NCBI RefSeq assembly: GCF_026571515.1
Contig: NW_026852073.1
Span: forward strand, 124,001 to 188,000
Length of the DNA stretch: 64,000 bases
Origin: Ruditapes philippinarum
Lineage: Eukaryota
Direction: 5' to 3'
The stretch's first letter is position 1. Each line of letters opens with the position of its first letter. The position numbers and the translations under genes were made by a program. The notes below the pieces were generated by a model, which saw only the letters and a program-made list of their open reading frames with translations, was not told the DNA's origin and did not search any database. This document shows, piece after piece, positions 1-64,000 of the stretch.

Positions 1-1742
1 CTTTAAAGCGGATTTGACCAATGTTAAAAATAGCTTCAAATCCGTGGTTAGGTCTAAATATATGGACTAGGTTACAACCATATTTCTTCATTATGACACA
101 AGTAATGGTTGGTTCAAGAAAGCAGACTTCTTGCCTATAAGTAACGTATATGTATTCTTCCTTTACCTTGCATTGACGAGACTGATTGAAGTTGACTCTC
201 TGCGCTATTTTCATGATGACTGAAAACCATAGGAAATAACATTTAAATTTTGATAAGGGAAAGAAAAAATGTAAAATGAAATTTCCCTGCAGGAAACTGT
301 CCCTGGAGTTTTGTGCTATATATGGATGTAAAAAAGGAAAAAAAACTGATTTCTTGATGTTTTATAAATTTAAACCATTTTGAAATATAATCTTATTTCA
401 TATTATCTTTGAATTATATGGGTAAAATCGTTAATGGGATGGATCTTAATCAATGGCTTTGATACACAGGTGCTTGAAACAAACTTTTTAAAGTTTTATA
501 TGGGCTATATACTATAATAAGATATAAGACCTCCAACAGAACAAAAATATCATGCTGAACAAACAAGAACACTGCTGCAAGAAACGACCAGATGACGTAT
601 ATCTCTTTTTGGTCGACATTCGACAGGATCAATCCAAGCGTCGGGGGCCTTATATCCTAATACATATATAGACCGATTATGAAAAATATTTGATTATGTG
701 ACTAGCGCCTGTGCTTTGATATCGTTGAATTATTCCCAACATATGCTAAAACAAACAGTCCTCTCATGTATGCATTATTATGCCTTTACTAATTTAACAT
801 ATTACGGTTTTGAAAATAATTTTCGCAAATATAACCTCTCGAAAAAGTAAAATAACAGAAATATTACTTATTTTCTGTATGCTCTTCAGCCACCGGCAGC
901 CATATTTCTTTACATATATCGATTAACAAATGAAAAAACTGAATTCACTGGAGGTTTCCTGTCGTACTTAAGTGCGCAGATGACCAGTCTAAGGGAATCT
1001 GATCTTACTGATTCCCGGTGTGCTTAAAGACAATAGAATTGAGCCTAAATAATCTCCAATGAAGAGCCGACAAATTTATTACCCATAATTTTGCTGTACT
1101 TCAAAAAAATATTCAAACCATCATTTTTTCGTTTTTGAAGAAACTTGTGTTACCGTTATGCTCGCTTCGAATTCGCTATTACATATATACGGTGGCATAT
1201 TTCTGCCAACAGTAAACCATATAATTATCGCGTTAACTGTCTGACTAACATATATATCAGACTAACTAAATACATTTTCTGTTAGATAGATAAATAACAA
1301 ATAAGAATCTAACTTCCAAAAATACCAAAAGTTCCCTAATGGAACTTTTGTGTAGTAACGCTTCCCCTTTAATTTCAAGAACTGCATAGATCTTTTTTAT
1401 TTTTATTATTTTATTGATTTTTTTTCATTTTTTCCAGTGTGCTATTGAACATATTTTGAAACTTAGTATCTTCGACAAACGCGGTATTGCCTATGAACGA
1501 CTACTACAATACTTCTATACACAAATCGAGCATGCGAGAGAAAATGCTACATCCGGTCAGTTTAGCATTGCAAAAAGGTGAATGTCATATTTAAATTTTA
1601 CTGGATAAGAAAAGGTTATAATTAAGCCATTGTAAGAAAATTGTAAGAAACAACATTTATAATTCGCGTTATGTCGCAAATCTGTTCTTTTCCCCCAGGT
1701 ACACCATATAGTAGAACTTGATAGACATTAGAGTATATGTTA

Positions 1743-1776
1743 TATATAAACGTGTATGTCAGTGGTTAAATCAGTT
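1743..1776 (+). promoter_or_regulatory. TATA box + initiator of C1qDC copy A
   Basis: TATATAAA 1743-1750 followed by TCAGTT (Inr) at 1771-1776, ~28 nt spacing. The block is conserved upstream of copies B (~16678) and C (~21466). Confidence 0.6.
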
Positions 1777-1831
1777 TGGGATAAATTATAGAACTTGGTG
1801 TTACAAAAAAAGCGCAAAATGAACTAAGAAA

Positions 1832-4183
1832 ATGTCTCAATTTCTTAGTTTAAGTATTGGACTTTTATTATCATTATTTTGTCAGGTAACATGTGCAGAG
1901 CCGGAATTAAGTGCAAAAGTAGTGTATCAACTGCTGTCAATGCGAATAGACAATGTTGTTCGTGAAAACAATAATTTAAAGTCTGAACTTAAGGAAACTA
2001 AGGCAGATGTTGGTAGACTCGAGAACAAAATCGAAAGTATGGAAGTGAATATCTCACTTATGGCAAGTAAAGCGGCAAGAATTGAAGACGAAAATTCAAA
2101 AACTCTGTTAAGTGAAAAGATCCATGCTTTGGAACAATTATCTGCGTCTCGACTTCAAAAGAAATTTAAGACAGAAGCAATAGTTTTGCGGAAAATGCTA
2201 GTTAGCGAGAAGTCACAAATGAAAGACAAATTAATGGCATTTGAACAAAAGTTCAAAAGTTTCCAATCGGAACTAGTAGATGATATAACTATAGTAAATA
2301 CCACAGTTGACAGTTTAGAAAATTCAATTTCCGAACAAAACATAGCAGCGATCACTATGCTAGTAGCAGTAGAAAACAAACTCCAAAGTCAATTAAATGA
2401 AACAGACCTTCTCATGCAAGAAATGAATAAAGATTTAGAGAATAGACTAATAGAATCGGACGCTAGAATGAAAGACAGGAACATGAAATTAGCTGAAAAT
2501 ATCAATGAAGTTGACCAGCGTCTAATCGCTGCCAAGTCAAATTTGCAAAGTACATACAATGGTCTAAACAACCGGCTTAATAGCGCAGAGAGTCAACTTC
2601 AATCAGTCTCGTCAATGCAAGGTAAAGGAAGAATACATTTCTTTTTTATACTTACATACTATTTGGTGCCAATAAAGTAATTTCGAATTAAATTTTCGCG
2701 AAACATATCTTCTGCATAAGTGTTGGTTAACTGAATGTTGTATGTCTACTAGTATTATTTGTCATTAGTTCTGTTTGTAACCAGAGTAACAGTGTTAACC
2801 ATTAAACAATTCTGATATTTCAGCTTCATACATTACATTATGAAATAACACTGTTGTATAAGTCAATGCTGTTGATGCTTCCTCAAAAAAAATTTTTTTG
2901 TCCTATTTATTTTTTACTGACATGAAAATTACCTACAAACTCAAAATTGAAAAAAAGAAAATATATTCTACACAAGTTTTCAACGAAATGCGTATAAAAT
3001 AAATTAAGATTGCTCGTATTCCTGTAAAAGATATCTGAGAATGATAATACTAATAAGCTGATAAGTTTGATATACCGATGAGTTTGATATACATGTGGTA
3101 GTAATATATAAGAAACATGTAAATATATACTTTTATTGATTATTGTAATTATTACAGACAGACAGGAAGACACATTTTCTAATCAAATCAGTACTTTAAG
3201 CAGCCGAATCTCTGTAGAAGAAGGTAAGTCCTAGGAACACAAGTGTTTATGTTTTTAAATGGCATTATGCGTTCTTTTGAAGTCTTTATTTTAACATGAC
3301 ATCTTCATGTATAAGCGGTCCATATTTAAATATGCCTTACATCGTACATATGTTTTAATACAAAAGACAAATTTCACTAATTTGAATCCGAATATGCTTG
3401 TTCAAGCATAGGAAATACTGCAATATTAAATTTTATGAAATATGTTCTATTTTAAATTTTGAGGTCGGGTTAAAGTTATTTTTTTTTATTTGTTTAACAT
3501 TGAACAAATATATATTCTTAGACATTTAAAACAATGGATTTTGACATCTAAACTTTTATATTATAGTTCTAGCATAAACGAAAAAAAACGTGCTCCACAC
3601 AGCGGTAAAGTGGGCTGCTTTGTTTATTTGCAGTTACACATTATACTTGATTATATCTAATAATATAATTACAAGAAAAAATCATTCATTATTTAAAAAC
3701 ATTTTATACTTTTTGTATATAATTATATAATAACTAAACCAACTTTTCCTTTTTCTCTTCATGCTCAATAAAAAATTATTTTATTATTTCTCAGCCAGAA
3801 AGGTTGCATTTTCAGCTAGACTTACGAAGAAACAAAGCTATTATGTCAAAAACGAAAGAATAGTGTTTGATGAAGTTTTTTATAATCACGGCGGAGGATA
3901 CAGCTCCTCAACGGGGATATTTACAGCGCCAAAATCAGGAACGTATTTGTTTACTTATAATATACAATCATCAGTTTTAGGCGACGCACATGTTGTTTTG
4001 AAAGTGAATTGGTTGACCAGAACTAGCGTCGTTGTAGACAAAGGTGCAGATAATAATAGCGGAAACTCAGGGATAGGTTACGTTCGGAAAGGTGAAAAGG
4101 TTTGGCTAGCGACTGCTAGCTCAGATAGTGTGTTTTTTATTTCGCCTTACAGGACAACCTTTAATGGCATCTTGATTGATTAA
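1832..4183 (+). CDS. C1q domain-containing protein (signal peptide + coiled-coil + gC1q), copy A; 3 exons, ~414 aa
   Basis: Exons 1832-2621 (signal peptide MSQFLSLSIGLLLSLFCQVTCA, heptad-rich coil), 3158-3223 (DRQEDTFSNQISTLSSRISVEE), 3795-4183 (VAFSARL...FDEV.YN.GGGY...TGIFTAPKSGTYLF...TTFNGILID). All GT-AG, phase 1, open frame. AATAAA just after the stop. Confidence 0.93.
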
Positions 4184-7100
4184 AATAAAGTACCATGAAT
4201 TGCCATATAAAAAGCATGATCAAATGTAATATGATTATATATTCCTTCTGACTAAAGTTCATTTCCTCTTTTGTTTTATTTTAAGCATAGCAGGAGCTGA
4301 TTTTAATCACATTGTTATGATAGATTTGCAATGCCGTCTCGGAAATTGTTTAATTATTTGATTTTATTTGATTTGATGTTAATCCCTTTGAAAACCAAAT
4401 TGTTGTTCCATTTAGATGCAAATAAACATACAAATATTAGTTTCGGCCGTCTTTCGTGTTAGCAAAGTAATTCATATTCTTATAAGTATTGGTTCACGCA
4501 GATTTAATTTAAATTAGGGGATGAAATTACATTTATCAAAGGAAATCGATCAATTCCTCAAAATTCTAATACATCTCATTCATTTTATCAGCATGAACTT
4601 GTCATTTTATAATGTCCCCATTAATTAGCCATACTCGCACCGTTTAAAGATTTAAAACTTAATTTTAACCACTATGGTAAGTGTTTGTAAAACCAACTTT
4701 AATTCCATTTATCTGTTGCACGACTGCATCACGCCAGTTTTTTCTCATTAATGTTGACTTAGAAACACTAATCTATACTTATCCAGAATATTGTAAATAA
4801 AAAATAAGTCAAATATATTGCCGAGTTCATACAATTATTATTCTAATTAATTGTTTATTAAAGTTTTGTATTATTCAAATAAAAATCGGTTGTTCCTTTC
4901 ATGAATTTTTCTTTTTGTTGTATAAATGACGAAAATATTTAAATAAATCTTGGCAGCTTTATATTAACTATATCTTCTGTTAAGAAGGTGTGACTTATAT
5001 TCAGCACAATTTGCCAACTCCCCTTCATATTTTTAAGAAATCAATAACATGTATGTACCTACTTTAAAAGCATTAGTTTCGATTTCGTTAAAGCTTTGTA
5101 AAGGAGGAATGCTTATAATCATTGTAAGGATATACAAGTAGTTGTCATTTTTTCTTTTACTTTTTGTAGATAAAAGATAGATAAATAAAAGGACATGTGT
5201 GAATTAATTCTTTACCATAGAATGAAAAATTTAATCATATCAATTACATATATATGATTATCCAAGGAAATCGATCAATTTAGATTCCACTTTATATGAT
5301 TTTTGTTTCTGTTATCATATATTTGTCTATGTTATTGCATAATATTTAAATTGTATTACAATTGTATTGTTACTCTGTAAATACCGTCATCTTTGGAGGG
5401 AATAAAAGTATATATCTATCTCTATTTATGTACAACTATTGTTCATGCGTTTTGTATGCTTTTATTGATTTGCATTTTTTTAGCGCTACATTTAATTAAA
5501 ATTTGACATTTTCACATACCTTGTCTTTGTTTTCATTTGCTTATTTATATGGTAGGTAGCAATATACCTCACGTGATTTATTTATGATATATTCTTATGT
5601 GACGTCAGAGAGTGTTGACTTAAGGATAAAGTACACTTATTACTTTTACCAATTACTAATACTTTTACACAAGTACTAAAGGCTGGACGTTGAAGAAAGT
5701 AGCAGTTTGCATTAACTGGTCCTATAAAAATGAATCTGGAAAAAAATTGTATAAGATTATGTTCCCATCCGTCAAACAATCACACTCGGAATATATAAAT
5801 ATCTAGAAAAGTGATCCCTCGGAAGCATTTAAAACAGGAAATTGCTGACTCGCTTTGATTGAGTCTGTACATGAGAGATAATGAAAAAGTGCAACAACCC
5901 TTACGCCGCCCTAGCCCTGGTACTCAATTTTCAACACTTGAAAGTGCTTGAGTCAATGATCCCGAAGGCCGCTTTATTTCACTAGAAAAGGATATTTCAA
6001 CAACGAACAATTATTGACAGTGCTTAAAATAACCATTAAGTTTGTGCCGGTCACAAATTAAACTTTTTTTCTACAAAATACATTCAAAGTTTTGTAGCAG
6101 TTGTAAACAAGGGGCATTACTCGGTAAATAGAGAATTTTCGATCACCCACAAATTCATGCGAGATTTCCCTCTAATAAATTAAAAACATTCCTGAAACTA
6201 TACTGCATTGCATAGCTTATTCAATCCACAATTGATAAACACTAACTCTATTCTGATTCCCTTAGCCCACTTTAAGAAAATTATTTCAAACCGTTAACTT
6301 CTGTCACAAAATTGGATGTCGCAACACCAAATCTACGGATAAAATGTCAATTTTAAAAGATGGAGGTACAAATAAACGCATACAAACAATACCGCAACAT
6401 AGTTTCTATTACATACCTGCGCAAATAGTCGTGAAACGCTCTACATTCGTCTGTGTCGAACGAATTCTTCAAATCAGTGCAGAAATCTGCTTCGGCGAAG
6501 ACATTTTGGAAACTCTGGTCACGTGATAAAACCGGTGTATTGAGACCTTTCATTGGTTCTCTATTTATCGAGTAATGCCCCTTGTCTATGTTTATATACA
6601 TATTATAAGGTTTTGACTGAAATCTCATTTTAAGGTCACCATCAAGCAGTATATACAATCCAAACAGTGTGCGTGCCACCTATCAGTTTCGAGTACACTA
6701 TGAAAAGCAAGATCACTTAAGAAGGGCGACGTTCAATGAATGCATCTCCAATCTAAAAGAGCACTTGCCCGTTAAACACGCGACGATATGGTTCCGAAAT
6801 GTTCGAATGAAAATTACAGGAAATCAAGTTAGTAAGAGCATTTAGCAAGGGGAAATCCTTTTTGTATGATTTTATTTTATCTATAAAAGCAAATACAACC
6901 AAGATTTACGGTACACCTTTACTGAGAACCGTGAACACATATTTTCGAGGCTTCTTCATAGTCTAGCGGTTGGGTTACTCGGTGATTTGGAATTACGTGC
7001 ACTTCATCAATGTTGTTTTGAGTATCCAATTTAAAATCCCACACAGCTTTGAATTCTGCAAAGTGTAGAGGCAATCCAGCAAGTCTACGGCTAATCATTT

Positions 7101-7187
7101 TAACAGCTTAACTCACACACTCAGTATCGTTAGAATGAGATAGACTTAAGGTCTTTTCCAACCAATCGAATGTTTGAAAGTAACCAT

Positions 7188-7329
7188 ATGAGCCGCGTCA
7201 TGACAAAACCAACGTAATGCGTTTGCGACCAGCATGGATCCAGACCAGCCTGCGCATCCGCGCAGTCTGATCAGGATCCATGCTGTTCGCTTACAAACCC
7301 TATTACAAGTAGAGAAACTGATAGCGAAC
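7188..7329 (+). mobile_element. Truncated palindromic MITE (ATGAGCCGCG family)
   Basis: Left arm matches the full copies at 49161, 54234 and 59178. Paralogous spacer copies at ~7990 and ~28415 lack it (empty sites). Confidence 0.8.
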
Positions 7330-8252
7330 TATTGTGCATTCCAATGCATTTGGGGACTTTACGTTGCAGTCAAACACTTTCATGTGTGTCTCTATTAGCT
7401 GAACATACTTAGCATCAAATGATCAATAAAACATGTCAAATTAATGTAAATTAGTCTGTGCCTCTTTCGGCCTAGGGTAAACGCAAATACATTTATCTGT
7501 CTAAAGCTTATCAAGGGAAACGTTTATCAGCTTTTGAGATCGAAGAGATCAGAAAACTTTGATTTTTTTAATTGTATTTAAGCTCATTTTTCGGTAAAAT
7601 ATCTTAAGTGAATTCAAGGAACAATGCCAACAAAGCTTGAGTTTCGAGTAAACTATGAAAAGCAAGATCCCAACGTAAGTGCGGCATTAAATGAATGCAT
7701 CATATAGAAACAGCACTTTCCCGTTTTACTGTAATAAAATGTCCGGATGAAAACTACACGAAATGAATTTAGTGAGAGCATGAGTCCATGGCTATATTGT
7801 TAATGAAGGTGAGTCGGAATAACTTCATTGCTTTTGGTTTAAATATTCAATTCCAAAAAGCTAACTTTGAGGAAGCTATTTAGCCAGTTTTAGAAAAAAT
7901 CTGTTTAACAGCTTAACTCGCACGCTTACTCTTGTTAGACTGATAAGGACCTGAGGTCTTTCCCAACCAATAAAATGCTTGAAAGTAACCATATATCGTC
8001 CATGTATCAATGTAAGTTAAGAACCAAAAATAAATCAAACCATATGTATTTTATTATGAAGTATAGTTGTGTAATTTCACCTATTTATAGCTTCTATCAG
8101 GTTCGAAAGCAACCCGTATTTATTGATGTCGTACCCCTAACTGATACAGAAAACGTTAGCAAAGAAGTGTTAAACATTTATTGAATTCGTAAAGATATGA
8201 TAGCATAAGATCTTAACCAGTTATGAATGATTTAAAGCAAGAAAACAGATTA

Positions 8253-8389
8253 CTGTATTCCTAGAAATGTTCGCGGATACAATATTTCGCGTTTTTACCA
8301 ACGTCGGCATTTTCGCGGAGACAAACTTTCGCGGAAATGTAGTAACCGCGAATTCCGCGAATGTTTAGTCGCTACGGCCTAAATTACAG
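8253..8389. mobile_element. Small Tc1/mariner-type MITE
   Basis: TA-CTGTA...TACAG termini with internal ttcgcgg repeats; a partial second copy lies at ~9027-9085. Confidence 0.5.
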
Positions 8390-9221
8390 TTTTTGGAGGC
8401 TACGTTTTTTATGCATGACCTTGCCTGTTGGGTGCTTTTAATTAATTTTTTTCTTAGACAAGTCGCGGCCTAAAGCGCAACGTTACTCGATACATTGTTC
8501 ATCTATTGACTATCGACAAGGTCGTTGTTCCGTGAACAAATTCAATTTCCATAACCTTTTTCATTATGTTATTAAGTTATGATTTAGTCAGATCCCGTTA
8601 GCTTTGATTCTCATTTGAATCATAACTGACTTTATCTTCAAAATGTCGATACGTATTTTTTACACATTTTTTCACACATTACGGACGATATAGCTTTCCA
8701 TTATAACAACTGTTTATCAATGTAGCCCTTGATCGCTATTGTACTTTTTTAACAAAGGATTACACCTACTCCAAGCAAATAAAATCCAAGTCATTCAATG
8801 TTCGCAAACTGTAAATGCGTTGTCAAACGCCGTGACTAGCAAATAACGCCAATAATCATGTTAATTACTAATAATTGATTTTTTTCTTTTTCAACGTGCA
8901 AACTAGTATAAATAACATACATAAATAATTCTTTACACATTTCTATAACACCTGTGTTTATATGTTGTTTTGTGTAAGTAGATTATAATATATATTCTGC
9001 ACTTTTTATGATATATTTGGTTGAAGCTAGAAATGTTCGCGGATTTGTTATAAGTGACATATTCGCGGCTATAAAGATTCGCACTTCTATTGTCCTTGAG
9101 TTAATAGTGGCAACCAGAACAGTACGTATAATATATAAATGCACATGGCACTCGTATTGACAAAAACTTTGTTGTACCATTCAAAACGTAATTTTATAAG
9201 AAAAAAATTACGTTAAAGAAA

Positions 9222-9889
9222 ATGCCTCAACTTGGGCAATGCATTGTATTTTGATTATCATGGATTTGTAAAACTAGAGGGACAAAGACGGAGTTTAGTG
9301 CTAAATTAGTGTAAGAACTGTTGTCAATCCGAATATATACAATGTGGTTCATGAACATTAAATTCTGAGATCTAAGTAAACAGAAAATTGGGCAGTTATT
9401 GATAAACTCGAGAAAAACAATCGATATTACTGATGTTAATGTTTCAAGAATAAGGAGTAAAACAGCAACATATGATAACAAAATTTCAAGGTCTCTTTTA
9501 AATGAAAGATTCTAAGCCATTGAAGTTTTATTTGCGTCTCGACTTCAAAAGAAATGTAAGGCAGAAAAATGTTATTGCAGAAAATTTTAATGAGAAGTCA
9601 CTCATGAAGGAAACAATCGGATATTCGAACAAAGTAAAAGTCTTCCAATCGGAACTTAAATATATCAAATGAAATCAATTTTTCTGATCAGTTATTGAAA
9701 AGTATGCAATGTACATATGCAAAAAATGAATATAGATTTCGAAAATGAATTAACTGATTGGAACGCAAGAATGACACAAGGCGACGTGGAATTAGCTGAA
9801 TAATAAAGGACATTGGTCTGTGTCTGACCGCTGCCAAGACGAATCTTAACAACCAAGAATAAGATTCGGTCAATCTCAACAAAGCAAGG
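9222..9889 (+). pseudogene. C1qDC pseudogene (decayed exon 1; no gC1q exon recognised downstream)
   Basis: Colinear with exon 1 of A/B (e.g. gagtttagtgctaaattagtgtaagaactgttgtcaat; gcgtctcgacttcaaaagaaat; gaccgctgccaagacgaat) but with stops and frameshifts; donor CAAG|GT changed to CAAG|GA. Confidence 0.8.
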
Positions 9890-11594
9890 AATAAAAAGTT
9901 TCATCATTAAGAGCATAATTATCTATTCTTTTAATATTTTCTTTTAAATTATATGGTTAAAAGACTTTTTCTATAATAATTACTTCTTTGTGAGGATCAA
10001 TGTTAAATGCTATATGATTTAACCAGTTTTTCTATGGCGACAAAAGCATGACATTGCAAAAGGAACTCTAATCCAAACGAAAAAGAGCATAAAATTGTAA
10101 ATATATTATATTATTGATTAGAGACATGTTGCCGTTGGTCCCAAAATGCAAATACAAATTCAGGATTTTAAATGGCGGCACAGTAGTTAACGAATGATGA
10201 ACTCTATAAAATTGAACTATAAACCTGAAAATCCTGATTTGATTGTAATATCTTCTTTCTGAACAAAGACCTTTTGGCATCATCCAAGTAGACGACTATG
10301 ACAGCTTTTGGATATATTGTAACATTTGACACATGTTAGGCGCAATAAGCAGCTTTTATAGTGTTTAATCAAATAATAACTGTAAATATTTAAATCAATA
10401 AATTCCGAATCAACAAAAAATATTACCATATTCAGAAGAAGTTGTTTTACGATATACAAACAGTTTTTAACATACGTAGGTATTGAATTAAACGAGAAGT
10501 TATCAAGAAGTGTCCCATAAGCAATGTTAATAGAACAATATTAGACATTGAAAATTTCTTTTTATTCGGTATGTCGGTATTAAAAATAATTATTTTGTAT
10601 TGTATATCAAATATCATTGTAAATAACTCATTGTCCGTTATAACATGAAGAACTGTAAATAACAGATTCAAATAGCTTGAAGTAATCCTTGATTGATTAT
10701 CTCTCGTTTCAAGCGTGTATAACACGATATCGTGAAGGCATAGTTAACAGAACTGCCTCTTTGAAACACTCGATTTTTTAATGTAATAAATCCAAAGACT
10801 TGAAGCACTTTGATCCTTAGATAAAAGCATATAATAAACCATTTAAATTGGGAAACAAATATATCAAAACGTTTAATGTGGTGGCAAATAACTGTAAAAC
10901 GTAATGCCAACAAACGCGTAATAAATAAGACCTGCATTTTGGAATTAATCTCGAGTAGTGAAAATCCTTAGACTAAGTCTTTGGTTCATAGAAAAGAAAC
11001 ACTAAGACAATAAATAGAATTAAACAAAAGGTTGCTGACCAATGACATATCTTAGAAGAAATGACAAGCTTGTGTTATCTGTAAGGTAGACCTGACCTTT
11101 AGAAGACAGCACATGCAACAGCCCCATGATGTAATGATTTTCATAGGTAGACTTCAGTCTTCAAAGTTATACATATTATAATCAATTATTCAGCTAATGA
11201 AATTTCGTAAGTAAATGGATTCTACGATATTTAAACAGAATTTTACAACGTTAACTGTGAAGATCTTAGTTCAGTTATAATATCTTAGTAAGACCATCTA
11301 CAGAAATATTTTTATAATATATGTAGAACATTGATATTTGTTTAAAAGTATACCTTGTTAGAACTACTTGTATTTGAATTATTTTAAGGATAACTCTTCA
11401 TATCATTGCATGTGATCGTAACATGATTACCTCCCATTATTAATATCCATACGCGAAAAGTAATTTTACATGGTAAACCTTAAATCAAATTACTCGTGGA
11501 TCGGGTTTTCTGCTACTGATTATTTAAAAAAAAAACATTGAAATTTGAATTTATTTTGTAAACTCTGAACCCCAAAATGTGTGTGTGTTGCTGT

Positions 11595-11750
11595 TATATG
11601 TTGCAACGCCGATAAATGTCGCATATGCCGTTTAATGTCGCACCATTGCCGATAAATGTCGCAACTACCGCTTAATGTTATTAATGATGTCGCACGATTT
11701 TATCCCTTGTCGTCAAATGTCGCAATACTATCTTTTAATGTCGCAAGATG
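11595..11750. repeat. Clustered AATGTCGCA repeats (probable DNA transposon subterminal region)
   Basis: About six copies of (a)atgtcgca in 150 nt. Confidence 0.55.
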
Positions 11751-12279
11751 TATATTGATGATAAAATTAAGCTAGCTAGTGGTATTTATTTACAATAAAC
11801 ATTGATTAAATGTATAAATTATTTAGTAACTTTGGGACAAAACAAATGTCCCGATCTAGCTGCCGTTAAAAGATGAAAATTGCTTTTTTTAAAGTGTATT
11901 GTTCTATAATGGAAATATTTCAAACATTGATAAAAGAAAGAAACCTATCATTTTGATGTTCTTACCAAGTATATCTTTAAACAAAAATGTTTATTCTATA
12001 TGATGTAATATGACATTTATATGATGAATTACTAATATTTGGATCCTAGTACAATTTATCATCAACATCAACATATAATTCTTTCATGGTTTATTATCAT
12101 GCACTGTAATTAATATTATCAACATAAATATCTATGGTTATGCATGCTTTCCATCATAGACCATTTCACTTTAAATGTCCTTTTCGTTCGCGATTAAATG
12201 TAAAATACTATTGATTCAAATATAGTATGCATCTATACGGAGCCTCTAAGGTGACATTTTCCACACTTTTTTCCCGGGA

Positions 12280-12520
12280 TTTAATTCATTATTTCAAAAT
12301 ATTATTTCGTACTTACGAACTATTAAATTCGTTATTTCAAAATATTATTTCGTAATTACGAAAATTAATTCGTTTTTACGAAATAAAAATTCGTTTTTAC
12401 GAAAATTAATTCGTTTTTACGAAATAATAATTCGTTTTTAGTACTTTTTACGAAATAATAATTCGTTTTTACGAAATATTAATTCGTTTTTACGAATAAT
12501 AATTCGTTTTTACAAAATGT
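12280..12520. repeat. 21-bp minisatellite (aattcgtttttacgaaataat), probably inside a MITE starting ~12234
   Basis: About ten tandem units visible. Confidence 0.8.
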
Positions 12521-12526
12521 TTTAAT

Positions 12527-12690
12527 ATTCGAATCCCGCCATGGACTACGGATTATTTCATGTTATGAAGCTATCCAGCTAGCTAACGGAGGATCGGTGG
12601 TTCTACTCAGGTTTCCGTCTTGACATTGTTGGAGAACCATATGCCTTCCTTCACCAGTAATGTATTACCTTATCGTGTGACGTTTTAATG
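12527..12690 (+). mobile_element. tRNA-derived SINE fragment (family of 31603-31874)
   Basis: ttcgaatcccgcc B-box, gaagctatccagctagct, ggtggttctactcagg. Confidence 0.65.
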
Positions 12691-12974
12691 TCTGAAAACT
12701 AATGAAAACTTTGCATTTTCAAAAGTTTTAAGTTCAGAGTTATATTTTCCTAATTTAGTTTTTTGGTTTTATAGGTATTGTTTGATTTTATTTACCTGTC
12801 AATTACATACTGATTGTATGGTCAATGCATACAATACATTAATTTTCAATACATTTTGGGTAAGTTTCGTGAGATGTTCATGGTAAGGCTTAATTTATTG
12901 TGTGTCAATGAAATAGTTTTGCGCAATATGGCAAATTACGGGTTTATAATGTCTAAATGACCTGCGTGTTTTAA

Positions 12975-13004
12975 GAGAGAGAGAGGGAGAGAGAAAGAGA
13001 GAGA
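12975..13004. repeat. (GA)n microsatellite
   Basis: gagagagagagggagagagaaagagagaga. Confidence 0.8.
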
Positions 13005-14042
13005 CCGCGAGGGTAATAATTTTTCTTGTTTATATTTCAAACATTTTGAAGCTAAGCTTGTTTATTATGTTGGTCGTTTTGTTTTAATATGTTTTGCATT
13101 ATTTTTGGTAAAGTCTATGATCTTTTTTAAATTTCATTGTTAAAGAATTAATATGTAAAATTCATTCGGATTAAGATTTATGAATGTTATTTAAATGTCG
13201 TAAAAATGTCGTAAAAACATACAAATCCAGACAAGACAGTCTTCCTAAGTTGCATCATATCCATGGGAGATAATTTTGCAAGCACTATTCCTATAAAATA
13301 TTCTGAAAAAAAAATAAAGAAAGAGTAGGTCTAGAACAATGGCAACATTAGAGATCGATCAACAGACTTCTCTTTTATTAGGCAGTCACTTAACCGAGTG
13401 TTCTTTTCACGGACGTGAGGATTGCCTATACATCAAGATAATGTGACTTTTTAAAACTTAAGTTATTTACTCAAAATTAATTCTCGTAAACTGCACAGAC
13501 AGAACAAAAGTGGTATCGAATAGTTAAATGAGTGATATAATGTATTCATAATTGACATGTCAATAAAATGTTAAGTTTTTCTCATTCAGAATCACCCGAG
13601 TACTTTAACCATTTCTGGCACTGGGTTGCACCGGCAAGCAATAAGATAAGAACAATCTTAACCTTTACTATATTCTGGTTTTACTCATGTACTTAAATTT
13701 ATTGTGGAGCACGTTAATTGGAATCAACCGTCCGTTGGCTTGACTTAAGGAAATAATATTCTGACCGATATATATACCTTTTACGTGAAAAAAGATATTT
13801 CATGAGAGATCTCCAGTAGAATTTTATAATCATTGTTAATTATTTCGATCTGAAGGGAACTTCTATAACATGATTCACTTTTGTAGATGCATGTTCGGTA
13901 TATTATACACTGTATAGCTTTATATAAAATTATATCACATATAATAAATCGTATCGTAACATATTATATTATTTTACTTCCTACATAATAGTGTTCAGTC
14001 TTAACCATAACGTGGGCGTTAAATGAAAAAAAATCAGTAACA

Positions 14043-14328
14043 TATAGTGGCTGATTCGGTACACTTTGCGCGATGCATTGTCGATAGCGACAACACAACC
14101 TATATCGTTATCGCATTTTCGTCTTGTCGTCTTGTCGCTAGCGCCAATTTGAGCCGAGCGCCAATGTGACATCGTGACAACACGTCCCACGACAACGTGC
14201 CAGTTTGGCGCGCACCGTTAGCGACAGGACGACAAGACGAAAGTCCAACAACGTGCCGTTTTGCGCTTTGTCGTGCTGTCGCTAGCGACAACAAAACGCA
14301 CAAAAAGTGTTCCAAATCAGCCACCATA
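14043..14328. mobile_element. MITE with ~25-bp TIRs and palindromic GC-rich interior
   Basis: tatagtggctgattcggtacacttt ... aaagtgttccaaatcagccaccata; internal gtcgctagcgac repeats. Confidence 0.75.
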
Positions 14329-16761
14329 CCAAATAAAACTATATCTTTTGAAATATCTTTATAGAATTTTTCAGCAATAAAATTATAATATTTCGATAAC
14401 TTCAAGCTCAATTCTTGAGAACAAAATTTTCACATAGATTTTCTCTAAAACACACATATGGTAGGGTTTTTGGACGTTTAGTGATGATTTCAATGCAAGT
14501 GCAATTCGCTTTTATGGCAATGTCTTTCGTACAATGAATTTGGAAATTCTATATTAAACTAATAAATTTTAAGAATCCCTCCCCACTTCCTTCTATAATA
14601 TATTTTACTAAAGACATGGCTGTATAAGTAATATTCTTAATTTCCTGAATGATTCATTACATTTAGTTTCAGGAAGTCCAGTATGATATAGTACGTATTA
14701 CATAGTACCTCGGTCTTTAACTCTAATTCAGTCTTCAGCTCAGTATGTTTAATATTTGTGACCAGACTGACCATTTACTATATTACTAGCAGAAGTTAGT
14801 GTTGTGCTCTATTTCTTAAATATTAACATTTTATGGCAATTTGACTTTATTTTTTCACCATAAATCTAATGGAGTGTTTTTGAGAAAGGTCAAATGAAAG
14901 TCTATAATGTATTTCTCATTACAAAGATGTCCTTTTTTAATGATGCTATTTTAATGTATAAGGATTCTATTCATTGTTCACTAAACGTCTGAGCAAATAA
15001 GTGACCTAGAATTTTGGATCGCACTTCACGGTCCTTAAAAATTGAAGGATACCAACTTGTTAAAAAGTGAGCACTTGTATAATCTGGGCGTTAGTGAGTC
15101 AAGAGAAGAACTCACATCAAGTACCACGTGTCCACTTGTAAAATGATAAGTGTCCAGATGTTGCTATAGGCTTATTGCGTTTTACTTATTTTCATGTCCA
15201 TTTGTATTTTTCTTCCTTTTTCGCTGTTTTTCCTTTTAATGTTGTTATGTTAGTTGTAACCTTGATGACGTTGGTAGTTAATATAAGACGTTCTAAGACG
15301 CCCTATTTTCTTTGAAAAGCGCTAGGAATTTGACAAAAATATATTGAAGATTCAAAATAAAAGGTGTCCAGTTCAATGCATGCAAAATTGGTGGTTATAG
15401 CATGACATGCTTTTACCAGACCACTTGAATATATATTATATTATCTTTTAGGCAAAATTTGTTCGTGAAAACTGATCTCGGGCGTTGATATAAATAATCA
15501 TTTGTCTCTAACCGCTAATTAAGACATCTGTGGAATTAGTAGTTGGTTAACTGCGGAGAAACTAGGTAAAACTAGTTAGTTATTCAGATAACCAGTATTA
15601 ATGTCATTATAATTGATTTTTAGATTGTTCATTTAATTCATTCAAAATAAAGTTATATTATACATGTATATATTTTGTATTCTTGAAACATTAAAGAAAG
15701 ATATTGCTACTCTATATAATATTTTTGTACTGATTTGTCATTTTTCAGTCATTTGAATTAAGACTTGAATTTTATACACATTTATCTTTTTATGTATTGT
15801 AATACATGTGTAAGTTTTCGTATTTTTTAAAGGACATATTCTTTAAGTTCAAGAAATGTTTGTTTCACAACGAGGTGTAATTCTTTTAGCAAGTATTTCA
15901 TATCTGAGCTCATCTCTGATCTTCATTTTATTCGTCAATAACCATTTAGACAATATTAACGCTGACTTACAAGGTTTTTTTACAATAAATGGACTAAAAC
16001 TTTTTCTCATTTTGTCAATCGTCTACGAAGTAAGTAGACTATAAATATGTTTCTCTTGACAAGTATGTAATACTTCATAACTGTTAAGTTTTTCCTTAAA
16101 GTATCATTTATAACACTTATAGTTTAGGAGCAGTACTTAACCTGTTAAACACGTTATGGTATGCGTAAGGAAAATACAAAAGGAAAAGGCGCATGATTAT
16201 AGTACGAGGTTCCTTATTGTGTGAAATGATTTTTCTTTATGGAAGCAAATGTGGCCAACATTCACATTACAAGTTTACATTACCTACAACGCAAATCTTT
16301 TTAAGTTTATATGTAAAACAAGATTCATTTAGGCATAATCAAAATAATGACTTTATTTCTATGCTATAACATACCATAGCAGAGAATTCCGCAATGATCG
16401 ATCTTATGGTAAATGTTCCAATCTCTTGTCCCTTTTTGGTTTGATATCTTAAATATGTATTGCAATGTCGCCGTCAATTCATAGCTTTTACCAGCCTTAC
16501 AAGAAAACCATAGTATGTCATATTGTGCTTTTACCGAATATGAAAAATGAGAATTTAGCCAGTGTAAGACGATTTAAAGCAAGAACTTATGTTAAATATC
16601 AAATAATGTCGCAAAACATTTTTGTCCCCCAAGGTACACCATATATTTGACTTTGGTAGTCTTAAGAGTCTGCTTTATATATAAAGTGCTTGTCCATGGT
16701 ATTGAAACAAGTTTGGGTAAATGAAAGAACTTAGTGTAACAAAAGGCGCAATACTAAGAAA

Positions 16762-19180
16762 ATGTCTAAATTTCTTAGTTTAAGTATTGGACTTTTATTT
16801 TCATGGATTTGTCAGGTAAGATGTGCAGAGTCGGAATTAAGTGCTAAAGTAGTGTATGAACTGTTGTCATTAAGAATAGACAATGTTGTTCGTGAAAACA
16901 ATAATCTAAAATCTGAGCTGAAGGAAACCAAGGCAGTTGTTTATAAACTCGAGAATAAAATCGAGAGAATGGAAGCAAACATTTCATTTACAGCAAGTAG
17001 AGTGACAAGTTATGAGGAAGAAAATTCAACAACTTTATTAAATGAAAAGATCCAGGCTTTTGAAGATTTATCTGCGACTCGACTTCAAAAGCAATTTAAG
17101 ACAGAAGCAATTTTATTGCGGAAAATGCTAGTTAACGAGAAGTCACACATGAAAGATAAATTGATGGCATTTGAACAAAAGTTTAACAGCTTTCAGTCGG
17201 ATCTCGTAAATAATTTAAATGAAATGAATACCTCAATAGAAACCACTGTTGACAATTTAGAAAAAACAATTTACGAACATAACATAACAACAATTACTAG
17301 ACTAGTGTCAATTGAGGATAAACTTCAAAGTCAACTAAATGAAACAGACCTTCTCATACAAGAAATGAATGAAGACTTCCAGCATAAACTAACAGAATCG
17401 GACGCTAGAATAGAAGAAGGGAACATAAAATTATCTGAGAATATAAATGAAGTTGACCAGCGTCTAACCGCTGCAAAGACGAATTTGCAAAGTACATACA
17501 GTGGTCTAAACAACCGGCTGTATAGCGCTGAGTCAGTCTCGTCAAGTTTGCAAAGTACATACAGTGGTTTAAACAGCCGGCTCAATAGCGCTGAGAGTAA
17601 ACTTCGATCAGTCTCTTCACTGCAAGGTAAAAACAATTCTCAATGTATGTTATACTTTCATACAATTAGAAGCGCAAGCAAGCAATTTTATATTAAATTT
17701 CACCCAACAGAACTTCTGCATAAGTGTTGATTTGCTAAATGCAATCTGTTAACTAATATTTTGTTGTTGTTGTTGTTGTTCGTTCTGTTTTCGGCATTAG
17801 CGCAACATTGTTTACCTTCAAACAATTCTGATATTTCAGCTTCATGACATTACATTATGAGACAGATAATACTCGTGTCTTGTTCAATGTTGCTGATGAT
17901 ACATCAAAAACTTTTTGTCATATTTCATTTCTACTGGCATAAAATTATCTACCATCTCCTAAATGAAAAAAAGAAATTACATTCCACGCAAGTTTTCAAC
18001 GAAATTCAAATTAGATTAATCAATATTGCTTGTATTTCTGTAAAAAAAAAATATCTGACAATTATTAAGTAGCTACTTAGTATCTGATGAGTTTGATATA
18101 CAAATAGTAATATATAAGAAACATGTAAATATATAAAATTGATCATTATCATTACAGACAGACAGGAAAACACATTTTCTGGTCAAATTAGTGCTTTAAG
18201 CAGACGAATCTCTGAAGAAGAAGGTAAGTCTTAGGAACACAAGTGCGTATGTTTTTAAATGGCACTATGCGTTCTTAAAAAATATATACTTTAACATGAC
18301 ATCTTCATGTATAAGCGGTCCATATTTCAAAATGCCTTACATCGTACATATGTTTTTATAAAAAAGTCAAACCGAATAGGCTTGTTCAAGCGTAGAAAAT
18401 ACAACAATATTAAGTTTTGTGAAATATTTTCTATTTTAAAGGCTTAAAATATTAATGAGGTGGGGTTAGAGTTATTAAAGTATTTTTGTTTTAACATTGA
18501 GCAAATATATATTCTCAGATATCAAAAACGATATATTTTAACATTCAAACTTTTGTATTATAGTCCTATCATAAAATAGAAGAACCGTGCTTCACACAAC
18601 GGTAAAATGGGTCGCTTTCTTTATTAGTAGTTAAACATTATACTGGATTCTATCTAATGATATAATTACAACAAAAATTTCATTCACTATTTATAAACAT
18701 TTGATACTTTTTCAATCTAAATTATATGATATCAAAACCAAATATTCTTTTATAAGTCTTTGCTCAATAAAATTATTTGATTCCATTTCAGGAAGAAAGG
18801 TTGCATTTTCAGCTAGGATGAGTAAGGCAGATAGTTATTATGTCAAGGACGAAAGATTAAAGTTTAATGATGTTAAATATAGTTACGGCGGAGGATATAG
18901 CTTCTCGACGGGGATATTTACAGCGCCAAAATCAGGAACTTATTTGTTTACTTATAATATAGAATCATCAAGTAAAGGTAAAGCCCATGTGTGTTTAATG
19001 ATAGACGGTAGTATGAAAACTCAAGCTTTGGTAGGGAAAGGTCCAGATAATAATGGTGGAAACTCTGCGATAGCTTATATTCGGAAAGGTGGTAAGGTAT
19101 GGATAGAGACTGCTGATTTACAGGATAAGTATTACATCTGGCCTTACAGGACAACCTTTAATGGTATCTTGATTGACTAA
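16762..19180 (+). CDS. C1q domain-containing protein, copy B; 3 exons, ~439 aa
   Basis: Exons 16762-17626, 18158-18223, 18792-19180; GT-AG, phase 1; paralog of copy A with an extra 21-aa coil duplication. Confidence 0.93.
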
Positions 19181-21551
19181 AATAAAGTATCATGAATTGC
19201 CATATAAGCATTATACAGCATTATCAAACGTAAAATGATTATAGATTGCTTCTGACTAAAGTTCTTATCCTCTTTTGTTTTATTTCAAGCATAGCGGGAG
19301 CTGATTTTAATCACATTGTTATTATAGATTTGAATTCACACTGCAAAGTCTCGGTCATTGTTTAATTATATGATTTTTGTTCAAGTTAAACCCTTTGAAA
19401 ACCAATTTGTTGTTATATTTAGAAGTAAAAAAACATACAAATATTAGTTTTGGCCGTCTTGAATGTGAGCAAAGTAATTCTTATTCTTATAAGTAATGTT
19501 TCACGCAGATTTAATTTAAATAAGTTAAGATTATATTTGTCCAATGAAATCTTTCCATATTACCAAATTCTAATATATCTAATTTATTTTAACAGCACAA
19601 ACTTGTCACTGGACACTATCCCGTTAATGCGCCATACTCGCACTGCTTAAAGATTCAAATATTAATCTATACTTTGCCAGGATATTGTAAATAATTAGTC
19701 AAATATATTGCCGAGTTCATACAATTATTATTCTCATTAATTATTTATTAAAGTTTTGCATTATTCAAAACTGTATAAAATCGGTTTTTCCTTTCATGAA
19801 TTTTTCTCTTTTGGTATAGATCTAAATGAAGCAATTATTTAAATAAATATTGGCAGCTTTATATTAATTATATCTTCTGTTAAGAAGATGCGACTTATTT
19901 TCAGCATAATTTGCCATCCATTCTTCATTATTTTTAAGAAATCAATAAAATGTGTTTCCTACTTTAAAAGCTTTAGTTTCGATTTCGATAAAGCTATATT
20001 AAGGATAAATGCTAACAATCATTTTAAGGATATACTAGTAGTTGTAATTTTTACTTTTCATTTTTTGTTGTTAGATAAAAGATAGATCAATGAAAGGACA
20101 TGTGTGAATTTATTTTTTACCATAGAATGAAAAACTTAATCATATCAATTATATATCAAACAAGCAATTGAGATTCCACTATATATGATTTATGTTTCTG
20201 TTATCATATATTTTTGCTATGTTATTGCATAATACTTAAATTTTATTATACTTATATTGTTACTCTGTAAATACTGTTATGCTTTTCATCTTTGGAGGAA
20301 TAAAGGTATCTATCTATCTCTATTGTGTATGCTTTTATATTATTTCGATTTGCATTATTTTAGCTACATTTAAGTAAAATATGACATTTTCACATACATT
20401 TTGTCTTTGTTTTCATTTGCAAGGCTGCTATATAAAATAAACTCCACCAAAAATGACATCATTATAATATTGATGACTTTTCTTGAAAGAGGTATATTCA
20501 TATGGAAGGTAGCATTATACCTCACGTGATATCCTTATGTGACGTCAGAGAGTTATTAAATCTGTAAAATCGTGTATACCAGCACTGGCTGGCGAATTAG
20601 CGTAGACGCCAATAAAGTTTGTTCATACAATACACACCGGCTCCCTGATTTGCTCTTACTCTTAATACCATATTTCGCAGTCCGGTTGTTACACAGGTTC
20701 TCCTGTTCGTTCGTTCACACAATTGTTCCCAAGCTTGTTTGTAAAAAAATGTCTTCTACACCATTAGCGCAAAACATGAATATGCTATCGTGACAGTGAA
20801 TGTAAATATGTCACCTGTAATATAGAGGCTGTAGCAATTAAAAAGGAAAAAATCCCCGCTTCGTAGGTTTCAAACTCACCTCCATTGTTACGTAGGTATT
20901 TGCGTGTCTTTGCGAGCGTGCGTACGTACGAATTTCGGGTTTTCTAACATGTATTTGTATTTTTTTAATGACATATTCCTTAAATACGTTAAATATTCAT
21001 TCTCCGCCAGATAACACTTAATTTTTCCGATAAATATGTGATTAACTAATTTGTAACCGGTAAATTACTTACTTAAGGGCATTGTAATGTATCTTTTCAA
21101 GTTTAAATGTTTAATATGTAATTCCAAAAATATAACCTAGTTTTATGACGCGTTAAAATAAGTGACTAAATAGTTTAATACTGAACTATCTAACCACATA
21201 ATCATCAGGTGAAATTAAGTGATTATCTTGTGGCAAATATATGCCACCATATTATTTTATTCATTTTCATAAAAGTTTTTAAAAATCTTTTGCGTGATAC
21301 TTTATTGTAGAAGTTTCATTAATGAATGATTGTGGCATATATCTGCTTTTATATAACAACTTAAATTATTCGTTAATTATGTGTTTAACTTGTTATTATG
21401 TCGCGAAACTGTTCTTGTCCCAAAGGTACACCATATTTGAACTTGGTAGTCATGAGAATATGTTTTATATAAACGAGCTTGTCACTGGTTAAAACTAGTT
21501 TGGGTTAAATTATAGAAGTTTAAATATCAAAAAACGTGCAGTATTCAGAAG

Positions 21552-23372
21552 ATGTCTATTTTTTTTAGTATAAGTATTGGTCTTTTATTATCATGGTTTT
21601 GTCAGATAAGAAGTGTGGAGGCGGAATTAAGTGCTAACGTAGTATATGAACTATTGTCAACGCGAATAGACAATGTTATTCGTGAAAACAATAATCTAAA
21701 ATCTGAGCTTAAGGAAACTAAAGCAGATCTTCAAAAGCAAATAAAGACAGAAGCAAAATTATTGCGGAAAATGCTAGATGATGAGAATGCACATATGAAA
21801 GAAACAAGAATGGCATGTGAACAAAAATTCAATAGCTTCCAATTGGAACTCTTAAATGATTTAAATGCAATGAATATCTCAATACAAACAACTGTTGGCA
21901 AATTAGAAAAAATCAATTTCCGAACAAATACATGTATGGCAGTAATCACAATGCTACAGGCAGTTGAGAACAAACTTCGTTCAGTATCGACAAAGCAAGG
22001 TAAAGTTTATTTTTATACTTAATTCTTTTTTATACTTAAATACAATTTGGTGCCAATTATTTTTTACAAAAATAAACTTCTGCATAAGTGTTGGTTTGCT
22101 GAATGCAATATGTCAACTGGATTTATGTTGTGTTTTGTTCTGTTTTGGAATCAGCGTAACATCCTGTTATTTCTCAAAAATTATTTTTGCCATATTTCAT
22201 GTTTACTGACTTGACAATTACCTAACAACCTATCAATGAGCTTGATATACACCTGGTAGTAATATATAAGAAACATGTAAATATATATTGATATTCATAA
22301 TCATTACAGACAGACAGGAAGACACATTTTTTAATCAAATCAGTGCTTTAAGCAGACGAATCTCTGTGGAAGAAGGTAAGTCCTATGAACACAAGTGTGT
22401 ATGTTTTTAAATGGCAATATGCTTTTTATAGAAGTTTATATTCAAACTTGACATCTTCACGAATAAGTGGTCTTTAAGTGTCTATAAGTGCATAACATCG
22501 TACATATGTTTTAATAAAAAAAGCCAAAGTTCACCAAATCGATCCCAAATATGCTTGTTCATGCGTAGAAAAAACAATATAAAAATTTGAGAAATATTTT
22601 CTAATTTCAAGACTTAGAAGCTGAATGAAGTGGGGTAAAGTTATTAAAGTTTTTTGTTTCAACACTGAACAAATATATATATATATATTCTTAGACATCT
22701 AAAACGATATATTTTAACATCCAAACTTTTATATTATAATCTTATCATAAAAGAGAAGAACCGTGCTTCACACAACGGTAAAATGGGCTGATTTGTTTTT
22801 TGCAGTTACACATTATTACTACATTAGTATTACTTGATTCTATCTAATGATTTAATTACAAGAAAAAAAAACAATCACTATTAACAAACATTTTATACTT
22901 TTTGAATATAAATTATATAATATCAAAACCAAATATTACTATTTCTCTCCTTGCTCAATAAGAATTATTTGATTCTATTTCAGCCAGAAAGGTTGCATTT
23001 TCAGCTAGACTCACGAAGAAACAAAGCTATTATGGCAAAAGCGAAAGAATAGTGTTTGATGAAGTTATATATAGTTACGGCGGAGGATACAGCTCCTCAA
23101 CGGGGATATTTACAGCGCCAAAGTCAGGAACTTATTTGTTTACGTATAATATACAATCATCACATTTAGGTGTAGCCCACGTGATTTTAATCATAGATGG
23201 TACTATGACAACTCGAGCTTTGGTAGAAAAAGGCAGATATCATACTGGCGGAAACGTAGGGATTGGTTATGTTTGGAAAGGTGAAAAGGTTTGGTTACAG
23301 ACTTCTAACATTGAGGATAAGTATTACATCTGGCCTTACAGGACAACCTTTAATGGTATCTTGATTGACTAA
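21552..23372 (+). CDS. C1q domain-containing protein, copy C (short coiled-coil); 3 exons, ~300 aa
   Basis: Exons 21552-21999, 22310-22375, 22984-23372; GT-AG, phase 1, open frame; two large in-frame deletions in exon 1 relative to copies A/B. Confidence 0.9.
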
Positions 23373-25818
23373 AATAAAGTACCATGAATTGCCATATAAG
23401 CATTATACAGCATGATCAAACGTAAAATGATTTTAATTTCCTTCTGACTTACTTTCTTATCCTCTTTTGTTTTATTTCAAGCATAGCGGGAGCTGATTTT
23501 TAATTACATTGTTATTATAGATTTGAATTCACACTGCAAAGTCTCGGTCATTGTTTAATTATATGATTTTTGTTCAAGTTAAACCCTTTGAAAACCAATT
23601 TGTTGTTATATTTAGATGTAATAAAAAACATACAAATATCAGTTTTGGCCGTCTTGAATGTGAGTAAAGTAATTCTTACTCTTATAAGTAATGTTTCACG
23701 CAGATTTAATTAACATTAGTGGTTAAAATTATATTTGTCCAATGAAATCTTTCCATATTACCAAATTCTAATACATCTTATTCATTTTAACAGCACGAAC
23801 TTGTCACTGGACACTATCCCGTTAAATACGCCATACTCGCACTGCTTAAAGATTCATATCCAGGATATTGTAAATAATTAGTCAAATATATTGTCGAGTT
23901 CATACAATTATTATTCTCATGAATTATTTTATAAAGTTTTGCATTATTCAAAACTGTATAAAATCGGTTTTTCCTTTCATGAATTTTTCTTTTTTGTATA
24001 AATGAAACAAATATTTATATTTAAAGGTTTATGTCAACTATATCTTTTTGTTCAGAAAGTGACCAAAATTCAGCACAAATTTCCCCAAATCCCCCTTTAA
24101 ATTTTATTAAAGAAATTAAAAGTTTTCCTACTTTAAAATTTGTTTGATTTTGATAAAGCTAAAATAAAGGGTAAATGCTAACAATCATTTTAAGGATATA
24201 TTAGTAGTTGTAATTTTTCCTTTTACTTTTTTGTTGTTAGATAAAAGATAGATCCATAAAAGGGCATGTGTGAATTAATTTTTACCATAGAATGAAAAAC
24301 TTAATCATATCAATTATATATCAAACAAGCAATTGAGATTCCACTATTTTCTGTAATCATATATTTTTGCTAATATATTATGTTATTGCATAATATTTAA
24401 ATTGTATTATACTTGTATTGTTACTCTGTAAATACTGTTACGCTTTTCATCTTTGGAAGAATAAAAGTATCTATCTATCTCTATTGTGTATGCTTTTTTA
24501 TAATTCGATTTGCATTATTTTAGCTACATTTAAGTAAAATATGACATTTTCACATACATTTTGTCTTTGTTTTCATTTGCATAGCTTCTATATGAAATAA
24601 ACTCCACCAAAAATGACATCATTATAATATTGATGACTTTTCTTGAAAGAGGTATATTCATATGGTAGGTAGCATTATACCTCACGTGATATCCTTATGT
24701 GACGTCAGAGAGTTATAATCTGTAAAATCGTATACCAGCACTGGCTGGCGAATTAGCGTAGACGCCATAAAAACACATGTAGATTTATAGTGCACTTATT
24801 TCACAGACGCCGGCCATTTTTTAACAAATAATTATTGATACCCAATGGCGTCAGATGTTCCACTCCGATCTTCCGTTAGACATTTAGTTTATTGTCTTTG
24901 TTTGATAAATGATAAATAAAAAATGCTTTACAGTAATGTGTCATTGCTTTATAACTCTTTGACCCGCTGTGGTAAATGAGCTTTAAAAATAAGCAAAATG
25001 CACACACTGTTGTTATTCGTATTTATTACCCCTCACATTTTTCGTAATGCTAATTTCCTATAGGCCTCTGGGAGTTATTTTTACTGTTAATGCAAGTGTA
25101 CCACGTGACTAAGAATTTTGTACTGTTACATAGGTAACAGTATTTTTTAAGAGGTCACGTGGTCTATTTTCTAAATAAAATAAAATAAAATGGCCGCCAT
25201 TTTGTTCTCGATTCATTCTTATTTTCAACGTTAAACCCCAATAGGACATCAATTTCTCCTCTGGAGTCCCTATGACACTCATAAAATTTAGTTGTTTGCA
25301 CCCTGGTGTGCTTTTCGCGTATAAAATATCTTTTTGCTGAATAGTCAAAAAGTGAACATCCGTTTTCAACGGAAGTAATTGCAAAGTAAATAATTATGTG
25401 TCAAACTGGAACATGCAGACGATTTAAGCATGCAACAAAGGATTATTTATCAAATTTAATCAGTGAAACGTTACAGATATGGTGGACATAGGATATCAAC
25501 GTTATTTTGTCAAAAACCATGCTAAGAATATTCTGGAAACAGAAGGTACATATTTCACAGATCATAACCGTGTAAATGGGTTAGTGTTTTGTTTCCTAAA
25601 TAAAACCTAGCTTATTGTATGCTTATGATTTGTAGATATCATCACTTGCTTAAAGAATAAAAGAAAAAGAAAACTTCTCAAGTAGGCCTACAGTAAAGTA
25701 CACTTAAAACTTAAAAGGTAAGGACAGTTTTGTTATTGTTACTCTTGGTTTATTTTTGTTACAGTTAGATTTATTTGACAATTTCAGATCATCTCAGTAT
25801 TTTTGTTCGGGGTAATAA

Positions 25819-25961
25819 AATAAATAACACATGGGTTTGTGAGTAACAGTAAAAATATCATCCCTCGTAAAAATACTGTTACCGTCGTCTACGCCTCGGG
25901 TAACAGTATTTTCCTCGGGATGATATTTTTACTGTTACCAACAAACCCATGTGTTATTTAT
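25819..25961. repeat. ~140-bp near-perfect hairpin (foldback element)
   Basis: taaataacacatgggtttg..gtaacagtaaaaatatcatcc pairs with ggatgatatttttactgttac..caaacccatgtgttattta. Confidence 0.8.
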
Positions 25962-26907
25962 ATAATGTTATGAAAATCGTGTCAATTAATAGTTTTTTAT
26001 TTTCGGCCTTAAAGAAGCTATTTCGATGTAATTTGATATAATTTATAAAAGAGTATTGTGTAACAAGTCAACATCACATGCCGGCTCACGAAGCATGCTT
26101 TACTGTTCTGATCAGGGGAAAGAACCATTGTCATGGTTTGTTCCACACGACCCTATCGGTTATTGTTCTTTTCATGTTTAACAAAAATAAAACAAAACGT
26201 GTTTAACTGTTGTTGTTGTTTTGGGTTATGTTATGTATTGTTTTGTTTTAATTGTCGTTTTGTGTGTGTGCGCGCGTACGCGCGCGCGTTTGTGTAAATG
26301 CATGTGCGCTCGTGCGTGTGTTCGTGCGTTTTGTTGTTGTTAATTGTTTGGGGGGTGCTGATTGTTAGGCTACCGCGAAAATGCTACACCAATTAGAAAG
26401 AAATTATCTTAATCACAAAAATGATAAAAATGTTGAAATTCACGAACTCAAATGTTAAATGTCACTCTATTTGTTTTCGCCTTTTATTTCATGAAGAATA
26501 TATACTGCAGTAAATGAAGAATTTTTATCGATATCCAATGTATTGTCTTATCTGCAAATAATGTAACCATTCACATCTGCAAAAAGTATTTATTCAAATC
26601 TTTAAAGTCACTTGAACTAAATTATTAGTATAGTTGGCATTAACGAAATGTTAACATTTACGCATAAACGTATAAATCAGACTGATGTTTCTTTATGAAA
26701 TTGATTATACATTAAATTAAAATGAATATTTTACAGAAAAAATATGACAATAAAACAAACTTTTCAAAAATTGACTTATCAAACTGTAATTATCGAAGGA
26801 ACAATAATTAAGACATGAAAAATACTTAAGAGTTTTTTCTCGTATGTGAAGTTTTGACAAGTTAAGATGTATATTTTCAACTTTGCAGCTTGCACTATTT
26901 ATTTTTT

Positions 26908-27025
26908 ATCAATCATCACTAGCTCCTGTCATAATAATATTTGAGTATCAGCCATCACTAGATGGTGCCATGATAATATAAGAGTATCAATCCCCACTAG
27001 CTCTTGCCATAATAATATCAAAGTA
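26908..27025. repeat. Three ~39-bp tandem repeats
   Basis: atca..cactag..gccataataatat..agt x3. Confidence 0.6.
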
Positions 27026-29231
27026 TTTAGGATAACCGATTATTATGGCATTGCTGTTCTTGTATATAGATTATATGTTAAATCATGACTTTAACTTAAT
27101 TATATGTATCACAAAATGTTTTCAATGTCTGTGAATATCTATTTTATATGAAATTTAAGAAATATTACACCTAGAGCAGTTTACACTTTTCATTTTCATT
27201 ATACATATAAATAACCTTTAAATAAGTATTTACAATGAAGGTAAACTTTAGAGGCTGATCCAAGATTTCCGTTTAAGAGAAAGTGAAGTCAGGAACTGCG
27301 TTGCTGTGAGTGAGGGTAGGTAGGATAGGGGGTCTTCCCTGACATTGTTCAGTATCGGAGAGCTCCTCCTTTAAGGTTTGCATAATAAAAGTAAAACATA
27401 CGTTCTTGAGTATTTGGAGGTTATATATTGCATTCAGACACTTAACTGTGTTTCTATTAGCTTGTACGAGATCAATTTTCTGAGTCTGTGTTGTCAATAT
27501 CCCCCAAATTATTTCCATTTTTATCAGCATCAAATGATAAAACGTGTAAAGTTATTATCAAATCTATAGTACCACTTTTGGTCCATGGTATATACAAATA
27601 CATGTATTATATTTTTGGTGTTTGTGTGGCTGGAAACCGAGGAGGGAGGGTTGATAAGTCAATTCTAAATATTTGGAACCAATACTTTTACACAAGTATT
27701 AAAGGACGGACGTTGATGAAAGTATTTTTGCATTAACTGGTCCTATAAAATGAATCTGGAAGAAAATTGTATATGTTCCCATCAAACAAAAATCACACTG
27801 GGAATATATAAATATCTGGAAAAAAGTGATCCCGAAGGCCGCTTTATTTTTCTAAAAAAGAATATTTAACCAACGTACAATTATTGAGAGTTCTGAAAAT
27901 ATTCAAAGTTTTGTAGCAGTTGTGAATGCCTGATTTCAAATTTTCGACATTTTTAAAGAGCAACGTTTCAGAGTACACTATGAAAAGCAATATAATTAAG
28001 GAGGGGCGAGATTCAATGAACGCATCCCCAAGAACACTTGCCCGTTAAACACGCGATGATATGGTATATTCGAATGAAAATTACAGGAAATGAATATAGT
28101 GAGACATTTAGCAAGGGAAATTCCTTTTTTGTATGAAATATTTTTGGTTCTCTATAAAAGCAAATACGAACACCTATACTAAGAAACATGAAAGCATAAT
28201 TTCGAGGAGACTTTTTCATAGAATAGCGGATGAGTCACTCGGTGAGCACTACAATAATGTTGGTTTGAATATTCAATTTAAAATCCTACAAAGACTTTGA
28301 ATTCTGCAACGTGATGAGGTAATCTAGAAAGTTTACGGCTGCTTAACTCACACGCTCAGTATCGTTTTACTGAGATGACTTGAGGTCTTTTCCAACCAAT
28401 CAAATGTAAGTAACCATATATCTATTACGTATCGTAATGTATAAGAAAAACGTATCAACACTGGATATTGTTTTCAAGAAATAATGTTAATATCTACCTA
28501 TTTGATTTCAACTTCAGCCATGTAGTTTCACCAATTTAGAACTTCTTTCAGGTTCGTAAGAAAACCACATTACTTCATATCGTGCCTTAACTAACCAATG
28601 CAGAAAAACGTCCACGTTAGAATAAATATGTTCATCATTTAGCGAATTTGTAACACAACTAAAGATACCACAGCATAAGATCTAAGAATGGTTTTAAATA
28701 ACAAATCACGTTTATGTTCAAAATACACATAGATTTAAATAATAACAAATAATTACATGTAAAATTATCAATCGTTGTTCAAATTTGAATTCTTCTAATT
28801 CCCCTTTTAAATGACATATTTTGACAGCCATACAAACCATCACATACTGCAAGTGCAGGAAAATGATTTTTTTTTAATATTTAAAAAATTGATTTGCAAA
28901 TGCTTTTTCTTTTAAATTTAATGTCTAATTTTTTTTGCTACTTTACTTTTGTATCCATCTTAACATTTGTAATTGCTCAAGTGTATAGTGTTTAAATATG
29001 TTTTCGTTTCTATATCTTATTATAGTTAAGGGAATGACAGTTACTAATATTGCTTGAACTTGTTGTTCAACACTTTTGCGCTTTGTTAAAATGTTGTTTT
29101 GTGAAAATAATGCGCTTAAATTGTATTCAAAGAGCAATAAAATATTATTAAACGTTCATTAATTGTCACTCAGGTACACTATATATTTATTCGTGGCGAT
29201 CAGAACAATTTGTATAAGATACAAACACCGC

Positions 29232-31490
29232 ATGGGTCATTCCACTTGGGTCATTCATTCATTGTATTTTTATTTTCATGGTTTTGTCAAATAAGAGTGA
29301 CAGAGACGGACTTTAGTAAATACATTAACATGGACATTTAAAACGGGAAAATATGAACAAAAATAAATAAAAAAAATACTTTGAATTAGATTTACAATAT
29401 CAATAATAAGTGCGATATTTTGCAGTATTTAAATGGTTTGTTTGTTTGCGTTTTTTTGTTGTTTTTTTTTTTTTCATTATAGGGTAATTTTACACAATAC
29501 TTTTAAAAATAATCAGAGTGAACAAATTTTGTACACAAGCTTTTGGTGTAGACATCTGGAAACAAAGTGATCCCTCGGAAGCATTTATCACTACAAAATT
29601 ACATGAAAAATTGCAGACTACATCAAACGGTATAAAATCCCGGACGATGCTTTCATTCCTTAATGTTAAAAATCCTCAGTGTCCGTTAGTCATTGAATAA
29701 CTTCACATCAAATATTCTTCTTCTGCATGCATTACTTTGTGATAAAGCCATGGTACTCGTGTGTATCACTCAACGCCGATGTTTATTTACACTTGAAAAT
29801 ATCTTCTGTTTTTCACACTCCATTTTACACTAACATAACAAAAAAACAAAAGTTCATTCCAAAAGACAAAACATCACCTATGTAGACATTTTAACCAAAA
29901 TTTCAATGAAATTCTTATTTGGAAAGTTGTGCTATGACTGTATAATAAAAAGAGTATGATATGTGTGATATTATAATGTAGTAGTAATAGATATAAAGCG
30001 TATAAATAGAAAGATAATTCTATTCATTGATTAGATCAGTGCTCTAGACAGAAGGATTGAAGACAAAAAAGGTAAGTTCGGAAGGGAATTGTTATTTTAC
30101 AAGTGTATTTATTTGTTTTCAAATCGCAAAACGGAAACGATCCTTTAATTTGTATCGATATTTTAACATAACATAACATAACATGATTATGTATAAGCAT
30201 TGGCAGTCCATGTCTAGATAAATCAAATCTGTCTGACTATGGCTACTGTCGCGATAGCTCAAGGGGTTATACAACTGACTGTCACTCCTGGGATTCCGGC
30301 TTCGATCCTGGGTAACATCTTTGGGATTTGTTCAGTGTTTCCCACCTACCTAGAGGTATACTGTTAAGAAACCTAGGTAATCCTCGCATGTATCAATGGT
30401 ATACAGAGATAGGTACATGTAAAAGAACCATGTTGTCTATTTAATAAGAGCTAGGGACTTTTTCCCGGACAACCTTGTATCTCATAGCTATCTCAGAATT
30501 TTGCTGAGGTAAGGATCCTACTGGAAATAAGTGCTTGCACTTCGTAGATTAACCTTGACAGCCCAGTTTAAAGAAAATTAATCAGTTTTCAAGAAATATA
30601 ATGCATTAACTTCAGCACTTATAGACATGCAGCGGTGCGTACTTGGATACATGACTAGCGACACATGCCACTTATGTGGACCGTTGTCGCTTAATAATCC
30701 GAAAAAAGTATTTAAAATATTTTTTAATGAATGATTATTTATAAGATGTGTGTGCATGCGCCGTTGTAACATTCCGTATACACTACATTTAGTTCCGATT
30801 GAGAACATGTAAATAGCCTGTGTTGGCAAGGATGGATGTATCTTGAAGTCTTTGCACAATCGTAAGCTTCTCATGATGTATTTTTTAAAAGTCCAATTAT
30901 ACCATAATATTCGTTGCTTGATTTTATCTTCGCATTTTTAGAGACACGTTCTTAGCCTTGATTTAAGTACATTAAGTTGACATCTATGTATAATTATAAT
31001 AACTTGTACGTGTCGTAAAATATAATTTTTAAGTAGTTTTGTTGTTATTTGTTTTTCAAAGTATTATAATATCAAATGTTCTCTTTTTTCCTGTCATTGG
31101 TCTAATAATTCAAAATTAACATTTTTATTTCAGAAAGAAGGTTGCATTCTCAGCTAAACAAAGCTATTGTAAAAGAACGAAAGAAATAGCGTTTGATGAA
31201 GTTATAATATTATATAGTTACGGTAGATGATACGTCGGTGATATTTACAGCGCCAAAATTAGGAATTTACTTGTTTATATTTTGAAGCAGCAGGTTCAAG
31301 TAAAGTCCGGTGTCATTAATGATAGATTGTTGTATCACAACTCGAGCTATTGCAAGAAAAGATTACGACATTATTGTTTGAAACTCAGGGATATGTTATA
31401 TTAGGATATGTGAAAAGGTTTGGGTAAAGAGATTGCTTTATTTTTTATTACATATGGTCTTACAGGACAACATTTATATTGATTGTCTGA
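29232..31490 (+). pseudogene. C1qDC pseudogene (remnants of all three exons)
   Basis: Exon 1 remnant ~29232-29320 (ttttcatggttttgtcaaataagagtgacagagacggactttagt), exon 2 remnant ~30008-30071 ending at G|GTAAGT, decayed gC1q exon ~31134-31490 (aaggttgcattctcagcta; atatttacagcgccaaaattagga; cttacaggacaac) with stops and indels. Confidence 0.82.
30245..30570 (+). mobile_element. Degenerate tRNA-headed SINE
   Basis: tagctcaagggg (A-box-like) and ttcgatcc (B-box) followed by a GC-richer body. Confidence 0.45.
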
Positions 31491-31602
31491 AGTAATGATG
31501 TCAAATAAGAAGTACCATACACGATTTCTGCCATATGGCAATTTTACAATATGACAACATAGTTCATGATACAATATTTGATTTGGCACAGAAAAGTCTC
31601 AG

Positions 31603-31874
31603 TTTGTTTGTTTTGGGTTTTACGTCACATCGACACAGTATAGGTCATATCGCGACGTTCCAGCTTTACTGGTGGAGGAAGACCTCAGGTGCCCTTCCGT
31701 GCATTATTTCAGGCACGAACGGGCACCTGAGTAGAACCACCGAAGTTCCGTAAGCTAGCTGGATAGCTTCCTCACATGAAAGAATCCATGTCCCTGTCGG
31801 GATTCGAACCCACAGCGGTGAGGGGCAAGTGATTTGAAGTCAACGACCTTAACCACTCGGTCACGGACGCCCCT
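31603..31874 (-). mobile_element. Full-length tRNA-derived SINE with 11-bp TSD
   Basis: On - strand: A-box gtgaccgagtgg, B-box ggttcgaatcc, (CAAA)n tail; TSD AAAAGTCTCAG at 31592-31602 and 31875-31885. Confidence 0.9.
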
Positions 31875-32289
31875 AAAAGTCTCAGATATTGTTCAGTTGT
31901 TATAAATCTGTCAACTGAGTGAAACCATTTGCAATGTAAATTGTGGTGGTGTTTTTTTTCTTCTTTGTTTTAATGTAAAACAATATGTGAATATTGATTA
32001 TGTTTAATTATGACTGCACCGAAATGGAGCAATGTATATTCAATTTTATTCTATAACAGACAACGAAAATTGCACAAAATTTTGCACGAAAATTGCACAA
32101 AGTCATGTCTAATCAGATTTCATGGCAATAAAATATTTAGAATTTCCCACCAAATTTGAAGATTTAATTTTTTTATCAATTGTGATAATATAATCATCTG
32201 GATCAATTTAATGTTTACCCTTGAGTTTATATTTCTAAGTATACTTTTCGTTGATTTCAAAATGTCAGTTCTTGAAACTTATATTAATC

Positions 32290-32425
32290 ACTTTCCAGTC
32301 CGCGTCCTGGAACCAACCAGTACTGGTGTCCTATGAAGAAACATGGTTGTGACCCGATTAAGGCTCGAACCTATGATTCCTGGGTTGAGAAGCAGACAAC
32401 TTAACCACTATGGTACTGCTCCCCA
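32290..32425 (-). mobile_element. Second tRNA-derived SINE family
   Basis: agtggttaag..ggttcgagcc..accagtactggttggttccagg; similar copies at 41497, 58800 and ~40-130. Confidence 0.7.
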
Positions 32426-33039
32426 TAATATAGATTGCATGCATATTGCAATCATTCAAATGTTATGTCAAGGTCGGTAACTGCTATTTAAACACGCTTA
32501 TGTAGCCAAAACGAAAATTGACTCACTATGGCATGACGCTGATGTCACAAGAAGTCTTCCTCAAGCTAAGAACACTGAAGTAGCTAGGCAATAAAAACCT
32601 CATAGTCATAATAAATAATGCTGACACATTATGCCTAAGAAATAAACATTCATTTCTCTCTGTAGAAAGGCCAAATATGTCTTTTATAATGTTAAAATAA
32701 AGGATCTAGAACATGTGAGAAGATTATCAAAAGAAACAAATAGCTTTGAATTTGAAGAACACAAAAGAAAAGTATACCAAAATGTAAATAAAGTGATATG
32801 TTGACTTTCATATAAAAATTAATCACTTCTTCCTAACTCCTGCCCCGAACTGGACCAAGAGCCCAAGAAACTTCAGGTCAGCAAATCAAGAAACCATTTT
32901 ATTTTGAAATTGCCAAAACAAAAAATGTAAGAAATATATTATTTGTGATTTAATTGTATAGTCGTTAACATTACTCAGAAACGTAAATATATATCGTTGC
33001 AAGTTTTTTTCTCACTCCAATATGTGCTTTAGTATCAAA

Positions 33040-36000
33040 TCAGCAAATAGTGTTACCAGTCGCATCTGAAATAAAATGGAGTTAACATTAATGCTTAATT
33101 TAAATGTTCAACAGAGATAAATAAATAAAACTAACATTTCAAAAAAGATGTACATAGATTTGATAATTAAATTGGGGATAATCTTAGAGTTTTGTTCATA
33201 TGCGGGGTTCTAGAGTGTTAAAATCATAAAATATATTTCTTTGTAGCAAGGACAATTTGTTTTTCTTTATAAATAACCACTTGGTCATACCAGTAGTAAA
33301 GGTAGATATATTTTAATAAACTTGGTCATTCATTGCTACGGAGAATGAGTTCGATTGTCTTGATTGCTTGATAATAGAAAAGTATAATCAGAGGAAGAAA
33401 AGGACATGTTTATGTCAAAATCAATTTCGCAGATCTACACGTATGTTCTTATCTAAAAATGGCTGTGGTTCATCAACAAATATTTCATGATTTCTTTTTT
33501 CAAACACCAAAACGTAAAAAGTTTAGATGCAAATATAAAACAAACAAACCTACATTAAATATCCGTAATTAATTCAATGAGGAATTCGACTTGTATCAGA
33601 GGAAATGACACACCATACCTTTTAAGACTAAACTAGTTTCATCTGCAGAATGTTTACCAGCGCCATCTGGAACACAGCGGTAAGTGCCGGCGTTGTCACA
33701 TTGCGTTGATGCTAAAACTAGCATCAGTTGACCACTGTTTCCGGTAATATAGCTTAATTCCGTTATTCTATTAAATCCGGTGTTAGTCTCTCCGTTCAGG
33801 AAGCTCGATATTATGGTACTGTTATCCTTGTAAATGACGATATCTGTCAAACCATCAAAGTCTTTAACTTTACAGATTAGGGTTACAGAATCTCCTATCT
33901 GTATTTGATCAACAAAGTTGTCAATGTATATGTCTGGAAATATATTTCAGAAAATGACACCTAGTGCTGATTGAACTCTTTATTTTCGTGTACTTATTCA
34001 ATCGAATAATAATTATAAATAAAATTACCTACCTTCTTACAGATAATCACAATGAGAGTAAAATTCCACAAAAGTAAAGACGCGCCCAAAGAAAGCCGCC
34101 CATGTACATGTATATACGCAACTTAAATAAATTGTTTCAACTATATAATTATGGTGATTACGTGTCAAGTAATAAAGTTTAAAAAATAATTTGATTACTG
34201 TTTGGGACAATTCAAGTTTGCAGTTAAAATTTATTCAATTATTATAAACTTGCTTTTTCAATATTTCTTTGATAATGTTATAAAAACACTTATATAACTA
34301 ACCTCTTCAATGTATTAAAGGGACTCCACTGAGGTTTTTTGACATGATGGGACTGAAAATATTATTCCAGATAATTCTACCATTTGTTGCAGGTTTAGAC
34401 CACAAACCTTTGTGCAAAATTTCAGATCATTCGCGCAGTTCGTTTTTTCCAGGATAATTATTCAACTTGTAAAAAATGACCCAAAATGAAAAGCGTTTAA
34501 ATACTTTTCACTCAAAACCGTAAAAATACGATTTTCAATTTATTTCTTAGTATATTTCTTAACTATTTTTGCATATATTTCTGTTTAAAGTGCCCCAGTT
34601 CATTTATGTAAGAAATTCAAATGTTATGTTTTTAGGCTTTTAAACCTCAGTGGAGTCCATTTAAGAAGCTTTTGTATAAATTTGTAACATAATCCTTTAA
34701 ATATACATGATCAATTTTTTATACGAAAACTGAAGCCACATATTATATAAGTCTTTAAATTCCTAGAATTACCTGTCACGGAACATCCGCCTATCGTTTT
34801 ACAAGGATAACACGTCGTCTCATGAAAGCAATTACCTTGCCCACAACCTGCCGGCACACCCGACACATCCCCGCTGTGGCACCCGACAAACATATTACAA
34901 TGATAGGGGTGTCTTAGGACTCCAGTATAGACCTGGTTTTGAGTGCAATAGTTTTCTAAAGAAAATTTAATATACAGGTAAATATAAACAAAGGGAATCA
35001 ACATTAAATAAATGCAATATCAACACCCTAACAGAACATCAAATTACTAAGGCACAGCGTAACGACACACGGCGGGGCACTGCAAAAGGAATTGGGCAAC
35101 GAAAGGGCATAAATGGACAGATGTAAAATAAAAATAATATAAATATCATAATAAGTTAAAATTAAGAAAAACAGAATCTCTAAAGAAAGTGCAACATGAC
35201 AAAATTGAAAATGTTGCAGGTTCGGTTTGAATAAGCCTGTTCACAGACGGTACTGGAAAGTGCAAGTTACCATCCACGCCCCCTAGCACCGGCATAAGCA
35301 GAACTCAAAGTTTAAGCCCTTATTACAGCATCTTTCTTCTTAAAAATATACTATACTCAAATTTGATATTACAAAATATGGATAATTGTTGCACAGTCTC
35401 TTTGTACATAAACAAGTAACATAATTATTTAGACTTCACATAAAGTATAACATTTTGTTTAAAATCCTACACACTATTGGTGGTCACAATATAAATATAT
35501 AGTGTCATTAAAAATGTTGCTGTGTCTATGGAAGTTACGTTCATTGAACGCCGCCTTTCCTTGTTTAACATATTTTAGGTAAAGGAACAACCCATACATA
35601 TTTTATTTATTTTTTTTAAACAAATTAGACATATTCATTTATAGATTTCAATAAATTTCTGTGATTCATATAGTTTACTCAGGGATGAGTATAATGCATC
35701 TTTAACATATTTTTTAGATCAGGGCTATCATGCTATCATGCATCTATCCATAAACTATAATCACTTGGAAATATATTCCAAACAACCAAACAATTAACTT
35801 TTAAATGTTTAATAGGGAAAAATATTAAATGTTCAAACCTGGGATAACCTCTATGACTTGATTAGAAGACTCGGCTGCCTTACCATCCATCAGAGCTTGT
35901 GACGGTTTAGATATACATTTCAAAAGTTTGTTGTGATATTTGGCCGTCGCAGTGTTTATTCGAAATTCAATGACTCTCCTAGTACTACATTGTCCATTGT

Positions 36001-39000
36001 TTTCTGTGATACTTGTTATTGAACCAATTTCGTTCTTGTCATATTCATTGTCTTTCTGTGATAGAAACACTGTAAAGTTTGAGCCCTCGAAGTTACTTTC
36101 AATTTCAAGATAACCTTTCGGTGCTCCTATTTCTCCAGTGCATTTGAAGTTTGCAACATATCCGTTCATACCATTATATATGATCTCCAGTGTTGGGATC
36201 CCAGGCTGTCCTACAAGATAAAGAAATATGGTATATATTTATCATACCTGGACACAGTGTTGTTGTTGTCGTTGTAGATTGTTTTTTTTTTTGGGGGGGG
36301 GGAGAGATTTTTTTCTTTTTCTTGCTTATTTACCCCTTATGAAAATTTTACGTATTATAGAGTACGCCTATCAAGTATATATTAGAAAACAAGCTGTACA
36401 GGTGAATATATTATTAAAGTAACGCCTGTTCCGTTAGGTACATTCGGAAACTCTTCTTAAGCTCTGGAGCGTACGAGGAACCTTTGACAGATACACGTTA
36501 CTTTTTTTGTGTTATATAAGGAAAGGCTGTTTTTGTTTTACAATGTTAAGATATGTCATTAATCTATTCAATAATATATAAATGCCTCTACATTATTTAA
36601 CAATTGGTAAGAAAACAAAACAAAATGTATATTAGTAATATTTAGAAACAAAAGATGAGCGAAATTTAGTTATTTCCCGCATACAAAACTCGCCATATTT
36701 TATCTTGATCTTTTCTTAAAGCTGCATGCCTCCATATCAGCTTACAATATATCAAGTAAATCAAACATGTTGAAGATCAAAGTAATAATTTACATTAATT
36801 TTGTTATGCGATTTATTAAACTGTTTTTCGAGTATTTGTCATTTTATATTTCGGCTGCATTATTAACGCAAAAATGTCTCTTTTTGGTAATTTACGTGGA
36901 TTGTAAGTGCAAGTGTTACTTTAAGTGTTCACTTATCTACATCGAGCTTTCAGATACATTTTTCTAATGTTTCACGAAAAATTAGCATGAATTTCATGAC
37001 ATGCTAAATTAAATTCAAACACCCTTGAATAATAATTGGAATGATTTACATTAATATCAAGCTTTTTGCCAGCATATCTTATCATTTGAAGGTTTGTGTT
37101 TTGAAAGAAACTTACTCTGGAACATGATGTCAGTAAGAATTCTGTATCCACGTGTCGTTATTTATCCGCACAGCAACTATATATTCTACTTCGCCAACAC
37201 TACACAAGCGTCGCTGCAGTTCACCGGTTCAAATGTCAGGTCAAAACTAACTGAGGTAGTTTGTATGTGTATTGGCATCACACGGACATGTTCACCAACA
37301 AAGAAATGTTCATCAGGTGTATCTATGTCGATTCCAGCAATAACTTCGCCACCATCTCTGCACATTCTGCGAACCTCTATCAAATTCCAGCCAGTAATTA
37401 AATCCAGTGTAACTGATATGGCGGCAGTTTCTCCCGATATCAAAAGCGGAAGATAATGTTGATATGCTGACTGTAATAAAAGAATAGAAAAAGTCCAACT
37501 TCTCAGCTCTGATTCCGGAAGAAACAAGCATATATAAATATCTTTCTTTTGTCCTCTATTTCTTAAAATATTATAAAAAATATCTGTTTAAAAAAACGTT
37601 TTAGAACTGTCCATCTTGAAATTAAATCAAAATACAAATTCAGAAACAATGTTGATATTTCATGCAATCCCTATTTCTACAGTTTATCTTTCAACTCAAT
37701 GTGTACAAAAAATAATTGTCATTTTTTTCACAGCTAAATAAATCAATATACCTATTGGTGACACGATATTTAGTTGTTCCTCTGGTGAAGATATTTCTGT
37801 TTCATCATGCATGAGAATAACACATCGTAAAAATGCCTCTTGCATGGAAATATCTGGTATCACTAATGACACGATACTTTCTTTTATCCGACAATTTTCA
37901 ACAAGTGAGTAATTTTTAATCGACGGGAGGATGGTAAAAGATGCGGCATCCTGTAAAATATGGAAAATAAGAATTCCTAAAGAAATCCAAAACTGCAATA
38001 TTGAAAATGTTGTAGGCTCGATTTTCATGGACGGCATTGTCAAGTGCAAACTACCGTCAACGACCCCTAGCACCGGCTTTAGAAGAATTCAACATAGAAA
38101 TGTTAAAATTTTGAATATAAACCTTCCGCATATGTGTCCATACGACGGTTATCATGGTGCCATTCCATGAAAAGCAGCGTAAGATCCCCAAATAATAGAA
38201 AGCGTTTGCCTTGAACGAGAAAACAATTAGCGAAACTAAATAAAATGGAATTTTGAAAGGGGGTCAGAGGTTATGAAGCCTTCATATCACAGAAAAGACG
38301 TCAAGAAGGCCAAAGATAAAAAAATTGCCACAGGCAATGTTATGTTGAAACATTTCAAAATTAAAACAATTTGCCAGTTTAAAACCAATTTTACAGTTTG
38401 TAACTCTTAACAAAGGAATTGAAACTATTTACACCTTTTTTTAAAGTTTTCTTAACTAAATAATGTAAATATACTTATTAATACTTTTTCAAACATTCTT
38501 AATTTAATATGTTTAGTTCAATTATGCTCATTTCTGACATGAAATTGTATAACCTATTCTAAATCAATTTCATGGCACTGAATCTATATATGGGTACAAT
38601 GCAATCAACGTTATGCCCAATAAAACTCTAATAACATTTTTAATTGAAATGTACAAGTATTAGAAAAAAAATGGCTAATATGTTAATCTTAAATAATGCC
38701 CTGACACAGTAAAATCATAAAGGTTGCATATCGTTTAACCGTACAGGCTATGGTTACTGTAAAACTTGATAAGCAAGGGCGACAAGGAAGGGTGGCATTC
38801 GATGAAACGCACCCCAAAACAGGAGAACCAGCAACAAACTATGAACAGACGCCAAATAGGTCAGGACAACTTTGTTAATAAATTATTCAGAATAGGAAAA
38901 TCATAATTGTAAACCATCCTTCACAGACCCCCTCCCCTGCACCGGTTTACACTATAATTCAACCTTTCAGTTAAATGTATCATACAAATAATATACCTTT

Positions 39001-42000
39001 ATCTAATCTGTATCACCAAGCACCAAGTGCCGTGTCATTATCACTTTTACCAAGTTCACCAGTACATGTTATAGCCGTTTTTCAATATTTTCCATATGGC
39101 ATACATGTTTCCGGTACGGTTATATTGGGAACACTGGATTTGGTATCTTAAAACAAATATGGTAAACAAATGTCAATTCATCTTGCAATTAAAAGCAATA
39201 CAGAAGCAATCGTAATGTGTTAGATATTAATAAGATAAAATAGTACGTGGAAGTCTTGGTTAACAGTGATAAGGTTAGTTTAATAATATTTTATAGCATA
39301 TAAAGATAAACATCAATTCATTTACATCAAAAATTACACACTTAACAAAAGGGTTGGGCCAAAAGGTTTTACAGCATTATCGTGGGCCCTTCCCTGTTTT
39401 TAAAGATCTTTGGCAACGGATGGTAAAAATGGTTACAAATTGGGTCAAAATGGAAATGATGCTGGCGTCCCAACACTGCAAAAAAAAAAAAAAATATTGC
39501 AAGACTCGGTTAGACGCTGTTAAATAGGCGGTCATGGTAAAAATTCAATGTGCCCGTCTATGCCCAAAAACTCATCGGTTTCAAGCAGAACTCCCAACAT
39601 TGAAATAAGAAATATTGCGTATAAAAAAGTATTTGTAAAGAAGTAATAAAGAACAAAGAAGATGAACTTTATACAAACCTGTTATATACACGGACGTAAT
39701 TCGTACTTTTGACTTTAACAGGCCGATGTATAATTCCCAAGGATGTTTCCACAAATATAGACGCCTGAATCATTGCAACGAACTTTGTCAACCTCGAAAA
39801 CGATTGCAACACCATCGTCCAAGCGCTCGGGTCTCGCGGTAAAAGTACTTGATTTGCTGAAGTTATTGACTTGAATTATTACCTTCTTGTTTGTGACTTC
39901 AAACAATGGCTCAATGGATGTACTTTGGGAAACCTGACCTGGCTAGAAAGTAGTGGATTGCCACTCTGATGAATTATGTACAACACATCTAAGAGAGACC
40001 GGATCAGAAACATTATAAATTGGCTCGACAGGATCAAAGTCAATGGTTCCTAAAATGAAAAGAAAAATCGACATTGTGATATTCGTGTTACATGTTCGCT
40101 TATAGCAAATTATATATACATTCACAGCGCAAACATTACATGTACGAGCCGATACAGGCAAAGTGGTTAAAATAGTTAGGCAAAGTTGAAGTCAACTGGT
40201 GCCATAAAAGTAAATCATTGAAACACTGGAAAGGAAAACTCAATGTGATGTTGAATGACAGACTTAAGAAACAATATCAAAATAATTAAAGAATTGAACC
40301 TGGTATTTCACATTCTGGACTCCCCTGCCACCTTCCATTCTGGCACGTTACACATCTATCGCTATTTTGGACAAATTCTAAACCAGCTTTACATTGCAAG
40401 CATAACGTCGTGGTTGTATACATCAGCTCGTCATTGGTCACCATGTCGTCTAACAGTGTGTAGTTTCCACAAGGATGTTCGCGACATTCAGATGCAGGGG
40501 TCCAGTTTCCATCTGCGAAACATGCTACCGTAGTTACGCTATCAACCACGTAAAAGCCGGGATTGCAGATGATATTTGCTTTAAACCCGAACGATTTTCC
40601 AGAACCATTTACGACGCCATTATCTATCTGCGGATACGGTCCACATACTATCGGCTTGCAAGATGGGAGTTTGCTCCAGACATCATTTTGGCAAGTTATA
40701 GTACTGCTGCCGTTCAGTACAAACCCTCGGTCACAGGTCACTTCTGCTTGACCTGATGCATGACTCTTAAACACTGCGTGTTTTACTTCGGGTAACCTTT
40801 CACAAGCTACAAAAGATTTTTTCACTTGAAATTAATAAAGAAGTAAATTTGCTAAAACGCTTCATTACAATATGAATAAAAATTATATCTTTTAGCGTCA
40901 TCGGATGTTTGTTGTTTATTGCCTTTAATCATTATTTCAAAAACTATTTCATCATACTTATTTCATAGAGATAGTGTCTTAAAACCAATTATTTTCAATA
41001 AAATTTAGCCAAAAACAATTCTGGGCAACGTTTGTAAAATTCACAAAACTGTTGTCATGACAATTATTATCAATGATCATTAAAACGTGCTAAAGTAACC
41101 AACAAACTCGGAATTATGCAATAAGACAACCATGTAAACTATCTTTGCCCACATGACGATTTTACTGTGTTAATCAGCATGACATTTTGAACTTAAAGGT
41201 CTATTATGCCTCAGAAACATTATCATTTTGTATTTCTGACAGCTTTTTTTATTTTTTGTGCCCTGCTATAGTTTCCAAACAATAACTCATTGCCGCCTTT
41301 GTTTCTGTTGTCTTCTGGCAATTACAGTACACTTAAGAGTCAAAATATTACTTTGTTTACATTTTGCTACTTTTATGACAAATAGCTTCATACAATCGTA
41401 CTCAGAGCTACCTACCTCAGTTAAAAAGTATCTTATATGCTCTAAAAGCATCATTTAAACCTTATATAACTCATGTTTGCCCTTTCTAAAGGAAAAGGGC
41501 AGCGGTGGCAAAGTGGTTAAGGTGTCTCCCTTTCAACCCAGATATCATGGGTTCGGGTCCTAATCGAGCCCTAATCGGGTGACGGCCATGTTTCTTCAAA
41601 TGACACCAGTGCTGGTTGGTTCCAGGAAGCGGACTCAAGTTGCAAGAACTTGTTTCGCAATCGAGCTTCAATAAATATGTTTAAACCAATCTAAAGAAGA
41701 AAATCTATTCGTTTTGAAACATACTGTGCCTTTAAACTGCCGCATTTCTGAAATGCACTTGTCAAGCTTCCACTTCTAGTACTACCAATTATATTATAAC
41801 TTTGGAGGATAGCAAGATGAAAATTTGAAATAACTAACTGTATGCTTAAGAAATAAGAAATAATATTATTTTGTCATTTGTTATAACTATAATAGCACAT
41901 TATGCCTCAGTAAAAAAATCAAAAAAAAATCCTTATTTATTTAGGACAAATATGATTTTATATATGTTTAGAGCATGTTAGATGCTTATGGCATGCAGAA

Positions 42001-44275
42001 AGTAACAATGAATGTATACAATATATCGCCATAAAAAGTTGCAAATGTAAAGAAAGTAGTATTTTGATTTCCATGCAAAATACTATACTATTTTTCAAAA
42101 ATCAACATAAGCAAAATTTGGTTCAGTTAATTGGCCGGTGTTGAAGGCCCATTATGCCTTGGAAATGCTTTTATTTTTATTATCCCCCGAGGGATATAGA
42201 AATAGTCTCCGTTCTTCCGTCCGTCCGTCCGTCCGTCCGTCCGACATTTTTGGCCCGAGCATATCTCAAAAAGTATTTGAGGTATAAACTTGAAACTTCA
42301 TAGGTGGATAGATCATATTGAGTAGGAGTGCAGTGCACAAGAATGAAAACTCTACCTGCATAATTTTTCAGTTATTGCCCTTTGTTATTTGTCAAATTTC
42401 CCTTTTGTCCAGAACATAACTCAAAAAGCCTGTGAGATATCAACGTGAAACTTCATAGGTGGATAGATCTTACTCAGGAAGTGTGCAGTGCACAAGAGTG
42501 ATAACTCTACCCTTCAAAATTTTTGAGTTATTGCCCTTTGTTATTTTTCATACTTAATTTTTCACCTGAGTGGAGCATATTAACTCAAAAAGTCTTTGAG
42601 ATGTCAACATGAAACTTCATAGGTGGATAGATCTTATTGAGGAGGAATGCTGAATTATAACTCTACCCTTTATCATTTTTGAGTTATTGCCCTTTGTTAT
42701 TTTTCATACAATTTGTCCGGAGCTTATCTCAAAAAATGTTAGAGGTATCAACTTGAAACAAAGTTACTTCATAGGTGGATAGATCTCATTAAGGAGGAGG
42801 GCAGCACACAAGAATGATAACCTACCCTGCATATTTTTTCAGTTATTGCCTTTTGTTATTTTCAGTCATCAGTATTCATATAGGTTTCAAATCTGTACTC
42901 ATTTCAGCCATCAGTTTTCATTACCAAAATACCTCTTGAAATTGAATTATTCTGCCCTACTACATATACATTCTTCTAATGAGTAAACACATTCGGCGGG
43001 GGATGGCCATGTTAACATGGCTCTTGTTTCTCTTTTTTATGTGTACTTTTATAGTATTCAAAAAGTTACTCATTTCTTTCCGTGGCATAATGTGCCTTTA
43101 AATATTTTGCAAATATAGCAGGACAACAAAAATTAGCGGGAAAAATGAAATAAGAATAAAATCATTTCGGGAACACTAAGGACATATCAAAGTAAAAGTA
43201 TATACATACGGTTAGGTGGATCATCTTTGACAAACACAAAATAAATAATAACGCCTGCAGCTATCAGAATTATAAGTACAAAGATCGTTGCAATAATACA
43301 TCTTTGTGGCGAGCATATATCATTCTTCTTTGTACTAGTACTATTTCGTGAATTTTGTACATGTGTAATTACGTTTGAATCTAAAATCTTATCGTATGTT
43401 GTGCTTGAACTTCTGGTTGAATCACTAAGATTGACTGGATCTTGTCCTAAGCTCACTTGTTGACTTCCACTTTGTAAATGATAAGAAACTATAGGAACTA
43501 GGCAACTGGCTGTACGTTCTTCAGTCCGCACATCTCTTTCACGTATAACTTTATTTATTTCTCGTACATCACGGTCTACTGTTTTTAATCTGATATGGCT
43601 TTCTGTGTGCGCATTACGGTCAACAGTTCCCGCTCTGGTTTTGTTTTCTGCATGCGCATTACGGTCCACAGGTCCCGTTCTGGTTTTGTTTTCTGCATGC
43701 GCATTACGGTCCACAGTTCCCGCTCTGGTTTTGTTTTCTGCATGCGCATTACGGTCCACAGTTCCCGATCTGGTATGCTTTTCTGCAAGCGCATTACGGT
43801 CCACAGTTCCCGATCTGGTATGCTTTTCTGCAAGCGCATTTCTATCCACTGTTCCCGTTCTGTTATAGTTTTCTGCACGTTTATTTCTGGTCACATTTCC
43901 CGTACTTGTATGGTTTTCTGCACGCGCATTCTGATCCACAGTTTTCGTACATGTATGGTTTTCTGCACGCTTATTACTGGCCACAGTTTCCGTAGAGGTA
44001 TGGTTATAATCAGTATTGGCATCTTGGTCTACTGTTTTATTGCTATCATGACTATTTAAAACTCCTACACGACCATCGACATAACTTGAAACAGTTCCGT
44101 TACTCACATCTGATTCCTTTGCGTATGAATACGGAGATTCTTGTGATAATAATTCAAGTTGAATGTACCCTTCTGTGACTATGAGTTCCTGTCCACTGTC
44201 ATGGATATTAACCCGATTGTCATATTCGGTGGAACGGTTAGTTTCAGCTTTTTTTCCAAGTCCATGGGTATCCAT
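33040..44275 (-). CDS. Type II membrane protein with 3 CCP/Sushi, Ig-like and chitin-binding (CBM14-like) domains; central exons disrupted (pseudogene or exon-skipped gene)
   Basis: Exons (- strand): 44275-43210 (tail + TM IIATIFVLIILIAAGVIIYFVFV), 40806-40300 (3 CCP, C..C..W..C), 40049-39679 (Ig, D-x-G-x-Y-x-C; stop + frameshift), 39146-38997 (stops), 37950-37752, 37470-~37117 (frameshifts), 36210-35839 (Ig-like), 34955-34773 (RHPYHCNMFVGC...CGQGNCF), 33933-33619 (Ig, DNAGTYRC), 33065-33040 (DATGNTIC*). GT-AG sites; AATAAA on - strand near 32900. Confidence 0.75.
34319..34660. mobile_element. MITE with TTAA TSD (Kolobok/piggyBac-type target)
   Basis: TTAA-AGGGACTCCACTGAGGTTT ... AAACCTCAGTGGAGTCCAT-TTAA (19-bp TIR, 1 mismatch). 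Confidence 0.85.
41497..41690 (+). mobile_element. tRNA-derived SINE (second family)
   Basis: gtggcaaagtggttaag A-box, gggttcgggtcc B-box, gacaccagtgctggttggttccaggaagcggactc core. Confidence 0.75.
42175..43028 (+). mobile_element. Helentron-associated non-autonomous element (HINE/pearl-like)
   Basis: Subterminal IR atcccccg/cgggggat, (GTCC)n microsatellite 42216-42244, four ~155-bp tandem cores (gaaacttcataggtggatagatc...gttattgccctttgttattt), 3' palindrome gccatgttaacatggc. Confidence 0.85.
43570..44035 (-). repeat. Coding 45-bp tandem repeat (15-aa unit RAGTVDRNAHAENKT)
   Basis: About ten units within ORF 43187-44275. Confidence 0.9.
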
Positions 44276-46086
44276 GATCTTTTTTTATAGTAAGCGGGAC
44301 AATTTATAAATCAAAACTTCCTACTCTATATATAAATCCAGATTATTTAAAGTGAATAACTTGATATTTATCTTTTTTTTATAATTTAACAACTGATCGA
44401 GACTGTAAGTAAAATCTTATTGTCAATCTTTTTTTAATGTAAACGGAATAATCAATACATACAATTTTAATGGTCTTTTGAAAATCACCAAGTGTATAAT
44501 TTCCTTTTAATTCTTCTTTTTTTACATAAAGTTATGCAGTCACGGTCAATCACGGGCATGTCGTTTAAAATATGTTCTATTGATATATATCTGGGAGTTT
44601 ATGAAACTTAATACTCACTACAATGTAAACCCACAAAACTGATCAGTTAATGAAATTTGAAGCAACATTGTATACACACCGGTCTCTCAAATATCGACCT
44701 TTGTCTTACGACGCATTACTTACACCAAATGAGGGTAAAAAATGACTCCGACATAAAGAAGTCCGCGAAGGAATGACAAGTTTATTTTTAAGACCTATGA
44801 ATTTAAGCAATGGAAATACAAATATCAGATAATTTCGTATATTTTTGCTAACAACGTGTTCAGTTTCTGTTTTAAGTAATACTAGTTGCAGGTGAAATAT
44901 ACGAGAGAATATAGTTTGAATGATATAAATATGATCAACATGATTATATTCTGTCGTTTATCCAGTTAGCAACTTGTGAAACGAATTTATAAATTATAAA
45001 ATGAAAATTTATTGGTAACTCTTAAAAAGACGGCCTTCGTGATCGGCCTTCGTGATTCTATTCCATTTTAACTCGAACAGTGCATTATCTTACAGCAATG
45101 GACTCAAAATAGATATAATTATATTTCCTAATTCTAACACTACCCGCATTTTTCCATATTGAAAATGGAGCATCCGAAATTGTATTTGTTAATATATATA
45201 TGCAATTAAATCACTGAATTGGCGATATATTTTTAGAAATTGATGTTACCATTAATGATTCGACGCGCTGAAAATAAATACGGAAACAAGTCACGCACAA
45301 TTTAGCTTAATATCAGGTACGGAAGCACTTATTTGGTGATGTTAGAATCGAAATAATATATCCCAAGCAGTGATTGTTTTTTTCTCTTTATCTTGTCGTC
45401 CGATTTCCAGTGATTGTATTTAATGGCCGCCTACAAACTATACCTCCCCTCCCAAAATTCATGTAATTAGAGAACAACTCAATACCGTGACATAATCATT
45501 TTCGGAATAATTTGGGATTCGAACACAACACAACTTTGGGTCTCCTGAAGAGTTTTTCAACATCATTTTCACCCCATCTTACTACTTTGTTTACCTTTTA
45601 GCCCTAATTGTTCTGGAATTTCATTCATTACATCCATTATCAGGAGATAATTTGCTTATCTGTTACTTGTCATTGTAGGAGGTCTGTAAAAATCGGTACG
45701 ACAAGATTTTCAAAATAGAACATGCATGTCCTATCCCTTAAATCTCGACATAAGGTTTCCGAAATCAAGAAATAGTAGCCTTCACACATTAAGATTTGTC
45801 TGTACATCTTAGTTTTAATTGGTGTTGTACTTCAAAACCCTACCGTCTGTTGAGGCCTTTATTGTAATCGAAACTACTTCTAAATAGTGAAAAATAGGGT
45901 GACCCTGTGACAAAATACAATTGCCGTGTAAAACCTTATAACGACACAAATATAGTATTCTGCGACCTAAAATTATTCTAAAACTCACGAGCCACAAAAT
46001 ATTACGGTTCACAAAATGGACGAATAAACAAGGAAGTAAAAGTAACTTGGTCGAGTTTTTACTTCCTACTTGCTCGAAACTTCAGA

Positions 46087-49000
46087 ATGAGTGACTATTA
46101 TGATGACGATGAGCATGGTGATTCCATATACGCAAATGACTTGACATCAGAGCTGCTAAATGTTCAGGAGTTATTGAAATCAAAATCACTTGAAGAGCTT
46201 CTCAAGGAAGATCGTGATAACATAAAAGAGAAGGAAAAAGAGAAACAGTGGTATCATGGACGAATAGCCCGAGACGTTGCAGAGGAAATTTTGAAAAAAG
46301 GTAAACATGTGTATATAAGTTGTGGAACATTTTATTTATTTATTTTATTTGTTTTGTTTTGGCCTCTTCCTAAATCATAAAAAAATTCTAAAAAGACTAT
46401 TTAAAGTCATGCAATACTTCAAACTCACCGGGCTCGAATTTAACACTCGCAAAATGCTAGTTGAAAAATGATTTTGCGAGTTAGATTTATGACTACTCGC
46501 AATTTTTTGCGAGTTGAAGAACAAACAGAATACGCTCGTCCGTAATATAATGCAGCATAATATTCGCAGGTAGCCGAGTTATAAACTATATATGCGCGCA
46601 CTTGCTGTCTGGTTTACATTTTCCATACCTTAACCTTGCTTAAAAAAGTACACAAATTTAAACCAGTCCAAATGTCATTTTGTCCGTGTAAATCAAGTGT
46701 GATCCGAATAAAATGTCTAAACGAAAAATAACGTACTTCTTCCCTCTAACTGAAGCAAATGTGTCTTCCGATAACAATACTTTGAGTACAGAAGATGATT
46801 CACAGTCTATCAAAAGAACGACAATCAGACCTTCAGTTAAAACGGTTAAAAAATGGGAGAAAGAACTGCACGTCAGTCTTACGTACGAACTCGATGACGA
46901 TGGAAATGTTGCCAAAATATTTTGCGCCGATTGTTGTGCACATAATCCAGACCAGACATCGTCGGTTTGGCGACATTATTGCATTATTATTTTTTACATG
47001 TAGATTGACATTTGATAAGAATCCCTGTCCCCTAAATTAAGTTTTTGAGTAGAAAGTTACATTGCTGATTCGTACCCCGGGCAGTTTGAACTCGTCCAAA
47101 AACATTACAATTTTAATTTTCTTATTCTCTATATCCAGCAACAACTTTGTCTTTCAGCACATCAAATAATCAAACAATTTTGGAATTAAAAAATCATTGT
47201 CATAAAAACTGCTAGTTGAATTCAGTTTTTGCTAGTTAAAAATTTATCCACTAGCAAAAAATTGCTAGTGGCCAAAAAAGTTAAATTCGAGCCCTGACTC
47301 ACTCTCGAAATGATCAATTTAAGTGATGTTTCTTACCCAAAGCAAAACACAGTGGAGCCTCGCTAATCCGAACCCTTCTAATGCGGAATCCTTCCTTTCC
47401 CGAACAAAATGTCCAGTCCCGATTTTATTCATTATATTTAAAATAGTAAAAACTGTAAAATACCTTTAAGATCTGGAACCTGTTTACTCCGAATTCAATA
47501 TGATTTTTTAAAATTTTGTACTTGTTTTCCTCTAAAATTAACCTCCTGGAAACGATTCTGAACACTGTTTGCCTATTGTCACACCTACAGCCTTTACTTT
47601 CATTCAAAATGAAAATATCGCACATCTTGCACGTGTAAACATAATCATATCAAACTGATGAGAGTAATGCCACTTGATAAGTGGGTGAAACATATGATTT
47701 GCAAATGTGTGAAATTACCCTTAGCTTGTTTTGATAATGACTATAATTGCCTCATTGATTGATTTTCGGCACATCCAGTAGTTATGTTGATATTATTATG
47801 CATACGCATAACTTTTAATCTTTTGTAATAAATTTAATGACATGAGATTAAATAATGGCACTTAAGAGAAACTGTCAGTGAATTCAGATAACTGCCGAAT
47901 CAGGTGAGAAAACAACCATGCCGGTACGAATATTTAATCATGTCTCAGCCTCCTTCTTAACATTGTTAGGTAGAACTTACCCTTAAGGACATAACATTTT
48001 TTTTTGTATTCATGTGTATTAAAATGAACGGTAAGAGTGTAAGTTTGAAAAAAATTGATATTTATGTTGCAATTTCATAAGAATTTCCGTTTTCTTTCCT
48101 TAAACTTTTCTGCCCTTCAAATATACAAATGCAATGTATGCAAAAAACCATCTAATCCGGAAACCTCTTTAACCCAAACTTTTCATCTGGTTCGAACAAG
48201 TTTGGACTAGACATGTTCCACTGTACTAAGGTTTCTTCCCAACACAGTTTCGTCAAACTACTAGTTATTATACTAATATATATTTTCAGGACTTTTAAAA
48301 CATGGACATCTTGATGGTTTGTTTTTGGTGCGAGAAAGCTCCTTCTCTTCCTCAAGTTTTGTGCTGTCTTTATATAGTAAAGGCATTTTCTTCCACTTCC
48401 AAATTAATGAGGTCAAATCAGCGCACTTCAGCATTGATCAAGGTCCCACAGTTCATGGTAAGATGTAAATGATAAAATCATATAACTAGTGTAATGTTTT
48501 TTACGTTTTTCTGAATTTCTTTTCACTTGCCATGCTCTTCGTAAGTAAATTAAGATATCAATTGAATTATTCATGTTCAATTTAGTCTGATAAATAACAT
48601 GTTGTTATTGATATATTTACCAAATTGTAACATTAAAATCTAGTATGTACATTTGGATTAGTATATTTTATCATCATTGATATTCAACAGTATCCTATTC
48701 AATATCAGTTAATAGTTTAGAAAATTAATGTGATGTGAAAACTTATTTCTTCCTGTTTTGCTCATACATCTCTCTTTTTCACTTTCCTCCCTTTTTCTGA
48801 GTTAGCTTGAACTGTAAATTAAATTTTTAGACGTCAGTTAGAAATATGAACGAGGAAACATACTTTCTCTGTCATGGTATGCTGTATTTGTAATGAACTA
48901 AACAAGCATGCATGACATGATGATGACAGTTAACAACACATACTCTCACTGTTTTCCAGTGTACCAGCTACATGTATTAAATTCAGTATGTCATTAATAT

Positions 49001-52000
49001 TTGGCTTTTGATATGTCAATACAAAATTTTCTATCCATGACTACCCTACTAATCAATGACATGATTAAAGTATTAAATAGAAATCTATAAAGATAAAAAA
49101 AAATTATCATTTCTTTCTGATTTCAGTATGAAGTTTAAATGTTCATTCTATGACACATAAATGAGCCGCGTCACGACAAAACCAACATATTAGGTTGGCG
49201 ACCAGCATCCGCTCAGTCTGATCAGGATCCATGCTGTTCGCTTACAAACCCTATTACAAGTAGAGAAACTGATAGCAAACAGCATGGATCCTGATCAGAC
49301 TGCGCGGATGCGCAGGCTGGTCTGGATCCATGCTGGTCGCAAACCCATTATGTTGGTTTTGTCAAAACGCGGCTCATATATATTTATAGGACTTGATAGG
49401 TTGATACAAAATTATCAAGAACAAGCACAAGGGCTACCAACACATTTGACACAGTTCTGTAAATGTAAGCCTCCGCCAGACGAACAGAGATACAGTGGCT
49501 TTACCAACCTTCTACACAGGGCGGTTCTAGAAAGTAAGTCATTGTCTTACATATAAATGTAAAACTGATGTTTAAAGATGAGCTGTACTTGATTGATTGA
49601 TTGATTTATTGATCAGCTGGATTTAATTGGACATACATATTTGATTTTAATGTAAAACTGATATATAAGAATGATCTGCATTTGATTGATTGATTGATTG
49701 ATCAATTGATTGATCGATCAATTGGATTTAGATGAACATATTTGATTTAAACCTGTTCTAGAAAATAAATCATCTTGATTCATCTAATATATATGTGTAA
49801 AACTGATGTATAACAATGAGCCCCTATTGGATTTATTGATTGGTATTATCAGATTATATATCTGCTGCAAGTAATTTATAAAATTATAATTTGAATTTCG
49901 AAAAGGTATAATTCCAAAATACGTGAAAGAAATTTATTTGTATATTTTATTGAAATTCAATTGCCCATACACAAAATGACTCTTAAAATCGTATTTTTAA
50001 ATGACAGAATATGTATGTTCATGCGTTTTATAATACACATTAGGCAAATTTAAGATCATCATAATTATTTTCATAAAATCTTTGTTTCATATCAGATATT
50101 CCGGACGTAGTGAAGCAAATTTTAGATAGCAAATACTGTCCATCAGTGAATGCCAAATCTGAATGGGGTAAGTACCAAACATTGTATACCGTTAAATTTG
50201 AGCTGCGCCATGACAAAAGCAACATAGTGCGTTTGTGACCAGCATAAATCCAGACCAGCCTGCGGATCTGCTCAAAATCTGATTTTGACCTGCTTGTCTG
50301 TTTTCATGTGAAGCATTATTAAACTTGTCCATATGTTATTTACATACCGGTAGTTAATTCTTGAAAATTTTCACTTGTCCATACAGGCTGCCGACAACCT
50401 GGGTGATAGGGACAATTGATTTTGCCGGCCCTACCATAAGTATGTCTGTACTACATAATATGGTAAAGGTTGTTGACATCAAACCACTGTTGGCTCGAAT
50501 CCTGCCAGGGAAAATGGATTCTTTTATGTGAGGAAGCTTTCCAGGTAGCTAATGGGATGTTCTTCAGGTGCCCTTTCGTGCCTGAGGGGCATCTGATGTC
50601 TTCCTCCACCATCAGAGCTTGAAAGTAGCCATAGGACTCTACTGTGTCATCGCAACATAAAACACACAAACAAGCCAAAAAACCTATAATATTTGTTGTG
50701 TTATGTAAAGCAGTGCACATTCTTTTTACAAGGAAATAACAACAATAAAAACTTGACTGAATAATAGGGAAAAGGAACAGAAAAATCACTTTGTTTCCTT
50801 AATATCAGTTTGAACATGTTGGATTATTAGCAATATTATTATTTGTATGACTTTCCTTAAAATTATTTTCATACAAAAATTTGTTGAGAGGAAGTGTATG
50901 CTGTCTTATATAATAAATGTAAGAAAAATATAGCAGATCTTCTTAAATGATGTCTTTAACTGTAAAAGTGCTTAATAACTTATAATGTACATTGTAGGTA
51001 TGACTGCGTTACATGATGCTTGTTACTATGGTTTTGAAGATATAGCTGATTTACTTATACGACATGGGGCCAATGTTAATTGCTTTGATAAAGATGGTCA
51101 AACGCCTCTACATGTACGTAGATTTTTTTCTTTTAACTTTGACCCAATCTTCCTAAATTATCTTCTTAACTATTAAATTATCTCCCGTTATTTTCGTATA
51201 CGTTTCAGAGATGTTATTATGTGCAACACTTAAATTATCTCCCTTTATGTAATATGTTTCAGAGAGGTTATACTTGCAATACTTATTAAATTAGCTCCCT
51301 TTATTTTTATGTTTCAAGATGTTGTATGTGCCACACTTATTAAATTATCTCCCTTTAAATTTCATGTTTCAGAGATGTTATACTTGCCACACTTATTAAA
51401 TTATCTCCCTTTATTTTACTTGTTTAGAAATATTGTACTTGCTACACTTATCAAATTATCTCCCTTTATTTTATATATCAGAGATGTTGCACAGGTAACA
51501 AGGCTGGTATTATATCTATACTGATACAAGAAGGAAATGCCAATGTGAATGAGAGGAACCCAAAGAGTGGTTGGATACCAATACATCAGGCTGCCTTCAA
51601 AGGATACCTAGACTGTATCAAGGTATTTTACTTATGATATCATATATCCTTCCTAGGTAACTTAAGATGACATATATCCTTCAAGGTAACTTATGGTGTC
51701 ATTTAACCTTTCTAGGTAACTTATGATGACATATATCCTTCAAGGTAAATGAGGGTGTCATATATCCTTCCTAGGTAACTTATGAAGTCATATATCATTC
51801 CTAGGTAACTTATGGTGTCGTAAATCCTTCTAGGTAACTTATGATGTCATATATCTTTCAAAGTAACTTAAGATGTCATATATCCTTCATAGGTAACTTA
51901 TGATGTCAAATATCCCTCAAGATAACTTATGATGCCATATATCATTCAAGGTAACTTATGATGTCATATGTCACTCCTAGGTAACTCATGATGTCATATA

Positions 52001-55000
52001 TATTTCTATGTAATTTATGATGTCATATATCCTTTCTATTCTAGGTAACTTATGGTGTTATTTATCCAGTAAGCTTACTTATGACATTAATTATCCAGCC
52101 AGTTTACTAATAGCGTCTGTTAGGTTGGGTTATTTATGACATTAATTATCCAGCCAGTTTACTTTTAGTATCTTATTATCATATCAATTTGTGATCTCTC
52201 ATAAGTAAAGTTGGAAAGACTCAATATAACCTTAAGCTGTGTTGGTGTGTCCTAAAAGTATATATATCTATACAGAATATAAACTTGTACAAAGCTTACT
52301 TGATCAACGTTATCACATTTTATCAGTTTTTTTGAAATTAGGATGAAACATTTAGATTTAAAGTCATCTTGGGATCATAGATAATTTTCAAAGTCAATAT
52401 CTGGTATTAAAAATACTTATTTATTGTGAGTATTTGTTAATATGTGGAAAGTCAGTGACAGACTCTGCGAGGACCGTAGCTCTATAAGATAGCATGTATG
52501 GCGTGTATGGCTTAATCAGAATCACATTAAAATCAATATAAAAAATATATGTGTCAGTCTACCATGTTTGAAAAAAGTCCTTAGTAAGCTGGGCGGGCTT
52601 GTGCTTGTTATGAAATTAAAGGGGCTTTCCGTGTCATAGGGAGCACCTACTTTCATATTATACATGTGCAAATCGTCGCTTTTAGTAACGATATATTTTT
52701 CATATTAGCCTAATAATTTTTTCATTCATTAACTTGCCTTGTAAAAAGGCTTAAAATTTATTGGGTTTGTTATCGCCCTACATTTGAGCGTATATTTCAG
52801 ATATTACTAGATTACCATTCTCCATACCTGCCTCGAGCAGATGACGATACCACGCCACTCGATCTTGCTGAAAACTACGAACACTCCGACTGTGTAACAG
52901 AAATAGGTATAACACTGTTTTAGATTCAATATGACATTTAAAGCAGCATGTCTCCAAATGCTTGCTGATTTTCATGAAAAATTTGAAAATTGATTTTAAA
53001 GTGTAAAATTGTGAAGTAACCATAAGGAAGCATTTTGCACATTATCAATGGCAATTACATCCCACGTTAATTACCAAAAAGAGGTCAAAATATGGAAAAA
53101 ATAGCACTTACTGTGATAGTAACGCAGTAGAAAAATATAGATATAAATACTGAAAAACCAGTTATTTAACACACATAACATGACAATAATTACTTGAAGC
53201 TTTAATATTTTACTTTTCCTAAAATCTTAGCACATTTTTCTCATGTTTGATTTTATTGAAATATTTTGGCTCATCTGGAGGCATGCAAGCTTAAACCCTA
53301 AAACCTGCTGAATTTCTATAATGGATTAGCCCTGCTTTGAATTTGGAACAGTCCATTCTGATGTTAAGGGATTTCAATATCAAAGTACAAAAATGAGCTA
53401 CAAACCAGAATTGTTGAACTGCACTGATGTAGTTAAATTATTAGTTATAACGATTTTTTTACAGGTTATATGACCCTATATAAATGGTTGTTTGGAAATA
53501 TAACCAGAGCTGCTAGGCAAGGCTTACATTGCAAACAACTATTTATATACAGCCATATAACATGTCGGGAATATTTATAACAAATTTATAATACAGCAAA
53601 CTTCCTTTTTTTTTTAAAAAAAAAAAGAGATTTCTTCTTAAATTAAGTTGCTGTGTATATAATGGAACTATTTGACTAATCAAAAGTGATCACCCACAAT
53701 GACTTATATTTCTGTGTTATTTGCTTTTTAGATCAATTTGAACAACCAAAAGTGATCACCCACAAGTATGATTGGTTTCATCCTGAGATAGATAGACCGG
53801 TAATATCTCTAATTTATTTATACTTGGCTAAATTTTAGGCTTAGACAAATATTAGTTCCAGTGAAAGGTTTGAAAAAGTAATGTTTTAGTTTCAGACCTT
53901 TATTTCTGTAATCCTAATAACATCATATTTACAATTTCTTTGGTTTTGTATGCTGATAATAGTATTTCAAAACTTGATTGAAATGATCAAATAAAGTTTG
54001 AAATACTAGCCTAAAGTGACATTATACTCATTGTATTGTTCCCAAGTCAAGCTGAATTGAATATATACGTGTTTAAAAAGATTTACTATTAAAATGGTCA
54101 TTTACTAATTATTGATAATTAAAAATATTAAGAATAAAATATAACAACTGCCCAAAATATAAAGACTGTCCCACTCTTTTTATCAATTGAACATTTATTA
54201 TACATTCTGAAAGGATGCATTCTGAAAGAATATTTGAGCAGCGTCATGACAAAACCAACATAGTGCGTTTGCGACCAGCATGAATCCAGACCAGCCTGCG
54301 CATCCAAGTAGTCTGATCAGGATCCATGCTGTTTGCTCACCAACTCTTTTACAGGAAGAGAAACTGATAGCGAACAGCATGGATCCTGATCAGACTGGGC
54401 GGATGTGCAGGCTGGTATGGATCCATGCTGGTCGAAAACGCACTATGTTGGTTTTGTCGTGACGCGGCTCATTTATAGAATTTCCTGTGTGTTATGAGGA
54501 TTATTGATTATGCACATGAATTAGACTATAAAATCGAAAACAATTATGGCGAAATTTGAAGTTATTTTGACTTGTGCACCCACCATTTACTCTTGGCTGG
54601 ACATAATGTTACTTTAAGGATAAAGTTGCCATTCCCTTGAAAAAGAAACAAAAATATCATTTGTTCTAAAACATTTTTTTTTTCTGGTGTGTAAAGGGTG
54701 TTTTTTTTCTGTGATTTTCAGGGAGCCCAAAAGTTGTTAGAGTTAAAAGGTCTGAGAGAAGGGCTGTTTCTTGTAAGAGGTAGCAAGAAAAACCTAGATT
54801 GGTATGTGCTTACGTTATGCCATGACCAAAAAGTGTTCAACTATGAAATCAAAACAAAGGTAAGCTATCTTTCACTTTTAATAGTGAACAGTGCACACAT
54901 TATGTAGTAGTCTAAATGGACTTGTTCATTTTGCAGTCTGGACAAAACTATTGATCATTTTTCAGGAGAAATATCCCAAATATGTACTGACCGAATAGTG

Positions 55001-58000
55001 AATAGTGCACACATTATCAGACAACACTGATGTACTGATCTGATCTGGGTTGGTACTGGTCACATGGGTAGAATTATTTAATGGTGATGATTAATTTCTT
55101 CATGACAATTCATCTTTCGGCATGGAGTCTGTAGTCATTTGACTCTCTCTACTGATAATAAACTGATGTAGAATTACTGATATGTTATCCAGGAAAGTGA
55201 GTTTGGTGAATCGACCACCGGGATCGGACCAAAAAATGCGTTTAAATCACCTTTAAAAAAAACAACAGAAAAAACAAATGGAAAACTAGTGTTTAAATGT
55301 GTTTTTTTTTTACATATTACAGAATTACAGAGATCGGCACATGTTCTTTATAGATGATGGACCATTTTATAAAAGTTTAGAACATCTTATACAGTACTAT
55401 AGTTACCATGCCAACGGTCTGCCATGTGCCTTAACAGTATCCGTAAATACAAGTAAGTATAGAGGAGTTGAAGTGCCATATTAGTATTTATTATATGGAG
55501 GGTTGACCACAAAATTGCAGTAAATTATATGAAATAAAGAAGGGCTAACAACAGTCTTGCAGTCAACCCTCGATATGGTTTTCAATGTGATATGAGCCGT
55601 CGGGTTAGCTCAATAGGTAAAGTGTTAGACTGTGAATCAGGTAACCCGGGTTCGATTCCCGGATTGTGCAGGTCATTTTCATTGTGATTGATAACGAAAT
55701 CGCACTGTACCTCTGCTCTGGCATGTACTGAAGTTTCAGTTCCTTGCCAAAGTGGATGCTACACTAATACTGGTAAACTGCTTGACAGCTTGTCCAGGAA
55801 CGATATGGTGGCTGAACTGTGCTCTGGTAAATTCAATGTGGATTACTTTTGTGATCCGAGATATAGAATGATATCAATGAGATATAAGTCATATCACATC
55901 ATTTGAAACTGAGTGAGATATAGAAGAAATTTTGTTCCCATTATAAACATTGAAACAAATAGAAAAGAAAAAAAAAGAATATCAGATATATAGCATCTCA
56001 AATGAGTTACCATATAATAAAAAAAGTTATTAAACAAGTTCAAAAAATTGTTGCAAAGCAAGTCTTTGGTGAGCTTTAGAACATTATCATGGAAATGTTA
56101 AATAGAATATTATTTTATATGACAATGAATGTGAGATTAATTTTTTTATCACATGACTAAATACATTGAAATTTTTAGATATTTTACCAGTGCTTTTCTA
56201 TATACATATTATATGAGTATAACACATACAATATAAGGAAATAAATGATGATTATAATACTTCGAAAACAAGCAATGTAATGAAATGATTTTTATGATGT
56301 CATGTCCTACAAATTCACATTCATGGAAATTCACCATGAAACCTTTACTGTAATGGTGTGACTTTAAAACCAACGGAACAATCTAACTTGTGTTACTAAA
56401 TATAGATTGTATTTGTTATCCAAATGTCTAAATAGTATCTCAGAACTTCATCGGGTATTTATTAATATGTGTGTGTTTGTTAATATGTGTATATTTGTTA
56501 CTATGTGTATATTTGAAACTATGTGTATATTTGAAACTTTGTGTAATTGTTTGTCTGGTTTGTGATTACAGCTAGAGAACTGGTACAAATATCAAAAGAC
56601 GATGAATACTTCAACTTGGTAGACACTTCAAACAGATACCCAAGTAAGTCTGTCTTAACTCTTAACCTCCTGAATTTGTATAATGGATTCATCATGCTTT
56701 AATTATGGAACAGTCCATTCTAAGCTTTAGGGCTTTTAATGTCCGAATATAAAATTGAGCTGCTAACTGGATAGAACCTAGATAGACTGCAAGGATGCGC
56801 AGGCTGGCCTTGCTATAATTATACTTGGCGGCAAGGGGCATCTGAGGCTTAGTGGTTAAACCACTTGCCCCTCAACGCTGTGGGCTCGAATCCTGACAGG
56901 GACTTTGGATTCTTTCATGTGAAGAAGCTATCCAGCCAGCTAACGGAATGTCAGTGATTCTACTCAGGTGCCCGTTTGTGCCTGAAAAAATGCAAGGAGG
57001 GGCACCTGAAGTCTTCCTCCACCATTAAAGCTGGAAGGACGCCATATGACCTATACTGTGGGACATAAAACCCAATCAAACAAACAAACAAAACTTGGCA
57101 GCAAAGATTTTTAGTCCCAGCAAAGTTAAGGTTATTTGTTTGTTTTAGCAAATCTTAGTTGACTTTGTTGTGCTTTGTTAAATCTTTAAGAATTATGAGC
57201 TAAAATTGAAATTTATATCATTGAAGTATATGTAACGCTTGAATTTATAATCAAGCAATAGACATTAATTCTGAGTGCATATTTGAGGAATAATGCATAT
57301 TTGAAGATTAATGCGGCATCTGTGGCCAAGTTGTTAAGGTTGTTGTTTTCAAACCACTTGCCCTTCACTGCTGTAGGTTCGAATCCCGCCAGGGACTTTG
57401 GATTATTTCATGAGAGAGAGCTATCCAGCTAGTTTACATAACATATGTGGTTTTACTCATAAAATAATGCACTTGAGTTCTTCCTCCATTAATGCGACAT
57501 AAAACCCAACCAAAAAGAAAAAAAGATGATAAATAATGCATGGTCTAAGTTATGAAAGGCAGTTAAGTGTAATCACAGAGGCATTTAGGAATGAGTGAAT
57601 AATTGCAATGAATTTGAATGATAAACCATAATATATAATAGGAAATTGGAATCTATATCCATGCTAACATGGTAATAGAAAAAGAAATTGATCATAGATT
57701 ATGTATGACTACATTGTGCACAGAGATAAATTTTCCTGATGCGTTATGGCTTATTGACATGCATCTGACATCATAGGGCATGAAAAACATTCCTTTCCTC
57801 ATTTTATGCATTACCAAGTTATAAGTCATCGGAATGACTGTGTAATAAGGAAATAATGTTGAGGGTGTGTAAAAATGTTAATTAATAACAATTTATTTTA
57901 TATGCAATATTGTAAGAAAGAGCACTTAAGTTTTAATAGTACTTGAAAAAAATTTTGCTTTATAAAATTGCTAATGATATCTTTTTAAAAGCTTTAATTT

Positions 58001-61000
58001 TTTATTTTTCTATGTATATTCAGAGAAACCTGAATTCTTATCTAATTATTGCATTTTTGTCTGTATTTTAGAATAATAATTTTAATCTGAGGATAACTCA
58101 TATGTTACTTTATTTGCTGTTGATTTCTTTTACAGCAAACGTATCACCAGCATTGCCACCACGACCCGAGTCTTTAGACATGACGTACACGGAAAGTGCC
58201 TCGGGCCCTGTGTCAAACAACGCCCATCAACATGCCCCACCAATGCCCCCGTCTCCAACACCACCCATGTCTAGTCCTCCGCCACCACCAAACCATGTAT
58301 GTATATAAGTACATAAGTAAGGTTCTATGTTTGTATTCATTTATAGGGCATGCCTCATGCTGAGTAAAATAAATCAGAATTGTCATAAGAATAATAAACA
58401 TGTTTATAGTTTAAGAAATGAATGATTAAGTATACCCAATCCAGGTGAAAAGGTGTTGTCAAAAATATGACAGAATTTACTATTTTTATCACTTAAATAT
58501 AACCTTTGATATTAATGGCCACTGATCACAGACAGCAAATAACCAATGTTTGCAGCCATTGATACAAAAATTTTCATAGAGTGTTGTGGGCAAGGTACCA
58601 GTATTTAGAAGTGAACTTACTAACAAGTTTGAATGTATCTGACTTAATGGAAATAGAGGATATTGAATGAGTGTAGGGTTTATAGAGTGAGGGATGTTGC
58701 ATTTTTTTATTATCGCTCATGTACAGACTCAATGAAACTGAGTCTGCAATTTTCATGTAATTTTGTTGAGATTAGTTTAGTTTATACAAATTTATTTTAG
58801 TTAGATTGTGTTGGAAGCTTTAAGCTTATTGAAACAGTCTCGAATCCGTTCCTGGAACCAACCAGTACTTAGCAATAAATGTAAAGTTTCTTGCTCAAGG
58901 AAACAACAGCCTGCCCCTGACTGGTCCGATGCTTTAACCACTTGGCCACGCCGCCATTCATATGTTGAGATTAATGCTTCCGAGGAATCACACTTTTTCC
59001 AGATTTTAATACAAAATTTATTAAACGAGTTGAATAAAATTATGTTATACAAATGTTTAGTCAAAATATATGTACAGCTGTGCAATATTCTTTTTAAGGA
59101 GTTGCAGAAGTGACATGGGTTTGTGATAAAATGCTATAATGAACTGATTCACTCATTAACTTCTGTGAGTAATATATGTGAGCCGCGTCACGACAAAACC
59201 AACATAGAGCATTTGCGACCAGCATGGATCCAGATCAGCCTGCGCATCCGCACAGTCTGATCACATCTCCATGCTGTTTGCTATCAGTTTCTCTACTTGT
59301 AATAGGGTTGGTGAGTGAACAGCATGGATCCTGATCAGACTCCTCGGATGCGCAGGCTGGTCTGGATCCATGCTTGTCGCAAAAGCACTATGTTGGTTTT
59401 GTTGTTACGTGGCTCATGTATAATTTTATCATGATTTTTCTTCAACAGCCACCACCTATCAGCAAACAGCAAAGTATTACAAAACAACCGGAGGTTTCAT
59501 TACGACAGATTGAAAGAAAACTCCTCTCATTAGGTAACTTACTTTAAAATAGTTGTTAGGGCTACCTTACTCAACATGAACAGACTCAATTAAACTGAGC
59601 CTGCAACATTTTCAATTTTACCGTTTTGGACTTTCTTCAGGGATACTTATTTTCTCTATTTTACTTTATATTTCATCTGGTTTTTTTTCTCAACTAAGAT
59701 TTAAGTTTCTCAATATTTATCATATGTCCAAGATAAGAACGGTTTACAGTTAAAAAGAGTCATTTTTCATTGACATGCCTATAGTGTATGCTGACATTAG
59801 CGAGCTGTAATGCTATGTTTGTAAATAACGCAAATGACATCACATCATATTGTTATTACACTAGAGTAATATTGCTTTTACCGAATTTCTTTATTACACT
59901 CCTGACCTGTGGTTTATGTGAAAAGGATTTTTATAATTTGTGAAATTTGATAGATACCGGATATATTCTACTTAAAATTGAGAATTTTTGGGTTATATTT
60001 TCATATGTGCTTCATAGTCTTGAAAATAATTCCAAATTTTGACTTCCTTGTTAAAAATACTCCATATTCACTGAAAACAAACAAAATTTAATACCCTTGT
60101 CATACTCATTAAAATTTGACTGTTTGTAATACACAATGTTGTCTTTTTTTGTGCAGGTAAAGAGATAGGGCAAGGTGAGTTCGGGTCTGTAGTGAAAGGT
60201 GTTTACAAGAAGAAAGGGACGGGAAGGGGGAAGACAGAGAAAACAGACGTAGCTATAAAATTGTTCCATAAAACAGCCATCAATAACCAGGAGGATTTTC
60301 TGAAGGAGGCTAGGACCATGCAACAATTAGAACACCCTTGTATTGTCAACTTTATTGGCATCGCAGAATCAGAAAACCATGAACTTATGCTGGTTCGTGA
60401 TTTTTACATTTTGAACGATATTTGCACCCTGATGGTTGACCGACCCTGGTGTTGCTTTGAAGTCTGTAACACCCGAGGTCAGCTGAAATAATTTTTTCTG
60501 TTTCCACCATATGACCTATACTGTGTTGGTGGACCGTAAAACCAAACAAACAATAACCTAGCACCCTCACGCAGTCAATATGTCAGTTATATTTAGTAAA
60601 CACACCTTTAAATTATTTTGTGTTGATTGTTCATTCCACCAATCCTATTTCATCTATTGCACAGGTATTCTTAATTAAACAGTCATGAGTATACTTGTAG
60701 TTTTATCTTAGTTATAACGATGCATTTCAGTCATATGATCAATTTTTATGTTTTTCCTTTTTTAGAATAAAATGAAAAATTTAGAGGAATCCTAAGGAGC
60801 CTCTGTGGTGGAGTGGAATCACTTGCTCCTCACCCATGTAGGTTCAAATTGAAAATTGTGTAGTTTTTTTTTATGTAAGGAAGTTATTCAGCTACCTTAC
60901 TTAGGTGCCCCCCCCCCCCCCCCCCCCCCCGTCATTCATGCCAGAAGTAATGCGCATAGGTATTTGTGGTCTTCATCTCCAGAAAACTAGAATAGTTGTT

Positions 61001-63423
61001 ATAGTACCTTAAAGCTGCATGTCTCCAGATGAGCCAAAATATTTCAAGAAAGTCAAACTTGAGAAAAATGAAAAATATATACTAATATTTTAAGAAAAGT
61101 AAAAAGATTCAAAATTCAAGAAAAAATTTGCATTCTATGTGCGATAAATGTCTGATTTTGTAGTATTAATTGCCATACTTTCTACTGCGTGGGAAGCCCA
61201 GTTAGGGCTATTTTTGTACATTTTGACCTCTTTTTTTTTTTGGTAAATTAGGTGGATTGACTTTTGAAAGTGCTGTTTTCAATGTGTAAATTACTTGTTT
61301 TGTTCACTTCACAATATTTTACTTTTAAATACATTTTCACATTGTCATGAAAATTATCATGGATCTGGAGGCATGCTGCTTTAACAGGATTAGTGTGGCT
61401 TAAAATCCACTTATTGATAATCAGTTCAATAAAAAACAATCGCTTTTATTTTGCTAAAAATCCAACAAATACAAAAAAAGATTTTTATCCTTATTACTTT
61501 ATGCTTATTTTGATAGTTTGATCTGATATTAAATTTAATGTATACTATAGGTAGAGGAATATATATCAATGGGGTCCATGCTTGATTATCTGATAGACCA
61601 TCGAGACAATATACGGAAGGTTGACCTATATTTGTGGGCAGCCCAGATCGCCCTCGGTATGATGTATCTAGAGAAGATGAAGATGGTACACCGAGATTTG
61701 GCCGCGCGTAATATATTACTGCAGAGTAAAGAAAAGGTATTTTATATAAAAATCATATATTTATTTGAATGTATTATACAGAAATATGTCAGAAATCGTT
61801 ATTTTCTTCATCAGACTACTACCCTATTAGTCTCAGTGAAAGAGAAATTTCGGCATATTTTGAGAAGTAAAGATGATTTTTGTGCATCGTAAATTTCCTT
61901 TTAAAAGCTAGGTTTTAGTTAAAACAAGATACAAAAGTATCCACTTAAGCAATGATAGCTAGGCAAAAAGCCTTTTTTTTAAAAAGTCAGTTTCAAGGGC
62001 TTTATAAACTTTTTTTTGCCTGTTCGAGTTTTCAAAAAAATAAATAATAATGTATGTTACATAAAATAAATAAATAGAGAAAGAGATAATTATAAGGTTA
62101 TTGAAATTCCTATTTATTTATTTATTTATTTATTTTTATTTATTTTTTTGCTGAGAACCAGAAATAAAACTTTATTTGGACCCTATTGTGTATAGAGACA
62201 TGTATGTATTTAACAAAAACATTGGCTCTCATTTCATGTTTGTTTCATAATTATTTTCCTTGTGTATAATGGATGAGTTTTAATGTTCAAGTATTACTTT
62301 AAGTATATAATAAGGAAACTTTCTTTTTATGAAATTATTATAAGCTATATTTGGTACATGTGTACTATATTTGATACAGAGGAAATTTGATTTCTTTTTT
62401 AAGTGGCTGAAACCAGGCAGATAGTTTACATAGATAGGCAAATTTAATGATTTATGCTCAAAGGTTTCAATTGCATGTGAAACAAAGAAGAAAATGCAAA
62501 AAAATTGCAATAAGCCTTCAAAATAAGATGTAACATATGTTTTATTACTACACTTCAAAGAAGAATTCCTCTAACAAAAAGTACAGTAACAAAAATAAGT
62601 CATTCACTTAGTAGAAATATGGTGATAAATACATGTCCTGCAAAATTATTCATTCATTACATACAACATAACATGTTGATTATTTCTTGAATTGTGAATA
62701 TTTTTACCATCCTTACAATTTTAGTACATTTTAAATTTTTTCTCAATGTTGATTTTTTTTAAATATTTTGGTTTCATCTGGAGGCATGTAGCTTTAACCC
62801 AGTTGTTAAGCAGAGATAAGGAAAATTTTGCTTTATTTGACATATTTCGGATGAGTATAATATTTCTTGATTGCACATGATTTAGTTTTATGTGTAGAAT
62901 AGCTTTCTAATACTTTACTGTCAAAAAAATTTATAAGAATCAGCATGAATCAAGAAGTACATTGTACACAGCTTTAAGGGATTTATATAAAACAAAATTC
63001 ACTAAGGCCAAACAAAAGAAAAGTTCTGTTTCTTATCTCCCAAGCTACCTTATTTTGTTCAGGCCACTTAAGCGTTTTCAGATCCTTTCATATTGGAACA
63101 GTATCCAGCTAGCATAATAGAATGTCAGTGGTTCTAATCAGTTGCAAGTTTGAGCCTGAAATAATACACAGAGGGGCACCTAAGTACTTCCTCTACAAGT
63201 AAAGCTTGAAAGTAGCCATATGACCTATACTGTGTTGCTGTGACGTAAACCCTAACCAATAAAAAAAAAAATTTGGCTTTTTTGTATATTTTGTATAATG
63301 GTATACATCTTTACATCTGTATATTTTTCAGGCAAAGATAAGTGATTTTGGTTTATCAAGAGCTGTAGGATCAAACAGTGATTACTACAAGGCTACTACA
63401 GGGGGAAGATGGCCAATTAAATG
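46087..63423 (+). CDS. shark: Shark/HTK16-type non-receptor tyrosine kinase (SH2-ankyrin repeats-SH2-Pro-rich-kinase), 3'-partial
   Basis: Exons 46087-46300, 48290-48457, 49390-49533, 50096-50167, 50998-51113, 51482-51622, 52801-52906, 53732-53799, 54722-54859, 55323-55452, 56572-56643, 58136-58296, 59449-59533, 60157-60392, 61551-61736, 63332-63423 splice in frame. Motifs: WYHGRI..FLVRES (SH2), ankyrin TALH/TPLH/IPIH/TPLD, WFHPEI..FLVRGS (SH2), [34 protein letters not shown] (Syk-family activation loop). Confidence 0.93.
46428..47296 (+). mobile_element. Internally deleted hAT-like DNA transposon with transposase N-terminal remnant
   Basis: 17-bp TIR C(C/A)GGGCTCGAATTTAAC, 5-bp TSD ACTCA (46423-46427, 47297-47301); ORF 46713-47003 with W..L.Y..FCADC zinc-finger-like motif. 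Confidence 0.75.
47350..48223. mobile_element. pogo/Tc1-mariner-like non-autonomous element
   Basis: CAGTGGAGCCTCGCTAATCCGAAC ... GTTTGGACTAGACATGTTCCACTG-TA imperfect TIRs with subterminal taatccg repeats. Confidence 0.6.
49161..49377. mobile_element. Palindromic MITE (ATGAGCCGCG...CGCGGCTCAT)
   Basis: Long terminal inverted arms; multiple copies in window. Confidence 0.85.
50198..50272 (+). mobile_element. Fragment of the ATGAGCCGCG MITE family
   Basis: tgagctgcgccatgacaaaagcaacatagtgcgtttgtgaccagcat matches the left arm. Confidence 0.7.
50460..50690 (+). mobile_element. tRNA-derived SINE (first family)
   Basis: ctcgaatcctgccaggg..atgtgaggaagct..caggtgccc..cttcctccacca..actgtgtc..aaacaa tail. 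Confidence 0.8.
51154..51490 (+). repeat. ~55-bp minisatellite containing copies of the shark exon 6 acceptor
   Basis: taaattatctccctttatt..tttcagagatgtt x~6; the last unit is the real acceptor. Confidence 0.85.
51623..52065 (+). repeat. ~30-bp minisatellite (ccttcctaggtaacttatgatgtcatatat)
   Basis: About 14 tandem units beginning at the exon 6 donor. Confidence 0.9.
52942..53290 (-). mobile_element. TTAA-flanked MITE (AGC(A/T)GCATG family)
   Basis: Inverted copy of 61013-61380; partial copies near 36720 and 62790. Confidence 0.75.
54234..54472. mobile_element. Palindromic MITE (ATGAGCCGCG family), full length
   Basis: ~95-nt inverted arms around a short core; matches other copies. Confidence 0.85.
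55597..55850 (+). mobile_element. tRNA-headed SINE (third family)
   Basis: tagctcaatagg A-box and gggttcgattccc B-box; acceptor stem does not close; continues into a non-tRNA body. Confidence 0.55.
56835..57092 (+). mobile_element. tRNA-derived SINE nested within a TTAA-type MITE (~56660-57133)
   Basis: TSD ACTTGGC(G/A)GCAA at 56823-56834 and 57093-57104; (CAAA)n tail. Confidence 0.85.
57313..57520 (+). mobile_element. tRNA-derived SINE (first family), internally deleted
   Basis: gtggccaagttgttaagg..ggttcgaatcccgccagggactttggatt..gctatccagctag. Confidence 0.8.
58800..58955 (-). mobile_element. SINE (second family)
   Basis: cctggaaccaaccagtact core and ttaaccacttggccac head on the opposite strand. 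Confidence 0.65.
59178..59417. mobile_element. Palindromic MITE (ATGAGCCGCG family), full length, core inverted relative to 49161
   Basis: Inverted arms; core ctatcagtttctctacttgtaatagggt is the reverse complement of the core at ~49250. Confidence 0.85.
61013..61380 (+). mobile_element. TTAA-flanked MITE
   Basis: TTAA-AGCTGCATGTCTCCAGAT ... ATCTGGAGGCATGCTGCT-TTAA. Confidence 0.85.
63098..63270 (+). mobile_element. 5'-truncated SINE (first family)
   Basis: tatccagctagc..gtggttcta..ggggcacct..atatgacctatactgtgttg..gacgtaaaccc, A tail. Confidence 0.75.
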
Positions 63424-63435
63424 GTATAGTATAGT

Positions 63436-63648
63436 CATAACCATTTATACTATACTCATTACGATTTATTCTCTTTACTCATAACCATTTATACTTTACT
63501 CTTAACCATTTATACTTTACTCATAACCATTTATACTCTACTCATAACCATTTTTACTCTTTACTCATAACCATTTATCCTCTACTCATAACAATTTATA
63601 CTCTACACATAATAATTTATACTATACTCATAACCATTTATACTTTAC
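63436..63648. repeat. 21-bp minisatellite (cataaccatttatactttact)
   Basis: About ten tandem units just after the shark exon 16 donor. Confidence 0.85.
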
Positions 63649-64000
63649 CTTAGCGGCTCAGGTTATATTTCCAAACAGCTGTTTATATAGGGCCATATAA
63701 CCTGTCTAAAAAATCTTCATAACTAATATTATAAATAGACTTGCTCAAACTTAGAAGCCGTCATTGATCGGAAATTTTGTATCATTGTATCGAAAGCTAC
63801 ATATCGTCAATATGAATATATATTGATATATCGAATTCAATAGCTTGAACAAGCTTTGTGTAATAAACTGTTATCATGGTGAATGCAATCATGTTTTGTA
63901 CATCATGAATGCAGAATTACATCGGAAAGTATTTATCTTGATATCATATCTGACAGACTAATGAAAATTCAAAACTGACTTTTTCCCTTTACACAAAATA

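Follow-up and report, generated by a model that had tools for sequence, protein, structure and literature searches.

Among the closest described counterparts of the receptor studied here are Dectin-1, CLEC-2 and CLEC9A, type II receptors with a C-type lectin-like domain, in which a G-Y-x-x-L motif with an acidic residue at -2 lies near the N-terminus of the tail. In the hemITAM, acidic residues occupy positions -2, -3 and -4 ahead of YxxL and are required for phosphorylation (PMC3576117). In a second system, that of Draper/CED-1/MEGF10 and Shark, which serves glial and phagocytic signalling in Drosophila, a two-tyrosine module is paired with an SH2-ANK-SH2 kinase, and Draper itself is a type I protein with EGF repeats and a canonical ITAM (YxxI-x11-YxxL). 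The two tyrosines of an ITAM are spaced by 10-12 residues. Tyrosine motifs of the YxxPhi type bind AP-2 mu2, as exemplified by YTRF of the type II transferrin receptor, and both the transferrin and the asialoglycoprotein receptors carry Y-x-x-[F/L] in the N-terminal cytoplasmic tail. Bivalve immune gene repertoires are very large and lineage-specific, and few of their membrane receptors have been tied to intracellular signalling. In the oyster, CgCLec-HTM and CgCLec-TM1 are reported to bind the Syk SH2 domain through a single YxxL-type motif (review PMC13027682).

We analysed a stretch of 64,000 nt from Ruditapes philippinarum (the window), in which a Dectin-1-like receptor had been predicted to stand head-to-head with a Shark kinase and beside a C1q array (Table 1). 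The receptor shares with Dectin-1, CLEC-2 and CLEC9A the type II topology, the position of G-Y-x-x-L and the acidic residue at -2, but it has neither the C-type lectin-like domain nor the triacidic patch (-2 to -4), its tail comprises 323 aa rather than the few dozen of the Dectin-1 type with the motif about 290 residues from the membrane, the L at +3 is not conserved, and several more tyrosines are. Like the Draper system it is an invertebrate receptor with a two-tyrosine module and a Shark-type kinase as a potential reader, whereas the second half of its module is YS[YF]A. It resembles the oyster receptors as a bivalve transmembrane protein with a single YxxL-type motif, although those are C-type lectins coupled to CgSyk, while the clam receptor, known from sequence, combines Sushi, Ig-like and Cys-rich modules and its motif is unconserved. 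Compared with the transferrin and asialoglycoprotein receptors, it has a similar topology and tail motif but an unrelated ectodomain, a motif far from the membrane and other conserved tyrosine motifs. Among the SVEP1-like and complement-receptor-like Sushi proteins of bivalves, SVEP1-like giants of Mya and Mactra contain stretches that match the Sushi triplet and the Ig-like block with about 27-31% identity, but unlike the clam receptor they comprise 3,000-3,800 residues; the multi-tyrosine tail and signal anchor were read in the venerid members, and the giants were compared by their Sushi/Ig stretches.

Taken together, the locus encodes a transcribed venerid type II Sushi/Ig receptor, and we suggest that its conserved tail tyrosines probably, though by no means certainly, serve SH2 recruitment and/or YxxPhi sorting.

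Table 1. Positions of the receptor, its tail motifs and the neighbouring genes in the window
Feature	Position	Strand	Evidence and remarks
Receptor exon 1	43210..44408	-	5'UTR >=133 nt, ATG 44275, tail, TM, donor GT 43209-43208; RNA contigs reach 44408
Receptor exon 2, three Sushi/CCP	40300..40806	-	phase 1 at both ends; Pfam Sushi 6.3e-20; RNA splice joint
Receptor exons 3-6, about three Ig-like modules	37130..40049	-	tblastn with P0003; numerous 1-2 nt indels break the frame
Receptor exon 7, Ig-like module	35840..36208	-	98% identity to P0003; AF2 and Foldseek
Receptor exon 8, 8-Cys module, tentatively CBM14-like	34774..34956	-	profile search; sub-threshold Pfam in relatives
Receptor exon 9, C-terminal Ig	33620..33934	-	Pfam ig 1.9e-7
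Receptor last exon (…ATGNTIC and stop)	33040..33065	-	matches end of P0002/P0003
TM segment IIATIFVLIILIAAGVIIYFVFV, 23-aa hydrophobic run	43229..43297	-	KK..R on N side, KDD on C side
Y18-D-N (pYxN, Grb2-type consensus)	44216..44224	-	kept in Mercenaria ortholog and most paralogs
EGYIQL (Y37), Ruditapes form of Y-phi-x-[L/F/S] site	44156..44173	-	sequence; alignment anchored on YS[YF]A
YSYA (Y49, Y51), most conserved tail motif of the family	44120..44131	-	12 residues past Y37
45-nt tandem repeat x9.3	43589..44005	-	TRF; 15-aa repeats TVDRNAHAENKTRxG lengthen tail
TTYDKI (Y294), membrane-proximal TxYxxI, ITSM/ITIM-like	43385..43402	-	sequence, relatives
Spacer between outermost RNA contig ends	44409..46051		up to 1,643 nt; RNA depth, contig pieces
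Shark exon 1	46052..46300	+	ATG 46087, N-SH2 start, donor GT 46301; spliced RNA contigs from 46052 and 46077
Shark, rest of N-SH2 (FLVRES) and first ankyrin repeat, approximate	48319..49556	+	Pfam SH2 3.5e-6, ORFs
Shark ankyrin-repeat exons	50985..51620	+	Pfam Ank 1.2e-11; second ANK exon by motif
Shark C-terminal SH2 (FLVRGS), two exons	54719..55484	+	Pfam SH2 1.1e-7; single copy in genome
Shark proline-rich linker exon, approximate	58102..58308	+	ORF translation
Shark tyrosine-kinase exons	60192..63423	+	Pfam PK_Tyr_Ser-Thr 2e-11, 1.9e-16; motif scans
Three coiled-coil and C1q genes	1832-4183, 16762-19180, 21552-23372	+	ORFs, Pfam C1q 6.6e-18, tblastn
Fourth C1q domain, relic broken by stops and frameshift	31120..31426	+	tblastn

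Structure, transcription and relatives of the receptor

RNA contigs from two runs bridge positions 43210 and 40806 on the - strand, removing an intron 1 of 2,403 nt with GT..AG boundaries in phase 1, and the join of exons 1 and 2 keeps the frame into the exon with the three Sushi modules. The presence of this splice in RNA shows that the gene is transcribed and secures the type II topology. Coverage of the receptor in two raw RNA runs was low but present, and exon 1 showed 100% identity with NCBI XP_060593992.1. The ORF of the tail (43187-44275, - strand) opens with an ATG that an in-frame TAA precedes by four codons, and the N-terminus it encodes is hydrophilic, indicating that there is no signal peptide. 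The type II architecture that had been predicted, with a cytoplasmic tail, one TM segment and three Sushi modules outside, was thus borne out, and the TM segment is predicted to act as a signal anchor with the N-terminus inside. The abundance of N-x-T sequons in the tail had suggested an N-out topology, which was rejected because the Sushi/Ig modules must be extracellular and the flanking charges follow the positive-inside pattern.

The ectodomain comprises three Sushi modules and about five Ig-like modules, and it ends with a Cys-rich module that weakly resembles CBM14 and one further Ig. Pfam identified Sushi in three stretches (71.8 bits against a cut-off of 20.7) and a significant final Ig; its matches in the receptor were Sushi and Ig only, with no C-type lectin domain. 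When the C-terminal 284 aa were modelled with AF2, confident Ig-like domains were obtained, and the exon 7 module formed a beta-sandwich (pLDDT about 80-89) for which Foldseek returned two-Ig matches, while the Cys-rich module had a pLDDT of <50 and was unusable. The latter contains eight Cys residues, and we took Pfam CBM_14 above the cut-off with a 6-Cys fold to define CBM14. Pfam CBM_14 gave no match in the window copy of the module and sub-threshold matches in four of five relatives, the best at E=1e-3, with another in P0069 at E=0.021; a profile of the module matched 8in3 in the PDB at E=3e-4 and a squid chitin-binding beak protein at E=0.54. From the predicted Ig and CBM14-like ectodomain, the Ig modules therefore stand, while the CBM14 assignment reaches only sub-threshold level.

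The receptor appears to belong to a small clustered family, known so far in venerid clams only (Ruditapes and Mercenaria). The clam genome contains 4-5 further paralog loci and a local paralog cluster, and the sole full-length ortholog found was that of Mercenaria mercenaria. This ortholog was the only match when full-length P0003 was the query, a search in which Sushi words crowded the candidate list, and again with the family-specific C-terminal region, while the tail exon alone matched only the clam's own protein within the length window of the search. A literature search found no paper on this receptor family or on clam Shark. Members of the family are annotated only as "uncharacterized protein".

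Conserved tyrosines of the cytoplasmic tail

The tail contains EGYIQL as predicted (GAA GGG TAC ATT CAA CTT, 44173-44156, - strand), and Y37 is preceded by V(-4), T(-3), E(-2) and G(-1), with an acidic residue at -2 only. YIQL is the only YxxL of the tail, and a YxxI is also present at Y294. At the Y37 site the Mercenaria ortholog has SVYFEF in the context S-Q-S-V-Y, with no acidic residue, and the paralogs have YVSF, YVTF, YLTF and YFGS. Position +3 is F or S in five of the six lineages, and only the tyrosine and a hydrophobic context (hydrophobic +1) are conserved. The original prediction of a Dectin-1-type hemITAM failed on these points, since the triacidic patch is absent and L at +3 is not kept in relatives, and the conservation of GYxxL in orthologs, on which it had staked this reading, was not found. 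We consider that EGYIQL is most readily read as the Ruditapes version of a Y-phi-x-Phi site and not as a Dectin-1-type hemITAM. The Y-phi-x-Phi pattern is also compatible with a purely endocytic signal.

Conservation of the tail is concentrated on its tyrosines. First, the Ruditapes and Mercenaria orthologs share all seven aligned tyrosines, compared with 46 of 135 (34%) other residues (Fisher p=8e-4), and in a pair from a paralog subfamily the same trend, and only a trend, was seen (6/11 against 67/212, p=0.11); the comparison covers one ortholog species and paralogs. Second, YS[YF]A was found in 12 of the 12 family tails examined. Third, TxYxxI takes the form TTYDQI in the haplotig copy, TTYDRI in the ortholog from Mercenaria and ISYAVI in a Mercenaria paralog, and at the sequence level only it has the conserved (S/I/V/L)xYxx(I/V/L) or TxYxx(V/I) form by which we defined ITIM/ITSM (chance P=0.12). 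Finally, the tail evolves fast between the two alleles (dN/dS 1.4) while its motifs are identical in both, which is the pattern expected of a disordered tail with short linear motifs; pairwise alignment showed that the 15-aa repeats are missing from the Mercenaria ortholog. When tails of the same composition were shuffled, YxxL arose in 34%, YxxPhi in 80% and TxYxx[VI] in 12% of cases, so that the YxxL motif alone is not beyond chance.

The conserved unit is a multi-tyrosine module of YDN, Y-phi-x-[L/F], YS[YF]A and a membrane-proximal TxYxxI, which would fit a phosphotyrosine signalling or sorting tail, and the selective conservation of tyrosines makes SH2-type signalling plausible. We infer that binding of a ligand by the ectodomain would lead to tyrosine phosphorylation of the tail sites, which could then act as docking sites for SH2 proteins, as YxxPhi sorting signals, or as both. 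Most of the long tail is unconstrained, apart from an N-terminal module of YDN, Y-phi-x-[L/F] and, 10-12 residues further on, YS[YF]A, and from TxYxxI near the membrane. For clam haemocytes, the combination of a complement-like/Ig ectodomain with selectively conserved tail tyrosines makes the receptor a tractable candidate through which to approach phosphotyrosine signalling. Binding of Shark, Syk, SHP or Grb2-type proteins to the tail, should it occur, would carry ITAM/ITIM-style logic over to a new receptor architecture.

Two narrower readings assign the tail a single main site. In one, Y-phi-x-[L/F] is a YxxPhi sorting signal for AP-2 mu2 and the protein an endocytic or scavenger receptor, not a kinase-coupled sensor. 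The type II topology agrees with this, and YIQL, YFEF, YVSF, YVTF and YLTF all fit the signal, with F commonest at +3, but one paralog has YFGS, without Phi, chance produces YxxPhi in most shuffled tails, sorting signals usually lie nearer the membrane, and the conservation of YDN, YS[YF]A and TxYxxI would be left unexplained; we regard it as rather unlikely. In the other, TxYxxI is the main signalling site and recruits an SHP-type phosphatase, making the protein an inhibitory or switch receptor. About 30 residues separate the motif from the TM segment, and the TTYD(K/Q)I forms of Ruditapes, the ortholog's TTYDRI and the canonical ITIM ISYAVI of the paralog speak for it; its frequency in shuffles and the lack of a clear alignment in more distant paralogs speak against it, and as the principal site it seems improbable. 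We keep to the broader reading, in which several tyrosines serve SH2 recruitment and/or sorting.

The Shark kinase and the head-to-head layout

The neighbouring gene was confirmed to encode a genuine Shark-type kinase, with an SH2 domain (FLVRES), at least three ANK repeats, a second SH2 domain (FLVRGS), a Pro-rich linker and a tyrosine kinase domain (HRDLAARN, DFG...SDYYKA) in this order. The SH2-ANK-SH2-kinase arrangement and the tandem activation-loop tyrosines place it among the Shark kinases of the Syk family, and both SH2 domains keep FLVR(E/G)S with intact pTyr-binding arginines. The activation loop lies at 63332-63423, and the last two exons are located 0.1-1.3 kb past the window end. 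A kinase exon matched EGFR and ErbB kinases in the PDB, which is undiagnostic of the subfamily. When the clam genome was searched with short Shark-exon queries in a word-based first pass, only the locus itself was found; this shows that Shark is single copy, while such queries do not bear on a separate canonical Syk.

The head-to-head position was likewise upheld, since the Shark ATG (46087, + strand) is divergent from the receptor ATG at a distance of 1,811 nt. The outermost RNA contig ends, 44408 and 46052, leave a gap of at most 1,643 nt, contig ends being lower bounds of transcript extent; the criterion for a bidirectional promoter was a distance below about 1 kb between the divergent start sites. 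Compared with the haplotig, 44000-44999 showed 10 mismatches in 994 aligned bases (about 1%), while 45000-45499 showed 45 mismatches and 11 large indels, and a repeat with very high RNA depth lies at 45320-45919. The spacer consists of a transposon-like, indel-rich part between two separately conserved promoter-proximal blocks, and the receptor and Shark genes appear to have separate promoters. The predicted co-regulation of the pair gained no support here: as much as about 1.64 kb may separate the 5' ends, and the spacer between them is divergent and contains a repeat. Transcripts of both genes occur in the same four RNA runs. Their adjacency recurs only on the haplotig of the same locus (two haplotypes, one locus), and the pairing is so far a positional hint, with Shark as one candidate reader of the tail.

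It has to be considered whether EGYIQL, alone or with YSYA as an ITAM-like pair, docks the tandem SH2 domains of Shark, with the head-to-head layout co-regulating both genes. The type II topology, G-Y-x-x-L with an acidic -2, the selectively conserved tail tyrosines, the intact SH2 domains and transcription in the same runs are all consistent with docking, as is the Y37-Y49 spacing, which matches that of ITAMs with 12 residues in Ruditapes and with 10 and 12 in its two nearest relatives from Mercenaria. Single-YxxL receptors that bind Syk have also been reported in bivalves (review PMC13027682). On the other side, the triacidic patch needed for hemITAM phosphorylation (PMC3576117) is missing, F or S prevails at +3, the motif is remote from the membrane, and a YxxL appears in about a third of shuffles. 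The arrangement YIQL-x8-YSYA fits an ITAM in spacing but departs from the canonical YxxL/I-x6-12-YxxL/I, because +3 of the second half-site is A (or E) in all members and never L/I. The distance between the 5' ends, the divergent spacer and an adjacency confined to one locus argue against it further, and no Shark gene lies next to any of the other 4-5 paralog loci, as follows from its being single copy. Docking combined with co-regulation is thus distinctly improbable. More specifically, we think it very unlikely that a non-canonical ITAM-like Yxx[L/F]-x6-8-YS[YF]A docks the tandem SH2 domains of the adjacent kinase; if true, receptor and kinase would form a unit of invertebrate innate immunity that is linked in the genome and belongs to neither the lectin nor the Draper family. 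The adjacency provides a cheap first hypothesis. We take the clam's own Draper/MEGF10-like protein to be the default expected partner of Shark.

The C1q array is present next door as predicted, with three coiled-coil and C1q genes and one relic upstream on the + strand, but its proposed role as a source of opsonins was abandoned, adjacency being the sole link and candidate C1q domains numbering at least 1,233 in the genome, and C1q proteins as ligands of the CCP modules were rejected because nothing beyond adjacency favours them.

Frame breaks in receptor exons 3-6

The window copy of the receptor contains stops and frameshifts in exons 3-6, and at NCBI the locus is represented by two separate models, LOC132748402 (559 aa) and LOC132748363 (284 aa). 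Both observations would suit a real truncated allele or pseudogene, in which only the tail, the TM segment and the three Sushi modules of the 559-aa model are left. However, the breaks are restricted to a patch of about 3 kb (37.0-40.06 kb). When we compared exons 3-6 with haplotig C1743 of the same locus, whose copy is intact and encodes an allele of 1176 aa, 58 small indels were found, mostly insertions that duplicate the neighbouring base, with very few mismatches, whereas in the flanks of the patch the pattern is reversed, with numerous substitutions and no more than 0-6 small indels per 500 nt. An indel-rich and substitution-poor patch between flanks of the opposite kind is the signature of unpolished long reads, and the "disabling mutations" look like such an assembly patch. 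A genuinely truncated allele or pseudogene is accordingly improbable, and the receptor gene on the - strand is most likely intact. It is likely that the NCBI annotation is wrong here, with a single receptor gene cut in two by the unpolished patch. The indels of exons 3-6, if real, would truncate the window allele. NCBI LOC and accession numbers are not strictly positional, and those of the two receptor halves differ by 39 and 54.

Transcription and domain order of the receptor

The window (C560:124001-188000, contig NW_026852073.1) was analyzed within the 1.41-Gb assembly. The tail exon of the minus-strand gene matches a Ruditapes philippinarum protein, NCBI XP_060593992.1, at 100% identity. 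An in-frame TAA lies four codons 5' of the ATG of its reading frame, and the encoded N-terminus is hydrophilic, in keeping with the predicted lack of a signal peptide. The sole hydrophobic segment, preceded by KK/R and followed by KDD, is the single transmembrane segment. RNA contigs from two public runs, aligned to 40320-46319, exactly skip intron 1 (GT..AG on the minus strand, phase 1) and join exon 1 in frame to an exon encoding three Sushi domains (Pfam 6e-20). Since these contigs place the tail and the transmembrane segment in frame before the Sushi domains, transcription and splicing of the receptor gene are established, and the originally predicted type II topology holds. The receptor contigs extend to 44408, and coverage of both the receptor and Shark in two raw RNA-seq runs was thin (0.3-3x at 4-5% sampling). 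In one stretch of intron 1 and in a repeat-bearing stretch of the spacer, RNA depth exceeds that of the exons hundreds- to thousands-fold, with reads of both orientations and many loose ends; the two are most likely expressed transposon-derived repeats.

From N- to C-terminus, the receptor has the tail (residues 1-~323), the transmembrane segment, three Sushi domains, roughly four modules of Ig size, an eight-Cys module, one further Ig domain and a short C-terminal end. The ectodomain had been described as three CCP modules, Ig and a CBM14-like module, and Pfam confirms the Sushi and Ig parts, the last Ig domain being significant. In addition, the module preceding the Cys-rich one has a confident Ig-like sandwich fold in the AF2 model and matches two-Ig structures. 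The Cys-rich module can be called CBM14-like only tentatively: Pfam CBM_14 gave no match in the window copy and sub-threshold matches in relatives, its profile matched PDB 8in3 (E=3e-4) and, at E=0.54, a chitin-binding beak protein of squid, and its AF2 model is not confident.

The tail also carries a tandem repeat whose units contain many N-x-T sequons despite the cytoplasmic location; it is equal in copy number in both haplotypes and missing from the Mercenaria ortholog. Variation between individuals is unusually high in the Sushi exon: an RNA contig that matches the adjoining exon 1 part (43210-43432) with 0 of 223 bases changed departs from the Sushi exon at 32 of 487 (bases 40320 to 40806).

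Features of the locus and receptor paralogs (window positions unless a contig is named)
Feature	Position	Strand	Remark
Tail exon reading frame	43187-44275	-
EGYIQL	44173-44156	-	in tail
Transmembrane segment	43297-43229	-
45-nt tandem repeat, x9.3	43589-44005	-	15-aa units TVDRNAHAENKTRxG
Intron 1	43209-40807	-
Sushi exon	40300-40806	-
High-RNA-depth stretch	41320-43119		intron 1
High-RNA-depth repeat	45320-45919		spacer
Indel-rich patch	37000-40060		about 3 kb
Shark RNA contig starts	46052, 46077	+
Shark splice donor	46300|46301	+
Interrupted C1q domain	31120-31426		stops and frameshift
Coiled-coil exon relic	9255-9872
LOC123556105-type paralogs	C560:45385-52814, C560:73924-75043		contig coordinates
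LOC123556105-type paralogs	C1084, C12314, C11998, C12026		other contigs

Split gene model and relatives

NCBI annotates two genes at this locus, LOC132748402 (559 aa, ending at 39943) and LOC132748363 (284 aa); contig C1743 (50 kb) carries an intact 1176-aa counterpart, LOC132736301. This contig, which also holds Shark exons 1-3 and C1q genes, is colinear with window 20600-49260 (about 90% nucleotide identity), so it is a haplotig of the same locus and not an independent receptor-Shark adjacency. When the intact protein was mapped to the window, stops and frameshifts were confined to exons 3-6, and nucleotide comparison with C1743 placed them in a single patch. Substitutions are very few in the patch, but one- or two-base indels number 58, most of them insertions repeating the adjacent base; outside it, the haplotypes show 0-6 small indels per 500 nt and differ by many substitutions. 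Unpolished long-read sequence has this signature, and the frame breaks are therefore probably an assembly artefact in an intact gene, as judged from the sequence; the patch probably caused NCBI to split one gene into two. That the window allele is instead a pseudogene, as the stops taken at face value would imply, is improbable given this signature.

In an exhaustive HMMER search with LOC132736301 as query, the one clear ortholog was LOC123556107 of Mercenaria mercenaria (1371 aa, 49-58% identity). In this protein the three-Sushi block is present in three near-identical copies (nine Sushi domains), and the tail is much shorter (160 aa). Type II paralogs of the same layout are Mercenaria LOC123556105 and LOC128558398 and two transcript-derived proteins. 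LOC123556105-type paralogs also occur in Ruditapes on the same contig and four others; one of them is 105 kb away from the focal gene, so the family is clustered locally around the C1q array and Shark. The Sushi and Ig block also resembles parts of giant SVEP1-like proteins from Mya and Mactra. The receptor family is uncharacterised and clade-restricted, has a conserved multi-tyrosine tail and lies next to Shark; it would be a variant of the known tyrosine-motif immunoreceptors.

Tail tyrosines and their possible readers

Tails of one ortholog species (Mercenaria) and of paralogs were aligned by anchoring on the invariant YS[YF]A. The conserved motifs are YDN (pYxN type), Y-phi-x-[L/F], YS[YF]A (10-12 residues after the former in the closest three members), a further S/T-Y, and a membrane-proximal TxYxxI (TTYDKI, TTYDQI, TTYDRI; ISYAVI in a paralog). 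The Ruditapes-Mercenaria ortholog pair retains 7 of 7 aligned tyrosines, versus 46 of the 135 remaining residues (Fisher p=8e-4), and a paralog subfamily pair shows a weaker trend (6/11 versus 67/212, p=0.11). Between the two Ruditapes haplotypes, dN/dS is about 1.4 in the tail, 0.77 in the Sushi exon and 0.13-0.18 in the C-terminal Ig exons, and the tyrosine motifs are identical despite the high tail value. A disordered tail bearing short linear motifs would show such a pattern.

The most likely reading, taken with some reserve, is a type II receptor in which ligand binding would lead to phosphorylation of the tail tyrosines; SH2 proteins would then recognise these sites and/or the sites would serve in YxxPhi sorting, with Shark as one candidate reader. 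Two readings, not mutually exclusive with the others, are less probable: a YxxPhi endocytic signal in the tail is a minor possibility, and an ITIM/ITSM-type inhibitory role through TxYxxI is somewhat more doubtful. Docking of Shark on a hemITAM/ITAM-like motif in a co-regulated receptor-kinase pair, the core of the original prediction, appears unlikely. A hemITAM is a YxxL after acidic residues at -2, -3 and -4, which are required for phosphorylation (PMC3576117). The EGYIQL tyrosine is kept across the tails, but its surroundings vary from TEGYIQL in Ruditapes to QSVYFEF in the Mercenaria ortholog and DSYFGS, YPYVTF, RGYLTF and DLYVSF in paralogs. The only acidic residue is at -2 in Ruditapes, and the ortholog has none. 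Leu at +3 occurs in Ruditapes alone among the tails compared, so that GYxxL is not conserved, a point on which the original prediction had itself staked the motif, and YxxL arises in 34% of shuffles of the Ruditapes tail. The original interpretation is thus partly supported: the observed layout is confirmed, and a conserved hemITAM is not supported.

Spacer, Shark and C1q genes

The neighbour is an SH2-ANK-SH2 kinase as proposed; read exon by exon, it has SH2 (FLVRES), at least three ANK, SH2 (FLVRGS), a Pro-rich region and a tyrosine kinase domain with HRDLAARN and DFG…SDYYKA. Its last two exons lie 0.1-1.3 kb past the window end. Shark is single copy in the Ruditapes genome, and none of the Ruditapes paralogs can therefore have a Shark of its own beside it.

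The head-to-head ATGs, predicted 1.8 kb apart, are separated by 1,811 nt, and the outermost transcript ends seen by up to 1,643 nt. Between haplotypes, 44000-44999, covering the exon 1 start and about 600 nt upstream of the receptor transcript end, is mismatched at 10 of 994 aligned bases (about 1%), and 46000-46336, which surrounds Shark exon 1, at 6 of 337 (about 2%). Mid-spacer 45000-45499 is far more divergent, its 396 aligned bases showing 45 mismatches along with 11 large indels. In introns the difference is about 9-11%, compared with about 1% in 44000-44999. The C1743 spacer contains an extra 0.7 kb. From this arrangement, each gene seems to have a promoter of its own, and a single bidirectional one seems less likely. 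Both genes were at low depth in four of four RNA runs, which says little on co-regulation.

The neighbouring C1q array was also recovered, with three coiled-coil + C1q genes upstream and one broken C1q relic. The proposed role of these C1qDC proteins as opsonins for the receptor is not retained, adjacency being its sole basis in a genome with at least 1,233 candidate C1q domains. That broken relic, the interrupted fourth C1q domain, and the coiled-coil exon relic are remnants of further C1qDC gene copies.
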